A stretch of DNA of 64,000 nucleotides, from IMG/VR virus record IMGVR_UViG_2531839362_000002, positions 93 to 64,092 of that record. The stretch is one strand, 5' to 3'. How positions within the stretch are numbered: position 1 is the first letter of the stretch; every line of letters starts with the position of its first letter. Position numbers and translations under genes: made by a program. The notes beneath the pieces were generated by a model. That model was not told where the DNA came from. It worked only from the letters and a program-made list of their open reading frames with translations, and did no database searches. Below, piece after piece: positions 1 to 64,000 of this stretch. This stretch comes from a virus.

Positions 1-649
1 ATTTGTCTTCCGTATTTTTCCTATTCATTTTAGAAATCCCGCCCAAAACAGGGACATCTAACAATTGCTCAATTCGTCGTTCCGATTTGATTCTATCATC
101 AAATGAATCCAATAAAAAAATAAAACCGATACTGAGCACCATACCTACAGAGAACGCAATTAGTATCGTCTTAAGGTGATTTATATTTATAGGCATCGAA
201 TGTTTTTGAACTGGGTCTTCTGGTAATATACTCACATTATTAAAATTTAGTATATTTGCTACTTCTTTCTTATAAACAGCCGCTGTCGTATTTGCAATTT
301 TATGTGCAAGTACAGGATCAATATCCACTACATTTATTCTCATAATCTGAGAGCCTTGTACACTTTCTATACTTATTTGTCCACTTAATGCACCTGCAGA
401 TCTGTTAATATTTAATTCAGCCGCTACTTTTTCTAATATTACAGGCTCATTTACCATCGCTTTTAATGTATTCATCGTTTCAGCATTAGCTTGAACAATA
501 ACCCTTGCTGAGGAGGCATACAAAGGTGTTTTCATATACATACTATACATCGCTCCTCCTACGGTTGTGAGAGTCGTAAACAACAGTAGTATCCATACCC
601 TTTTCCATATAACAGTAAATAGATTTTTTAAATTTATTTCCTTATTCAT
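1..649 (-). CDS. Capsular/exopolysaccharide chain-length determinant (YwqC/YveK/Wzz family), 3' end beyond the left window edge
   Basis: Hand translation from ATG 649: MNKEINLKNLFTVIWKRVWILLL...KTPLYASSARVIV...FLLDSFDDRIKSERRIEQLLDVPVLGGI. Two TM segments and the LD-DxxIKS-LxxPVLG signature. Not in the ORF track because it is truncated. Confidence 0.85.
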   Translation of the reverse strand, partial: MNKEINLKNLFTVIWKRVWILLLFTTLTTVGGAMYSMYMKTPLYASSARVIVQANAETMNTLKAMVNEPVILEKVAAELNINRSAGALSGQISIESVQGSQIMRINVVDIDPVLAHKIANTTAAVYKKEVANILNFNNVSILPEDPVQKHSMPININHLKTILIAFSVGMVLSIGFIFLLDSFDDRIKSERRIEQLLDVPVLGGISKMNRKNTEDK

Positions 650-878
650 TACTTCTCCCCCTCATTTAATACCAATGAGATTCCAGTTGACATTCCCATA
701 AAAAACAGAAATAAAAGTAATATGTTTTATTTTTTAAATATACAAACATTTCTAATTAATGCCATTTTAGTTCTTTATACAGAACGAGTCAACATAAATT
801 ATTCTTGTTAAATGACTTCTTAATTACACCTCATAAATTACGACAATATTCACTGCAATTCATTGTAGATAAATGACG

Positions 879-914
879 AAAAAGCCCTGATATCGTAGTA
901 TCAGGGCTTTTTTT
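879..914 (-). terminator. Intrinsic terminator, copy of the glnA terminator
   Basis: AAAAAGCCCTGATA-tcgtag-TATCAGGGCTTTTT; nearly identical to 8981-9016. Confidence 0.85.
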
Positions 915-915
915 C

Positions 916-975
916 TTAGTATAGAGATGTATTTCGATTACGTTCTCATTAGTGAACTTGCTTGCGGAATAAATA
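916..975 (-). pseudogene. glnA: Decayed duplicate of the glnA 3' end (old att junction)
   Basis: 48/60 nt identical to 9022-9081; reads YLFRKQVH**ERNRNTSLY* with internal stops. Confidence 0.75.
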
Positions 976-990
976 GTTTAACATGATGCT

Positions 991-1230
991 TTATTTCATA
1001 TCACCATGTCCCAAAATTTTTTGTTTAACATCTGATAAATCCTTCGCCAACGAACTAAACGCTTTTGCTTGTTCTTCAATGACTTGTTGGTTTTTTTCAA
1101 TAACTTTTTGATATTGTTCTTCGCGCTGTTCATTCTTTTTTTGTGTAGTAATAAGCATCCACACAAATAACGCTGCGAATGCTCCTTGTTGAATCATTGA
1201 ATTTAAGATCTGCTCTTCTATTATTCTCAC
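991..1230 (-). CDS. BhlA/UviB-family holin
   Basis: QQGAFAALFVWML-TTQKKNEQREEQYQ motif; paralog of 18485-18715. Confidence 0.88.
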   Translation of the reverse strand: MRIIEEQILNSMIQQGAFAALFVWMLITTQKKNEQREEQYQKVIEKNQQVIEEQAKAFSSLAKDLSDVKQKILGHGDMK

Positions 1231-1392
1231 TCCTTTTCTAATCTAAATAATTACTCATTCGAGTGACTCTAATCTTTTATCATCTTTTAACACCAATATG
1301 TCCTTATAGCTATCTCTGTCTTATAATTCTTGCTAAAGCTATCTTTTATGTCATAACTTTATAAAATACAAAAACAGTTACTACTGGAATTT

Positions 1393-2388
1393 TTATCGAA
1401 TATCTACAATGTCAAAGTGTTCCTCAGGTGTCCAACGATTCCCACCAATATCAATCCAGCCTTCTTTACGGAAGAATACTGTAAGGGGTTCTTTTGAAGT
1501 AATACGTCCTTTGTATGAGCCGTTAATTCCATCATAAAAGTTTACTCCATATCCTTCTGGGTATTTTGATATTGCTTTGAAAGGTCTCCAATAATAATGC
1601 TCCGCTTTTACCCAACGGCTTCTACCTAAATCTAACCACACATCATTATCTTCTCCCCAGTACGCATTCCAGTACAATACTTCTGCTGCTGTTGTAAAGT
1701 TCCCCTGATAGTTGCCATGTGGTCTATCATGATAGTTAATACCATAACCTTCCCAGTATATTGACTTTGCGAACCCAATCCCTTCTGGTTGCGGTGTACC
1801 AACAACGCCACCTTTACCTGTAAACCATTCAAGAGATTTTTCTCCGTTTAAGTAATTTAAATCTACATTACCAGATACGCCCGCAAGACTACCACTTTCC
1901 GTATACTGCCATAAATCACAGTTATAGGCTGGTTTATTTCCATAACGTGGAATCCAAAGGAAATCCGCATTCACAGTATTTAGTCCATAGCTTGTATACA
2001 TGTGATGTGATACATATAGACCTATTTTCCAGCCAGCTGCACGGCATGTATCAATAAATGCCTGTGAAGCTTTCGCTAAGTTAACTGCTCCACAACTTGC
2101 TAATGTATCATCTTCCACATCTAATACTAAAAATTTCGCTTCTTTGTCAGCGCGCGCCATAAAATCATTCGCTTCTACAATAGCATCCTGAACACTTACA
2201 TAACATCCATAAGCATAGTGTGCAAATGGGACACCATAGTCTTTACAACCTTGTACATACTCTTTATAACGTGTATCAATTGTCCTTGATCCATACTGTA
2301 CACGTATAATAGCAAGTTCAAGCTCTTTACTAGCTGCCGCCCAATTTATTGAACCATTGTGATGAGATAAATCTGCAATTTTCTTCAT
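1393..2388 (-). CDS. GH25 lysozyme (muramidase) endolysin with tandem SH3b-like C-terminal domain
   Basis: DLSHHNG, FLVLDVED, LWQYTESG, VDLN GH25 motifs. Confidence 0.88.
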   Translation of the reverse strand: MKKIADLSHHNGSINWAAASKELELAIIRVQYGSRTIDTRYKEYVQGCKDYGVPFAHYAYGCYVSVQDAIVEANDFMARADKEAKFLVLDVEDDTLASCGAVNLAKASQAFIDTCRAAGWKIGLYVSHHMYTSYGLNTVNADFLWIPRYGNKPAYNCDLWQYTESGSLAGVSGNVDLNYLNGEKSLEWFTGKGGVVGTPQPEGIGFAKSIYWEGYGINYHDRPHGNYQGNFTTAAEVLYWNAYWGEDNDVWLDLGRSRWVKAEHYYWRPFKAISKYPEGYGVNFYDGINGSYKGRITSKEPLTVFFRKEGWIDIGGNRWTPEEHFDIVDIR

Positions 2389-2426
2389 TTCTATTCCTCT
2401 TCTTTCCTATATCAAAATTTATGAAT

Positions 2427-2458
2427 AAAAAAACAACTCTTAATAGAGTTGTTTTTTT
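2427..2458 (-). terminator. Intrinsic terminator after the M23 lysin
   Basis: AAAAAAACAACTCT-taat-AGAGTTGTTTTTTT. Confidence 0.8.
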
Positions 2459-3278
2459 ATCGAATATCTACAATGTCAAAGTGTTCCTCAGGTGCCCAAC
2501 TATTCCCACCGATATCAATCCAGCCTTCTTTACGGAAGAATACTGTAAGAGGTTCTTTTGAAGTAATACGTCCTTTGTATGAGCCGTTAATTCCATCATA
2601 AAAGTTTACTCCATATCCTTCTGGATATTTTGATATTGCTTTGAAAGGTCTCCAATAATAATGCTCCGCTTTTACCCAACGGCTTCTACCTAAATCTAAC
2701 CACACATCATTATCTTCTCCCCAGTACGCACCCCAGTATAATACTTCTGCTGCTGTTGTAAAGCTTCCCTGATAGTTGCCATGTGGTCTATCATGATAGT
2801 TAATACCATAACCTTCCCAGTATATTGACTTTGCGAACCCAATTCCTTCTGGTTGCGGTGTACCAACAGCGCCACCTTTCCCCAAGTAGTCTAATGGATT
2901 CACAGCATTACTCTTATTAATATTCCAGCCGCCTTTATGCATTTCAAAATGTAAGTGCTGACCATAAGCCTGTCCCGTTTCTCCCATAACCCCAATTGTT
3001 TGTCCTTGTGTAACAGAATCGCCTTCTTTAACTGTACGAGAACCACTTCGCATGTGAGCGTATACAGTTTCCCATGTAACTCCATTAATATTATGAACAA
3101 TCATAATACATTCACCGTAACTAGATGAAAAATACGAACGACTAACTTTCCCACTAGCCGCTGCATAAATCGGATGATAGCCTGCTTCAGCAAGATCTAC
3201 CCCATGATGATCTGGTCTGTCACCTCTAAAACCACTTGTTACTCTCGTTGTATTTGTTGGATAAATAAATGTTGCCAT
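2457..3278 (-). CDS. M23-family peptidoglycan endopeptidase with shared C-terminal binding domain
   Basis: HHGVDL (HxxxD), YAHM, HLHFE (HxH) motifs. Confidence 0.9.
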   Translation of the reverse strand: MATFIYPTNTTRVTSGFRGDRPDHHGVDLAEAGYHPIYAAASGKVSRSYFSSSYGECIMIVHNINGVTWETVYAHMRSGSRTVKEGDSVTQGQTIGVMGETGQAYGQHLHFEMHKGGWNINKSNAVNPLDYLGKGGAVGTPQPEGIGFAKSIYWEGYGINYHDRPHGNYQGSFTTAAEVLYWGAYWGEDNDVWLDLGRSRWVKAEHYYWRPFKAISKYPEGYGVNFYDGINGSYKGRITSKEPLTVFFRKEGWIDIGGNSWAPEEHFDIVDIR

Positions 3279-3504
3279 ATGAATCTTCCTTTCTATTTTA
3301 TATTGTCTATATTTATTATTTTTAGATATATTGTAGGTTTTCCAACCTTAAAACGAACAAAACAGAGAATTTCTCCATTGTTATCTACCATCAAAATATT
3401 ATTCTTTTAACCATAAGTTAAATATTATTAAGATTACCAAAGACTCTTGAAAAACTATTATTTTATATGACTAATTCTTCTTTCCTACATTACAGTTTAC
3501 GTAT

Positions 3505-3535
3505 AAAAAACAACTCTTGGTAGAGTTGTTTTTTT
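3505..3535 (-). terminator. Intrinsic terminator after the lysozyme-like lysin
   Basis: AAAAAACAACTCT-tggt-AGAGTTGTTTTTTT; duplicate of 2427-2458. Confidence 0.8.
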
Positions 3536-4502
3536 ATCGAATATCTACAATATCAAAGTGTTCCTCAGGTGCCCAACTATTCCCACCAATATCAATCCAG
3601 CCTTCTTTACGGAAGAATACTGTAAGGGGTTCTTTTGAAGTGATACGGCCTTTATATGAACCGTTAATTCCATCGTAAAAGTTTACTCCATATCCTTCTG
3701 GGTATTTTGATATTGCTTTGAAAGGTCTCCAATAATAATGCTCCGCTTTTACCCAACGGCTTCTACCTAAATCTAACCACACATCATTATCTTCTCCCCA
3801 GTACGCACCCCAGTATAATACTTCTGCTGCTGTTGTAAAGTTTCCCTGATAGTTGCCATGTGGTCTATCATGATAGTTAATACCATAGCCTTCCCAGTAT
3901 ATTGACTTCGCGAACCCAATTCCTTCTGGTTGTGGAACACCGCCTGCATTAAAATCTACATATTGTTTAACAATTTCAGCGTAGAAAAAATTACCGCCAT
4001 TTTTATATCGATAACCACCATTGTACGCAACTGCGATAGGATGACTATATTTAACCATAGCACCAGTTGTATTTCCAAGTGATGGCGCAACAACCGTCTT
4101 AGAATACAGATCTGCCACCGGTAATGAATGTTGTTTATTGTTAGAAGCTAACCAGCGAAGATAAGCTCGTCCAAAATTATATGATTGAACAATGGCACTT
4201 AAATCTGTAATACCATTTTTCTTTGCATCATCAAAAGCTCCTTTTAAATGCTTTACTCCGTAATACACTGAATCTTTAGGATTCTTGATTGTATTCATTG
4301 CCCATCCTTGTGATTCACTTGACTGCATAATATCCGGTGTTGTTTCAGAGTTCCCTCCACTTTCCACCATAATAATTCCAAGTACGTAAGGAACTAATTC
4401 CGAAACACCTTGTGCAGCACATTCACTTTCTACCATTGATTGCCAACGTAACACTTGTTGTGGCAGATTCTTTGTTTTAACTGAAGCAGCTAATATACTC
4501 AT
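3534..4502 (-). CDS. Lysozyme-like (CwlT N-terminal type) hydrolase with shared C-terminal binding domain
   Basis: IIMVESGG, DIMQSSES, QSYNFG motifs. Confidence 0.82.
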   Translation of the reverse strand: MSILAASVKTKNLPQQVLRWQSMVESECAAQGVSELVPYVLGIIMVESGGNSETTPDIMQSSESQGWAMNTIKNPKDSVYYGVKHLKGAFDDAKKNGITDLSAIVQSYNFGRAYLRWLASNNKQHSLPVADLYSKTVVAPSLGNTTGAMVKYSHPIAVAYNGGYRYKNGGNFFYAEIVKQYVDFNAGGVPQPEGIGFAKSIYWEGYGINYHDRPHGNYQGNFTTAAEVLYWGAYWGEDNDVWLDLGRSRWVKAEHYYWRPFKAISKYPEGYGVNFYDGINGSYKGRITSKEPLTVFFRKEGWIDIGGNSWAPEEHFDIVDIR

Positions 4503-4740
4503 TACTAAACATCTCCTTATTTTCCTATTATTTTTGTCTAAAAAACTACTACCTCACTACATATGGTTATCAGCCAAATACCCATTAATCTATAAAATTA
4601 CTTCATGTTGCTCACCTTCTTTCACAACAAAAAGAGCAACCATAAAAATAGTTGCTCTTTCGTCGAAATCTTATATTACTACTATAAATCACTTTTTCAA
4701 TACTTTCTGTACACCGCATGTACCCTACAAAAAGGTAACA

Positions 4741-5139
4741 TTAAAATCCATCTAAAAACTTGACAATTTTTCTTATTTCAGCGTGTTTGCGTCGAATATA
4801 GCCTGTACTATAATGCAATTCAAATGCTATTTGTTCTAAGGTCATTCCATCAACATATTTCATTTTAAGTATTTGATGATCCAGTCCTGCAAACTTATTC
4901 ATCAAAAGCTTTAAATCAAATTCTTCATTCATCTTATGAGCTAATTCATATTCAATTGCTTCAATCCGGTCTTCTACCTTAGCCCCTTCCGACTCAGCGG
5001 TTAATCGTACATTTTGCAAGTCCCCACTAGTCCAGCGCTTTAATTCCGCTTTTGATTTGTCTAAGTTGTATTCTAAATAAGCGATTTCTTCTTCTAACTT
5101 CTTATAATCTTTGAGCCATTCAAACATCTGACGATTCAC
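4741..5139 (-). CDS. Phage late transcriptional activator (RinA/ArpU/DUF1492-like, sigma70 r4 HTH)
   Basis: C-terminal ILKMKYVDGMTLEQIAFELHYSTGYIRRKH HTH; sits directly upstream of the lysins. Confidence 0.75.
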   Translation of the reverse strand: MNRQMFEWLKDYKKLEEEIAYLEYNLDKSKAELKRWTSGDLQNVRLTAESEGAKVEDRIEAIEYELAHKMNEEFDLKLLMNKFAGLDHQILKMKYVDGMTLEQIAFELHYSTGYIRRKHAEIRKIVKFLDGF

Positions 5140-5524
5140 CTACTTCCTTTTTGTAAATTTAAATACTACTAATTTAATAAAACTTATATCCTTATTGGCT
5201 TTTTCAATCTTTGTTATTTGTAGAACATCTTTCATTTAATAAACACAACCATTTCCTACTATTTATAAATTCATTTTCTCTTTAGAATTCCAATACTGTA
5301 ATTAACTCCTGAATAGATAATGAAAAACACCCTTCGAACAATCCTTGTAAGACATTAATAATCAAACAGAAATCACAAATTGTTAATACTTGCTCCAAAC
5401 ATTCACGAATATCTTCAAAGATGTTTAATATACATCAAACATTTTTGAAGAATATAATCATTTAATCTTAGCATTAAGATAATACATTTTTAAACACCAA
5501 AGTCGTCGACCATTTTATCTTTTC

Positions 5525-6394
5525 TTAAGACTTATATTTATTTAATACCTCTTTTAATCTCTCACGCTCTTCCTCAGTGTACTGCGCGGGTTTTCTTTCC
5601 ACTTCTTGATTCGTGTGTTCGTCATCTTTATATAACCAATCTGGGACAAGCTCTTTTCTAGTCGAATAATTTCTACCTGATTCATTAAATTTCTTATTCT
5701 TACTCATTTTGAAACGTCTATCTAGCGCGGTCACATCAGCAAATGTTTTAACTTTTTGCTCCTTCCAATTACTCAATATAGCTTTAACGTAGTTCCATCT
5801 TGGTGCATTCTCATCAATAGCTTTATTAGTTGCATACTGAATTAACTCACTACTAAACAAATCACAAAAATCGCCTAACTCCGTAAATGCAATTTCACTT
5901 AACGGAATGCCTCTCTCTTTTAAAAAATTATAATTTTTTTTAAACTCTCTACCGAATAATATATGAGATTCTAATTTATCCTTATCATCATGATTAGTAT
6001 TTTGTATTTTAGTATTTAGTTTATTGATATTTAGTAGTGTCGGATTTTCCTCATATGGCTTTCCTACATCTTGCTTTTCCACTTGTGGAATTCTCTTTTG
6101 TGGTGTTTCATAAATTTCCGTATCCCATCTTTTAATTTTTTTTGTATGTTCATCACGAACGGGATAACGCTTTACATACCCTAATTCTTTTAGTTCTTTA
6201 AAACCTGTACGTAATGAATCTTCTCCATCCTTTGCATGTTGAGCTAATTCACTAATATGAAAAGTCCAATCATCTGGTAGTGTAAGTGTATAAGCCAAAA
6301 TTCCTTTTGCCTTCCATGACAACCTTTTATCTTTTAAACCAGTATTATTTATGACGGAATAATTACTATCTTTTTTCACTCGAATAATCCCCAT
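5525..6394 (-). CDS. Phage replication initiator (N-terminal wHTH + DnaD/DnaB_2 domain)
   Basis: MGIIRVKKDSNY...LSWKAKGILAY...GYVKR; ELIQYA...WNYVKAILSNW; ATG 6394 follows a GAGGTG RBS. Confidence 0.85.
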   Translation of the reverse strand: MGIIRVKKDSNYSVINNTGLKDKRLSWKAKGILAYTLTLPDDWTFHISELAQHAKDGEDSLRTGFKELKELGYVKRYPVRDEHTKKIKRWDTEIYETPQKRIPQVEKQDVGKPYEENPTLLNINKLNTKIQNTNHDDKDKLESHILFGREFKKNYNFLKERGIPLSEIAFTELGDFCDLFSSELIQYATNKAIDENAPRWNYVKAILSNWKEQKVKTFADVTALDRRFKMSKNKKFNESGRNYSTRKELVPDWLYKDDEHTNQEVERKPAQYTEEERERLKEVLNKYKS

Positions 6395-6542
6395 ACTAGT
6401 CACCTCATAAATTCTCAAAATCGATATTCAATGTTATACTTATTCAGAGATATTTTTTTATAAAATCCGCTGCAACGGATTCTTTTTTTATGTACTCATT
6501 TAAATCCATCATGCTATCCATATTTTTTCTCCTAAATCTTTC

Positions 6543-6737
6543 TTATTCCTCAAATTCAACATCAACTTGAATTTCGATATTCATAGAAATTTCTTGTGTT
6601 ATACGAATAACATTTGGACTTATTCCTTTTTGGATAAGCTTTTTAATCTGCTGTTTTGCGGCATCTTTTGTTTTAAATTCACTGACAGTTGGTAGACCTA
6701 CTAAATTGCCAGTAATCACTAAAATTTTCCGTTGCAT
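6543..6737 (-). CDS. Hypothetical phage protein (64 aa)
   Basis: AGGAGG RBS; in operon between rha and rep. Confidence 0.6.
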   Translation of the reverse strand: MQRKILVITGNLVGLPTVSEFKTKDAAKQQIKKLIQKGISPNVIRITQEISMNIEIQVDVEFEE

Positions 6738-6748
6738 GTTTCTTCCTC

Positions 6749-7506
6749 CTATTGAAATTCTGCCATATTTATTTGTGAGTTTTTAACTTTAATTTCTTCA
6801 TTTAAAACTGTTGGAATTGAATATTCTTCATTAATTATTTGTATAGCTCTATCCAAATGATTACGTTTAATAGCTTTATAACTATTCACACCAAACTCTC
6901 GATGTAATTGACTATAAATATCGCTATACAGCTTTTTTCTAAGACTGTTATCCTGATAAGAATTCGAATTTTTACCCCCCAATAACAAAAAACCTAACCT
7001 TTTTACAGCCTTTGTTATTTCGTCACATTCAATGGCGTATAGCGGAGCGTTTTCTCGTAACCCCTTCACTTCAGTCTTAATCTCTTGTATTTCTTGCGTA
7101 TGTCCTTCTAAAGCTGCAAACGTTAACTTTAGGACTCCCATAGCATCCTTTGGTATTTTGTTCTGACTTTGTATATACCTCCTCATCCGTTTGAACTCTT
7201 CAATAAATTTAATTTTCGTTTGCACAGCTTCTCTAGAGTTATACCCCATAGCAAGTAATACGAAAGCTTCTTCAGTTAAATTGTATTTAGACATGCGCTC
7301 ACCCTGTGAATTGATATAAGTGGACTCGTAAGAATTTCCTTGCGCAAATTCTTCACCCGCATATACAATATTTTTACAATATCCTCCAAAACGTAGTAAT
7401 GATCTTTCCCGAACGTTTTCGCAATTACCAAACTATCCGTTACTACCTCACCATTAACTTCAAATACTAGTTCACTATGTACTAATACTTCGGTTAAGTG
7501 ATCCAT
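6749..7506 (-). pseudogene. Rha-family/ORF6C antirepressor, frameshifted
   Basis: The 7276-7536 and 6749-7294 ORFs join if one A is added to the A5 run at 7371-7375, giving ...DIVKNIVYAGEEFAQGNSYESTYINSQGERMSKYNLTEEAF; homologous to 60655-61362. Confidence 0.8.
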
Positions 7507-7692
7507 TCTGATCTCCTCCTCATCTTTAATTTTCAATTACCTTCCTTACATTTACATACCCTTGCATCAAGCGTTATTATTTACCAATTTTCTTGGACAT
7601 TAACCAATCCTCAACATTCAAATTATGTGATTTAATATAAAATATTTCCTTAACTCTCCAATAAAGCTTTGCTTAATAATTTCGTTATTGAG

Positions 7693-7956
7693 TTAAAAAT
7701 TCAATATTTTATGTTCCAAAAAAGTAGGGTTTCTTTTCACACTACAATTCGGCTTGTTTTCTTCAAATTCAAAAAGATATTCTAAATTATGATCAGGAAA
7801 AAAGGTTTCCTTAATTTCAAGAGCCTCATCATAATAAAAACGAAATTTACCATTAATTTTGTCGCACACTGTTGCGTAGCGAAGATTCAGATGCGAAGAG
7901 ATTTGGGTAATTACAATCCCTTTTCTCGCCATCTCTGCACGCAGATTCGGATACAT
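7693..7956 (-). CDS. Cro-like XRE regulator
   Basis: NLRAEMARKGIVITQISSHLNLRYATVCDKING; divergent from the repressor. Confidence 0.8.
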   Translation of the reverse strand: MYPNLRAEMARKGIVITQISSHLNLRYATVCDKINGKFRFYYDEALEIKETFFPDHNLEYLFEFEENKPNCSVKRNPTFLEHKILNF

Positions 7957-7977
7957 TAGCTCACCTCCTTAATTTTT

Positions 7978-8129
7978 ATACGAAATTGCGTTTATTTCCA
8001 CTTTAATATATACGCATTTCCGTACAAAGTCAATGATATAATAGGAAAATACACTCAATATCGTACAAAACACTATTTACTTATAAATTCAGCTAAGTTA
8101 TGATAGTAACAAACATACTCAATATCGTA
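7978..8129. promoter_or_regulatory. Divergent cro/repressor control region with four TACG-N6-CGTA-like operators
   Basis: tacgaaattgcgtt, tacgcatttccgta, cactcaatatcgta and tactcaatatcgta; ACTCAATATCGTA repeated exactly at 8053 and 8117. Confidence 0.6.
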
Positions 8130-8146
8130 TACATTTTATAAGAAGG

Positions 8147-8818
8147 ATGGTGAAGTTTATGGAAAAAGCAAAGATTGTAACACGCTTAATAAAAGAAGCT
8201 GGATATAGCAAAAGAGCTTTCGCAGAAAAAATCGGGCTCCCTCCCACAACACTGCAATCAATGTTATCAAGAGGAATCGGTAAAGCATCTGTTGATAATG
8301 TAATAAAAGTTTGTAAGGGATTAGGGATCACTACTGATGATTTAGAGGTGCTCACAACTAAAGGGGATAATACAGTTAAAGAAGAAGTTTCTATTTATGA
8401 AACCATTCAAAACGACCAATCAAACATTATCCATATCCCAATCATTGGTTCTGTCGCAGCCGGTACACCTATATTCGCCGAAGAAAATATCGAGGGTTAT
8501 TTACCAATGCTAAGTACATTTTTAAATAAGCGTAAAAAGTATTTTTATCTTACTGTAAAAGGCACTAGCATGAATCTCGAATTCCCTGATGGTTCTTATG
8601 TTCTGGTAGAAGAAACTCCTTATGTTGAGAATGGGCAAATTGCTGTTGTAAAAGTCAATGGTTATGATGCAACTGTGAAAAAAATCTCAAAATCTGGAAG
8701 CATCATTACTTTAATACCATTGAGTAATCATCCTATCCATGAACCACAGACTTACGACCTTTCAGCTGAAGATGTAAAAATCATTGGTCGCGTTGTACAA
8801 GCAGTAAAAAATTATTAA
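8147..8818 (+). CDS. CI/LexA-type repressor with S24 autopeptidase domain
   Basis: N-terminal HTH; IGSVAAGTP cleavage site; VKGTSM (Ser) and ATVKK (Lys) catalytic motifs. Confidence 0.9.
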   Translation: MVKFMEKAKIVTRLIKEAGYSKRAFAEKIGLPPTTLQSMLSRGIGKASVDNVIKVCKGLGITTDDLEVLTTKGDNTVKEEVSIYETIQNDQSNIIHIPIIGSVAAGTPIFAEENIEGYLPMLSTFLNKRKKYFYLTVKGTSMNLEFPDGSYVLVEETPYVENGQIAVVKVNGYDATVKKISKSGSIITLIPLSNHPIHEPQTYDLSAEDVKIIGRVVQAVKNY

Positions 8819-8980
8819 ATTTTTAGCGCTAGCAATTTATTGAAAAAAGAACCGATTCTAATAAAGGTTTATTGAAATTACCATCCCTATTATTAAGATA
8901 CTCTTATACTGAAGATTTTTAGTGGCTGTTTTGTGGTTTCTTTTCATTTTGCGCCACTTGAAGTTAACTTTATAAAAAAG

Positions 8981-9016
8981 AAAAAAGCCCTGATACCGTA
9001 GTATCAGGGCTTTTTT
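8981..9016 (-). terminator. glnA intrinsic terminator
   Basis: AAAAAAGCCCTGATAC-cgta-GTATCAGGGCTTTTTT. Confidence 0.88.
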
Positions 9017-9021
9017 CTCTC

Positions 9022-9082
9022 TTAGTATAGAGACATATATTGATCGCGTTCCCATTGGTGAACTTGTGTGCGGAATATATCC
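9022..9082 (-). other. glnA: Displaced 3' end of glutamine synthetase gene; left att junction of the large prophage
   Basis: Translates DIFRTQVHQWERDQYMSLY*, recognisable as the Bacillus GlnA C-terminus; upstream sequence diverges from glnA. Confidence 0.85.
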
Positions 9083-9179
9083 TCTGGATTCATCAAGTTT
9101 TAAATTATGCCAAAAAAGTTGATTTATCAAGGTTTTATAAAAGTGATGTTTCATAGTGATTCATCACTTTTTTTAATTT

Positions 9180-9210
9180 TGTGGGTGAATTGTGGGTGGT
9201 TTTGTGGGTG
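9180..9210 (+). repeat. Integrase arm-type sites (TGTGGGTG x3)
   Basis: TGTGGGTG at 9180, 9191 and 9203, about 100 bp inside the att junction. Confidence 0.65.
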
Positions 9211-9345
9211 AATCTCTAATAAAATATATATGTTAAAAATGAAAAAAGCTCCTTCCTTTAAGGAGTCTTTCCAATTATCACTTTAAGTTGTCTGAGACAA
9301 ACGCTACTGCAAGCTATGTAATTCAGATAAAAATAAAAATCAAAT

Positions 9346-11154
9346 TCATTTTTCCGAGTTACTTTTTAATATTTCCCACTTAACTTTTCTTTTTAAAGAT
9401 TTCATGAAATCCTCTTTTGTAACATATAACAATCCATAACTTGAATTGACTTTATTTATTTTTTCAAATAAATAATTTAAGTATTCACATCCATCTAAAG
9501 CTTTACTAATTTCAATATACTTATTATGGGATTCAGTATTTTTCACTGCCAATTTATTCTCTTTAGCAAAAACCTGCTGTCCATAAATAAGTATTGCCAT
9601 TTTGTAATAACAATAGTCAAATGTATCTGAATTAAAGTTAAAATCATTCCTTTGTATATCAGTTTCTTCCGTTGTTTTTTGTTCATTTTCAGTAAAGTCT
9701 AATACTACATTAGCATTAGTTTTACTGAAATTAGCTAATGAAATCCTTATATCAAGACTATTAAATCTAGTTACTAGGAATTTAATTAAAAAACCTGCAC
9801 ATGCATGATGCCCTAATTCTATACTTTTTAATATTGCTCTAAGTATTAAATGAACATCTTTTTGAACAATCTTTCTTTTTACAATTCCAGCAACAATTAG
9901 TTGTATTGGAGAAATTTCATCCTTATTATTATCTTGTTCCTCTTCTTTGGTTACTAGATATACAATATTACATAAAAATTTAATATCTCCACTTTCTACT
10001 GCTCTTATAATTAAATTTTGATATACTTTTTCAATTTTTTCTTTCTCCATTTGATTTAAAGCTTTTAATAGAGGTGAAAACTTATGTATATCATCTAATT
10101 TAAAATTCGATGTTAAATGGTATAATTCGATTCTATAGCATTGATGTAAAACTATATGATCAAACTTAGGATACAATGATGTTGTTAAGATATTTAGAGC
10201 TTCTTGTGCCTTTATTATTTTATTTTGATTAAATAAATCTACTATCAACTTCACTTGATTACTAAGAATAGTTTGATATAGTCGTTCATAAATTTCAATT
10301 TTCTCATCCTGAATATAAACATCTTCAATCTCATCCAAATTAAAAAAATCCGGATTATTAAATATAATCAGTGTTTTCTCAAGATTTTTCAAATCTCTAT
10401 CAAACATTGAGTTCATATTTTTTTCATTCATGTACTTTAAAATTTGATATGTACTTTCAATATGAGCATGAGCTCTTTCTTCCTGCTTCGTTATTAATCT
10501 AGACACCTGATTTGCTTCTAAACCATTCCAAATAGACATTAGTTTTTTTAAATTTCTAATACTATCATTAGTCAAATTGATTGTGATTTTAGATAGATTT
10601 ATTATATTAATATTTTGGAATGAATTTATTAAAAGTATTGCTAATAGATAAATAGAAATTATAACAAGCATATACCAAATCAAGAGTAATCCATTATAAA
10701 CTATCACTAATGAATGAAGCATCATCCCTGTACCAAAAGTTAATACAGAAAATACAATAAACATATTTAATTGTATTTTCTCCCTCATACTTCCTATGTT
10801 AGAAGATGCTATTTGTTTACTTTCTCTATACGAAAAAGTATATATGGTAATTGTAACTGGTAATATAAACCTCAATACATCAGTTATATTTTTCCCTAGT
10901 TGATATATTTTAGAATCTATGTCGTGATTAGCTCTCAAACCAGGGACACCAATACTCACAATAAGAACTAGAGCTAAACTTAAAAAAATAGCTATAAGAC
11001 TATATTTCACTACTGTCCATATATTTAATAATTTATGAACACATTCTCTTTTCCGAATAAATTCCTCATTCTCTAATTGTTGATTCGCATTTCGAGAAAT
11101 TTTTTTAGGTGCTAAATTCGCTTTCAATTCCAAAATAAAAATCACTCTCCACAA
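9346..11154 (-). CDS. Uncharacterised ~600-aa membrane protein (about 4 N-terminal TM helices, helical cytoplasmic region)
   Basis: Long AT-rich ORF with hydrophobic segments; exact start uncertain (TTG 11154 or 11133). Confidence 0.75.
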   Translation of the reverse strand: MWRVIFILELKANLAPKKISRNANQQLENEEFIRKRECVHKLLNIWTVVKYSLIAIFLSLALVLIVSIGVPGLRANHDIDSKIYQLGKNITDVLRFILPVTITIYTFSYRESKQIASSNIGSMREKIQLNMFIVFSVLTFGTGMMLHSLVIVYNGLLLIWYMLVIISIYLLAILLINSFQNINIINLSKITINLTNDSIRNLKKLMSIWNGLEANQVSRLITKQEERAHAHIESTYQILKYMNEKNMNSMFDRDLKNLEKTLIIFNNPDFFNLDEIEDVYIQDEKIEIYERLYQTILSNQVKLIVDLFNQNKIIKAQEALNILTTSLYPKFDHIVLHQCYRIELYHLTSNFKLDDIHKFSPLLKALNQMEKEKIEKVYQNLIIRAVESGDIKFLCNIVYLVTKEEEQDNNKDEISPIQLIVAGIVKRKIVQKDVHLILRAILKSIELGHHACAGFLIKFLVTRFNSLDIRISLANFSKTNANVVLDFTENEQKTTEETDIQRNDFNFNSDTFDYCYYKMAILIYGQQVFAKENKLAVKNTESHNKYIEISKALDGCEYLNYLFEKINKVNSSYGLLYVTKEDFMKSLKRKVKWEILKSNSEK

Positions 11155-11182
11155 AAATAACAGGCAAATTCCGCCTGTTATT
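11153..11182 (-). terminator. Hairpin terminator/attenuator between panA and the 602-aa gene
   Basis: AATAACAGGC-N7-GCCTGTTATT followed by T's on the minus strand. Confidence 0.65.
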
Positions 11183-11220
11183 AAGGTTATATCTCTTTAA
11201 AATACTTTACCATAGTCTCT

Positions 11221-11721
11221 TTAGAAATTATTTATTCCCTGCAACATATCTTTGAAATATTCTTCCATAGCCTCTTTTGAAATTATTTCCTTCCCTAACT
11301 GGTTAGGTAGTAAATTTTCTCTTGCTTTTAGCCAAGGCATTTCTTGATGAGTAAGTTCTTCTAAAAACTTACCATCATAACCACCATAAGCATCCCATAC
11401 TATATCTAATGTTTCTTTAGCTTTTTTATTTTCCAAGAAAATTTCAGGCTTTACAACTGGTGGTATTTCAAAATATTTATGATTACTATAAAGATCGTAA
11501 AGATTCGGACAAACTGGACCATGCACCCAAGCCTGAATATCTTCATCAAATAATTTCTCACCGTTGTTTAATGCTAAATGCCAGCCTTGTGCATAATACA
11601 CTAATTTTTGTAGTTTCAAATGAGTAATTGATTGCTCTGTGTTAGGTTTACTTAAACTTAAAAAATAATCTGCTACATCAAACACGTCGACTTTTTTTGT
11701 TTTTTGCGCTACAGCTGTCAT
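11221..11721 (-). CDS. Panacea-domain (DUF4065/SocA/GepA) antitoxin
   Basis: ITHLKLQKLVYYAQG, IQAWVHGPV, LEELTHQEMPW signatures. Confidence 0.9.
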   Translation of the reverse strand: MTAVAQKTKKVDVFDVADYFLSLSKPNTEQSITHLKLQKLVYYAQGWHLALNNGEKLFDEDIQAWVHGPVCPNLYDLYSNHKYFEIPPVVKPEIFLENKKAKETLDIVWDAYGGYDGKFLEELTHQEMPWLKARENLLPNQLGKEIISKEAMEEYFKDMLQGINNF

Positions 11722-12025
11722 TATTCTATCTCCCCCTTATACGTTGGAGTTTCCTCTACTTCTAGTATATTAAAAAAACCTAAAAAAAGCATTGTTTTTT
11801 GTTGTACTGTGACGTTATTTATTATAAAATACTATATTCGCTGTTTTTTTAGAACAATCAATATATTTCGTAATATTCATCGTTCTGCTTATCACATTTA
11901 AATTAAAAAGAATTTTAACATCTCTTTTTCAATTATTGCTAAAGCTGCTTTATTATATACTATGTTTTTTTTATACTTAGTTTCCAATATCAACAAAAAA
12001 GCTATTCTTAAACTTTAAAAATTCT

Positions 12026-12238
12026 TTATTTATTCCTTCGTTCTTTTCTCTTTAAAATATCCTCTTTAAAAAACAAACGATCTCGAACCATTTCTTTAAT
12101 CGGCACTAATGTCCCCGACTTCACTAACTTATTTAGATTCTGCCTCGAGCATTCTAAAATCTCCAATGCCTCTGAAGTATTCACAATTTCATCATTTACG
12201 AATTTTATTAGTTCTTCCTTAGATTCAAAGTTATACAT
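12026..12238 (-). CDS. Small HTH DNA-binding protein (MerR/excisionase-like), cassette 1 regulator
   Basis: NTSEALEILECSRQNLNKLVKSGTLVP; paralog of 42805-43080. Confidence 0.8.
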   Translation of the reverse strand: MYNFESKEELIKFVNDEIVNTSEALEILECSRQNLNKLVKSGTLVPIKEMVRDRLFFKEDILKRKERRNK

Positions 12239-12416
12239 TTTTCTTCTCCTTTATATAGAGAGTAATTATATTTACTATCATTAATACAAACGATATTATG
12301 CTAAATACTATTAAGACATAGCCCCATGTGTTTAAATTGTTATAATCCAGTATTGCTAAGATAAATCCTAAAATCAAAACTACGGGAATATTCGTCCAAA
12401 TAAACTTTTTCATCAT
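12231..12416 (-). CDS. Small 2-TM membrane protein, cassette 1
   Basis: Two hydrophobic helices; overlaps the HTH start; no SD visible. Confidence 0.7.
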   Translation of the reverse strand: MMKKFIWTNIPVVLILGFILAILDYNNLNTWGYVLIVFSIISFVLMIVNIITLYIKEKKNV

Positions 12417-12444
12417 ATTATATGGAATGTGTTATAATCTTAGT

Positions 12445-12518
12445 TACAAGGGAGATTGCTCTCCCCTGTGGTGTTATTCGGAGTCGACTTCTTGGCGGGA
12501 GCGACTCTTTTCTTTTTC
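12445..12518 (+). ncRNA. Putative antisense antitoxin RNA, cassette 1
   Basis: TG-T-TATAAT at 12430-12438; hairpin GGGAGA/TCTCCC; terminator GAGTCG...CGACTC + U-tract; complementary to the toxin 3' end. Confidence 0.6.
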
Positions 12519-12626
12519 CTCTTTGATTTTGTAGTATGTATCTACGCTGTTTTTAACAACTGTTGATACTTGGGAAAAGAATGTTGCGACTGCTGTTAGC
12601 GTTCCTAAGATTATTAACCAATCCAC
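12474..12626 (-). CDS. 50-aa single-TM peptide, putative type I toxin (cassette 1)
   Basis: GTG start with AGGAGGTG RBS: MDWLIILGTLTAVATFFSQVSTVVKNSVDTYYKIKEEKEKSRSRQEVDSE; below the ORF-track cutoff. Confidence 0.75.
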   Translation of the reverse strand: MDWLIILGTLTAVATFFSQVSTVVKNSVDTYYKIKEEKEKSRSRQEVDSE

Positions 12627-12651
12627 TTTGTTCACCTCCTGTTCTTTATAC

Positions 12652-12689
12652 TCTTATTATACACTTTAAGTTGACTTAAGTCAACTTAA
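12652..12689 (-). promoter_or_regulatory. SigA promoter overlapped by a perfect 24-bp palindromic operator
   Basis: TTGACT-N17-TATAAT on the minus strand; TTAAGTTGACTTAAGTCAACTTAA at 12666-12689. Confidence 0.8.
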
Positions 12690-13084
12690 TATCAAGAATT
12701 TTTTCCTATAAATCTAATTTTATCCTATAAAATAGCCTAACCCTCTCATTCGAGAAGGGTTTTTTATTACTTATTTTTTAGTACATTTACATTATTTCAA
12801 TTTGTATTAAAAGAATTTGGTATAATTAGCTTAATTTAAGGGAGGGAACTAGTTTGAAGGTTATTCAATCTATATTTAGAGGGTTTCGTTTATTAAGTAA
12901 AATTATAAATCCTATATTAAAGGCATTATCTAAAAGTAAATTTTAATTACATAGAAATAAAAAAGCCACCTAATAAAATGGTGGTTTTTTACTGTAAATC
13001 AAAATATTAAACACAATTGGATTTATATGTTAAAATTCAGTGTGTTTGCATTTAAATTTTATAAAAATGAAAGAAGGATATAAA

Positions 13085-14083
13085 ATGTCGTTAACCAGTA
13101 AATTAGATGCTAAAAATAAAAAAGATAAAGAGTTTAAAGACATACTTATACATGTCGAGCCCGAGAAGGGAGATTACTACACATTAAGTGGAAAGTTGCC
13201 TTTCTCCGAAGAATATAGCATGCATGTGCCATATAATTTATCTAATATATATAATGCAAGTTTGGTCGGAATAGCTTTTGACTATTTAGCTCGATTTAGA
13301 ATTGCTCAATTTGTAAAAGACGAAACTGTAATAAGAGATCTGGTGGCTTATAACGGATTTAAAAAATTAAACAACTATATTGATATTCCAGTTGAAATTT
13401 TTGATTCGTGGTTAGAAAAAGTATTAATGTTTATTAATGATAATTCAATATCAATCTCCCATTTATACGAGATATCTGTAAAGTTAGCTAAGTTAGAGCA
13501 AGTATCTCGGGCTAGGATTAATAAAGAAACTATCAATCGGGACTTTTTTATTATCGAAAATAGTCCCGACGAAGTAATTAACGAATTAGATAATTTGTTG
13601 AAGTTGTTTGAAAAGAAATTCATGATTCCAGAGATTATTAATGAAAAGAGTAACGTAATATTTAATCCTAAGTTTGGAGTGTCTTCACTTTTAGTCAGTG
13701 GAGCAGATGCAGACATATATATCGATGGTGTTCTTTATGATTTTAAAACAACAAAAGACAAATCGCTAAAACAAAAAGATAATTTACAAATGATTGGCTA
13801 TTATTTATTAAATGATTTAGCAAAAGCGACAATATCAGATGATTTAGGCTTTAATTACACCTATATGGAAATACAAAAATTATCATATTACAAAGCACGA
13901 TTTGGTGAAATAGAGTATTACGATGTTGAGAAACATTTACCATACGAAGGTGTAAAACCGAAGTTAAAACAATTAGCGGAGTATTTTACAAAAAATCCAG
14001 GAAGATTAAATTCAGCACCAATGTTTGCTGATGCTGAAACTGCTAAAGAAATATTAGAACAAATAAGTACAGATGCACTTTAA
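13085..14083 (+). CDS. Putative PD-(D/E)xK nuclease
   Basis: GADADIYIDGVLYDFKTTK...QMIGYYL motif; ATG 13085 follows a GAAGGA RBS. Confidence 0.65.
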   Translation: MSLTSKLDAKNKKDKEFKDILIHVEPEKGDYYTLSGKLPFSEEYSMHVPYNLSNIYNASLVGIAFDYLARFRIAQFVKDETVIRDLVAYNGFKKLNNYIDIPVEIFDSWLEKVLMFINDNSISISHLYEISVKLAKLEQVSRARINKETINRDFFIIENSPDEVINELDNLLKLFEKKFMIPEIINEKSNVIFNPKFGVSSLLVSGADADIYIDGVLYDFKTTKDKSLKQKDNLQMIGYYLLNDLAKATISDDLGFNYTYMEIQKLSYYKARFGEIEYYDVEKHLPYEGVKPKLKQLAEYFTKNPGRLNSAPMFADAETAKEILEQISTDAL

Positions 14084-14092
14084 ATTTATAAA

Positions 14093-14127
14093 AAAGAAGG
14101 GTTCCACAGATGCTGGAATCCTTCTTT
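14093..14127. terminator. Bidirectional terminator
   Basis: AAAGAAGGGTTCCA...TGGAATCCTTCTTT between convergent genes. Confidence 0.7.
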
Positions 14128-14131
14128 CATC

Positions 14132-14465
14132 TTACTTCACATACACATAGGCTTCATTTGTAGTTATATAGTATGTTTTACCTTTGCTATTATATACTTT
14201 ATATTGTGATGATCCATTGACAGTTACTTTTTCATCGATTGTAACACCTAGTCCTGCATCTAAAGTACCAGCCACGTCTTTATCATGCCAAGATGGAGAT
14301 TCATAGAAACGTAGGTTGTCCACTTTAGTAACAACACGCTTCCCTACAATAGAGGAATCTACTGTGCTTTTCTTACTAAACTTCACATAAGATGGATTGT
14401 TCTTAATCCATTGTTCACCGCCAAGATTTAACCAACCACCCTTTTCAGCCCATACAGCATAATAT
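14132..14465 (-). pseudogene. 5'-truncated endolysin remnant (C-terminal SH3-like domains)
   Basis: AVWAEKGGWLNLGGEQWIKNNPSYVKF...LRFYESPSWHDKDVAGTLDAG; highly similar to 17442-17760; no catalytic domain. Confidence 0.8.
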
Positions 14466-14723
14466 AAATCATTAGCATCAATTTATTACTTTCCCATTCG
14501 TGTTTTACCTCTATGTTATACTACATTACCTTTTGAGAACTATAACAAACACATATGTTGGAAAATATATTTTTTTGAGGAAACTTTAACCATTTATTGT
14601 TATAATTATATCCGCAATATTTTTCCAGGAGGGTTCCTATAAAGAACAATAGGATAATGGACATACATACTAGGCACTCCCCTTCTTTAATACGTTCATA
14701 GAAATATAGAAAGGGTTTATACG

Positions 14724-14999
14724 ATGGGAAAATTCCAAAGTAATTTACAAACAGCAACACAAATTGCTACGAAAATGGGATCAGCTTCTGACAGGGTTCA
14801 AAGTGCAACAAGTCGTTCTATAACAAAGGCGACGCGTACAACACTATCTGTTAACTCCAAAGCACAGGAAGCGAACCAACAAGTTTTAGATTTGACGAAA
14901 CAATTTTCTGTAGCCTTTCAACAAGCGGTTGATAATATTCATTCGGTAGCTAACGAGTTTGAGAGAATGGATAAAGAACTTCAAAATATTTTTCGCTAA
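14724..14999 (+). CDS. WXG100-like T7SS effector partner (TIGR04197-like)
   Basis: 91-aa helical protein ending IHSVANEFERMDKEL (FxxxD export motif); upstream of an LXG toxin. Confidence 0.75.
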   Translation: MGKFQSNLQTATQIATKMGSASDRVQSATSRSITKATRTTLSVNSKAQEANQQVLDLTKQFSVAFQQAVDNIHSVANEFERMDKELQNIFR

Positions 15000-15039
15000 T
15001 GTGATAACCTACGTAAAGTAAAACGGTAGGAGGAAAAAG

Positions 15040-15402
15040 ATGAGTCAAGACATTGAAAAACAAATGAATCAATTAAATCAAAAATTACGAAGTGTATTTG
15101 AAGAACAGAATCGGAATCAATCTGCGATTCAAACACAGGAACAAGTAGAAGAGGATTTTCATGTATGGAAAAATCAAAACCATCGTTTGTTTGACCGTAT
15201 TTTAGGAACTTGGCATAGAGATAGAGAAATGTCATTGTTTTTTATGAATATGAGTCAAGATGCACAATATATTGAGCGAAAACTTACTTTCGAATTGGAA
15301 AATCAAAAAGAAACATTACTTAAGGAAAAACGAAATCTTAGTGACTTAGAAAATGACCTTTACTATCAAAAACAGAATCTAGCAAAGGAGGTCAATTCAT
15401 GA
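15040..15402 (+). CDS. LXG-associated helical partner (DUF3958-like)
   Basis: 120-aa coiled-coil protein directly upstream of the LXG gene. Confidence 0.7.
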   Translation: MSQDIEKQMNQLNQKLRSVFEEQNRNQSAIQTQEQVEEDFHVWKNQNHRLFDRILGTWHRDREMSLFFMNMSQDAQYIERKLTFELENQKETLLKEKRNLSDLENDLYYQKQNLAKEVNS

Positions 15403-17081
15403 GTTTGAATATGTATCTAGGGGAAGTACATACGCAAACACAAAGTATGAACGCTGTATGTACCGCTACCATTCAAGGTATGGAACAAGCTATTCAGTCG
15501 ATTGATGCTTTTGCAATGGATACTGTTCTACAAGGACAAACTTATAGCAGTGCAAAAGCATTCTTTGCACAAACCTTTCGTCCATTAGCACAAGGAATCA
15601 TTTACTTGTGTGAAGAACTAATCCGTCAGAATGATGCCTTTCCAAGTCAATTTCAATCACAGGTAGCTTCAACAGATGTCATCGAACAAGAAATACTAGA
15701 ACAAATTCGAGGGATTGACCGAATGAGAGCAGGTGTTGAAGGGATTAGTAATGTCCTTCCAGCTATGCAAGCGATGATGGGTATTTTTGATATGATGAAA
15801 CGGAAACTGCAAGAAAAGTTAGAACACCTGCATGAATTCAATTATACTTCTAGTAGTAATTATGATACAGCACTCCAACTAGCCACTAGTATTGCTACGG
15901 GGCTTGCAGAAGTACAAAGTGGAAAAGGTTTTAGTCCTACAAGTGGTACATTTAGTACACAAGGGTTGAATATGGAATGGGCAACGTCTATTCAAGCGAT
16001 AGAAGAAGATAGGGCACGTAAAGCGGACAATTCGATTAAAGATGGAGAAATGTGCGGTAGGCTAGAGGAGAAATCTCCGATTAGAAAGGCTTGGGACGAT
16101 AAGGTAGACGATGTAGTTAAAATGTTCGAAACAGTAAAAAAGATGTGGAATGGTACTGTAATCGGAACAGGGAAAGCTGTTGAAGATGAAATCAAGTCCA
16201 TGGAAGCTTTAAGTAATATGGATATAGGAACTTTTATTAATGTTACATATGCGATTTTACATTTGGATGAAACGACAAAAAATATGTGGCATGCATTTTC
16301 AAGTACTGTGAAACGAGATATTATAGATGGAGATGCAGAGAGCATTACACAATGGACTACTTATGGATTAACCCAAATAGGCATCGGTCTAATTCTCGAT
16401 AGGGGACTAGGTAGAGCAGGCCTCGTCACAAAAGGAGCAGGTGGAGCAAGTACATTAGCTAAAGGCGTAACGCTAGTAAAAGAATTGAAGCAAGTATCGG
16501 ATATTTTACAACCTGTTAAGAAAGATGTTTCTTATGCTTTCTCTGGCGGAAATAATATACGCTCTAAATTTGATATACCTGATTTTAAACAAGCTGAAGA
16601 AAAGCTATCAACTCATCAGTTTGCTAATTCTGGTGGAAATACTAATACTAATGCTATAAAGCCAGGAGATACTAGTCCGTTAGCTCCAGGAGGAGGATTA
16701 ATTGCCCATGAGGCAAAACCTGGCCAAAGAAGAGGTGGTCACTTAATCAAAAAACACGTAGAAAAAACGGATGCAGAACTATTGCAAAGATTACAAAGTG
16801 ACCCTAGAATACCAGCATCATCATCTTTCACTAATAGGGCTATAGCCGAGAGAGTAGCTAATGAAGTTTTAAGTAATCCACAAAATATAGCAAAAATAAA
16901 TAGGTGGTTAAACAATCCTAATAGCAGACCAACCTTACCGCTAAGATATAACGGTAATAGTATACTTGGACGATATGTCGAAAGAGGATCAAATGGTGCT
17001 TTAGATGTGGAAAATGCTGTGATTGTTTTGAAAAAAGATAACCAAGGAAGTTTTATTATTACAGGATATCCAGAAAAGTAG
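15399..17081 (+). CDS. T7SS LXG polymorphic toxin with C-terminal bacterial RNase A-like (CdiA-CT type) domain
   Basis: N-terminal LQGQTYSSAKAFF LXG motif; C-terminal GGHLIKKHV...ASSSFTN...FIITGYP. Confidence 0.82.
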   Translation: MSLNMYLGEVHTQTQSMNAVCTATIQGMEQAIQSIDAFAMDTVLQGQTYSSAKAFFAQTFRPLAQGIIYLCEELIRQNDAFPSQFQSQVASTDVIEQEILEQIRGIDRMRAGVEGISNVLPAMQAMMGIFDMMKRKLQEKLEHLHEFNYTSSSNYDTALQLATSIATGLAEVQSGKGFSPTSGTFSTQGLNMEWATSIQAIEEDRARKADNSIKDGEMCGRLEEKSPIRKAWDDKVDDVVKMFETVKKMWNGTVIGTGKAVEDEIKSMEALSNMDIGTFINVTYAILHLDETTKNMWHAFSSTVKRDIIDGDAESITQWTTYGLTQIGIGLILDRGLGRAGLVTKGAGGASTLAKGVTLVKELKQVSDILQPVKKDVSYAFSGGNNIRSKFDIPDFKQAEEKLSTHQFANSGGNTNTNAIKPGDTSPLAPGGGLIAHEAKPGQRRGGHLIKKHVEKTDAELLQRLQSDPRIPASSSFTNRAIAERVANEVLSNPQNIAKINRWLNNPNSRPTLPLRYNGNSILGRYVERGSNGALDVENAVIVLKKDNQGSFIITGYPEK

Positions 17082-17093
17082 AGGAGAATTTGT

Positions 17094-17396
17094 ATGGAGA
17101 ATAAATATAGCCATTATGAAGAATTAGGTGATTTCTTAGCAGGAACATTTCACCAAGATATTGAATCACCTGAGGAAGCTCTTAATGAATTTATAATGGA
17201 AGTTACTAAAATATGTATCGAAAATACCAAAAATGATATACTTTTGTTTTTAAACAGTAATCTAACTGATAGTGAAAAAGAGGAATTTATTAAATATAAT
17301 GCTTACATTTATTTCCCTGCATTAAACTTAACAGCTATAGAATGGTTACAGCAGACCCTTGAAATACTAAAAGAAGCTATAAAAAGTAAAGAATAA
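17094..17396 (+). CDS. Cognate immunity protein (CdiI_2-like)
   Basis: LGDFLAGTFHQDI motif; immediately follows the toxin. Confidence 0.78.
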   Translation: MENKYSHYEELGDFLAGTFHQDIESPEEALNEFIMEVTKICIENTKNDILLFLNSNLTDSEKEEFIKYNAYIYFPALNLTAIEWLQQTLEILKEAIKSKE

Positions 17397-17405
17397 AAAC
17401 TAAAC

Positions 17406-17437
17406 AAAGCCGACTCAGCTTGATATGAGTCGGCTTT
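17406..17437. terminator. Bidirectional terminator
   Basis: AAAGCCGACTCA-N8-TGAGTCGGCTTT. Confidence 0.85.
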
Positions 17438-17441
17438 ACTA

Positions 17442-18488
17442 TTACTTCACACTCACATACGCATCACTAGCCGTAATGTAGTACTTATGCCCCTTCGAAT
17501 TATAAACACGATACTGCGGATACCCATTGACATTTACCTTTGCGTCGATTGTAAATCCTACTCCTGCATCTAAAGTACCAGCAACATCTTTATCCTGCCA
17601 AGATGGAGAATCATAGAAACGTAGGTTATTAACTTTAGAAACAACACGTTTGCCTTCCACAGATAAAGATTCTTCTTTATAGCGAATGTATGATGTATCG
17701 TTATAAATCCACTGATTTCCTCCAAGGTTTAACCAGTTTCCTACTTTACCCCAAACTTTATATGATTCACCTTTTTGTAGCTTGCGGATGACATTATTGC
17801 TTGTGGATGGTCCAGACCGAAGGTTTACATTTTGACCATCAATATAAGCCACATCACTTGCTTCTGTTACACTTCCAGATGGTTCTTGTGGTTTTGGTTT
17901 AACCGATACAGAATCACCATTATATGCCTTTAAAACATCGTTTCTAAATTGGGATTCTGATACACCATGACTCTTTAGATATTGTATTGGGTCTTCATGA
18001 TCTGTACCACCTAATTTGTAAGTAATATCTTTATGAGTCCATAGCCCAACACTTGGATGGATATTTCTATCTTTTAATATTTCTGCAAGCAACTTTACAT
18101 ATCTTTCATACGATTTTTTGAATTTAATAGAGTCACTAGTTTCAGATAGCTCTACATGTACAAATCTAGCATTTGCCGCTGGACCTGCACCCCATGCACG
18201 ATATTTAGTAGATGCAATCTGAATGTTTTCATCCCAATCCGTTGCATAATGCACAAAAGCATTTCTCCATGTTCTAGCTTCATAATTTCTAATATTGATA
18301 GCAGGTGCTTCTGGTGTCGCTGTGGAATGCGCTACTACCCCCTCATATGCACCGACACCATATCTATATCCTTGCTTTGGTAAATCTGGAATAATCATTT
18401 CTCTATCTGCAAAAACACTTCCTACAGATGTTAATAAAATAATAGAAGCCGTTGCAACTGAACTTAATACTTTAATAGATTTTTTCAT
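17442..18488 (-). CDS. Endolysin, N-acetylmuramoyl-L-alanine amidase (Amidase_2) with SH3 domains and an apparent signal peptide
   Basis: VAHSTATP, AFVH, HVELSE, THKDIT...DHEDP; PlyL/PlyG-like. Confidence 0.92.
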   Translation of the reverse strand: MKKSIKVLSSVATASIILLTSVGSVFADREMIIPDLPKQGYRYGVGAYEGVVAHSTATPEAPAINIRNYEARTWRNAFVHYATDWDENIQIASTKYRAWGAGPAANARFVHVELSETSDSIKFKKSYERYVKLLAEILKDRNIHPSVGLWTHKDITYKLGGTDHEDPIQYLKSHGVSESQFRNDVLKAYNGDSVSVKPKPQEPSGSVTEASDVAYIDGQNVNLRSGPSTSNNVIRKLQKGESYKVWGKVGNWLNLGGNQWIYNDTSYIRYKEESLSVEGKRVVSKVNNLRFYDSPSWQDKDVAGTLDAGVGFTIDAKVNVNGYPQYRVYNSKGHKYYITASDAYVSVK

Positions 18489-18715
18489 TTTACATCACCA
18501 TTCCCCATAATTTTTTGTTTGATATCTGATACATCATTTACTAATGAACTAAAGGCTTTTGCTTGTTCTTCAATTACACCCTGGTTCTTTTCAATGACCT
18601 TTTGATATTGCTCTTCACGCTGTTCATTCTTTTTTTGCGTAGTAAAAAGCATCCACACGAATAATGCTGCGAATGCTCCCTGTTGCATCATTGAATTGAA
18701 AATTGCATCTTCCAT
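18485..18715 (-). CDS. BhlA-family holin
   Basis: QQGAFAALFVWMLFTTQKKNEQRE; overlaps the endolysin start. Confidence 0.88.
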   Translation of the reverse strand: MEDAIFNSMMQQGAFAALFVWMLFTTQKKNEQREEQYQKVIEKNQGVIEEQAKAFSSLVNDVSDIKQKIMGNGDVK

Positions 18716-18740
18716 TGTTCTCATCCCCTTTGCAAAATAA

Positions 18741-18766
18741 AAAGAGCAGCGAAATCGCTCCTCTTT
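18741..18766 (-). terminator. Terminator after the AbrB-like gene
   Basis: AAAGAG-CAGCGA-aa-TCGCTC-CTCTTT. Confidence 0.6.
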
Positions 18767-18837
18767 GTTATAAAAACCGTATTTTATTCAAAATTAAAAA
18801 CAACTCATGGATGCCCTACTTATTTAAACGTATTTAG

Positions 18838-19242
18838 TTAATATTGATCTGCTGATAATGCTTTTTCTATCATTCTATTTTCTACTTCTTTAACATGTTC
18901 AATTGTTACTTCATCAGAAGCCCCTGGTCTCTTTCCAGTTAGCTTTACATAATCTTCGGCACAGATAAGACTTACTTTACCGAAAAGCTCAATCTCGTAA
19001 ACTCTGCCGCCCTTATTACATAAATCACATGCAGTAGCAATCCGCATATTCAACGTGCCATCAGGAAGTCCCCAAACTTCAACTTTTGTATCTTCCTTGA
19101 TACCGCAAAATTCTAGCATATCGTTTGGAATGCTAACGGTGACTTGATTTTCACCTTTCTTCAAATCAACTACTCTACCTAAGAATGGTGACTGTTCATT
19201 AGGTGGCATTGGACGCATAAATTTGTCTGGATTCATACTCAT
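18838..19242 (-). CDS. AbrB/SpoVT-like regulator with C-terminal Cys cluster
   Basis: GRVVD...QVTVSIPNDMLEFCGIKEDTKVEV swapped-hairpin pattern; CDLC...C. Confidence 0.6.
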   Translation of the reverse strand: MSMNPDKFMRPMPPNEQSPFLGRVVDLKKGENQVTVSIPNDMLEFCGIKEDTKVEVWGLPDGTLNMRIATACDLCNKGGRVYEIELFGKVSLICAEDYVKLTGKRPGASDEVTIEHVKEVENRMIEKALSADQY

Positions 19243-19250
19243 CTCCCTCT

Positions 19251-22200
19251 CTATGTTCTAGAAGTCATATTTGTGAAATCAACATAATTCCATCTACCAT
19301 CATGGAAATACCACCCTAAACCTAAGCTACCATTTGTATAATGAATAGAACCTGCATTAGCACCAAAGTATCCACCACATACGTTAATCCCATTACATTC
19401 AATTGATTGTGTCGTTGCAACAGGATCTTTTGATTCAATTCGGAATCTATTCTCATTGTTGTAAAGATGACCAATGTAACTTCTACGTTCTCCACCGCCA
19501 CGGGGATAAAAACTGAGTCCCGCACGATCAGTCCCAACGAGTGCCATCATTTCACCATTGCTTACGATTTCAAGTGGAGCATTCATATAGTTCCATCCGT
19601 TCACATGATTGTACCGAATTGTATTATCTCTTGTACCAAGTGCAATTGTAGAAAAAGGCAGTGTTCCGTTTACGAGTTCTCCATGTGTTGTATCCCAGTT
19701 ATAAACGGAAGGAACGTCACCTTCCACCAACTGAACACCTGATACAGCAATTGCTTGCATATTATTTAAGAGCCCCTCGCCAAATAAATCAATATAAACA
19801 TAACCATTTCCTTCTACATAGTTACTCGGCACAGTGAAGGTTAAAGCGTATCTTACTATTTTCCCAGTTTGAATGCTTGGTGCATCGTAAGTTTTTGATG
19901 CTCGTCCAAGCTCCACGGGAGTGTCACCGTTATATTTACCGAAAACCGCTCTCATGATTGGCTTGTTTGTAATGTTTACACGATTATCATTGGTAGTTGC
20001 TCTGAAATGAGCCGACAATGTGTATTTCTTACCTGGTTTTACACCATCAAATAATGTAAAACGAATCCAATTTGACAAATCTATCCGCAACGGATTAACC
20101 ATTGGCTCATAATTGTTAACCACTGGTTTCTCAATATATGGATTAGACATAATTGTCCATGTAGGACTGTATTCAATCTTCAAAAAATAATTATTAAAAT
20201 TCTTAAAAGAAATGTGTGAAAAGTCATGATCTGGAATGAGATTCTTCCTTGGTGTTACTGAAAATTTCTGCCCACGCTCATCTTCAAAAAAGAAGTCAGC
20301 CATTTTTGCTGTAATACCATTCTTATCGATCGTAACTTTCCCATTTTCGATTTTAATTACATCTGCATTAATACCTGTTGCAGTGAGCCATTTTACAATG
20401 GTATCAGCGTTAATCTGCAACTTAGCAACATTAATTTGAATCTTTTCAGCTGTTTGATTAATAGCCGAGATAATATCGCCTTTTTGGACGGTACTAGTAA
20501 TTGCTTTTTCAGTTACCTCAATACGTCCCTCTTGTTTTTCTACATACGCTTTATCCGCATATCTTCCGTCAGCCTGTTGTTTTGTATATACTTCGGTTTT
20601 TACTGCAGCAAGTTTAATTCCCTCCGTATTGGCGGAAATAAGGCGCTCTAATTCAGTTGTTTTCTGGTTGTAATCTAGTGTAGCTACTTTATTGGAAATA
20701 TCTTCAATCATTTTATCAACATTAGTTTGATCTTTTGGATGCAACCAAAATTCTGTAGCTACTTTACCACGCTGCAGCATAGGCATGCAGAACCAAGCTC
20801 TACCATTTCTTTGTACGTATGGTCGAAACCTTACAAATCCAGTTCCTGCCGGAGCTTTAGCTGTACAAATAGCTCTGACCCAAGTATTGTTAATGATTTG
20901 AACTCTTTCTCTAGCAGTTGAAATTCGGGTTGTTTTATTTGATTGCCAAAATTCCAACTCGATAAATACACCATTATCAATTGGAACTTTTCCATCAGTG
21001 TTAAAGTAAGCAGAAGTAACAATATCTTCATTAGGAGAACAATCTATAAATTGACTAAAAGCACCCCACCATACATCCTGGGTTTGTCCTGTAGTGTTCA
21101 TAGAAAACGAATTGTATCCTTTATACTTTAGGTTAGAATCTATAGAGTGCCCAGTAGCCCACCCCCAGTATCTATTCCCTTGAGTAAAACCAGCGTCACG
21201 AATCTCATTAATAGATCCAAGACCGCCAACATAATTCTCAACATCTTTCATTTTCACAGCCATCTCAAGTGCATCAGAATGTTGTTTGATTGTAGATTGA
21301 GCATCAGAAATCTGTTTACCTTGTTCCGTTTGTGTTTCTTGTAACTTGCCAACGTTTTGAGAAACACCTTCAGCCGTTTTCTCTACTGCTGTTACACGCT
21401 TATCAAATCCATTTTGATTATTTTCAACTTTTGTTACTGTTTCTTTGATTCCATTTACACTTTTTTCAATCTCGGTTGTTTTCTTGGTGAAGTCATCGGT
21501 TGTTACTTGGTTTTCTGGAGCTGGTGTCCAATCCTGTGGTTTGTTCCCTTTATATAAAGCGACCCATTCTACAACAGCTTTTGTAGTATTACTTGGAAAG
21601 TTATATAAACTTAACTTCCGTTCATTTCCACTTGTAGCCGCAACAGCTTTGAAAGTTACATAAGTTATTCCATTAGCGTAAAGACTTGTTGCATATCCAA
21701 CATTTTTTGAACCGCCATTCTGCCAAATTCCAAATTTTTGACCTTGTAGGACACTTCCTTTAATTACAAAGGTATATTCCTCACCTGTAGAGAAATTTTC
21801 AGTCGCATTGTATTGATTGATTAAATAATCCGTTTTTTCATATTTAACATTTGAATCTAATAGAAGGTTACGTCCTCCTGCTTTATCGTTATCAACCTTC
21901 TTTTCTACGCTCTCTAATTTCTCACTGATCTTCCCAGCTTTCTCTGTAATTTCAGTTGTGGTTTTCTTTAGATCATTTGTTGTTTGCTGCACCTCAGAGA
22001 TTATTTTTTTTGTGCCTTCAGAAGTCTCTACTACTGTATTTAATTTTTCAGTGATTTCACCGTCTTTTTTTGTTAACGATGCAATAGATTTAGTAAAACC
22101 TTCGTTGGTTTGTTTCATTTCAGAGACAGTTTTATTAATTTCACCTTGAGAGTTTTGTACATTTTTAATTGTTAGAGAAACCTCTTGGAGATTTTCTTTC

Positions 22201-23735
22201 ACTTGCTTGAATTGTCCAGAAGTTTCGTTTTGAGCTTCTTCCACTTTCTTATTTAATTCTTCTTTTGTGGACTGAATATCCTTATTGACCTGTTCCCATG
22301 TTTCTTTCTTAACGGATTCCACATCAGGAACAACAGGATCCCATTTACCATCCTTCCACAATTTCAGAATACCAGGCTTACCTTTGCTGATATCTTGCCA
22401 CAATGTTTTTCTATCCTTTAAGTTTTCTGTTGGTGGATTTACGCCTTCAATAATATCAACGGTATTATTCTTCAAGTTTTCAGCCACTTGTTCAGCAATT
22501 TTCTTTGCTGCTTCCGACTCTTTTCGAATGACTTCTGTTTCTTTTACGTTTTCTTGAAGTTTCTTATCTAGCATATCTAGTAATTCTTTAGACGCTTTAT
22601 TTGATAAGCTACCCATGATTTGTGCATATAACCTATCGATAAGGCTTCGTGTATCTTTGATTTCACGATAATTACCAAAGATATATTTATCTTTCGATGG
22701 ATCGGTGTCGCATTCATCCGCTGCTATTAACCTAGCTTCTAAGAAAAGTGGTGGACTAAACCCTGTATCTTTTATTCGTACCGTATCTCCTTTACGAACC
22801 GATTCATGAGATAAACCAAACACTTTTTCAAGCGCTACTGCACTTACTTCATATGAAGTAGAACTATCAATTCGCTTCTTTAATTCTGCTTCGGTTAACT
22901 GTTTGAGTCGTTGCTTCGTCATATCTTGATCTTCTGTTTGCGGTGAATAAATATCGAATAAATGCTTGCCATCTTTTGACCAACGTTGTAGAGCATCATT
23001 ATTTCCTACATAAAGTTTTCCATCGTTTATTTCTTCAAATGTGAGAAATTCACCGGTTTCACTATTTTGTGGGCCGACACCTACAAGAGCGGTTACTACA
23101 TCTTGACTATTCTCAATACGCCGGATGCCTTGTACATCTTTTCCTAGTAAAAACTCTTTCCCATTGTCACGGCCAACCTTTTTTACTAAATCTACATAAC
23201 GACCGACAATAAAAGATCCTAGTATTTCTGTTTTAAAACGAATTTCAAGTTCAAACGTAGATGCGATTTGCTTTAAGAGATCAAGCGGATTTGTGAAATC
23301 TTTAATGTTAATGGTACGTATACCAACATACTCCGTAATCCCACGTTTCCATTCTGTACCTTGTAAAGCAAAGTCCATAGATTCATTGACTGTAGTAGCT
23401 TGCAAAGTTTGTGGTTTAATTACAGTTTCTTTCTTTAGTTTTGTATGTTCACCAAGTGCGTAAATCTTTTTCGGACGACCTGTTGTATCCTGTTCTACTT
23501 CTGTAATAATGTATGAAACAAAAGTACCGTCACGAGTTTGTTTAACGACAAGGTTCTGTTGTATAAGTGATGCCGCTATCTTTGTACCATCAGCTGTTGT
23601 GAACTCAAATTTATCTTTATTATCTTTAAGGTCCCATTGGCGTAAATCATCCCAATAATCCTGTTCTTTGATAACACCTATGATTTGTTCTGTTTTAAAA
23701 TCCACAATATGTAATAGATTATTTGCTTTACTCAT
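19251..23735 (-). CDS. Tail endopeptidase/spike with receptor-binding modules (Tal-like)
   Basis: Phage minor structural N-terminus, coiled coil, repeated RNLL/KNLIP carbohydrate-binding-like modules; follows Dit. Confidence 0.88.
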   Translation of the reverse strand: MSKANNLLHIVDFKTEQIIGVIKEQDYWDDLRQWDLKDNKDKFEFTTADGTKIAASLIQQNLVVKQTRDGTFVSYIITEVEQDTTGRPKKIYALGEHTKLKKETVIKPQTLQATTVNESMDFALQGTEWKRGITEYVGIRTINIKDFTNPLDLLKQIASTFELEIRFKTEILGSFIVGRYVDLVKKVGRDNGKEFLLGKDVQGIRRIENSQDVVTALVGVGPQNSETGEFLTFEEINDGKLYVGNNDALQRWSKDGKHLFDIYSPQTEDQDMTKQRLKQLTEAELKKRIDSSTSYEVSAVALEKVFGLSHESVRKGDTVRIKDTGFSPPLFLEARLIAADECDTDPSKDKYIFGNYREIKDTRSLIDRLYAQIMGSLSNKASKELLDMLDKKLQENVKETEVIRKESEAAKKIAEQVAENLKNNTVDIIEGVNPPTENLKDRKTLWQDISKGKPGILKLWKDGKWDPVVPDVESVKKETWEQVNKDIQSTKEELNKKVEEAQNETSGQFKQVKENLQEVSLTIKNVQNSQGEINKTVSEMKQTNEGFTKSIASLTKKDGEITEKLNTVVETSEGTKKIISEVQQTTNDLKKTTTEITEKAGKISEKLESVEKKVDNDKAGGRNLLLDSNVKYEKTDYLINQYNATENFSTGEEYTFVIKGSVLQGQKFGIWQNGGSKNVGYATSLYANGITYVTFKAVAATSGNERKLSLYNFPSNTTKAVVEWVALYKGNKPQDWTPAPENQVTTDDFTKKTTEIEKSVNGIKETVTKVENNQNGFDKRVTAVEKTAEGVSQNVGKLQETQTEQGKQISDAQSTIKQHSDALEMAVKMKDVENYVGGLGSINEIRDAGFTQGNRYWGWATGHSIDSNLKYKGYNSFSMNTTGQTQDVWWGAFSQFIDCSPNEDIVTSAYFNTDGKVPIDNGVFIELEFWQSNKTTRISTARERVQIINNTWVRAICTAKAPAGTGFVRFRPYVQRNGRAWFCMPMLQRGKVATEFWLHPKDQTNVDKMIEDISNKVATLDYNQKTTELERLISANTEGIKLAAVKTEVYTKQQADGRYADKAYVEKQEGRIEVTEKAITSTVQKGDIISAINQTAEKIQINVAKLQINADTIVKWLTATGINADVIKIENGKVTIDKNGITAKMADFFFEDERGQKFSVTPRKNLIPDHDFSHISFKNFNNYFLKIEYSPTWTIMSNPYIEKPVVNNYEPMVNPLRIDLSNWIRFTLFDGVKPGKKYTLSAHFRATTNDNRVNITNKPIMRAVFGKYNGDTPVELGRASKTYDAPSIQTGKIVRYALTFTVPSNYVEGNGYVYIDLFGEGLLNNMQAIAVSGVQLVEGDVPSVYNWDTTHGELVNGTLPFSTIALGTRDNTIRYNHVNGWNYMNAPLEIVSNGEMMALVGTDRAGLSFYPRGGGERRSYIGHLYNNENRFRIESKDPVATTQSIECNGINVCGGYFGANAGSIHYTNGSLGLGWYFHDGRWNYVDFTNMTSRT

Positions 23736-25189
23736 CTGTAACGCTCCCTATACGTGACATCTACCTGTCCAATGTTGTTTGGGGATATTTCGATTTCATT
23801 CTTTCCTTTTTCAATACGTATATAGTCACTCATAAAATCCTTTATATTTATCGCATCCGCTCCGTTAATACGAATACTTGCATCCGATGAATCAATTTCT
23901 ACAAGATCTCCTTTTTGAACAATATAAGGTATTTGACGTTCTGTATTGCTGTTTACCTTTTGCACTTTAATATCATGCACAGCTGCAATTAATGATGGTG
24001 CATCATTAAACGAACATATATGCACAACAATTTGAGCTACCTTTTTCATAAAGCTATTGCCCGTATCCCACCATTGTGCGAATTTTTCTGTATGGTAATT
24101 TCCTTTTTCATCAAGCAAAGCAATATCACCTTGCCAATAGTTCCCTACTCGCGCAATGTGTAGACGGCCGTAAAAATCATTCCAAGTTGTACGATAATAA
24201 CCAGTTTCCGCTATAATCAGGTGATTGTAGTCACCATTTCCCGCCATAACTTCACCAAAATTCTCGCTAGAATTTCTATATGCATCAAACATACCTACTT
24301 TTCCGACTACAACGTTGCTTTCATCTAATAAATACAGTTCTACACGTCCCATAGTTGCAGGGTTTAAGTTTCGGCATTCAACTATTGCATCAAGCGTGAA
24401 GTCTTGTAGTGGTCCACCCGTAATACTTCTTTTCACTGCTGGTCCATGCCAGAATTGACCTTGCCCATAATCAGATGGCATGATACGTGCGCCATCCGCT
24501 ATCATTTTCCCTGCTACGATTCCATAATCTGAAACAAAATCTTTTCCCACTTCCGTCCAACCCACTAGAGAATTCGCTTTATCATGCATAACCAATTCAT
24601 ACCGACTTATTGGCGTTTCATCTATCTTAACTGGATATCCTATACGAAAATGTTGATTTCCATTTTTATTTATAATATCGATGAATGTGGAAGGATTCTC
24701 TACCTGTATCTTGAATTTTGGTTCTGAAAATACACTTCCTTCATTCAAAACATCCATTTTAATAATATTATTTGGTTCTAGTTTTGCTTTTGCATTTCGA
24801 ATTGGTCCTAATTTATAAGGCATTGGACAAATGAATTTGATTGTTCCTATTCCAAGTGTTACAAATTCATCTGGATCAAAGCTATCATCCACAATTGCTA
24901 AATACGTTCTGTTTGGTTCTACGTCAAAAATAAGCTCTGTTGGTTGATCAGTTATTAGCCAACTTGCAATTTCCTCTTTCAACTTTTCTAAGTTAGATCC
25001 ATCAGGTACTATAATTCCTACCGGAATAGATAAAACGCGCATTTCTGTTTGTGTGTTTAACAGTCTTGCTCCTGGATATCCTGGAACGTTTAGAAAATTT
25101 CGTTTCAATGGTGCCCAAGTAGGTCTTTTCCATCCTTTCGCAATTTGAATAAAGTTTTTACGCATTTTGTTAAATGTAAAAGAACTCAT
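23732..25189 (-). CDS. Distal tail protein (Dit, siphovirus tail component)
   Basis: TELIFDVEPNRTY...FICPMPYK motif; position after the TMP. Confidence 0.88.
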   Translation of the reverse strand: MSSFTFNKMRKNFIQIAKGWKRPTWAPLKRNFLNVPGYPGARLLNTQTEMRVLSIPVGIIVPDGSNLEKLKEEIASWLITDQPTELIFDVEPNRTYLAIVDDSFDPDEFVTLGIGTIKFICPMPYKLGPIRNAKAKLEPNNIIKMDVLNEGSVFSEPKFKIQVENPSTFIDIINKNGNQHFRIGYPVKIDETPISRYELVMHDKANSLVGWTEVGKDFVSDYGIVAGKMIADGARIMPSDYGQGQFWHGPAVKRSITGGPLQDFTLDAIVECRNLNPATMGRVELYLLDESNVVVGKVGMFDAYRNSSENFGEVMAGNGDYNHLIIAETGYYRTTWNDFYGRLHIARVGNYWQGDIALLDEKGNYHTEKFAQWWDTGNSFMKKVAQIVVHICSFNDAPSLIAAVHDIKVQKVNSNTERQIPYIVQKGDLVEIDSSDASIRINGADAINIKDFMSDYIRIEKGKNEIEISPNNIGQVDVTYRERYR

Positions 25190-25230
25190 GTTGACACCTC
25201 ATTTCTTTATAAAATAAAAGAAACCCAAAC

Positions 25231-28200
25231 CTAAAAGGCTGAGTCTCTTTGTTTTTCTCTTTCTTGGTACTCGGTTGTATATCGATACGTACCACGCGCC
25301 ACATCTCGCCCCTCTATAACAACAGGAACCTCAACAACCAAATCACCACCAAGCATCGGAATTGCTCCGTCACCAGATGATCCAAATGAGTTATTAAATA
25401 CTTGATTTGATACACTGCTTGTCATAGCTTGTCTACTATTTGACATACTTCCATACACACCACTCATAACAGACTTTAAAACCGATAATTGGCTCATAGA
25501 ACTAGCCATCATGCGACTCATATCACCCATTAATTGATTCATAGTCCCAGTAATACCGAGTGATTTTTCTTTCGATGATAAAGGTGTAACTGTAATTGAA
25601 TTACCCTTCTTCTTAAATAATTCTGGTCCGGCTTCCCCTGTGATAAATGAACCATCACCTACAGGCTTTCCACCTTTAGCAAGCATTGGTACATGAGGAA
25701 TAGTTGGTGCACTAACACCTGGTATATTGTTTAATAATTCTGCTGGTGTGTTAAAACCGTCTATGAACTTATTTATGATACGAATAATTCCATTAATCGC
25801 TGTTTTAATACCGCTTTTAATTCCATCCCATACACCTAATACAGCTGATTTCATTCCTTCAAAAGCTCCACTAACAGCACTTGTTACCCAACGAACAGGA
25901 GTCATAATTGCATCTTTCAGTCCATTCCAGACAGAAGATGCGGTTGACTTTATACCTTCCCAAATGTTTGAGAGTGTTGATTTAATACCATTCCAAATAC
26001 TACTACTTGTACTACTAATCATATTCCATACAGTTGAAATTGCTTCTTTGATGTTATTAAAGACAGAACTTGCTGTGGAAACAATTGAGTTCCATAAGCT
26101 AGAAAGGAAGCTTTTAATCGTATTCCAAACTGCGCTTGTTGTGGAATTAATCGTGTTCCAGGCATTCACAATCCAGTTTTTTATTACATCAAAAATTGGT
26201 GTTACGATAGCGACTAATCCATTCCAGCATGCTTGCAAGAAATTCTTCAATGTATTCCACACCGTCATTGTGGTGGAACTAATAACATCCCATACATTCA
26301 CAATCCAATTTCTAAGTGTTTCAAAGACAGCTGTCGCAATCGAAACAATGCCATTCCAACAAGCTTGAAGAAAAGCAACTATAGCATTCCACACTGTTGT
26401 TGCAGCTAAACTAATAGCATCCCACACAGAAACAATAAAACTCTTTATTGATTCAAATATTGGAGTAGCAAAGTATAAAATAGCTGTCCAAACCGCCTGT
26501 AAGTATTGCGTAATGAAATTCCATACCGTTTGAATAACTGTGGAAATACCATTCCAAATCATAGAGAAGAAATCAGCAATGCCTTGTAAAATAGGAGTTA
26601 GAAAGGCAACTAATCCATTCCAGGTGCTAATGAAAAACTCACTAATCGCTGTCCACACTTCGGAAGTGGTTTGGCTGATACTATTCCAAACTTCTGATAA
26701 TGTTTCAACTACCCCATCCCAAATACCAGTCAAATACTCAACAATTGAATTCCATGTTTCCGTAGTAATTTCAACAATCGAATTCCATGTTTCAGATAAG
26801 GACTCCGTTATCCCATTCCATAGTTCTACTAAAAACTCTTTAATTGAATTCCATACAGAAGCTGTAGATTCACTAATACTTTCCCATGTTTCTGTTGCCC
26901 ATTGGGATATGCCGTCCCAAATTCCTGTTAGAAATTCTGTAATTGAATTCCATACCTCCATGGTCCATTTTTTGATATCGTCCCAATTTTTATAAATCGC
27001 AATGCCTAGAGCTGCTATAACCCCTATAATAATAGGAATTGCAGCAACAAGCGTGGCGGCTATTCCTGCTCCGATACCAAACAAGCTCATGACCGCCACG
27101 ACTATAGGAGCAAGCGCCATAATCGCACCAGAAATAACCCCGATAGCTACTGCAATTGCTGCTAATGTTGCTGCTAATTCCGGATTGTCAGAAACCCATT
27201 CTGCAAATTTAGAAACAAGATCTGCTACCACTAATAAAACTGGTTCAAGAGCTATCTTTAAATCTTCCATAGCTTTTTGAAATTTAACAGCTGGACTTGC
27301 ATCTATTTTAGAAGTTGCTCCATGTAAATCTTCTACACCTTTTTTCAAATCAACTTGCTTACCTTCTGCCTTTAGAATCGTATTAATAATTTTCTTTCCT
27401 TGGTCTTCCCAAAGGGTTCCGAACATCTTCGTGCCAAGCGCATTTCTGTCTGTCGCATTTTCAACACCAGCTAAAGCCTTGGTTGCTTCAAGCATCGCTT
27501 TTTGTCCATTTTCACCACCGCCAGCAATTGCTTGTCCCCATTTTTCAAACTGATTGGCTGAAATCTTTGTTTTATCTAAAACCGCTTGCATGGACTTATC
27601 TACACCAGCACCAAACTCAGCCATTTTGATACGACCTTCTTTAATACCCGATATGTTCAACAGGACTCGCAACATCCTGTCAGTTCTCTTATGAACTTCT
27701 GTATATCACTATACAGACCAGACTATATCATCATCTTTATATAAGATGCTCCCCATTTCGGATGTCATTGGCTTACACCCTACGTCTTTCGACTAGTCGT
27801 TACACACTTCCTATTTATTGGCTTGGCTCGGTATTGTCTCTTATGTGAGAGTTTCACCGAATTAGAGGAGTTTGCTATGAATGTCTCCACTCATAGGGAC
27901 AATTTTTTATCCAATAGGTTGTCTATATTCCAACTTTTCGTGTCTACACCTGCTGACATAATTCCTTGAACTTCTTTAGCTGTAAAACCAGCTTGAACCA
28001 TTTGGTCACCATATTCAGCAATAATGTCTAATTGTTCTGGTGGAAAACCTGTTTTTAATAAAGTATTAACTAATCCTAAAGCCTCTTCATTAGTAATCCC
28101 TAATGTTGCACCAATCTCATTCGCTTCCTGTATAAGCTCATTAAAATCAATCCCTGCATAACTTGAAGCTATAGTTGCCGCTCCTTTAACTACAGCCGCA

Positions 28201-29141
28201 TTCGTTTCATCAGAAGCATCCTTATTCAATGCCCACTGTTTTCGAACACCCTCTAAGGCTTCTTCTGCATCCACACCATAAGTAGTTACACCCCTTACAG
28301 CTTCTTCTACTGATTTTTTCGAAGACTCCGGAACATCAAAAGTGATATCAATCTTTGTTTTTAATTTAGACATGTCCATTGCTTGCTCAACTGCACTTGC
28401 AATACCGCCACCGGCTGCTATACCACCTATGACATTTTCTAACCCTACTTGTAATCCTTCAAACTTTTCCTCTGTCCTTCTAGCTTCTTGTTGTAAATCT
28501 CTTAACTCATTTCGTACTTGTTGTATGGAGTTTCCAGCATCCACAGAGCGAAGCGCACGTTGTAATTTTTCAATATCTGTTTCTGCTCCTAAAGCTTCAC
28601 GACCAATAAGACCAATTGCCTGTTCTAACTGGCGACTTGTAGCCGATCCACTTTTAATTGCATTTACAAGACGATTACCTAATGCTCCTGCAAAGTCATC
28701 AACGCTTTTTCCTGTAGCACTAAATAAGGTTTCTAATTGCCTAGTGGAGCTTGCTACACTTTCTTGCTCAGCTTTCATGTTTCCAAGCTTATTTTTCAAC
28801 CCATCAAGTGAGCCTTGTGTAAATTCAATTTCACGCCTAAACGCACGATATTGTTCTTCAGAAATTTTACCGTTTTGAAATTGAGCTTGGACTTGTTGTT
28901 CCGCCACCTTCAATTTATCTAACTTTTGCGTTGTATTTTCAATTTGTTGTGTAAGTAATTTTTGTTTTTGAGAAAGCGCCTCAATATTCCCAGGGTCAAA
29001 TTTTAAAAGGCGCTCAATATCCTTTAACTCTTTAGCTACATCATTACTCCGCTTATTAACATCTTTCAAAGCATTTTGAAGACCTGTGGTTTCACCACCG
29101 ATTTCAACTGTTATTCCTTTAATTCTTCCTCCTGCCATCAT
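25231..29141 (-). CDS. Tail tape-measure protein, two exons (29141-27909 and 27648-25231), about 1216 aa spliced
   Basis: Splicing joins ...WNIDNLLD|GIKEGRIKMAEFG in frame; Trp-periodic repeats in exon 2. Confidence 0.9.
27649..27908 (-). mobile_element. ORF-less group I self-splicing intron (260 nt)
   Basis: 5' exon ends in U with P1 GGAU/GUCC pairing; terminal G; core AATTCGGTGAAAC, AATACCGAGCCAAGC, AACGACTAG, GATATAGTCTG. Confidence 0.9.
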
Positions 29142-29153
29142 CTCACCTCTTTC

Positions 29154-29731
29154 TTAGAACGAATCGAAGTCTTTTTGATTTGCTTTACGAGCTTTTTCTT
29201 TATCTGGATTCTCCATTTCAGCGAATTCAGCAATATAATCAAAACAATCACCAATAGTCATTTCTTCTAAATCACCATGTGATAATTTCGCTTTATAACA
29301 AAGAGCAAGGAAAGTATCAGTGGATAATTCTTCATCACTGAAATTCCCTCGCTCTTCATTATTTTTCTTTATTTTTTTTTTGCCCCCATCGTACTTTGAA
29401 TCAGACCCATGATTTCTGGAATAATTTCAGAAATAGGGAATTCATCAAATCCATCTAACCATGTAATCGGATCAGCGATTTCGGGGTTTGCTGTTTTTGC
29501 ATATAACCAAACTAAATCATAAATAACTTCAAAATCTACTTTACTTAAATCAGCATTTGCTAAATCAATAGTAGGCTGTGAGCCATTTTGAGGTGTGATT
29601 GGTGAAATGATTCCTAATCCAAACATATCTGCAAATAAATCACGTCTAAATTGCGCTTTATACTTTTTAACTGTTGCTGCTGTGCTTTTTAATCGGACCT
29701 GTTTTCCGTCTATTGTAATTGTTTTTTCCAT
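29154..29731 (-). CDS. Tail assembly chaperone (29369-29731) with -1 frameshift extension to 29154
   Basis: A10 slippery run at 29372-29381 before the stop; the -1 frame reads IKKNNEERGNFSDEELSTDTFLALC...QKDFDSF*. Confidence 0.8.
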
Positions 29732-29737
29732 CTAGAA

Positions 29738-30325
29738 TTACGCCCCTTTTGATAATGTAGTTTTTGTATATACTTTTTTATACCAATCATCATAAACCGC
29801 TGGTGTTGTTTTAGATGTAGTTTTTGTTTTAACCATACGTTTTCCGTTAATATCTATTGGACTAGATACAAATTTAAGTTCGTTGGTATTTGGTTCAGCA
29901 GAACTTGTTTTTGTTTTAGATGCAACTGTAGGGCGACTTGCTGAGTTGTTAAACAGAACGTGACGAGTTGCTTTTTCGTCTCCATCAAATTCAAATAGCA
30001 ATGCAAATTGTTTTCCTTTCGCATCAGCCAATTCATTTAGTACGCCATCTTCCGCATCTAACTCTTCACCCAATACATCTACAGCAAATTGTTCTGGGAT
30101 AGTAGCAATGCTCAATGTCCCGTCATAACCCTGGTTATTACTTGCTGAATAATAAAGCATGTCATCAGCATAGAATTCAATTAAGTCTCCACGTGGATCT
30201 AATGTTAATTCAACTGCGCCTGGAATTGGGATTGGGGTTTTAAACTTTACGACTCCATCTAGAATTTCATAGAGTGCATAATAAACGTTCTTTAAACCGA
30301 AAGTAACTTTATTTTCCTTATTCAT
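29738..30325 (-). CDS. Major tail protein (phi13 family)
   Basis: KVTFGLKNVYYA, FYADD, FALLFEFDGD motifs. Confidence 0.92.
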   Translation of the reverse strand: MNKENKVTFGLKNVYYALYEILDGVVKFKTPIPIPGAVELTLDPRGDLIEFYADDMLYYSASNNQGYDGTLSIATIPEQFAVDVLGEELDAEDGVLNELADAKGKQFALLFEFDGDEKATRHVLFNNSASRPTVASKTKTSSAEPNTNELKFVSSPIDINGKRMVKTKTTSKTTPAVYDDWYKKVYTKTTLSKGA

Positions 30326-30655
30326 TTATAACAACCTCGTTTCATATATTTTTTGATACAATTTTTCAGATTCAATAAAAGTCCCAAACGATTCATAAGG
30401 AATATCATGATCATCTAGGACTTGTTCTAATTTGGATTCAGCAATTAAATCTTTTTTAATTGTATAAAGCTCAATAGTTACATCATTTATTTTGTGATAG
30501 ACTTTGTTATCAGCTGGCATATTAGGAGAACCATCTACAAAGTAACAAATATAAGGCGGTGTTGGCACAGGATTACCTGGCGTTTCGGTGAAATGCGAAT
30601 AAGCCACAGGATTACCTGTAGCATCAAGGATTTTTTTGAATTCACCTAATGTCAT
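30326..30655 (-). CDS. Tail completion/terminator protein
   Basis: PPYICY...IELYT motif; neck position. Confidence 0.75.
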   Translation of the reverse strand: MTLGEFKKILDATGNPVAYSHFTETPGNPVPTPPYICYFVDGSPNMPADNKVYHKINDVTIELYTIKKDLIAESKLEQVLDDHDIPYESFGTFIESEKLYQKIYETRLL

Positions 30656-40706: not shown

Positions 40707-40859
40707 AAGAGATGATTTATTTTCATCTCTTTTTTCTTTTGCAATACAAAATAACCGTCCAACATTGAACGGTCATCTTGTATTAAAAGCTATATAAAGT
40801 TTTATCTATACATAAGTAGCATCTGTATGAAAAATAAGAAAGAAAAATTTTCAGTCTTT

Positions 40860-42707
40860 TTATTTTGTTATTTCACTTATACACTCTGCTAATTCTCTTA
40901 ATAAAATCACTTTCGGAGAAATTTCTTTCCCTTTTATGTGGTTCTCTATCTCTTTTTTAAGTTCCTTTAACACAGGTAACTCTACCGAAAGTTCTTCTCT
41001 CATGACATCTTTATAACGCCTCTCTATAACGTCAATAAAGAAGTACAAATCACGATTTTCAAGACTAAATATCGTCTCTTTTATTAATTGGAACTCTAAA
41101 ATATGAAATATCGGGATGTTTTGATATTCAACATCCATTTCCCTCCCAAATTTAGGAACATCAACTTTTATTAATTGGAACAAGTTAAAAATATCCTGTT
41201 TTTCCTTTTGTGCTTTTAACCCATCAATTGACGAACACAATTTATCCAATATTAACTTTCTATTTCCACTAGCGATTGTTCTGGCAGCTGATAAACCTTC
41301 TTCTCTATCTTCTTCATATTCAGCTTTTTCCTTAGCCTTATCTATACCACTAAGTATCGCTTCTGTAAGTTCATCAATGCTCTTATCAAAGAGTTTCAAT
41401 TTAATAAGTTCTTCAAATCGGTTATATGCAATATAATAAGTATATAAATCGCAATCTCCCTGTTCTAATTTTTCAAAAGTCAATTGAGTTAATCTCCTGA
41501 AATCTTCATCGGAATGATACCAATATTCATGCGTAAGAAATGAATTATATTTCAATTCTTTTTCACCATTTTTTGTAATTCCATCCATTTCATTTTTAAA
41601 GGTTGCTATATCAAGAATACCTTTCCTTACAAATGTTTCAATAAATTTAATATACCTAATGTTGTTTTCTTCAAGAAGATATTTCTCATCAAATGCCTTT
41701 AAAGATTTCCAAGGTTCATCTTTTACGTTATCCATTAAACGAACATGATAGAAAAATTCTTTATCTGATGTTATTTTTTCTAGACTATCACTTTCCTTCA
41801 TTCCAGAACGAATCTCAAAACTAATAGCCAATGTAAAATAAAGAATTTCTCTCATAACTTTTTCGCTAATCTTAGGATAATTCTCTTGTATCTCATTATA
41901 AATAACTTCAAAATCAAAAATTATTTGTTTTAAGATACGAATATTATTGGTATTACTACTATGAAATAATTTTTCAATTAGAACCATGTTATCCTGTAAC
42001 ATCTTTTTGCAATCCTGATTTTTCATCGAATTAACTATTTGCTCCACTACTACTGTATGATCAGGTTTATATAATAAAGTACGCCCAATAACTTTTTCCT
42101 TAATTTTCTTATATTTTTCTTTCTCTTCTATCGCTTCTTCATTCGCAATTATTATTACTTTCGCATTGCCATGTTCCACTAATTCATTTATATAGCCTAA
42201 CAACTCATTAATTGGTATTGAACTTCTTTCTAAGTCATCAAAACAAAAAACCACATCACTTAAATTTATTAATTTTTGAATATCTGTTGTTTCTAACTTG
42301 AAACTATTTGCACTAACCCCCAAAAATTTCGCATCTTTTAACCCAGAAAGAACAATACTTCCCACTTTAATCACTTTTTCATTTTTAAATGGATTAAATT
42401 TATTATTAAACAGATTAAATTTATTTTTATTTTCTCCTTTATTTTTATATAAATATAAATTTAATAAAAGTTTCTTTCTCACCTCATCAACATTAGAAAG
42501 ACCGTATAACGAGATGTATACATGTTTATATGTGTCATCGGAATTATCTTGTATAATAGGTATTTCTTCGATTTCCTCTATGAGGTTATTCTCCCAAAAA
42601 TGCGTTTTCCCACTACCCCATGCTCCATTTATAAGTACTGCATAAGACGTTTGCTCTTGTTTTACAAAACTCTTTATACTTTCTACTATATATTGACTTT
42701 GACTCAT
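40860..42707 (-). CDS. KAP-family P-loop NTPase
   Basis: VLINGAWGSGKT Walker A; FCFDDLERS Walker B; YKKIKEKVIGR. Confidence 0.85.
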   Translation of the reverse strand: MSQSQYIVESIKSFVKQEQTSYAVLINGAWGSGKTHFWENNLIEEIEEIPIIQDNSDDTYKHVYISLYGLSNVDEVRKKLLLNLYLYKNKGENKNKFNLFNNKFNPFKNEKVIKVGSIVLSGLKDAKFLGVSANSFKLETTDIQKLINLSDVVFCFDDLERSSIPINELLGYINELVEHGNAKVIIIANEEAIEEKEKYKKIKEKVIGRTLLYKPDHTVVVEQIVNSMKNQDCKKMLQDNMVLIEKLFHSSNTNNIRILKQIIFDFEVIYNEIQENYPKISEKVMREILYFTLAISFEIRSGMKESDSLEKITSDKEFFYHVRLMDNVKDEPWKSLKAFDEKYLLEENNIRYIKFIETFVRKGILDIATFKNEMDGITKNGEKELKYNSFLTHEYWYHSDEDFRRLTQLTFEKLEQGDCDLYTYYIAYNRFEELIKLKLFDKSIDELTEAILSGIDKAKEKAEYEEDREEGLSAARTIASGNRKLILDKLCSSIDGLKAQKEKQDIFNLFQLIKVDVPKFGREMDVEYQNIPIFHILEFQLIKETIFSLENRDLYFFIDVIERRYKDVMREELSVELPVLKELKKEIENHIKGKEISPKVILLRELAECISEITK

Positions 42708-42804
42708 CTTCTCTTCTCCCCATTGAATTTTTTGATTTTTTCCTTAAGCATTCAAACCCCTAAACATTGATATCCACCTTCCACTATCAAACATCCCTCT
42801 TTAT

Positions 42805-43080
42805 TTATTCTTCATATGGTCTATATTTACTACGCAAGACTTCTAATTCTTTCTTCTTCTCTTCAATGTCTTCACGTAGAAATAAACTAACTCGTTCCAT
42901 CTTCTTAAATGGCACAAGCTTACCATCTTTAATCATTTTACTAATTCTCGCTTTACTAATCCCTAAAACATCCATTACCTCTGGTGTTGTTAATACCTCA
43001 TCATGTAAAAAAGAAAGCAGTTGCTCTTTATCTTCAAACTTGTACACTTTATTCACCTCTTTTTTCTTTAAAAATCCCAT
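42805..43080 (-). CDS. Small HTH DNA-binding protein, cassette 2 regulator
   Basis: LTTPEVMDVLGISKARISKMIKDGKLVP. Confidence 0.8.
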   Translation of the reverse strand: MGFLKKKEVNKVYKFEDKEQLLSFLHDEVLTTPEVMDVLGISKARISKMIKDGKLVPFKKMERVSLFLREDIEEKKKELEVLRSKYRPYEE

Positions 43081-43246
43081 AAAGTCGTAATGACGTATTT
43101 ATTATATAAAGGACTAAAAGAATGATTAACGCGATATCCAAAACAGTTTTAAAAATACTCGCTTCGAGTGAATCTCGAAAATACGCAAAGTAAAACAGTG
43201 TAACGAAAATAATTAAGATGTTAGATGAATTACTTGTTTTCTTCAT
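43049..43246 (-). CDS. 65-aa 2-TM membrane protein, cassette 2
   Basis: Two hydrophobic helices; no SD visible. Confidence 0.7.
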   Translation of the reverse strand: MKKTSNSSNILIIFVTLFYFAYFRDSLEASIFKTVLDIALIILLVLYIINTSLRLYGIFKEKRGE

Positions 43247-43282
43247 ATTGTTTACAAATTGGCAAGTTGTTATAATGTGTAT

Positions 43283-43372
43283 AGAAGAGAGAAGGTGGGC
43301 TTCTCTCTTCCGCTCAAAATCATTTTCGTTTACGTCTGGCTGGGCGTTTTCGTTTGGTTTTGAGCTTTTTCA
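43283..43372 (+). ncRNA. Putative antisense antitoxin RNA, cassette 2
   Basis: TTGTTT-N17-TATAAT with extended TG (43248-43276); 11-bp hairpin 43284-43310; GCTCAAAA...TTTTGAGC + T5 terminator. Confidence 0.62.
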
Positions 43373-43454
43373 CTTTTTCGTGGATAACTAGGACTTTTTC
43401 GATGATTGTTAGTGCTGTAAGTACCACTCCTAGTATCAGTGCTAACTTTGCCAA
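43320..43454 (-). CDS. 44-aa YonT-like single-TM peptide with polybasic tail, putative type I toxin (cassette 2)
   Basis: TTG start, AAAGGGGG RBS: MAKLALILGVVLTALTIIEKVLVIHEKVKKLKTKRKRPARRKRK. Confidence 0.78.
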   Translation of the reverse strand: MAKLALILGVVLTALTIIEKVLVIHEKVKKLKTKRKRPARRKRK

Positions 43455-43480
43455 TTTGTTTCCCCCTTTCTTTCTATATT

Positions 43481-43516
43481 TATTATGCCACACCTATTAA
43501 CTTAAGTGAACAGGTG
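43481..43516 (-). promoter_or_regulatory. SigA promoter with an imperfect 26-bp palindromic operator
   Basis: TTCACT-N17-CATAAT; CACCTATTAACTTAAGTGAACAGGTG (22/26 symmetric; same ACTTAAGT core as cassette 1). Confidence 0.72.
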
Positions 43517-43666
43517 TTGAATTTATTTTTTAAAATATTTTTTCTACTATAAGCAGGATTTTCATTATGTATCTTTTATGTTTTTTTCCAAATAAAAAGC
43601 ACCTTATGCAGATGCTCTTTCTACTTACAAACTATTTATTTGTATCTCTTTAAAAGTTTTAATCTC

Positions 43667-44545
43667 TTATTTATATGCTAATTTTTTTTTACGCACTGAT
43701 TTTTCATATCCAATCCTTAATTCCTCTAATTCTGTCCCATAGTCTTTTCGAAACTTTTCAGTTAGCTGAATTACCATTTGGCGATAAGGCATTTCAGGAT
43801 TATTAATATATTCAAGAATGAAATCATAATTGTCTAGGATTTCTAATGTCTGTTCTTCTAACCGTTCCTTTGCCTCTGAATCAGTATCTAAATGTTTCTT
43901 GAAATAAATATTATTTTTAAAACCCGTTAATATTTGTCTTTTCTTTAAAAAAATATCCTTTGCTAATCTTTCACGAAGTTTAGTTAAATCTTTTCTATAA
44001 AGACCGTAATGTCTTATAGATAATTTCCCCTTATCTGTTTTAGATTCAATGTAACCTTTCTCAGTATATTTAATGTGATCTTCAGGAGCTTCTTCACAAG
44101 GATTTATTAACAATGGTGCTTCTTGAGAAATTTGATTTGGATTTGCAGTCCGATTATTTTCATTTACTAGAGGGAAGAAATTCCCCTTGATCTTATTACA
44201 TTTAGGACAAGATACCAATAAATTGTCCCACTTCATAGCTAACCAATAATACCCTGGATACTTCAGATTTTCTTTAACCTTTATTCTAATTGCTCCTTTA
44301 GGTCTGAAGTGTTCAATTTCTTCATAGGATATTGCTCGAATTTCACTTTCACAATATGCGCATTTCCCATGAAACATTTTGGCTAATTTTTTTACTACAC
44401 TTGGATTTTTATAAGCAGAAAAATCAAATTTTCTTGTTTGAGTTTGAAAATATGTTATTGCCTCCGCTAATTCTGTAGATCCAATAGAATTTGTGTTAGT
44501 TAAATCTAATTCTTTTGGCAATTTCCCTCTTTTGACATATATCAT
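43667..44545 (-). CDS. HNH endonuclease, Septu PtuB/TIGR02646-like
   Basis: CAYCE...IEHFRPK...YWLAMKWDNLLVSCPKCNKIK...LLINP. Confidence 0.85.
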   Translation of the reverse strand: MIYVKRGKLPKELDLTNTNSIGSTELAEAITYFQTQTRKFDFSAYKNPSVVKKLAKMFHGKCAYCESEIRAISYEEIEHFRPKGAIRIKVKENLKYPGYYWLAMKWDNLLVSCPKCNKIKGNFFPLVNENNRTANPNQISQEAPLLINPCEEAPEDHIKYTEKGYIESKTDKGKLSIRHYGLYRKDLTKLRERLAKDIFLKKRQILTGFKNNIYFKKHLDTDSEAKERLEEQTLEILDNYDFILEYINNPEMPYRQMVIQLTEKFRKDYGTELEELRIGYEKSVRKKKLAYK

Positions 44546-44553
44546 AAAAACCC

Positions 44554-46671
44554 TTACCCTTCAAAATATTCTATAGTTTCTTTAATCATCTTTTTAAAGT
44601 CCTGTTCATTATAATTGGAATTTCTATCTCGAGATTTTGCCAAGTATTCATCTACTACTTCATAAAACTTTTGTTCCCTAATCGTCGTGCCTGTTTTATC
44701 ATATTTTTCTAATTTATTTTTCAAATACCTTATCTCTTGTTTCTCTTCTGAATTAGGTTCGGGATTTGATAAAAGTAAATAATATCTATCAAATAATTCA
44801 TTTAACTCCGGCATCGTATCATACAGCCCAAAAAATTTAGATGTTAATAGCACTTCCACATTAAACCCTTTTTGCGAAGGGAGTTTTTGAGTAATATACG
44901 GATTTTTATCCTCATCTTCTAATAACACGGCAATTTCTCCATCAATAAGTCCACGAAGTGATAATGGATTATGCGATGTTGCGATAAATTGGATTTTCGG
45001 AAAAGCTTTCTTCAATCTAGATACAATTTCAATATTCCATCTAGGATGTAAATGGGCATCTATCTCATCAATTAAAACTATTCCCTCCGCATCAAAACTG
45101 CGCCATCGATTTTTCATGACCATCATTATATCAGTAGCAAGTGCAATAACAGTTTGATATCCATCACTTAATTCTTCTAATTCAACAGTTGAATTTGGTA
45201 ATCTAAAAAGTAATAACCTTTTAGATTTATTCCTAACAACTCTCACATCTTCTAAAATAACTGATTCTATAGCTCGCCTTACATTAAAAAAGTCCTCATC
45301 ACTTAAAGACAGCAAATACTCCTCTACATGTACTAATGGTATAAATGGATTAAAAAGATTACCCGTTCTTGCCCAAGTAATGTTCATACCTTCTTCCATG
45401 CTATCCCGTGGGAGTAAACGTGTAGATCCATAACCTAATAATAAAATCCTCGGTTCTTGATGGTTCTCCCCCCTAAATTCTCTCGAATATTTATTAAAGT
45501 GTAGACTAATTGGTTCCATCATCCCCGATAAATATACTTTAATATACCCCTCAGATGCATTATGTCGTAAATATTCATTAGGACTTTTATTAATTTTCCA
45601 TAATAGTTTATCTCTTTCTTTTTTCCCCATCAACGCCAGTGCAATGGCTTGTAAAATTGAACTTTTACCTATACCATTCTCACCAAGGAGCATTAACCAC
45701 GGTGCATCTTTACTTTTACTTAAAGTCAAATCAAGTTTTAAATCTTTAATAATTTTAAAATTACTAATCTCAATTTTTTCAATAAATCGTTGCACACTAA
45801 AATATTTAGATATATCATTATCATCTGTCACATTATAAAGGTTTATTTTTTTTTCCGTATCATAATACTTTCGTTTCGTTGATTCGATAAAGTTATCTTT
45901 ATTTGCGGCAACGAAATAATGCAACTCACTTTTCGTCATAATTCCCTTTAAATATTCATCTAATTCTTCAGTATACTTCATACTTCCATTTAAAATTAAT
46001 TCAGAAAGAATATGCCTTTTTAAACCAGCAAATATTGATTCTTGATTTATTTCTTTAATAATTCTTCCCATGCCCTCACCATGCCTACGTAACATACCAC
46101 TGCTCTCTATATAAAAATTACACATTTCAACAAATTGTTCAGCCTCTTCTCTTCTAGCTTTCCTCAATGAATCTCGATTTAAGTTTAATATCTCTATTGA
46201 AATATGTCCTTTTTTTGTTCGTGGGTATATGCTTCCATCACTACTATAACTAAAATGCTTCTCTGGATAGTCTCTATAAGGATTTAGTAATAACCTCTTT
46301 TCTTTAGTTAATTCTTTCTGACTTGCATTAAAAGAAGCCATCTCACCTTCTACTGGAAATCGATTACTTTTGGCACGATTACACTCTACACAAATAGAAA
46401 ATAGATTATCGATATCATTTTCCAACCAGTTATAAAGTTCCTCATGAAAAATTCCATCCATAGTATTTAGCGCACCATTTATTGGTCTATAATAATCAAT
46501 TTGTATATCTATACGTTCCATCGAATTTTCACAATAGGAACATTTCCCATTAAAACACTCCGATATTAATTTTTCTAACTCACCTTTCTCATTTAGTATG
46601 TACTGTAATCCTAGAGCTGATAATTCATTAGATAGCCAGTTTATTGCACCATTCTTATATATTCGAATCAT
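44554..46671 (-). CDS. Septu PtuA-like ABC ATPase with fused N-terminal degenerate HNH-like domain
   Basis: GENGIGKS, LSDGYQ, LIDEIDAHLHP, ATSHNP; N-terminal CSYCE...IDYYRP...CVECNRAK. Confidence 0.82.
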   Translation of the reverse strand: MIRIYKNGAINWLSNELSALGLQYILNEKGELEKLISECFNGKCSYCENSMERIDIQIDYYRPINGALNTMDGIFHEELYNWLENDIDNLFSICVECNRAKSNRFPVEGEMASFNASQKELTKEKRLLLNPYRDYPEKHFSYSSDGSIYPRTKKGHISIEILNLNRDSLRKARREEAEQFVEMCNFYIESSGMLRRHGEGMGRIIKEINQESIFAGLKRHILSELILNGSMKYTEELDEYLKGIMTKSELHYFVAANKDNFIESTKRKYYDTEKKINLYNVTDDNDISKYFSVQRFIEKIEISNFKIIKDLKLDLTLSKSKDAPWLMLLGENGIGKSSILQAIALALMGKKERDKLLWKINKSPNEYLRHNASEGYIKVYLSGMMEPISLHFNKYSREFRGENHQEPRILLLGYGSTRLLPRDSMEEGMNITWARTGNLFNPFIPLVHVEEYLLSLSDEDFFNVRRAIESVILEDVRVVRNKSKRLLLFRLPNSTVELEELSDGYQTVIALATDIMMVMKNRWRSFDAEGIVLIDEIDAHLHPRWNIEIVSRLKKAFPKIQFIATSHNPLSLRGLIDGEIAVLLEDEDKNPYITQKLPSQKGFNVEVLLTSKFFGLYDTMPELNELFDRYYLLLSNPEPNSEEKQEIRYLKNKLEKYDKTGTTIREQKFYEVVDEYLAKSRDRNSNYNEQDFKKMIKETIEYFEG

Positions 46672-46996
46672 AAACTTTTCCCCTTAATAATTTACTAGAC
46701 ACAATTTACAATTGTCCGTATAACTCACTGTTTTTAGTTTAATTATTTCAAAACTAACAAATGTAAAAGATTATAACCAATCTTCTATACATTATATTAA
46801 TATATAGAAGATTATTGGTGTTTATGATTAAAATATCTTTTAATCATAAACATTTCTTAATTTCACTAAACCCTATTTCTCATACTTTTGAAATTATTGT
46901 AACAAGTTGTTTTCATCGGTATCTCTTTGAAATATTCTCAAATTTATCTATTATTAATTATATATAATTGATAATTTTTTACAATATTAAAAAACC

Positions 46997-47500
46997 TCAT
47001 CCGCAATTGCAGAAGAGGCTCTCATTTACCTGTCTTGCTATTTTCTTTTCAGCACGTTCTATCATAGATTGTACCGTACTACATGTAACATCTAGGTATC
47101 TAGCAATCTCTCTATATGTTAAACAATATCCTCTAGACATTAAATACACTTCTTTCTCCCGTTCTGTTAACAATGATAATGCATCTTCCAACCTAATCTT
47201 ATCCCATTCACCAATTGCATGTTCTTGCTGATGATTATCCCACTCATATAAATTATCCTCCATGCTACGGAAATACCTTTGCATCAGTAACGGATCACAC
47301 GCTCTTTCTCTCTGATAAGCAGCTAACCTTTCAACCCCTCTACGAGTTCCCGGTCTTCTCGCCTTTTTCATCCATTCTAAGGAGTAAGAAATGTCGCTAA
47401 TCATATCAGTGAGAATCTTTATATCTTCCTCTTTAGCATCCTTTTGCGCCTCGCTCAATCGTCTTAAAGTCATGTTATATTGCTTAATTAAATCCTGCAT
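46997..47500 (-). CDS. Sigma-like positive control factor (PBSX Xpf-like, sigma70 r4)
   Basis: LSLLTEREKEVYLM...LTYREIARYLDVTCSTVQSMIERAEKKI. Confidence 0.8.
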   Translation of the reverse strand: MQDLIKQYNMTLRRLSEAQKDAKEEDIKILTDMISDISYSLEWMKKARRPGTRRGVERLAAYQRERACDPLLMQRYFRSMEDNLYEWDNHQQEHAIGEWDKIRLEDALSLLTEREKEVYLMSRGYCLTYREIARYLDVTCSTVQSMIERAEKKIARQVNESLFCNCG

Positions 47501-47522
47501 AACCTATCCCCTCCTTATAAAC

Positions 47523-47574
47523 AAAAAAGAACAACGTATATAGACTGTACTTCTCTACATAACAGTGTTCTTTT
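47523..47574 (-). terminator. Terminator hairpin immediately upstream of the xpf-like RBS
   Basis: AAAAGAACA...TGTTCTTTT outer stem plus an 8-bp inner stem, then a U6 tract. Confidence 0.65.
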
Positions 47575-47955
47575 ATTACTTTCATATTTAATTTCTACGC
47601 TTCTCTCACTACACAAGTGAATCCCACTTATACAGTCAGAGAAACGGAAAACCGTTCCTCATAGACACAAATCTGTAAGTGTAGCTGATGCTTCTAATTA
47701 GTTTGGTAAAGTTCAAGAGAGAAATCAAGTGTTGAGGTGCCCCACGCCTCTTTGAACCGAGGAAAGTATGATTAGCAATTGGACATTCGGAAGGAACATC
47801 CTCGGCTCAAAGAGAGGTGTAACCCTCTCCCCCGTTGGTCGGACCCTTACTTACGTTTATTCGTGAGTAAACTATAATTAATTGCCCTAGCCCGAGACGT
47901 TTAAAGAAATCAAGAAACGACATACAGTATCATTTCCGTGGCAGTTCTTATTACA
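47575..47955 (-). ncRNA. Putative highly structured non-coding leader RNA
   Basis: No ORF; 16-bp stem 47748-47763/47799-47814; further stems at 47609-47684, 47643-47656, 47812-47828 and 47847-47870. Confidence 0.45.
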
Positions 47956-47961
47956 CTATTA

Positions 47962-48005
47962 ATGATACAAGCACCTATAAAGTATTTTTTATCAATTTTT
48001 TATCA
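47962..48005 (-). promoter_or_regulatory. Putative ArpU-activated promoter
   Basis: TGATAAAAAA direct repeats (47985-47994, 47996-48005; 11-bp period) upstream of -10 TATCAT. Confidence 0.45.
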
Positions 48006-48419
48006 AAATTTTTTAATCTCTTTTTCTATCATAAAAAAAGAGCACCCTTCACGGATGCCATTTCTACTAACTTATTATTTAATTATTAAACTTTAAAAAG
48101 ATGTATTCATAGTATTTTATAAAGATTATGCTCTTTATAAAATTTTTTGATGTTCTTATTTTCTAAAGCTAAAAAAACATATAAGCTATTTAGCCCTTCA
48201 ATTTTAAATAACTATAGTAACAGTAAGTTTCGCCCTTGAAAAATTCTTCTATTAGCCATTTTACGTCCTTAAACTCAAATGTTTTAATTAAATTTTTGAT
48301 TAAAAAACCCGCACTTTGATAGTGTCCCAATTCAATAGACTTTACAATGCCCAAAAAATTCAATTACCATCTGAAATTTTTAATTATTCCTCATTTTAAA
48401 AGTTAGGTTTAATAAATCA

Positions 48420-49160
48420 TTATAAATCAAAACTACCATATTTATTAATTATTAACGTATTTACTTCCTTCAAAAATCCAAAGCACTTAATATAATCCTC
48501 AGTAATTCTCTTCAACTCAAATATAGGATGATCTGGAATGTTTATTTTTTCACCATCATCTATTCCATTATTGAAAAAATGCATGATGTGAGGATCATTC
48601 CGATGTGTAAATTTATTACGAATATTAGAAATATATTCATGGTTGCCACTCCAAGGCTTATCTATACCATCTACTTTCGTATTATCATCCTCCTTAAAAT
48701 ACGCACTTATTTTATCTTGTACTTTAATAAAATCCTTATCATTAGATTTACACCTTTCATTATTAAATACTTGTTTATAACTAACCCTATTTATTTGATA
48801 ACCTAAATCAAAAAATTCATTACAAATTTGTGCTAAAACATCCCATAAACACGCTAATCTAAATATTGCATTTTCATTATGAAAATAAGCCCAGTATACT
48901 TCTTCTGATATATCCGTAGGATTAAAATCAGAAATATTCGAGCTTTTCATCCCATCAAATAAACTTTGTTTTATTTTCGGCAATAAAGAATTGGCTTTTC
49001 TCAACCAACAATCCAAATCATTTCTTTTTCCCATATCTTGAAAATCTTCTATATTAGATCCACTAATATAAAGAATCCCTTCCTGAATTAATGTTAAACA
49101 TTTAACTTCTGATATCTTACTTTCAATATAAGCATTCTCCTGTTCAAACAATAAAATCAC
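48420..49160 (-). CDS. HEPN-domain protein (Cthe_2314-like)
   Basis: ENAIFRLACLWDVLAQI; RNKFTH (RxxxxH) motif. Confidence 0.75.
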   Translation of the reverse strand: MILLFEQENAYIESKISEVKCLTLIQEGILYISGSNIEDFQDMGKRNDLDCWLRKANSLLPKIKQSLFDGMKSSNISDFNPTDISEEVYWAYFHNENAIFRLACLWDVLAQICNEFFDLGYQINRVSYKQVFNNERCKSNDKDFIKVQDKISAYFKEDDNTKVDGIDKPWSGNHEYISNIRNKFTHRNDPHIMHFFNNGIDDGEKINIPDHPIFELKRITEDYIKCFGFLKEVNTLIINKYGSFDL

Positions 49161-49339
49161 CCTTTCTGTTTATTCAATAATTTTAACATTATCAATTTCA
49201 TATTAATATTTAATTACTCATATTTTTATTCCTTTTATGTAAAACGGCCCTCATTCTTCTATAATTTCAATTAAAAGTTACCTAAACAAACTTCCTCATC
49301 ATACGCACAGCGTTCCGTGTTTATATTATCTCGTTCCTT

Positions 49340-49582
49340 TCAATATGGCCTATCATAAAGAGTTTTACCAGAATACACCCTCAGCTGTTCAATAGCTACC
49401 TTTCGTGCATTCTCTTCACTATCTATCAAAGAAAACCCTTGATTGATAGCGCTCCAAAACTCATATCCGCAATCTTCCATCCACCTATAAACTTCCGTTA
49501 TATACAAACCATCTTTTCGTTTTATAATTTGGACTTTGTATAGCTTACTTTGTGAAAAATATTCTTTTACAACTTGTTCCAT
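49340..49582 (-). CDS. Hypothetical protein (80 aa)
   Basis: AAAGAGAG RBS; protein-like composition. Confidence 0.65.
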   Translation of the reverse strand: MEQVVKEYFSQSKLYKVQIIKRKDGLYITEVYRWMEDCGYEFWSAINQGFSLIDSEENARKVAIEQLRVYSGKTLYDRPY

Positions 49583-49828
49583 AATTTTATTCTCTCTTTA
49601 CAAATATTTTTTCATTTAATTTACAAAAAAGAAGCCAACTATTTATATAGATGACTCACTCTGATTAATTATAGGGTTAGAATTTTTCACGTAATCCTTC
49701 TAATACGCTTTCTTCTCTTCAATATCTGTGGATAAAAATATATAATATTATTACTAAAAGAAATAAGAATATGATTATCATGCTCAAGGTGCATAATAAT
49801 CATATTCTCCTTTTTTATTTCTCCATAT

Positions 49829-50413
49829 TTATGCAAATGATTCAATTAAATTAACAACATTACTATAAGGTGACGTAAGAAGATTAGTGTTACTCTGCAA
49901 TAATTTTTTATTATTTATTATCGCCTTTCTATAGTTTCCCGCAACGTCACTTAACAATATAACATCACTCTTATGGTCTTCGTATTTTTTAATATTTAAA
50001 TATCGTTGAAGTTTTCTATAAACAATTCTTCTATCACAGTTGGTGCTTGAATCTATACATTCAAAATGCAATAATAACCAAACCTCAAAGCTACAATTAG
50101 TAAAAGCTACTTCTATACCACTTCGCTTTGCACGAGCAACTGTTGATGAAATCTCATTCGGAGTTAAATCATCTTTATCAAATACAATCCAAATATTTTC
50201 CACATCTTTAGCACCTTTAGTACAAGCGATCGCATAATCTAATAAATTTTGACTGGACTGACCTACCCCTTTAATATTCACTTTAACCGTTGCAGCTTTC
50301 AATTGTTGTTTAATTGCATTTAAATAATGAACTTCAGTCTCTTTTCCTTCACAAAAAATATATATTGTTTTTTTTACTTGCTTTCCTTTTCTACCCCTAG
50401 TCGGTAACCCCAT
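49829..50413 (-). CDS. rloB: RloB-family protein (Toprim-like)
   Basis: IYIFCEGKETEVHYL, IVFDKDD, NCSFEVWLLLHF. Confidence 0.85.
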   Translation of the reverse strand: MGLPTRGRKGKQVKKTIYIFCEGKETEVHYLNAIKQQLKAATVKVNIKGVGQSSQNLLDYAIACTKGAKDVENIWIVFDKDDLTPNEISSTVARAKRSGIEVAFTNCSFEVWLLLHFECIDSSTNCDRRIVYRKLQRYLNIKKYEDHKSDVILLSDVAGNYRKAIINNKKLLQSNTNLLTSPYSNVVNLIESFA

Positions 50414-51737
50414 CTCGTACCCCTTCTTCTCTAGCGAAAATATTTTTTAATAAAGTAGATTCATTTACAATTGGAATGGCACCAAATTTCCCTTTTATGT
50501 ATTCGTTAGCAAAAGACATGTCCGAACTAGACCTGTTGAATGTCTCGTTAAAATCATATAAAGAATAAAATTCCGAGCTATTTTGTCGATCCTTTTCTAC
50601 AAACCAAATTTGATCAACTCTAAGTATTTCACTATTTAACAATGACAAATCATGCGTATTTAATATAAATTGTGAAGAACTATTATAAAATGGCGTATTA
50701 AATACTTTTAATAAAAATTTAGAAATTGCAACATGGAATGCATTATCAAATTCATCAATTAATAATGTTTTCCCGTTCTCAATTGCATCTAATAATATTA
50801 AAGATATAAGAATCATTTTATTAGTACCACGTGATTCATAAGAATCTGCATGTATATGGGCCTTATCTACTATATTAAGATCCGCATCATATGTATTATA
50901 AATAGTAAAAACATCCAATATTTCCATATAATCATCAGCATCTTTATCTGAATCTTCTTCAAGGATAGCCTCAACAAGCATTCTAACCTTATCAGGGATT
51001 TTATGTTTTCTTTTTCTAAGTTCTATATCGACTATGTTAAAATCAGCAACTTTTAAAAACATCAATAATTTTTCTTTCAATTCCTTATTTTCTAGTTTTT
51101 CATAAATATGCTGGTATCTACTAGTTTCAAAATCAGCACCAACTGTTACAAGACTTTCCTCAAACCATGATATTATATCCATCGCTAAAATATCATTAAA
51201 TTCGGATAGTATTGATAGATATGGGGTTGTATTTCTAGTTTTATCAATTAAATCATTTGTATTATTTGATAATTCATAAATATACATTTCCTCATCAAAA
51301 TCAAATTCTCTATCAAAAATAATTTCATCCGTATTTTTTCTTATTCTAACTAAAGACTCCTTTTGGATTAATTCATCGTTATATCTTAATGTATACTTAA
51401 ATAAAGAGCCTTCTAACAGTAACATAATTTCGAAAGTGGTAAAACTATTTTCATAGTCTTTTATCATTTTAAATGGCTCAAAGGGTAACTTACTATTTTT
51501 TCTACGCTTAAAATTTAATAGAATCCCCCTTAATGTTTGTGCCGCTTTAAATAAATTAGTTTTACCACTTCCATTCGCCCCAAAAATAATAGCTGATTTG
51601 AGTAAATTTACAGGATCAGTCATAAAAGTATTCGTCTTTTTTAGTTTTTTTAGATACGGAGCAGTTTGCATACTAAATGTAGCTTCCTGATGAATAGACC
51701 TAAAATTTTCAATAGTAAATTGTACTAACATATGCAT
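50397..51737 (-). CDS. rloA: RloA/AAA_21 ABC-type ATPase
   Basis: IFGANGSGKTN, ESRGT, LLIDEFD, NTHD, VDQIWFVEK, YIKGKFGAIP. Confidence 0.85.
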   Translation of the reverse strand: MHMLVQFTIENFRSIHQEATFSMQTAPYLKKLKKTNTFMTDPVNLLKSAIIFGANGSGKTNLFKAAQTLRGILLNFKRRKNSKLPFEPFKMIKDYENSFTTFEIMLLLEGSLFKYTLRYNDELIQKESLVRIRKNTDEIIFDREFDFDEEMYIYELSNNTNDLIDKTRNTTPYLSILSEFNDILAMDIISWFEESLVTVGADFETSRYQHIYEKLENKELKEKLLMFLKVADFNIVDIELRKRKHKIPDKVRMLVEAILEEDSDKDADDYMEILDVFTIYNTYDADLNIVDKAHIHADSYESRGTNKMILISLILLDAIENGKTLLIDEFDNAFHVAISKFLLKVFNTPFYNSSSQFILNTHDLSLLNSEILRVDQIWFVEKDRQNSSEFYSLYDFNETFNRSSSDMSFANEYIKGKFGAIPIVNESTLLKNIFAREEGVRDGVTD

Positions 51738-51832
51738 TACCTTCTTTAATTACGTTTTTTTGTAAATAACCTAACATTTAGCATCATTATAACTTATTTC
51801 CTTTCGTTTAAACATATTTTTTGGTAAATAAA

Positions 51833-51918
51833 TCATTTCCATTTAATAATTTCATTACATAAGATAATTAATTCATTTCCATTTAATAATTTCATTACAT
51901 AAGATAATTAATTCATTT
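51833..51918. repeat. Perfect 40-bp tandem duplication
   Basis: TCATTTCCATTTAATAATTTCATTACATAAGATAATTAAT at 51833 and 51873. Confidence 0.92.
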
Positions 51919-52073
51919 AAATTGTTTACTTCTTCATAATTACTAGAACCATACGTAGGATACTTTACATAGAGAAAGTCGTCTTCAATTTTCAACTCAA
52001 ACCCCTTACTTTGGGCTATTTTCATAACTTCAATTAAAAAAAGAACTTGACTAAAATTTAAATTCTCCATCAT
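51873..52073 (-). CDS. Hypothetical protein (66 aa)
   Basis: GGAGGGGA RBS. Confidence 0.55.
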   Translation of the reverse strand: MMENLNFSQVLFLIEVMKIAQSKGFELKIEDDFLYVKYPTYGSSNYEEVNNLNELIILCNEIIKWK

Positions 52074-52356
52074 TATCCCTCCCTAATTTAATAGTAATTA
52101 TACAAATAAAAAAAGGTAGTCGAATATTGATGGAAAAGTTACAATAAAATCCTCTATTATTCAACAATATTCCCAAACCTTTTTAAATTTATTTATTCTA
52201 AGACCACTTCAACAATTACCCCTTAGACGTTCTCCTCCTCATCAATCTAAATAAATCTTCGAGACATACAACTGTCCAGACTTACAGTCCCTTCATTCAC
52301 CTATAAATCTTTTTAACACATGTCCTCCCTCACTCTATCTAACACATCCATATTCT

Positions 52357-52731
52357 TTAATCTTCTACTTCAATTTCCAAGTTATATGCAAGTACAAACA
52401 ATGCCTTATTCCTCTTCCTATAATAATCCGGCTGTGACATATTCAGTATCCTACACATCTTTACCCAACTAGGCTTCTCTTTCCCTAGATAAGCTAATTC
52501 AATAAGTTGCTTATCCCACTCATCTAGCTTCTCTACACCTTTTCTTATTTCTTGAATATAGTTGATTCGTTCTAAAACTGTTTTACTCATGCCGATCACC
52601 TTACCATCTTGTACACGCTCTATATCTCTTTCATCTATACTTGATAAAAATAGGTGATACTTTTTCAAAGCTTGAAGCACATTCTTTTTCGTCTGCTCTT
52701 TGTTAAGAACAGGTAGGGCAATATCCAACAT
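52357..52731 (-). CDS. arpU: ArpU-family late/packaging-lysis transcriptional regulator
   Basis: EQTKKNVLQALKKY...LIELAYL...SQPDYYRKRNKALFVLA. Confidence 0.85.
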   Translation of the reverse strand: MLDIALPVLNKEQTKKNVLQALKKYHLFLSSIDERDIERVQDGKVIGMSKTVLERINYIQEIRKGVEKLDEWDKQLIELAYLGKEKPSWVKMCRILNMSQPDYYRKRNKALFVLAYNLEIEVED

Positions 52732-52735
52732 TCTC

Positions 52736-53023
52736 TCACTCCTTCACCATTTTCAAAAATGTATCCAACGGCATAACTACTAACCATGGTTTTCTATCAG
52801 CCTTAATTGCTAATGCATCTGGCTGTTCACGTTCATCCTCCAACCAGTTATATAACGTCTTGAATCCTTCTTTCCTAGCTTTCACTTCCCATTCAAGACC
52901 TAAACCCTTCACATCATTTGAGTACCCGTCCATTGCACCAGAGAGAGGTACACGGGCACCACCTATCAAATTAGCAAATTCTCTTTCACGTCTCATACCC
53001 TTATCTCGTTGACTTTTCCCCAT
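52736..53023 (-). CDS. Holliday-junction resolvase-like PD-(D/E)xK nuclease
   Basis: KGMRREREFA...D...WEVKARK. Confidence 0.7.
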   Translation of the reverse strand: MGKSQRDKGMRREREFANLIGGARVPLSGAMDGYSNDVKGLGLEWEVKARKEGFKTLYNWLEDEREQPDALAIKADRKPWLVVMPLDTFLKMVKE

Positions 53024-53113
53024 TTAACCCTCTCCTTTTCAGTGAAATAAAAAAGACACCAAACAAACGCTTTAGACGTTTATTTAGTGTCCTCCAGTTG
53101 GCTGGTAGAACTC

Positions 53114-54298
53114 TTAATTAATTTTTAAGTTAAGATCAGAAACAGTAAATTCTTTTGCTAAGTCATTATGATATTTTTCAAAGAACTCCTTTTCTATCCC
53201 TGTAAGGTTAGATAAAAATTCCACATCTACCTTAAGTGTATCTAAAAGTGTGCCCAATGATAAATAATTCCTATCAAATAATAACTGTAGAATACTTTTC
53301 ACTTTTCCAGGCTTCATAATTTTTATTTCATCATCAAGAGGTTCTCTAATCTTATAACCTTGCTTATTTAATTTGATGTTAAAGTATCTATACTTTTGAT
53401 AGTCCAATAAACCAAGTGAATGAGCTCTATAGGCAAGTGCTTGAATTGAAACAATCCATTTCTTTTTTAAATCAATATAAGAATCCGGTGCTGAATTCTT
53501 AGAAAGTAAATTAAAGTCTGCAGTAAACTCTTTTTCAGGTAACAAAAAAGCCCCAGCAAATAAATTCGCTTCTTGTTCATGCTCTCTATGCGCTTTATTG
53601 TCTAATGAAGAAAATTCAACTTTATAGTGTAATAATAAATGACCTAATTCGTGAGCTAAATCAAAATTTCTTCTAGCCGCAGACTTTTTCAAGTTTCCTA
53701 ACATAATAAAAGGTCGTCCATCCTCAGACCATAAACTGTAAGCATCTATTCTTTCACCAATTGCCTTTTCAAAAACAAACATTCCTTTTTTCTCAAGTAA
53801 AAATAATAAATTTATATTACTTTTATTACCTATCTCTAAAAACTCTCTAGCCATGCTAGCTACTCGCTCAATTTGCAATTTTCTATCCTCATTTGAACGA
53901 GTAAGATATTGAATTACTTTTTCCCTTAGAGCTACTATTTCATTTGGAGGATAGTGCAACTTTTTTTCAATAATACTTAAAAAGGAACTAAGAAACTCAA
54001 TTGTTTTAGCTTCACTTTGATTTTTTTGAGCACTATTCATAATTTCAGCTCTATATGCAATATGACATTGTTGAATATTCGATTTTCCATTTTCACCAAG
54101 AAAATCTTCAGAGTAAAAGTACTTGCTTTTCACCTTGAAAATCCTCTTCAATTCGTTAATAACTTCCAACTTAGGAGACATATACCCGTTCTCATACTGC
54201 CAAACGGCTTGTTCTGTAATTTCCAACATTTCGGAAAGTTGTTTCCTTGTATAACCATGGAGAATTCGAATGTTGGTCAAATTTGTACCAACAAACAT
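53114..54298 (-). CDS. XRE-HTH + ImmA/IrrE Zn-metallopeptidase antitoxin (Spr1629/RmrA-like)
   Basis: N-terminal HTH; RRNFDLAHELGHLLLH (HExxH); EQEANLFAGAFLLP. Confidence 0.85.
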   Translation of the reverse strand: MFVGTNLTNIRILHGYTRKQLSEMLEITEQAVWQYENGYMSPKLEVINELKRIFKVKSKYFYSEDFLGENGKSNIQQCHIAYRAEIMNSAQKNQSEAKTIEFLSSFLSIIEKKLHYPPNEIVALREKVIQYLTRSNEDRKLQIERVASMAREFLEIGNKSNINLLFLLEKKGMFVFEKAIGERIDAYSLWSEDGRPFIMLGNLKKSAARRNFDLAHELGHLLLHYKVEFSSLDNKAHREHEQEANLFAGAFLLPEKEFTADFNLLSKNSAPDSYIDLKKKWIVSIQALAYRAHSLGLLDYQKYRYFNIKLNKQGYKIREPLDDEIKIMKPGKVKSILQLLFDRNYLSLGTLLDTLKVDVEFLSNLTGIEKEFFEKYHNDLAKEFTVSDLNLKIN

Positions 54299-54323
54299 TG
54301 TACCTACCTCCTACAATATATTT

Positions 54324-55130
54324 CTAACTTTGACTATCATCATTATCTGTTTTCTCACGGTCCAGCTCGTCATCATGGAATATATCAAAATCAATAGCTG
54401 CAGGCGAATCATAGTTATAATCCATTTCATCACTTTCTAGAGCTGTTAGATCTACATCATCAAATTCCACTGAGCTATTGTTAATTAATTCCGTTAAATC
54501 CTCAACTAAATGGGCTTTCTCATCATTTGGATTCGGCATCCAAACAGATATTTTAGAAATCATAAATGCTTCATCAATTTCGTAAGTTACAATATAAAAT
54601 TTATCGTATTCTTCCTGTAACCTACTTACTTCTGTATCCTCTAATGATTTCATAGTATTATCATCAAATAGGGTTAAAAATTCAACCGAACCCTCTTCTT
54701 TAGGAAGGAGTGTAGGAGTTTCTGGAAAGTTAATTTTCCAGTTCACTCTGGATAACTTCTTTAAATAATTCTCATCATTTTTCTTACGCTTTTTATTTCC
54801 ATCAATCCCTTTACCACCTGGAAAATTCTCTTCATTAAAATACTTTGAATTTTTGATTATAAACATGCTTTTATCTTCAGAAGATGTAAATTGCAAATAG
54901 CCCCACGTATACCCAGCTCTAGCCTTTTTGTACTCAATCCCCACATTTGCGCACTCTCTAGCTGTCTGATCATCAATATGATTCCCTTTTACCCATGCAT
55001 ATGCATCACTAATCACCATCGTTCTTTGTTTTTCATTCCGTTCATGGATATAGCTTTTATATCCATTTAATATCCCATCAACAATTACTTGATTTACTTC
55101 TGAACTAAAAGTATATTCTTGCATCTCCAA
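54324..55130 (-). CDS. Putative toxin (Spr1630-like)
   Basis: AYAWVKGNHID, KARAGYTWGYLQF, FYIVTYEID; adjacent to the XRE-peptidase; acidic C-terminus. Confidence 0.6.
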   Translation of the reverse strand: MEMQEYTFSSEVNQVIVDGILNGYKSYIHERNEKQRTMVISDAYAWVKGNHIDDQTARECANVGIEYKKARAGYTWGYLQFTSSEDKSMFIIKNSKYFNEENFPGGKGIDGNKKRKKNDENYLKKLSRVNWKINFPETPTLLPKEEGSVEFLTLFDDNTMKSLEDTEVSRLQEEYDKFYIVTYEIDEAFMISKISVWMPNPNDEKAHLVEDLTELINNSSVEFDDVDLTALESDEMDYNYDSPAAIDFDIFHDDELDREKTDNDDSQS

Positions 55131-55223
55131 TCCCTCTTTCTTTATTTTTATATAAGCTCTTTAATTATATACTATTTATAAAAAAATTAAAGAAAGAGTG
55201 ATAAAATCCTCTTTTTTTTAAAG

Positions 55224-55424
55224 TTAAAATTCTTCTCCCTCTTCTTTCCTCATTCTTTTTACTTTTCCTTGATGTGTAATTATTTTATATTCACCATAGG
55301 GTGGTAGCTCCCTAAACTTTGCCTTCCCATCAGATATAACAACCACACAATTTTTAGGTATTTCCATAATATCTATTTCTAACTTCATGGTACTAGGATT
55401 GATTTCTATATCTTGCAGTTTCAA
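55224..55424 (-). CDS. XtrA/YqaO-like (DUF3954) phage protein
   Basis: ELPPYGEYKIITHQGKVKR motif. Confidence 0.65.
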   Translation of the reverse strand: MKLQDIEINPSTMKLEIDIMEIPKNCVVVISDGKAKFRELPPYGEYKIITHQGKVKRMRKEEGEEF

Positions 55425-55494
55425 AAAATAACCTCCTATTATCCCTTACTCTTATTTACGAGTTCTTCTTAATTTACTTCCTTTTAGAATTAAA

Positions 55495-56067
55495 TTAATA
55501 CCCATTATCCTGTCTCTCGAAATTTTCCGCATTCTTCTCCTTATACGAATCAATAACGTCCTCATAAGTAAATCCATACAAATAGCAAATACGAAAGAAG
55601 ATGCCAAACGCTCTTCTCAAATGCCCCATCGTTGTAGTTAAATCTCTGTACTGACACCATGCCCTTTTTGCAGTCAACACATCTTGCATATACCATTCGA
55701 ACAGCATATTTATATTACTTGTATCTTTCCTCATAATGGATTGCATACTAAACGAAGGAATAAGTTCATGTCTCCATGTACATTTATCTAATTCAATTAC
55801 AATGTTCATGAGAAAGTGGAGACCATCAATTAACTCTTCTAATAGTCCATTCTTAGGAACTCCAAATCCTGTGCTCCACATCTTAAACGCTCGAGTTTCA
55901 TTCCATGCCTCACTGATTTCCACTAGTAATGCACGAAACAACATATCCATTTTGTCATTTCCTTTATATCCAATTCGTTTATCCAGTTCTATTTGCATTT
56001 CAAATAGTTCCGTAATATCAAAGTTTTGTTTCTTCTCTTCAGATGTAATTGTGTGTAACTGAATCAT
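55495..56067 (-). CDS. dut: Dimeric dUTPase (dUTPase_2)
   Basis: ALLVEISEAWNETRAFKMWS, EELIDGLHF, KNAENFERQDNGY. Confidence 0.88.
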   Translation of the reverse strand: MIQLHTITSEEKKQNFDITELFEMQIELDKRIGYKGNDKMDMLFRALLVEISEAWNETRAFKMWSTGFGVPKNGLLEELIDGLHFLMNIVIELDKCTWRHELIPSFSMQSIMRKDTSNINMLFEWYMQDVLTAKRAWCQYRDLTTTMGHLRRAFGIFFRICYLYGFTYEDVIDSYKEKNAENFERQDNGY

Positions 56068-56165
56068 TATAAGTTCACTCCAAGTTTGTATTTTAGTAAG
56101 AATATAGTCACACTGATTAAAAGCCAGCTGACTAAAATGATTGCCATTTCCTTTTTAAAGCTCAC
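56067..56165 (-). CDS. 32-aa single-TM phage peptide
   Basis: GTG start overlapping the upstream stop: SFKKEMAIILVSWLLISVTIFLLKYKLGVNL. Confidence 0.5.
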   Translation of the reverse strand: MSFKKEMAIILVSWLLISVTIFLLKYKLGVNL

Positions 56166-56284
56166 TCTTCTTCCTCCAACAATTCCACTAACTCCTCAAA
56201 CGAGCATTCGAACAAATCTCGAAGCCCGTCCTTGGATTTATAAATACCTCTATCAATCAGTTGATCTATGATGTGTTGATGCAA
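56162..56284 (-). CDS. FbpA-like small acidic phage protein (40 aa)
   Basis: MHQHIIDQLIDRGIYKSKDGLRDLFECSFEELVELLEEEE. Confidence 0.55.
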   Translation of the reverse strand: MHQHIIDQLIDRGIYKSKDGLRDLFECSFEELVELLEEEE

Positions 56285-56286
56285 AA

Positions 56287-56916
56287 CTACCCCACCATGT
56301 CCTCGACACAAAATTGTAATTCCATACTTTTCACTGGAAAGTATTTTACTGGAGTATCTTTTTCATTAATTGCTACACAACCTAAAACACCCTCAAATTT
56401 ATTATCCTCAGTCTGAACAACTACTTTATATAGGACATCTTCTCGTTCACAAATGTCACCTAATTTAAACTCGTCCATTTTACGATCCTTCTTATAAAAC
56501 ATCATAAAGCGCTCAAATTCTTCTAACTCTTCATCCGTTGCCTTTCGGAATGCACGTCCCTGATATTTTTTAAAGGAGCATCCATCTTCATAGAAACGAT
56601 ACTCACCAACTTTTAATCCCATAATTAAGTAATATTTGTCCTTAGTCTCCTCTCTTAAGACCCCATACCATTTCCCATTTAAACTTTCCATTACAAACAT
56701 TTCACCGCACTCTAAATTCAATGGTTTTTCATAATCTACAAACTCGTTTTCAAAAAAGAAATTCATACCGATTGCAGATGGTACAATACGTTGACTACTA
56801 ATTCCTAAAACCTCATGTTTACCCTCTTTTAATGTGTGTGCAAAATAATCATTCTTTTCTTTAATCCAATTTGTTTTCATTCTTTCAATTGCTTCAAATC
56901 CTGTATATGTTTTCAT
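56287..56916 (-). CDS. Hypothetical phage protein (209 aa)
   Basis: Translationally coupled ORF in the early operon. Confidence 0.75.
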   Translation of the reverse strand: MKTYTGFEAIERMKTNWIKEKNDYFAHTLKEGKHEVLGISSQRIVPSAIGMNFFFENEFVDYEKPLNLECGEMFVMESLNGKWYGVLREETKDKYYLIMGLKVGEYRFYEDGCSFKKYQGRAFRKATDEELEEFERFMMFYKKDRKMDEFKLGDICEREDVLYKVVVQTEDNKFEGVLGCVAINEKDTPVKYFPVKSMELQFCVEDMVG

Positions 56917-57083
56917 TCTTTTTCCTTCCCTTTCTTTAGCATTTCTTCAATCCGTTTTCCCGTTGTATTTTTATAGTCCTCACATGACCATTCAGCGTTG
57001 TTTGTCGGAGATGGTGTAAATACCATCCCCCAACTACTAACGCTTGAAATATGGACATGAGGACGAATTACAGTAATGGTCAT
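56913..57083 (-). CDS. Hypothetical phage protein (56 aa)
   Basis: AGAGGAG RBS; MTITVIRPHVHISSVSSWG... Confidence 0.6.
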   Translation of the reverse strand: MTITVIRPHVHISSVSSWGMVFTPSPTNNAEWSCEDYKNTTGKRIEEMLKKGKEKE

Positions 57084-57100
57084 ATCCGTACGTCTCCTCT

Positions 57101-57982
57101 TTAAAAAGGTAACTTTCTTTTCCGCTTATCTCTTGTATACTTAAACTCAATATGTCTGTATGTGTTGAACATACGAGATGTAATGCGCTCATCGTAAGCT
57201 TTCATAACAGCTTCACCTGTTAGGTTTGTTGTAATGATCGTCTTCTTCCCTTGCCTTCCATCAAAGACTTTAAACAGGACACGATTCACGAATGCAGTTG
57301 CCTTTGGATCCGCCGCATCCATATCACCTAATTCCGCACCTAAATCATCAATAACTAATAAATCTGCACTAATTAGTAAACTAACAATGCTATGCTCAGA
57401 CTCCTCAGATTGCCCATTGAACATAGAACGTATATAGTCAAATAGTTCTGATATAGAAACATAAAGAACAGTTCCTGCGCTATTCTCATTCATTTCATGA
57501 GCAATTGAATAGGCAAGATGACTTTTACCTGCACCTACTTTTCCAACTAGAATTAAATTAAACCCCACATCATTCAAGTAATCCTCAAGTGCTCTTTTTG
57601 CTAAGGTGTAATTCTTTTCATCCTCTTCACAATCCGGTTTAAAAGTTGAGAATCTAGCAAGTTTAATTGTTTCATCTTTAATCAGACTCTTATCGTAAAA
57701 CATACTTTTACGTTTTCTCTGTTCCTTCTCATCCCGAAATACATTCATTTCAGCTTCTAACTTTTGATTGTCTTCTGCCAACTTACATACTGGGCAAACT
57801 ACTTCATCATTTATCTTCATGAATCTAACAGTACGTTTACGTTCTTTTTTACAAATCTCACATGTATCAGAAAGGAAGATCATCTTCTTCGAAAGGGTCT
57901 TTGCTATATCTGTTACCTTTACTAGAGCCACGTTTTCCTTCCACCTTTCCTTGTTGTAAATAGCCTTCAAACTTTGTACCAA
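57101..57982 (-). CDS. DnaC/IstB-like helicase loader
   Basis: GKVGAGKSHLA, LLVIDDLGAE, TIITTNL, RITSR; true start probably a few codons inside. Confidence 0.9.
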   Translation of the reverse strand: MVQSLKAIYNKERWKENVALVKVTDIAKTLSKKMIFLSDTCEICKKERKRTVRFMKINDEVVCPVCKLAEDNQKLEAEMNVFRDEKEQRKRKSMFYDKSLIKDETIKLARFSTFKPDCEEDEKNYTLAKRALEDYLNDVGFNLILVGKVGAGKSHLAYSIAHEMNENSAGTVLYVSISELFDYIRSMFNGQSEESEHSIVSLLISADLLVIDDLGAELGDMDAADPKATAFVNRVLFKVFDGRQGKKTIITTNLTGEAVMKAYDERITSRMFNTYRHIEFKYTRDKRKRKLPF

Positions 57983-58625
57983 ATAACGTTTCTGGTCTTA
58001 GATACTTTGCTTGTTCTGTTCTTAGCCATTCTCTAGCTTTTGTATCAATCACAGTTTTAAAGTTATCCACAGTAAATCCTTCTACTAATCTAGTTTTAAT
58101 CAATGTTTGTGTTTTCTTAGATGTTAAACGGTAACTACTACCACAAACGTCGTTGAGATAGTTTACTATCTCGACTATATATTCTTTAATCTCTGATGTA
58201 GTCTCTGTGTTAGTCTCTGGTATTGGTTTACCCAAATTGGGTACATCCATTTGCCCATTTTGGGTAGACCGTCTACCCAAGTTGGGTACATCGTTTGTGG
58301 ATTCTAACAAACGGAGTTTTTCATAATTAATGGAATACCATTTCGTCTTATCAAACTTAGCTCGATTATAATTACCTATAACAAGAAGCTGTTCATCTTC
58401 TAAATTCTTTACAATACGTCTAATGGTGTTCTCACTCCAAAACGGAAATTGTTTAACCCATTCTGCCACACTGTTATATACCCAGTTTCTTTCATCATAA
58501 AAATGCTTAGATCTATTTAACCAATAATGTATCTGTTGTAGAAATATCGCCTCATTTAAACCAATTCTGCTTGCCAGTCCTGGAAGAACAAGTAATGGTT
58601 CTTCATGAATTAATAAATTACTCAT
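57867..58625 (-). CDS. Phage replication initiator (with conserved phage C-terminal domain)
   Basis: LASRIGLNEAIFLQQIHYWL, FDKTKWYSINY, YLRPETLFGTKFEGYL. Confidence 0.88.
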   Translation of the reverse strand: MSNLLIHEEPLLVLPGLASRIGLNEAIFLQQIHYWLNRSKHFYDERNWVYNSVAEWVKQFPFWSENTIRRIVKNLEDEQLLVIGNYNRAKFDKTKWYSINYEKLRLLESTNDVPNLGRRSTQNGQMDVPNLGKPIPETNTETTSEIKEYIVEIVNYLNDVCGSSYRLTSKKTQTLIKTRLVEGFTVDNFKTVIDTKAREWLRTEQAKYLRPETLFGTKFEGYLQQGKVEGKRGSSKGNRYSKDPFEEDDLPF

Positions 58626-58903
58626 CTCTTCACCTTCCTCATAACAACTTCATAGTAGAATCCACGGTCACGATCCATCACCAAGCATCCCTTAAAAAGG
58701 TGGGGATTTTCATCATTTCTATGTTTAATTGTTTCTAACACCTTTCGAATAGGAAATAAACAATCAAATCCTTCATTCTCTAAACGACGACAGCGCTTAA
58801 GTAATTCAGATAACCTTTTATCACGCAAATATCGAGTTCCTAGATTTCTATTCAAAGCTAGTGGCATTGATCCATCTCTTACTACCGTTTTCATTTCAGT
58901 CAC
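58622..58903 (-). CDS. Hypothetical phage protein (93 aa)
   Basis: Coupled to the rep start. Confidence 0.7.
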   Translation of the reverse strand: MTEMKTVVRDGSMPLALNRNLGTRYLRDKRLSELLKRCRRLENEGFDCLFPIRKVLETIKHRNDENPHLFKGCLVMDRDRGFYYEVVMRKVKR

Positions 58904-58916
58904 CCACCTATTGTGC

Positions 58917-59543
58917 TTACTGTTGCTTTTCTTTCGCTTCGTTCTTTTCAGCTTTAGATAGTGCTCGTTCTATTGACCAACCTCTATACAGCCTTGTTCG
59001 AACAGTTGCATAAGGTATTCCTAGAATTTCACATGCCTTTGTTATCGGCAATTTTTCTCCATTTATTTCTACAAGACGATTGCTCCTTCTGTTTAACGCC
59101 TGTTCTTGAGGCGTAGCCCATCTACAATTCTCTTTGGAATACCCTAAATTGTTGTCAATTCTATCTATAGAAAGTGAATCAGAATAGCCATCTTTCATAT
59201 CCTCATAGAAGTTAAGGAATTCTTTCCATCTATTGCACACAGAGATGCCTCTACCACCGTATCTGTTATAATTAGAAGCATTTTCATCTGTACATCTTTG
59301 AACTATAGAGGCCCAAATGGTATAAATCCTTGTATATCTGAGATTGTGTTTTACTGAATTATATTTCCGAAGACATCCACAACTTCGGGTTTTTCTAAGG
59401 ATCAAACAACTTTTACAAACAACCTTTTCATTTCCACATTCACATCTACAAAGGATAGTTCTTGGTTTCGAATGTCCTCCCTTAAATTCTTTAATAGCGG
59501 TCAACTTTCCAAACTTTTTACCGACTACATTATTTTCTTTCAT
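58917..59543 (-). CDS. Free-standing HNH-type homing endonuclease-like protein
   Basis: GKKFGKLTAI, CRCECG, RYGGRGISVC, SIDRIDNNLGYSKENCRWAT. Confidence 0.8.
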   Translation of the reverse strand: MKENNVVGKKFGKLTAIKEFKGGHSKPRTILCRCECGNEKVVCKSCLILRKTRSCGCLRKYNSVKHNLRYTRIYTIWASIVQRCTDENASNYNRYGGRGISVCNRWKEFLNFYEDMKDGYSDSLSIDRIDNNLGYSKENCRWATPQEQALNRRSNRLVEINGEKLPITKACEILGIPYATVRTRLYRGWSIERALSKAEKNEAKEKQQ

Positions 59544-59576
59544 TGTTTTTGCCTCCTAACATATTTTTATAGCCTC

Positions 59577-59741
59577 CTAGAATGGCATACTGCCATACGG
59601 TTTATTAGTTAATATGGTAATCACATAATCTATATCTAACTTTCTACAAGTATCTGCTTCCTGTGCGGATATAAGTTTCAAGCTACTTACAGCCTTTTCA
59701 ACCTGCTTTTGTAGTAATTGATTTCCTATTGGCTCTTCCAC
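59577..59741 (-). CDS. Hypothetical phage protein (54 aa)
   Basis: GTG start, GGGGTG RBS: MEEPIGNQLLQKQVEKAV... Confidence 0.55.
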   Translation of the reverse strand: MEEPIGNQLLQKQVEKAVSSLKLISAQEADTCRKLDIDYVITILTNKPYGSMPF

Positions 59742-59811
59742 GTATTCACCCCATGTGATATACTGACTTCAGATTTGTTTTTAAATGGAACCCATTGCCG
59801 TGGGTTTCTTT

Positions 59812-60129
59812 TTATTTACATAAAACCTTTTGAATAACATCCTCTTTAATGCCAACCTCTCGCATACGCTCTACAACATGCTGAACTCTATCATTTTCTT
59901 TCTTTTTAAATATCAATTCCTTTAATTGCTTATCACACTCTTTGGCCTTTTCTCCACATACCTCATACTCTTTACAAGTCTCATAGAATTCTTTTGTTTT
60001 ACCCTCCACATTTTTCTTACTTGCAATACGAGTTAACAAAAATTGATTCTTTATGTAGTTCTCCTTCTTATTACGTAATGATTTCGCTAACTCAGCATCC
60101 TCGGGTAGCACCAAATTTTCAATCCCCAC
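59812..60129 (-). CDS. Hypothetical coiled-coil phage protein
   Basis: ORF-track 115 aa; likely GTG start at 60129. Confidence 0.7.
   Translation of the reverse strand: MGIENLVLPEDAELAKSLRNKKENYIKNQFLLTRIASKKNVEGKTKEFYETCKEYEVCGEKAKECDKQLKELIFKKKENDRVQHVVERMREVGIKEDVIQKVLCK

Positions 60130-64000: not shown

Follow-up and report, generated by a model that had tools for sequence, protein, structure and literature searches.

A phage leftover of about 8 kb in a Bacillus cereus-group chromosome (975-8971 of the window, the 64,000-nt stretch analysed, which is an IMG/VR 'provirus' record) raises the question of whether such a block is a decaying relic or a lysis device that has stayed in working order. 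The block comprises an S24 repressor, a cro-like gene, a frameshifted rha, a DnaD-like rep, a sigma-region-4-like regulator, three hydrolases and a BhlA holin (Table 1). An earlier note had read it as a DNA-damage-triggered lysis device, and Pfam, PHROG, NCBIfam and motif searches recovered every part that it named (repressor, cro, rep, activator, three hydrolases and holin) in the place where it had put them. We assign a probability of about 0.6 to the block belonging to a family of lysis cassettes, conserved in the B. cereus group, that derive from prophages, lack virion genes and are controlled by a repressor; the block has the look of a functional device for cell lysis, not of junk.

Table 1. 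Features of the block and its flanks (window positions)
Feature	Coordinates	Strand	Evidence or detail
Left att-like direct repeat	869-974		decayed glnA 3' end with bidirectional terminator hairpin 879-912 (terminator scan)
Holin, BhlA family (79 aa, one N-terminal membrane helix)	991-1230	-	Pfam Holin_BhlA E=6.6e-9; PHROG 2429 E=2e-28
GH25 muramidase with shared wall-binding domain (331 aa)	1393-2388	-	Pfam GH25 E=1.3e-21
Putative terminator-like hairpin, 17-bp stem, between M23 and GH25 genes	2424-2461	-	terminator scan
M23 metallo-endopeptidase with shared wall-binding domain (273 aa)	2457-3278	-	Pfam Peptidase_M23 E=4.4e-26; HxxxD and HxH motifs present
Lysozyme-like muramidase with shared wall-binding domain (322 aa)	3534-4502	-	Lysozyme_like PF13702, CwlT / phi29 gp13 type, Pfam E=4.3e-65
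Late promoter and GC-rich hairpin with T-run	4633-4700	-	TTGAAA 4700-4695, TAATAT 4678-4673; hairpin 4658-4633
Sigma-70 region-4-like late regulator (132 aa), of a kind often annotated ArpU-like	4741-5139	-	Pfam Sigma70_r4; PHROG 36 E=5e-28
DnaD-domain replication initiator / helicase-loader-like protein, N-terminal HTH (rep)	5525-6418	-	Pfam DnaB_2 E=1.7e-12; PHROG 186 E=3e-54; TIGR01446
64-aa phage ORF	6543-6737	-	PHROG 14961 E=4e-35
rha / ORF6C antirepressor-like gene, broken	6749-7536	-	Pfam ORF6C and Phage_pRha on two ORFs
cro-like HTH protein (87 aa), first gene of leftward early operon	7693-7956	-	weak PHROG 3 match, position and sequence
Divergent promoter region, 190 bp	7957-8146		repeated operator-like motifs 8011-8024, 8053-8065, 8115-8130
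CI/LexA-type HTH and S24 autocleaving repressor (223 aa)	8147-8818	+	Pfam HTH_3 and Peptidase_S24 E=2.3e-30; TIGR00498 lexA-like E=6e-25
Right att-like repeat	8972-9080		glnA 3'-end fragment: last 19 codons and terminator

The repressor, 95-98% identical across species, carries a LexA-type Ala-Gly site (VAAG, at about residues 104-105), the GTSM serine and the TVKK lysine. The divergent region beside it contains one promoter-like site per strand (8033-8005 on the minus strand, 8076-8104 on the plus strand), and the repeated motifs, which lie around both, probably act as operators. A weak PHROG repressor match (E=1.6e-4), together with position, hints that the first leftward gene is cro-like. 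The 64-aa ORF is kept in five chromosomal loci. Every gene of the block is intact except rha, as the earlier note had observed: relative to the intact genes of three other species (L014, L016 and L018; 252-254 aa), a 1-nt deletion at 7377/7378 splits rha into two ORFs (7276-7536 and 6749-7294), a species-specific frameshift that recurs in the same-species genome G068 and in two IMG/VR records.

The late regulator has no ArpU match in NCBIfam and scores 23.6 bits against Pfam Sigma70_r4, slightly below the cut-off of 24.1. It is 68-71% identical to the gene in the same position of the phages Gamma, Cherry, Fah and BMBtp15. The 115 nt that follow the regulator gene hardly vary and match the promoter and hairpin found downstream of the regulator in Gamma and BMBtp15. 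In BMBtp15 the regulator homologue and the promoter motif are followed by two small genes and then terS. In the cassette, the late promoter, nearly invariant across 15 loci, lies directly upstream of the first lysin, and its motif occurs once in the window. This regulator-to-lysin junction was present in all 15 of the regulator-bearing loci fetched: the lysozyme-like gene follows the regulator at a distance of 234-239 bp, and the space between the two holds no virion gene.

A C-terminal domain of about 135 aa recurs in all three hydrolases with 96-97% nucleotide identity. It matches PDB entry 6ILU at E~1e-27 (title 'Lysin'), which we take to be the binding domain of LysPBC5; the individual values are E=1e-26 for the lysozyme-like enzyme and E=4e-27 for the GH25 enzyme. 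These wall-binding domains show concerted evolution, locus by locus: they are 93-99% identical within a locus compared to a median of 77% between loci (nucleotides), and the whole set has been swapped together in three genomes (G067, G038 and G065). Further PDB matches are PlyB (E=3e-55) and the LambdaBa04 GH25 (E~1e-55) for the GH25 enzyme, and a Tn916-like hydrolase (4HPE, E=2e-30) for the lysozyme-like enzyme. The best phage matches of the lysozyme-like enzyme are phi29-like 'morphogenesis proteins', over the catalytic part only; phi29 gp13 contains both a lysozyme-like and an M23 domain. Among 50,697 phage records, none joined the lysozyme-like enzyme to the cassette binding domain, and the search revealed no phage source for either the lysozyme-like or the M23 lysin.

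The block is bounded by direct repeats of 106 nt, copied from the 3' end of glnA and 81-89% identical, in agreement with the earlier description of the flanking att copy as decayed. The left repeat aligns with the glnA end of G068, in which a complete glnA gene runs on from the right repeat. In the window strain the right repeat has been severed from glnA by later insertions, and past 9082 RNA-seq reads and contigs run into different sequence. The claim that integrase and virion genes are gone holds for the block, where a gene-by-gene Pfam/PHROG reading found neither, but not for the window, in which a complete prophage at about 17.4-64 kb, 8.6 kb from the block, carries an amidase, a tail protein and an integrase.

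Conservation was surveyed across the B. cereus group, as the earlier note had proposed, and the cassette recurs. The lysozyme-like gene was matched in 15/71 species genomes, and six loci, all species representatives, sit at the glnA 3' end with the same virion-less architecture. The cassette core also matches 70 megaplasmid records, and in the three megaplasmid copies inspected an ImmR/ImmA switch, likewise damage-responsive, replaces S24. Six IMG/VR proviruses hold the cassette, always near the record edge and in 4/6 with a glnA fragment alongside. Virion genes were absent from all cassette copies found. Pairwise Nei-Gojobori estimates, which are not tree-based, gave dN/dS of 0.04-0.37 for the cassette in nearly all comparisons. 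The repressor (0.06-0.16) and the regulator (0.04-0.15) are the most constrained genes; the holin gave 0.07-0.12, the GH25 gene 0.09-0.14, the M23 gene 0.07-0.37, which is also the range of the lysins as a group, and rep 0.23-0.34 in diverged comparisons. Relative to G011 and G067, cassette dS (0.36-0.65) is similar to that of flanking core genes (glnA 0.20-0.25; methionine gamma-lyase gene 0.52-0.68), except that the M23 and lysozyme-like genes, whose binding domain is swapped in G067, reach 0.8-1.2 against that genome. Neutrality over such a distance would have left many stops, so their absence at dS 0.36-0.65 argues against neutral change, and low dN/dS at a dS comparable to core genes indicates that the architecture stayed intact over between-species divergence. 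Thus, of the patchy distribution with neutral decay that was to count against the earlier reading, the patchiness is real (15/71, with decay in two genomes), whereas the genes are under purifying selection.

These data bear on the possibility that the block is an ordinary functionless remnant, left by an old phage that integrated at glnA and shed its structural genes, with an intact look that reflects recent deletion or recombination with related live phages. Several observations fit: glnA is a prophage hot spot, where the window holds the block, an amidase fragment (14124-14353) and the intact prophage in tandem; rha is frameshifted; a second copy in G005 is degenerate, with two TGA stops, and the copy in G045 is truncated and lacks DnaD and M23; and the element was named a defective prophage in 2006. 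In addition, early-region dS against G038 and G001 is 0.05-0.10, well below core dS, so the early half moved or recombined recently, and the purifying-selection signal could in part be due to gene flow from live phages. Nevertheless, we consider a mere remnant improbable, because junction and gene set are intact in six chromosomal and at least seven plasmid-type loci inspected (dS 0.36-0.65, dN/dS ~0.1), one and the same late module is combined with two independent switch types, S24 and ImmR/ImmA, two of the lysins have no phage source in our search, and the cassette is expressed. The evidence supports a block that is not a randomly decaying relic.

Selection might instead act at the level of the mobile element, on a satellite-like or 'helper' unit that co-resident glnA-phage integrases excise, or that infecting Gamma/W-beta-type phages switch on through the homologous regulator, leading to abortive early lysis or lysis-gene donation. 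The att repeats are those that neighbouring prophages use; repressor, cro, rep and late promoter are retained, as in satellites; the regulator's resemblance to those of Gamma-type phages comes with a conserved promoter; and the early half shows signs of recent horizontal movement, with copies on plasmids and chromosomes. However, no gene for an integrase, an excisionase, the small subunit of terminase or capsid redirection turned up in Pfam and PHROG searches of the block, the RNA-seq runs examined contained no excision joints, the co-resident prophage of the window has neither the regulator nor the late promoter motif, and the three inspected plasmid copies have no matching flank. On balance, a selfish module is unlikely.

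Expression was apparent in RNA-seq contigs of two organisms, with a depth of 4-114 on the cassette compared to 0.4-0.7 on the wzz flank, and in uninduced RNA data the late genes seem no less abundant than the early ones. Further information comes from G011, which is very probably B. cereus ATCC 14579, judging from the match in gene order and in the names of the products; at its locus, these names and the numbers of the genes agree with the supplement of PMC9912610. A 2006 paper called the ATCC 14579 element 'defective prophage phi6A53' and placed it at the LambdaBa01 locus; the junction primer of that paper resembles the terminator inside the repeat of the window. The searchable literature lists phi6A53 only as defective and holds no functional reading of it. 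The element (BC3694-BC3704, adjoining glnA, BC3705) appears orthologous to the window block: it occupies the same locus, the glnA 3' end, in the same order of S24 repressor, cro, antirepressor, DnaD, regulator, lysozyme-like and M23 genes, then holins. They differ in the third lysin (an amidase with a different binding domain in phi6A53, GH25 with the shared domain in the window), in the holins (XhlA plus a holin compared to the BhlA type) and in rha, which is intact in phi6A53 and broken in the window. At 42 C, in comparisons of the wild type with sigB and bc1009 mutants, BC3694-BC3699 move together (log2 +1.7 to +3.0), phBC6A51 genes change alongside them, and BC3702 and BC3703 also respond to heat (PMC9912610, supplement). 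The proteins BC3698 and BC3699 were detected, and their protein and mRNA levels depend on SigB/Bc1009. Because late genes respond to SigB/Bc1009 and seem as abundant as early genes, or more so, without induction, the cassette may be under more than plain SOS control. That the lysins are mainly ordinary autolysins or exo-enzymes of growth, acting in wall turnover, cell separation or motility from a late promoter independent of a leftover switch, would suit this abundance, the co-variation of BC3698/BC3699 with flagellar genes and the presence of the M23 enzyme BC3698 in the exoproteome of growing cultures (PMC5526929), but is very unlikely, since the lysins have no evident signal peptide (judged by eye) and are encoded in a holin-containing operon, the genes of a leftover switch would not be the most constrained ones (dN/dS 0.04-0.16), and lysis of a few induced cells explains the exoproteome equally well.

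For the repressor-controlled lysis cassette, the gene content suggests the following course. The S24 repressor would bind the repeated operators and keep the leftward early operon off; upon DNA damage, activated RecA would prompt its self-cleavage at the Ala-Gly site, switching on cro, (rha), the 64-aa ORF, the DnaD-like rep and the regulator. The regulator would in turn activate the retained phage late promoter, whose direct targets would be the three lysin genes and the BhlA holin gene, in place of terminase, head and tail genes. The lysins would pile up in the cytoplasm until the holin opened the membrane, and two muramidases and an endopeptidase, cutting the wall at different bonds, would then lyse the induced cell. 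The lysis device proposed earlier is thus borne out in part, as regards gene content, intact motifs for catalysis and cleavage, conservation, purifying selection, the concerted binding domains, the homologous late promoter, transcription and protein detection, whereas we infer the RecA trigger, the activator-to-promoter link, the lysis and the benefit to the host. Amplification in situ by rep and the benefits that the earlier note suggested (eDNA release, killing of neighbours, abortive infection) are conjectural.

Host-kept phage holin and endolysin genes have precedents. When cells meet genotoxic stress, the lysis cassette of the P. aeruginosa pyocin cluster (explosive cell lysis, PMC4834629) and the B. 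subtilis PBSX lysis genes (PMC5589764) are reported to lyse a subpopulation or damage its walls, which sets DNA and vesicles free. The window cassette is likewise a phage-derived, host-retained set. The pyocin and PBSX cassettes have one endolysin and serve tail or particle gene clusters, whereas the window block has no particle genes and brings its own CI-type switch, rep, late activator and three lysins on one shared binding domain. Working in the manner of those cassettes, the block may most plausibly, though with low confidence, serve to lyse damaged or induced cells of a population and thereby set free their contents (DNA, vesicles and enzymes). Remnant or repurposed lysis genes without a virion are also reported for the E. 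coli DLP12 defective prophage (PMC7918800) and for type 10 secretion (holin/endolysin toxin release, PMC10847048), with roles in envelope remodelling or cargo release from specialised cells; both are Gram-negative and include spanins, while no dedicated cargo gene adjoins the cassette in the loci inspected.

The lysozyme-like enzyme is of the same catalytic type as phi29 gp13-type tail lysins and CwlT / Tn916-like hydrolases. Unlike in gp13, lysozyme-like and M23 activities are predicted on separate proteins with endolysin-type binding domains, encoded in a holin operon. A review of Bacillus phage endolysins makes no mention of M23 or Lysozyme_like catalytic domains. The GH25 lysin, by contrast, is an ordinary representative of the LysPBC5/PlyB type (GH25 with a tandem SH3b-like binding domain); in contrast to that type, the cassette carries the binding domain on two non-endolysin catalytic domains as well, and keeps it identical among them.

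The model best supported for the block near the start of the window is that of a lysis cassette of prophage origin, conserved and gated by a repressor. A decayed direct repeat, whose copies are 81-89% identical, flanks the block on both sides, and between the repeats (975-8971) an ORF listing with Pfam and PHROG scans found no packaging, head or tail genes and no integrase, which rules out an intact temperate prophage. The gene inventory of the earlier note was borne out by the ORF listing and by Pfam, PHROG and NCBIfam scans. Its description of the locus as headless and tailless is right as far as the 8-kb block goes, but the neighbourhood includes a complete prophage that runs from ~17.4 kb to the end of the window. 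The antirepressor-like gene rha is broken by a single-base deletion at 7377/7378, as judged against intact genes of 252-254 aa in three other species.

Coordinates of the cassette and of neighbouring features in the window
Feature	Position	Strand	Remark
Direct repeat, left and right copies	869-974 and 8972-9080		
BhlA-family holin	991-1230	minus	
GH25 muramidase	1393-2388	minus	
M23 peptidase	2457-3278	minus	
Lysozyme_like (PF13702) hydrolase	3534-4502	minus	
Hairpin of late promoter region	4658-4633		GC-rich, with T-run
Late promoter	4700-4673		TTGAAA-N16-TAATAT
Sigma-70 region-4-like regulator	4741-5139	minus	132 aa
DnaD-domain replication protein	5525-6418	minus	
Phage ORF	6543-6737	minus	64 aa
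rha/ORF6C antirepressor-like gene	7276-7536 and 6749-7294	minus	two overlapping frames
cro-like HTH gene	7693-7956	minus	87 aa
HTH and S24 repressor	8147-8818	plus	divergent to the other genes
602-aa protein and adjoining antitoxin	9346-11721		no family match for the 602-aa protein; SocA/Panacea-domain antitoxin at 11221-11721
Amidase fragment	14124-14353		230 nt, 77% identical to 3' end of intact prophage amidase (17434-17663)
T7SS LXG toxin, DUF3958 partner and CdiI_2 immunity gene	14724-17396		toxin with CdiA-CT RNase A domain
Complete prophage	17400-64000	minus	~17.4 kb to window end
Amidase_2+SH3_3 endolysin of intact prophage	17442-18488		
Tail protein of intact prophage	19251-23735		1494 aa
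HTH repressor of intact prophage	61698-62213		
Tyrosine integrase of intact prophage	62890-63999		runs off window

A genome of the same species (G068) carries a cassette 99-100% identical to that of the window. Its left flank is the same wzz gene as at 2-649 of the window, and on the right the repeat forms the genuine glnA end, past which lie glnR and a methionine gamma-lyase gene; because the right repeat there ends a complete glnA, the repeat corresponds to the last 19 codons of glnA and its terminator. In the window strain, extra DNA has been inserted between the cassette and glnA; it comprises the 602-aa protein and its Panacea-domain antitoxin, the amidase fragment, the LXG/RNase toxin kit and the complete prophage. 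The lysozyme-like protein served as query for a survey of 71 genomes, each representing a species of the genus, and the matching loci were fetched. Full-length or catalytic-domain matches were present in 15 genomes, and in all 15 fetched loci that bear the regulator it lies 234-239 bp upstream of the lysozyme-like gene with nothing between; these loci are the window, two from the plasmid collection and those of 13 of the matching genomes. Six loci are at the 3' end of glnA (G068, G001 (B. albus), G011, G067, G038 and G010), and the same core, in full DnaD, regulator, lysozyme-like, M23, third lysin and holins, was found in the remaining loci and in 70 megaplasmid records. In the three plasmids inspected, an HTH repressor and an ImmA/IrrE protease replace the S24 repressor. 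No cassette copy contained packaging, head or tail genes. The IMG/VR scan found no intact parent phage: its six matches, like the window itself records of proviruses, all carry the cassette close to a boundary of the called provirus, in four of the six with an adjoining glnA fragment. In a megablast against 50,697 phage records, the holin and 150 nt of operator sequence were the sole matches. The copy in G045 is truncated. Two partial copies lie in tandem in G005, B. wiedmannii (L020:3841-8694), the first with an intact regulator, lysozyme-like gene and GH25 and the second with an M23 gene, a lysozyme-like gene interrupted by two TGA stops and part of a regulator; they exemplify decay and duplication.

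The repressor has Pfam HTH_3 at residues 14-66 and Peptidase_S24 at 98-217 (E=2.3e-30), and its translation contains VAAG, with the Ala-Gly cleavage site, and GTSM and TVKK, with the Ser/Lys catalytic dyad; by domains and motifs it is predicted to be an autocleaving repressor of the LexA/CI type. It is not LexA itself, since its match to the lexA-like TIGR00498 (E=6e-25) falls under the equivalog cut-off. Between repressor and cro lie 190 bp with one promoter-like site per strand and three related operator-like repeats. No Bacillus LexA (Cheo) box was found in this switch region, with matches fewer than expected by chance, so that direct control of the cassette by host LexA is unsupported.

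The regulator falls just under the Pfam cut-offs for Sigma70_r4 (23.6 bits against 24.1) and DUF1492 (20.7 against 21.5) and matches PHROG 36, 'transcriptional regulator', with E=5e-28. We name it by domain and position, because NCBIfam gave no ArpU match to confirm that family name. Its homologues in phages Gamma and BMBtp15 (68-71% identical) lie at the end of the early genes; two small genes separate the BMBtp15 homologue from the terS/terminase genes that come next. The 115 nt just 3' of the regulator gene are near-invariant in all 15 loci, with conservation far above that of synonymous sites. The late promoter and hairpin are also found 3' of the regulator homologue in Gamma and BMBtp15, and because they are common to these phages the cassette retains a genuine phage late promoter, now reading directly into the lysins. 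The motif occurs once in the whole window. From the placement of regulator and promoter, the former is a candidate late activator of the ArpU/RinA kind. In the late leader, 3' of the hairpin, a ribosome-binding site and a two-codon mini-ORF (ATG AAG TAA) are present at 4598-4618, and this arrangement is retained in most of the 15 loci. A late promoter common to Gamma-type phages also favours a phage-level or satellite-like module, a less likely reading. It gains from the early half of the cassette, where dS against G038 and G001 is only 0.05-0.10, which points to recent movement or recombination of this half, and is weakened by the lack of integrase and packaging genes, because of which we reject the satellite reading. 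A PICI-like satellite was ruled out in that Pfam and PHROG found no integrase, terS or capsid-remodelling genes; what the cassette has in common with phage satellites is limited to a repressor, cro and rep.

The three hydrolases have in common a C-terminal domain of ~135 aa (96-97% nucleotide identity) that matches the solved structure 6ILU, from the binding domain of an endolysin encoded by a B. cereus phage. The GH25 lysin is an ordinary PlyB/LambdaBa04-type endolysin, and the lysozyme-like domain is of the type found in conjugative elements (PDB 4HPE) and phi29-like tail lysins. A protein search of the 50,697 phage records found none in which the lysozyme-like domain is joined to the cassette binding domain; matches to this lysin were to the catalytic domain only, in phi29-like tail proteins, and none covered 80% of the query. 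Neither the M23 nor the Lysozyme_like catalytic domain figures in a review, published in 2024, of endolysin architectures in Bacillus phages. The BhlA holin shares an operon with hydrolases that have catalytic and binding domains and, by inspection, no secretion signal, so that together they would constitute a holin-endolysin lysis cassette. Paralogous lysins within one locus have binding domains 93-99% identical in nucleotide sequence, compared to a median of 77% between loci, and in G067, G038 and G065 a domain only ~40% identical has taken its place simultaneously in every lysin of the locus. Because the binding domains evolve in concert, the comparison argues that the lysins are selected to act jointly on one wall ligand. 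In G011, an isolated piece of another binding domain, covering its last ~58 residues at 48% identity, lies just 3' of the lysozyme-like stop (L014:7296-7469) and looks like the footprint of an earlier domain replacement.

RNA-seq contigs from two organisms and two studies cover the cassette, at depths of 4-114 in run X1 and 0-264 by bin in run X4, contig depth being a poor gauge of expression level; the wzz flank has a depth of 0.4-0.7 in X1. In the raw-read runs X21 and X23, essentially no reads fell on the cassette, and their reads fall on the glnA 3' end. G011 is very probably B. cereus ATCC 14579, with BC3694-BC3704 as its cassette copy, and the G011 locus agrees in order and name with the published tags (BC3694 amidase, BC3695 holin, BC3696 XhlA, BC3698 M23, BC3699 lysozyme-like, BC3702 antirepressor and BC3705 glnA). 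At 42 C in ATCC 14579, BC3694-BC3699 co-vary, with log2 changes of +1.7 to +3.0 in wild type relative to sigB and bc1009 mutants, and change alongside phBC6A51 prophage genes (PMC9912610 supplement). On heat shock of the wild type, BC3694-3697, BC3699, BC3702 and BC3703 drop together with pBClin15 genes (PMC9912610, apparently table S2B). Published data from this strain record BC3698 and BC3699 as proteins, BC3698 being in the exoproteome (PMC5526929). A 2006 paper lists 'defective prophage phi6A53' at the locus (PMC1475869), and searching the literature by locus tag and topic turned up no study of its function. Housekeeping autolysins would also suit the SigB and exoproteome data, a possible reading with which the strongly constrained switch and the holin are hard to reconcile.

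Selection was estimated by pairwise, not tree-based, Nei-Gojobori comparison with other loci, using a pairwise aligner. For the regulator dN/dS was 0.04-0.15 and for the repressor 0.06-0.16; the holin gave 0.07-0.12, the lysins 0.07-0.37 and DnaD, in diverged comparisons, 0.23-0.34; the exceptions, at very low divergence, were cro and DnaD against B. albus (~0.7). Cassette dS against G011 and G067 was 0.36-0.65, rising to 0.8-1.2 for the M23 and lysozyme-like genes against G067, where the binding domain is swapped, and is in the same range as that of the flanking core genes (glnA 0.20-0.25, methionine gamma-lyase gene 0.52-0.68). Cassette dS at core-gene level together with low dN/dS indicates that the virion-less design has stayed open-reading and constrained over between-species divergence, which neutral decay would not permit, and the plain relic is thus contradicted. 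The earlier interpretation, an inducible lysis module left by a prophage relic, is partly supported, namely for a virion-less module conserved under purifying selection; the conservation check proposed with it returned purifying selection, along with a patchy distribution (15 of 71 genomes) and two decayed copies. Apart from those two copies, the cassette is virion-less, conserved across lineages and apparently under purifying selection, as domesticated lysis modules would be.

The analysis shows the gene content, motifs, conservation, selection, promoter homology and expression of the repressor-gated cassette; from these we infer a RecA trigger, an activator-promoter link, lysis and any benefit to the host. 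DNA damage would activate RecA, the S24 repressor would cleave itself, and the early operon, regulator included, would be transcribed; the regulator would then turn on the late promoter, the three cytoplasmic lysins and the holin would be produced, and the induced cell would lyse. With a probability of roughly 0.35, the cassette represents a stand-alone, horizontally spreading 'autolysis cassette' family of the B. cereus group that acts as programmed altruistic lysis. This joint claim holds that the family resides on chromosomes at glnA and on megaplasmids, that selection maintains 2-4 lysins together with a phage late activator, a replication gene and a switch that senses damage, that the catalytic domains derive from tail/conjugation hydrolases while gene conversion maintains one binding domain, and that lysis either releases public goods, DNA and vesicles or aborts phage infection via the shared late promoter. 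Retained phage lysis genes are known to cause explosive lysis, to give rise to vesicles and to release toxins; the cases known to us either accompany tailocins or particles or consist of a single enzyme. The cassette belongs with host-retained phage lysis modules, an already known kind, and is distinctive in the complete loss of particle genes, in possessing a switch, rep gene and activator of its own, and in a multi-lysin payload on one co-evolving binding domain. It would be a minimal self-contained lysis device (sensor, amplifier, activator and multi-enzyme payload), kept intact across B. cereus-group species and megaplasmids of widely used B. thuringiensis strains. If functional, it matters for fermentation autolysis, biofilm eDNA and cross-talk among prophages, and would offer both a natural case of three synergistic lysins under one binding domain, relevant to enzybiotic design, and, in the concerted binding-domain evolution, a clean natural experiment on how lysin specificity follows the host wall. 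Since ATCC 14579 very probably carries BC3694-BC3704, these predictions are directly testable in a standard laboratory strain.

Around the right repeat (8801-9200), RNA contig depth is 695-1795 and reads continue into unlike sequence at 9082; this is the strongly expressed 3' end of glnA in strains without the later insertions. Homologues of the 602-aa protein and its antitoxin, 75-79% identical, adjoin the cassette in the IMG/VR provirus L031. The amidase fragment suggests a third, near-erased prophage generation at the glnA hot spot, lying between the cassette and the intact prophage. The intact prophage is an element separate from the cassette, with the glnA fragment standing between them; it has no regulator homologue and no copy of the late promoter at 17.4-64 kb, on which ground cross-talk with this co-resident prophage was rejected. 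Its holin region resembles that of the cassette (18466-18598 against 972-1104, 78%). In G038, a pair related to the LXG toxin and CdiI lies between the lysis end of the cassette and wzz.

Follow-up and report, generated by a model that had tools for sequence, protein, structure and literature searches.

In fold-back inhibition of the hok/sok type, the toxin mRNA conceals its own translation start by long-range pairing. [quoted passage not shown] The closest known system to the cassettes described here is yonT-yoyJ/SR6 of SPbeta in B. subtilis (Reif, Loser and Brantl 2018, PMC5848175; review PMC6562991), a prophage-borne type I system without a regulator. The cassettes are best read, with a probability of about 0.6, as toxin-first operons of temperate Bacillaceae phages that are of this type I kind and carry a transcriptional autorepressor in addition.

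Cassette Architecture, Distribution and Selection

Three cassettes were found in one prophage of the Bacillus cereus group within the window (the whole 64,000-nt stretch of DNA that was analysed): A at 12026-12689 (-), B at 39794-40706 (+) and C at 42805-43516 (-). Each cassette showed the same order of elements. A palindrome overlaps the SigA promoter, and the first gene, preceded by a very strong ribosome-binding site, encodes a one-pass membrane peptide of 44-53 aa; then come a hairpin, a predicted antisense promoter (extended -10) with its terminator, a two-pass membrane gene without a ribosome-binding site and finally a DNA-binding protein. All the features that the initial annotation had claimed for A, B and C were found at the positions listed in Table 1.

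Table 1. Features of cassettes A, B and C and of the slot between B and C, with their positions in the window.
Feature	Position	Strand	Evidence or score
Regulator A: 70-aa HTH_17 (MerR/excisionase-type winged helix)	12026..12238	-	pN/pS 0.19
2-TM protein A: 61 aa, no SD	12231..12416	-	pN/pS 0.31; first half alone 0.27
Anti-TIR segment A, pairs with 12600-12627 (peptide start codon and first codons)	12421..12447	-	-23.6 kcal/mol, z -5.0
Antisense extended -10 A, TGTTATAAT	12430..12438	+	sequence match
Intergenic hairpin A	12447..12468	-	three compensatory pairs; G-U pairs favour sense strand
Peptide A: 50 aa, GTG start, one TM, mixed-charge tail	12474..12626	-	phrog_12246, E 3e-33; pN/pS 0.33
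Predicted antisense terminator A: hairpin and U-run within peptide 3' coding end	12480..12520	+	
-10 box and leader A, strong SD; one-base variant of shared leader ...AAAGAACAGGAGG	12627..12661	-	SD duplex -18.6 kcal/mol
SigA promoter A: TTGACT-17-TATAAT	12656..12684	-	11/12 consensus matches
Operator A: perfect 24-bp palindrome TTAAGTTGACTTAAGTCAACTTAA over -35	12666..12689	-	0.02 that long expected per 64,000-nt window
SigA promoter B: TTGATA-17-TATAAT with TG	39794..39822	+	11/12 consensus matches
Operator B: perfect 16-bp palindrome ACGTATTATAATACGT in promoter spacer	39799-39814	+	sequence
Peptide B: 53 aa, one TM, polybasic tail	39852..40013	+	pN/pS 0.37
Predicted antisense terminator B: GCGTTGAGGACGC and U-run	39940..39962	-	within peptide 3' coding end
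Intergenic hairpin B	40020..40049	+	RNA fold
Anti-TIR B, core TCATCTCCC, pairs with GGGAGATG at peptide start	40052..40071	+	complementarity and fold
Predicted antisense promoter B: TTGACA-16-GATAAT (or TG-extended TAATAT)	40056..40085	-	11/12 matches
2-TM protein B: 56 aa, no SD	40079..40249	+	pN/pS 0.13
Regulator B: HicB-family, C-terminal ribbon-helix-helix	40284..40706	+	HicB_lk_antitox PF15919, 35.6 bits; PDB 9svk_B, E 4.7e-16
Bidirectional terminator closing cassette B	40705..40733	.	sequence scan
Cargo: KAP-family P-loop NTPase gene in variable slot between convergent B and C	40860..42707	-	
Regulator C: 80-aa HTH_17, GTG start, C-terminal helix, KYRPY tail	42805..43047	-	pN/pS 0.09
2-TM protein C: 65 aa, no SD	43049..43246	-	pN/pS 0.20
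Anti-TIR C AACTTGCCAATTTGT, pairs with ACAAATTGGCAAAGTT around TTG start	43253..43269	-	-18.0 kcal/mol, z -3.8
Antisense extended -10 C, TGTTATAAT	43268..43276	+	sequence match
Intergenic hairpin C	43284..43310	-	RNA fold
Peptide C: 44 aa, TTG start, one TM, LTIIEKV motif, polybasic tail	43320..43454	-	pN/pS 0.22
Predicted antisense terminator C	43332..43361	+	hairpin and U-run in peptide 3' coding end
Promoter C: TTCACT-17-CATAAT, TG-extended, weaker	43482..43510	-	9/12 consensus matches
Operator C: 26-bp quasi-palindrome CACCTGTTCACTTAAGTTAATAGGTG over -35, 11/13 pairs	43491..43516	-	9-13 of 13 pairs kept (30 loci)

More than 100 related loci were found in phages or genomes of the B. cereus group, B. 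subtilis, Lysinibacillus, Parageobacillus and Paenibacillus. The intact three-gene unit was present in IMG/VR at 29 C-type, 28 B-type and about 25 A- or D-type loci, and was also found in phages Deep-Purple, B13, SDFMU_Pfc, JGon-2020a and yong1. At locus L045 the peptide ORF was precisely deleted with the remainder of the cassette intact, and at locus L037 the peptide gene carried a frameshift. The cassettes thus form a widespread family among Bacillus-type phages, of which no earlier description could be found.

All three genes are under purifying selection, with pN/pS values of 0.09-0.37 across all cassette ORFs. Synonymous diversity of the peptide gene was 3-4 times below that of the regulator gene in B and C types (pS of 0.045 for peptide B vs 0.16 for hicB). 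The minimum diversity of the A-type alignment was located in the -10 box and leader (pi 0.017), while the most invariant part of cassette C was the noncoding intergenic region including the antisense -10 (pi 0.005). Peptide C showed a weak match to the NCBIfam model YonT_type_I_tox (E 0.0037, 17.3 bits vs a cut-off of 45) and a BLASTP hit to YonT (E 0.005) which was confined to a 10-aa motif.

Regulators, Operators and Origin of Cassette B

Domain matches agreed with the regulators proposed earlier, HTH in A and C (HTH_17, 27.7 and 36.9 bits) and HicB in B. The AF2 model of regulator C (pLDDT 86.7) resembled MerR, RacA, BldC and excisionase-like winged helices; the Foldseek matches had TM-scores by target of 0.59-0.69 and an rmsd of about 2 A over 45-57 residues, and were weak (E 0.04 or worse). 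Each regulator class was paired with its own palindrome type, and the candidate operator class tracked the regulator class. Every A-type locus, as well as phage Deep-Purple, kept the core TTGAC-N4-GTCAA of operator A, and the outer arms of operator C varied, partly in step, among 30 loci. Perfect palindromes of 16 bp are expected about twice per 64,000-nt window; operator B is nonetheless located in the promoter spacer.

The regulators were swappable, as the initial annotation had suggested. In Parageobacillus phage JGon-2020a, a B-like peptide and 2-TM protein were combined with a long HTH regulator and an HTH-type operator. Locus L093 had a true HicA and a related HicB behind 54 nt of promoter, operator and leader that were 94% identical to those of cassette B. 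No HicA was found anywhere in the provirus record. Cassette B is a hicAB operon in which hicA was swapped for two membrane genes while the promoter, operator, leader and hicB were retained, an origin that had been overlooked. A true hicA-hicB pair stands behind this leader and operator at L093, which places the peptide where the toxin would be.

Versions without a regulator were found in SPbeta and at loci L098, L116 and L154, and because they exist, the regulator looks like an add-on repressor and not an essential antitoxin. The initial annotation had proposed a hybrid type I/type II-like module; its single family and swappable regulators were borne out here, but its type II protein-antitoxin layer and its suggested role in maintenance or phage defence are putative.

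Fold-Back Helix and Antisense Signals

A segment before the 2-TM gene was complementary to the start-codon region of the peptide in 16 of 16 cassette types, with differing sequences and energies of -14 to -30 kcal/mol. For each of the three cassette mRNAs, both the MFE and the centroid fold contained the resulting helix between the translation initiation region (TIR) and the anti-TIR, with z-scores of -5.3 to -5.8 (-5.8 in A and -5.3 in C). The RNAalifold consensus of 18 A-type loci retained the helix, in which one column showed compensatory changes and three showed G-U wobble, and the Parageobacillus locus L088 held a corresponding pair, ACATCTCCC / GGGAGATGT. Compared with shuffled sequences, the helix was not significant in five of the 16 types (p 0.047-0.10). 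This conserved long-range mRNA helix, which is absent from the initial annotation, is predicted to mask the start codon of the peptide.

The extended -10 TGTTATAAT was counted 12 times in 128 kb of strand, therefore about 0.006 matches are expected per intergenic region. Antisense TGNTATAAT was found in 10 of 13 diverged types and was weaker in the other three, while an antisense hairpin with U-run inside the peptide gene was found in all 13. Across 18 loci, the stem of antisense terminator A did not vary apart from one compensatory pair, and the antisense -35 (TTGACA) of cassette B overlapped the ATG of the 2-TM gene. The predicted antisense RNAs, at 12446-12520 (+) in A, 40050-39940 (-) in B and 43282-43361 (+) in C, folded into two hairpins (z -2.1 to -4.3). 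Because the A-type antisense -10 overlaps the anti-TIR segment, the helix could account for part of this 'promoter'. The SD duplex of the 2-TM genes was about -1 kcal/mol in 14 of 14 cassette types compared with -14 to -22 kcal/mol for the peptides, confirming the earlier description of the 2-TM gene as SD-less. Contigs of an RNA-seq library contained B and C at word depths of 92 and 128, the contigs being unstranded and possibly including DNA carry-over; the phage was absent from the two raw RNA-seq read runs examined.

Proposed Mechanism and Alternative Explanations

The cassette looks like a membrane toxin under three predicted silencers: an antisense RNA, the fold of the toxin mRNA and a repressor encoded in the cassette itself. 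All three genes would be transcribed as a single mRNA from the strong SigA promoter. The regulators of A and C would act as HTH dimers of the MerR/excisionase type and that of B as a HicB protein with a ribbon-helix-helix; each would bind the palindrome at its promoter and keep transcription low. In the full-length mRNA, the peptide start region would pair with the segment just 5' of the 2-TM gene, so that the peptide would not be translated even though its SD is very strong. In addition, a two-hairpin antisense RNA of 75-110 nt, running from the intergenic extended -10 to inside the 3' coding end of the peptide, would pair with the mRNA and lead to its decay, like SR6. These brakes would be short-lived, and once they fail the cell would make the single-pass, charged-tail peptide, which may damage the membrane; possible causes of failure are an arrest of transcription, loss of the element and infection by a different phage. 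For the 2-TM protein, two roles are conceivable: partnership with the peptide in the membrane, or weak toxicity of its own, which is what has been reported for YoyJ.

Alternatively, HicB, the HTH regulator or the 2-TM protein may neutralise the peptide directly at the protein level (type II-like), with antisense signals that are minor or not functional. The toxin-first order with a palindrome-bearing promoter is that of hicAB, the HicB of cassette B is complete including its N-terminal partner-binding domain, its operator and leader are common to a true hicA-hicB operon, and the peptide-less copies which retain the 2-TM gene and regulator follow the usual decay path of antitoxins. However, this explanation is improbable given the regulator-less versions, the at least five unrelated regulator folds in the third slot, a variety more to be expected of repressors than of proteins that bind one membrane peptide specifically, and the noncoding antisense region as the most conserved part of cassette C. 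It is equally improbable that the cassettes are membrane effectors expressed in the lysogen for superinfection exclusion or abortive infection, acting on the incoming phage (DNA entry, membrane collapse) with no addiction logic. Small 2-TM exclusion proteins are known, such as T4 Imm and HK97 gp15, and the cassettes are located in moron/defence regions, where B and C adjoin a Septu-like HNH and ATPase pair and the KAP NTPase slot, and A is near a Panacea-domain gene. In Deep-Purple, the cassette has its own promoter of constitutive type on the strand opposite the late genes. However, three silencing layers on the first gene are unexpected for a protein needed before infection, and PADLOC gave no match for the cassettes. 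Exclusion is only partly a rival because it is compatible with the type I reading as its biological role.

The variable slot between B and C was empty or held other genes in 27 related proviruses, and its cargo was on the strand of cassette C in all examples. No terminator was detected by scanning between the stop of regulator C (42805) and the start of the KAP NTPase gene (42707), and diversity jumped directly past the regulator stop codon. These observations are consistent with a regulatory 'head', in which promoter, operator and regulator chiefly control the variable genes after A and C and the peptides are secondary. This role is less probable still, as the slot was empty (90-nt gap) with cassettes still intact in 8 of 28 proviruses, a strong terminator closes cassette B, and purifying selection maintains both the peptide and the 2-TM gene. 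A holin/antiholin-like lysis accessory is the least probable of all: although the proteins are small with one or two TM and charged tails, many A-type cassettes directly follow the endolysin gene, and a weak match to the holin family phrog_20 was obtained (E 0.005), the cassettes have their own autoregulated-type SigA promoter outside the late operon, number three to four per prophage at non-lysis positions, and accompany separate lysis genes.

Comparison with Known Systems

The fold of the A and C regulators is like that of excisionase/MerR-type winged helices (PHROG 4691 'excisionase'; RacA 5i44, RdfS 8dgl, BldC 6ama). Their context differs in that a prophage has several of them, none beside an integrase, and each closes a membrane-peptide operon that has its own palindrome. 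Cassette B shares with HicAB operons a HicB with ribbon-helix-helix C-terminus (HicB structures 9svk, 5yrz, 4p78), the toxin-first order and the operator, promoter and leader; it differs at the toxin position, where a pair of membrane-protein genes enclosing a predicted antisense unit stands in place of HicA. As in hok/sok, the cassette toxin mRNA is predicted to hide its start, and as in the other B. subtilis systems, the predicted antisense RNA overlaps the toxin 3' end. In contrast to both, the cassette mRNA is polycistronic, its masking segment stands directly before an SD-less ORF, and the operon includes a repressor gene. The points that are new here are the match of operator type with regulator type, the derivation of B from hicAB, the TIR:anti-TIR pairing and the variable slot flanked by B and C.

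SPbeta differs from the cassettes in that no palindromic operator was seen, the TIR:anti-TIR helix is absent (p 0.93) and the unit has no regulator gene; the next gene, yonU, encodes a 62-aa coiled-coil protein with its own promoter, in agreement with the earlier claim that this system has no dedicated regulator. At the protein level the resemblance to YonT is marginal, and there is none to YoyJ. The likeness, which bears out the earlier proposal of one module family with a yonT-yoyJ/SR6-like layout, lies in the order of elements and the prophage-borne location. Both have a single-TM peptide of up to 60 aa (YonT has 58 aa) with a rare start codon, an over-long SD and a polybasic tail, then a hairpin and an antisense RNA of about 100 nt (predicted in the cassettes) that overlaps the toxin 3' end, and last a 2-TM ORF (YoyJ in SPbeta) with poor or no RBS that starts at the antisense promoter. 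SPbeta shares the antisense extended -10 TGTTATAAT with cassettes A and C, and its -10 box and leader (TATAATAGAGTCATAGGAAAGGAGGTG) resemble those of the cassettes (TATAATAAGAGTATAGAAAGGAGG).

Cassette anatomy

The window covers nearly all of a 64,127-bp IMG/VR provirus record, with a G+C content of 27-38% and structural, lysis and replication genes of the Bacillus cereus-group phage type. The initial annotation had described three cassettes (A, B and C), each with a promoter, a small membrane peptide, an antisense unit, a gene for a protein with two transmembrane segments (2-TM) and a regulator, and these were confirmed with all their elements by the ORF listing and direct reading. The three peptides were shorter than 60 aa, with one TM segment and a charged tail. 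The HTH proteins of A and C were 41-43% identical and the peptides and 2-TM proteins were a mere 18-27% alike across cassettes; the order of elements was equal in A, B and C, so the description of divergent sequences in a common architecture also held. Among the structural genes, a group I intron (Rfam RF00028, 85.5 bits, full-length model) was seen between two tape-measure ORFs.

Features of the cassettes and neighbouring genes in the window
Feature	Position	Strand	Remarks
Cassette A promoter	12684-12656	-	direct reading
Cassette A peptide	12474-12626	-	50 aa, GTG start; ORF listing and direct reading
Cassette A 2-TM protein	12231-12416	-	61 aa
Cassette A regulator, HTH	12026-12238	-	Pfam HTH_17
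Cassette B promoter	39794-39822	+	direct reading
Cassette B peptide	39852-40013	+	53 aa
Cassette B 2-TM protein	40079-40249	+	56 aa
Cassette B regulator, HicB	40284-40706	+	Pfam HicB_lk_antitox
Cassette C promoter	43510-43482	-	direct reading
Cassette C peptide	43320-43454	-	44 aa, TTG start
Cassette C 2-TM protein	43049-43246	-	65 aa
Cassette C regulator, HTH	42805-43047	-	Pfam HTH_17
Second TGTTATAAT in cassette A	12338-12346	+	
KAP NTPase	40860-42707	-	cargo of the B-C slot
HNH protein and ATPase	43667-46671	-	292 aa and 705 aa
Panacea gene	11221-11721	-	PF13274, E 9e-20
Group I intron	27699-27918	-	
Tape-measure ORF	25231-27675		
Tape-measure ORF	27891-29141		

Distribution and selection

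Searches of IMG/VR proviruses anchored on the HTH protein and HicB gave 29 intact cassettes of C type, 28 of B type and about 25 more of A type or of a fourth type, D, which going by database names occurred in B. anthracis prophages. The three-gene unit was also present in phages Deep-Purple (gp018-016) and B13, Lysinibacillus phage SDFMU_Pfc, Parageobacillus phage JGon-2020a and B. subtilis phage yong1. Public annotations of the cassette genes were all 'hypothetical' or 'DNA-binding protein'. NCBIfam assigned the peptides and 2-TM proteins to no family, and in PADLOC-DB 2.0 the peptides, 2-TM proteins and HicB were unmatched, with weak matches at the HTH level alone (mad1, E 1.9e-5). A tblastn search of peptides A and C against sequenced phages gave nothing useful, which says nothing on absence as these queries are short and of low complexity. 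The literature search, which covered subscription journals in part so that an earlier description is possible, found no account of the cassette family beyond SPbeta.

Cassette borders were sharp, with a diversity of 0.3-0.45 outside vs 0.005-0.07 inside, and pN/pS was 0.09-0.37 across nine gene sets, a sign of purifying selection that includes the conserved peptides. Protein-level selection also acted on the 2-TM ORFs in their first half, so that translation probably begins at their ATG, which has no Shine-Dalgarno (SD) sequence. The SD strength in 14 of 14 types was -14 to -22 kcal/mol for the peptides and about -1 kcal/mol (none) for the 2-TM genes. Both conservation of the SD-less 2-TM gene and selection on it extend across genera.

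Promoters, operators and regulators

The promoters of A and B matched 11 of 12 consensus positions, and those of all three cassettes were each overlapped by a palindrome that represents a candidate operator. The palindrome was a perfect 24-mer in A (0.02 expected per window), a perfect 16-mer inside the promoter spacer in B and matched at 11 of 13 pairs in C. Comparison of more than 100 loci showed that the predicted operator class tracked the encoded regulator class: TTGAC-N4-GTCAA for the short HTH regulator, a TCTATTTAC-N4-GTAAATAGA-like sequence for the long HTH regulator and ACGTATTATAATACGT for HicB. This candidate operator accompanies the regulator and not the peptide, as was directly seen in phage JGon-2020a, which carries a B-like peptide and 2-TM protein yet a long HTH regulator with the long-HTH operator type; the regulators are thus swappable, as had been proposed. 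Covarying outer operator arms in C-type loci were not used as proof of protein binding, since template switching is another way in which quasi-palindromes become homogenised.

For the C regulator, AF2 (pLDDT 86.7) predicted an N-terminal helix, a winged helix of the MerR/excisionase type and a long C-terminal helix, and its best neighbours in the PDB by Foldseek were RacA, RdfS and BldC, all weak (E 0.04 or worse). Genomic context led to rejection of the 'excisionase' label that PHROG 4691 carries. An excisionase is expected as a single gene that acts in excision and lies beside the integrase and attachment site; the provirus has two copies of the excisionase-like HTH, its relatives have up to three of the family per provirus, and each copy closes a membrane-peptide operon that has a palindromic candidate operator of its own. 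The HTH alone was also rejected as a marker of the module, given that the HTH of Clostridium phage CWou-2020a pairs with a soluble 68-aa partner.

Antisense signals and a proposed start-masking helix

On the antisense strand, the intergenic regions of A and C contained TGTTATAAT, which had 12 matches window-wide on both strands, and B contained TTGACA-16-GATAAT with its -35 box on the ATG of the 2-TM gene. All three cassettes had an antisense hairpin and U-run within the 3' coding end of the peptide. These antisense promoter and terminator signals were present and conserved, and the predicted antisense RNAs were 75-111 nt long with two-hairpin folds. The cassettes were unmatched in Rfam both at the gathering threshold and at E up to 1. 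A second TGTTATAAT was observed on the antisense strand within the 2-TM gene of cassette A.

The ~35 nt upstream of the 2-TM ATG (anti-TIR) complemented the start-codon region of the peptide (translation initiation region, TIR) in 16 of 16 types with sequences that varied between types; B paired GGGAGAUG with CAUCUCCC, C paired ACAAAUUGGCAA with UUGCCAAUUUGU and the D type had 11 uninterrupted base pairs. The TIR:anti-TIR duplexes ranged from -14 to -30 kcal/mol (z -1.2 to -5.0), and each of the three window mRNAs was predicted to form the helix in both its minimum-energy and its centroid fold and to be far stabler than shuffled sequences (z -5.3 to -5.8). The 18 A-type loci compared all retained the helix, with a compensatory change in one column and G-U pairs in three; these G-U pairs were compatible with the sense strand only, and the A-type intergenic hairpin showed three compensatory pairs. 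In B and C types the synonymous diversity of the peptide gene was 3-4 times below that of the regulator gene, and the non-coding intergenic region of C had the lowest diversity of all, a pattern that shows an apparent extra constraint at the nucleotide level. The helix would add a third silencing layer, acting on peptide translation.

Shared leader and relation to hicAB

The sequence from the -10 box through the SD was nearly identical in A and B types, Deep-Purple, B13, SDFMU_Pfc and yong1. The exact 24-mer TATAATAAGAGTATARAAAGGAGG, which comprises the -10 box and leader, was found in 49 IMG/VR contigs (L092-L140) and 16 species genomes (genome contigs L141-L156), including Lysinibacillus, Bacillus badius, B. 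glycinifermentans, three Paenibacillus species and a Peptostreptococcaceae MAG. It was mostly followed by a single-TM peptide, a second membrane protein and a small third protein of the short HTH_17, long HTH_17 with KYRPY tail, HicB or Xre-like class or of three classes without Pfam match. This non-coding leader was better conserved than any gene and preceded unrelated first genes. In addition, 'inverted' first peptides, which mirror the YonT-like design in being polybasic at the N-terminus and carrying the TM segment at the C-terminus, were observed behind the leader in L124, L142, L147 (Paenibacillus alvei) and L143 (Peptostreptococcaceae MAG). In some cassettes the regulator slot was filled by a 57-64-aa protein without Pfam match that has a basic '(R/Q)EKN(R/K)E...' helix and an acidic C-terminal helix (L138:657-827, L143:2910-3101 and L150:5194-5382).

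In four loci (L092, L130, L093 and L149) the 24-mer leader preceded a true HicA and HicB pair by Pfam. L093 and cassette B shared 94% identity over 54 nt of promoter, operator and leader, and their HicB proteins were 48% identical overall and by eye closer in the ribbon-helix-helix part. The HicB of cassette B matched PF15919 with 35.6 bits (cut-off 27) and the PDB HicB 9svk_B (E 4.7e-16), with a C-terminus of the predicted DNA-binding type, and HicA (PF07927) was unmatched across the whole provirus record. The simplest reading of these sequences is that hicA gave way to the peptide, antisense unit and 2-TM gene, with both hicB and the control region retained, and the peptide would therefore occupy the toxin position. 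On this reading, a type I-style unit for a membrane toxin can take the place of the toxin in a type II operon (hicAB) under a retained control region.

Expression, neighbourhood and decay

A 938-nt contig of an RNA-seq library spanned exactly 39764-40699 (cassette B) at a word depth of 92, and a longer contig of the same library spanned 42809-43513 (cassette C) at a word depth of 128. These contigs, which are unstranded, without end information and possibly affected by DNA carry-over, are compatible with expression in a lysogen. The phage was absent from two raw-read RNA-seq runs of the same species label.

Cassettes B and C were convergent neighbours in 27 of 28 related proviruses, separated by 90 nt or by one of several cargos that were always on the strand of C. 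Comparison of the slot, which included L060, L065, L072, L080 and L083 at about 2923-5100, gave as cargos a 144-149-aa membrane protein, a 256-aa protein, an MBL-fold protein with a C-terminal HTH (HTH_17-like), a two-gene set (305 and 153 aa) and the KAP NTPase found in the window. A terminator scan of the stretch that separates the KAP NTPase gene from the C regulator found none, so co-transcription of the two is possible. Directly upstream of C were an HNH protein and an AAA_21/AAA_15 ATPase with a weak N-terminal HNH match, a pair that looks Septu-like. About 300 nt downstream of A was a Panacea gene (SocA-like antitoxin domain), followed by a 602-aa protein without Pfam match. With varying slot cargo and these adjoining HNH, ATPase and Panacea genes, the cassettes are conserved islands amid variable, defence-like cargo.

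Decayed forms were also found. The peptide ORF was precisely deleted between short repeats in L045 with the remainder intact, the peptide gene was frameshifted in L037, and the promoter and peptide gene were missing in L049. In L035 (1618-2722), a remnant cassette with a truncated 2-TM gene and an intact short HTH adjoined a complete D-type cassette, which suggests cassette replacement by recombination.

Proposed toxin silencing and swap of modules

The cassettes had been interpreted as a hybrid type I/type II-like module. The parallel to SPbeta in layout was borne out; what had been taken as the 'type II' half is more aptly a putative autorepressor added to it, given the versions without a regulator in SPbeta and in the type of L098, L116 and L154. 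Such versions would argue against direct protein neutralisation of the toxin being essential. The patterns of peptide loss and regulator absence fit a putatively toxic first gene with an accessory repressor.

The outcome is a model of layered toxin silencing by transcriptional, antisense and fold-back control. A wider reading, to which a tentative probability of about 0.3 is given, sees in the cassettes examples of a modular 'toxin-swap platform' carried by temperate phages of Firmicutes. The platform would have a conserved promoter and leader, followed by interchangeable toxins, either the RNase HicA or a membrane peptide paired with another membrane protein, and by interchangeable DNA-binding partners with matching operators. 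Its membrane-peptide versions would have three silencing layers, namely the repressor, the antisense RNA and a fold-back helix linking translation of the toxin to the second gene, which has no SD; these versions would act as kill switches, triggered by infection or loss, that also anchor and stabilise variable defence-gene slots. The silencing model bears on how B. cereus-group prophages organise, and perhaps stabilise, their variable defence regions. The initial annotation was right on the module family, the SPbeta parallel and swappable regulators; what is new is the probable replacement of hicA, the rule by which operator class tracks regulator class, the predicted conserved helix over the peptide start, the cross-family leader and the B/C cargo slot.

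Comparison with SPbeta yonT-yoyJ/SR6

Among Gram-positive bacteria, knowledge of type I toxin-antitoxin systems comes from a handful of B. subtilis loci. The locus of the B. subtilis prophage SPbeta was read directly, beside the paper describing yonT-yoyJ/SR6 (PMC5848175). YonT of SPbeta is 58 aa long, has one TM segment, ends in a polybasic tail and starts at a GUG behind an over-long SD. Transcription of SR6 begins from TGTTATAAT, which is also antisense in A and C, and SR6 overlaps the yonT 3' end, and YoyJ has two TM segments like the 2-TM proteins of the cassettes. In other species the YoyJ ATG has no ribosome binding site (RBS) and lies immediately beside the SR6 -10 box, and this second gene was deemed non-functional outside B. 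subtilis because of the missing RBS. By layout, the 5' end of the 2-TM ORF lay at the antisense promoter, the YoyJ position, in the three cassettes and in 14 of 14 types.

At the protein level, only peptide C matched the YonT model NF047537, with 17.3 bits (cut-off 45) and E 0.0037, and peptides A and B were unmatched. BLASTP aligned a 10-residue motif of peptide C with YonT (LTI(I/V)EKV), and the 2-TM proteins had no similarity to YoyJ. The TIR:anti-TIR helix was absent from SPbeta yonT-yoyJ by the same complementarity test. Since the layout is equal and protein similarity is marginal (YonT) or none (YoyJ), the cassettes are systems of the same kind as yonT-yoyJ/SR6 and not members of the YonT family. 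The similar layout without a dedicated regulator that had been noted for SPbeta was found there, with an equal order of elements and with yonU, the next gene, encoding a 62-aa coiled-coil protein from its own promoter. The cassette layout is thus that of SPbeta with a regulator and operator added, and loci of the yonT-yoyJ kind appear to be often coupled to a dedicated repressor.
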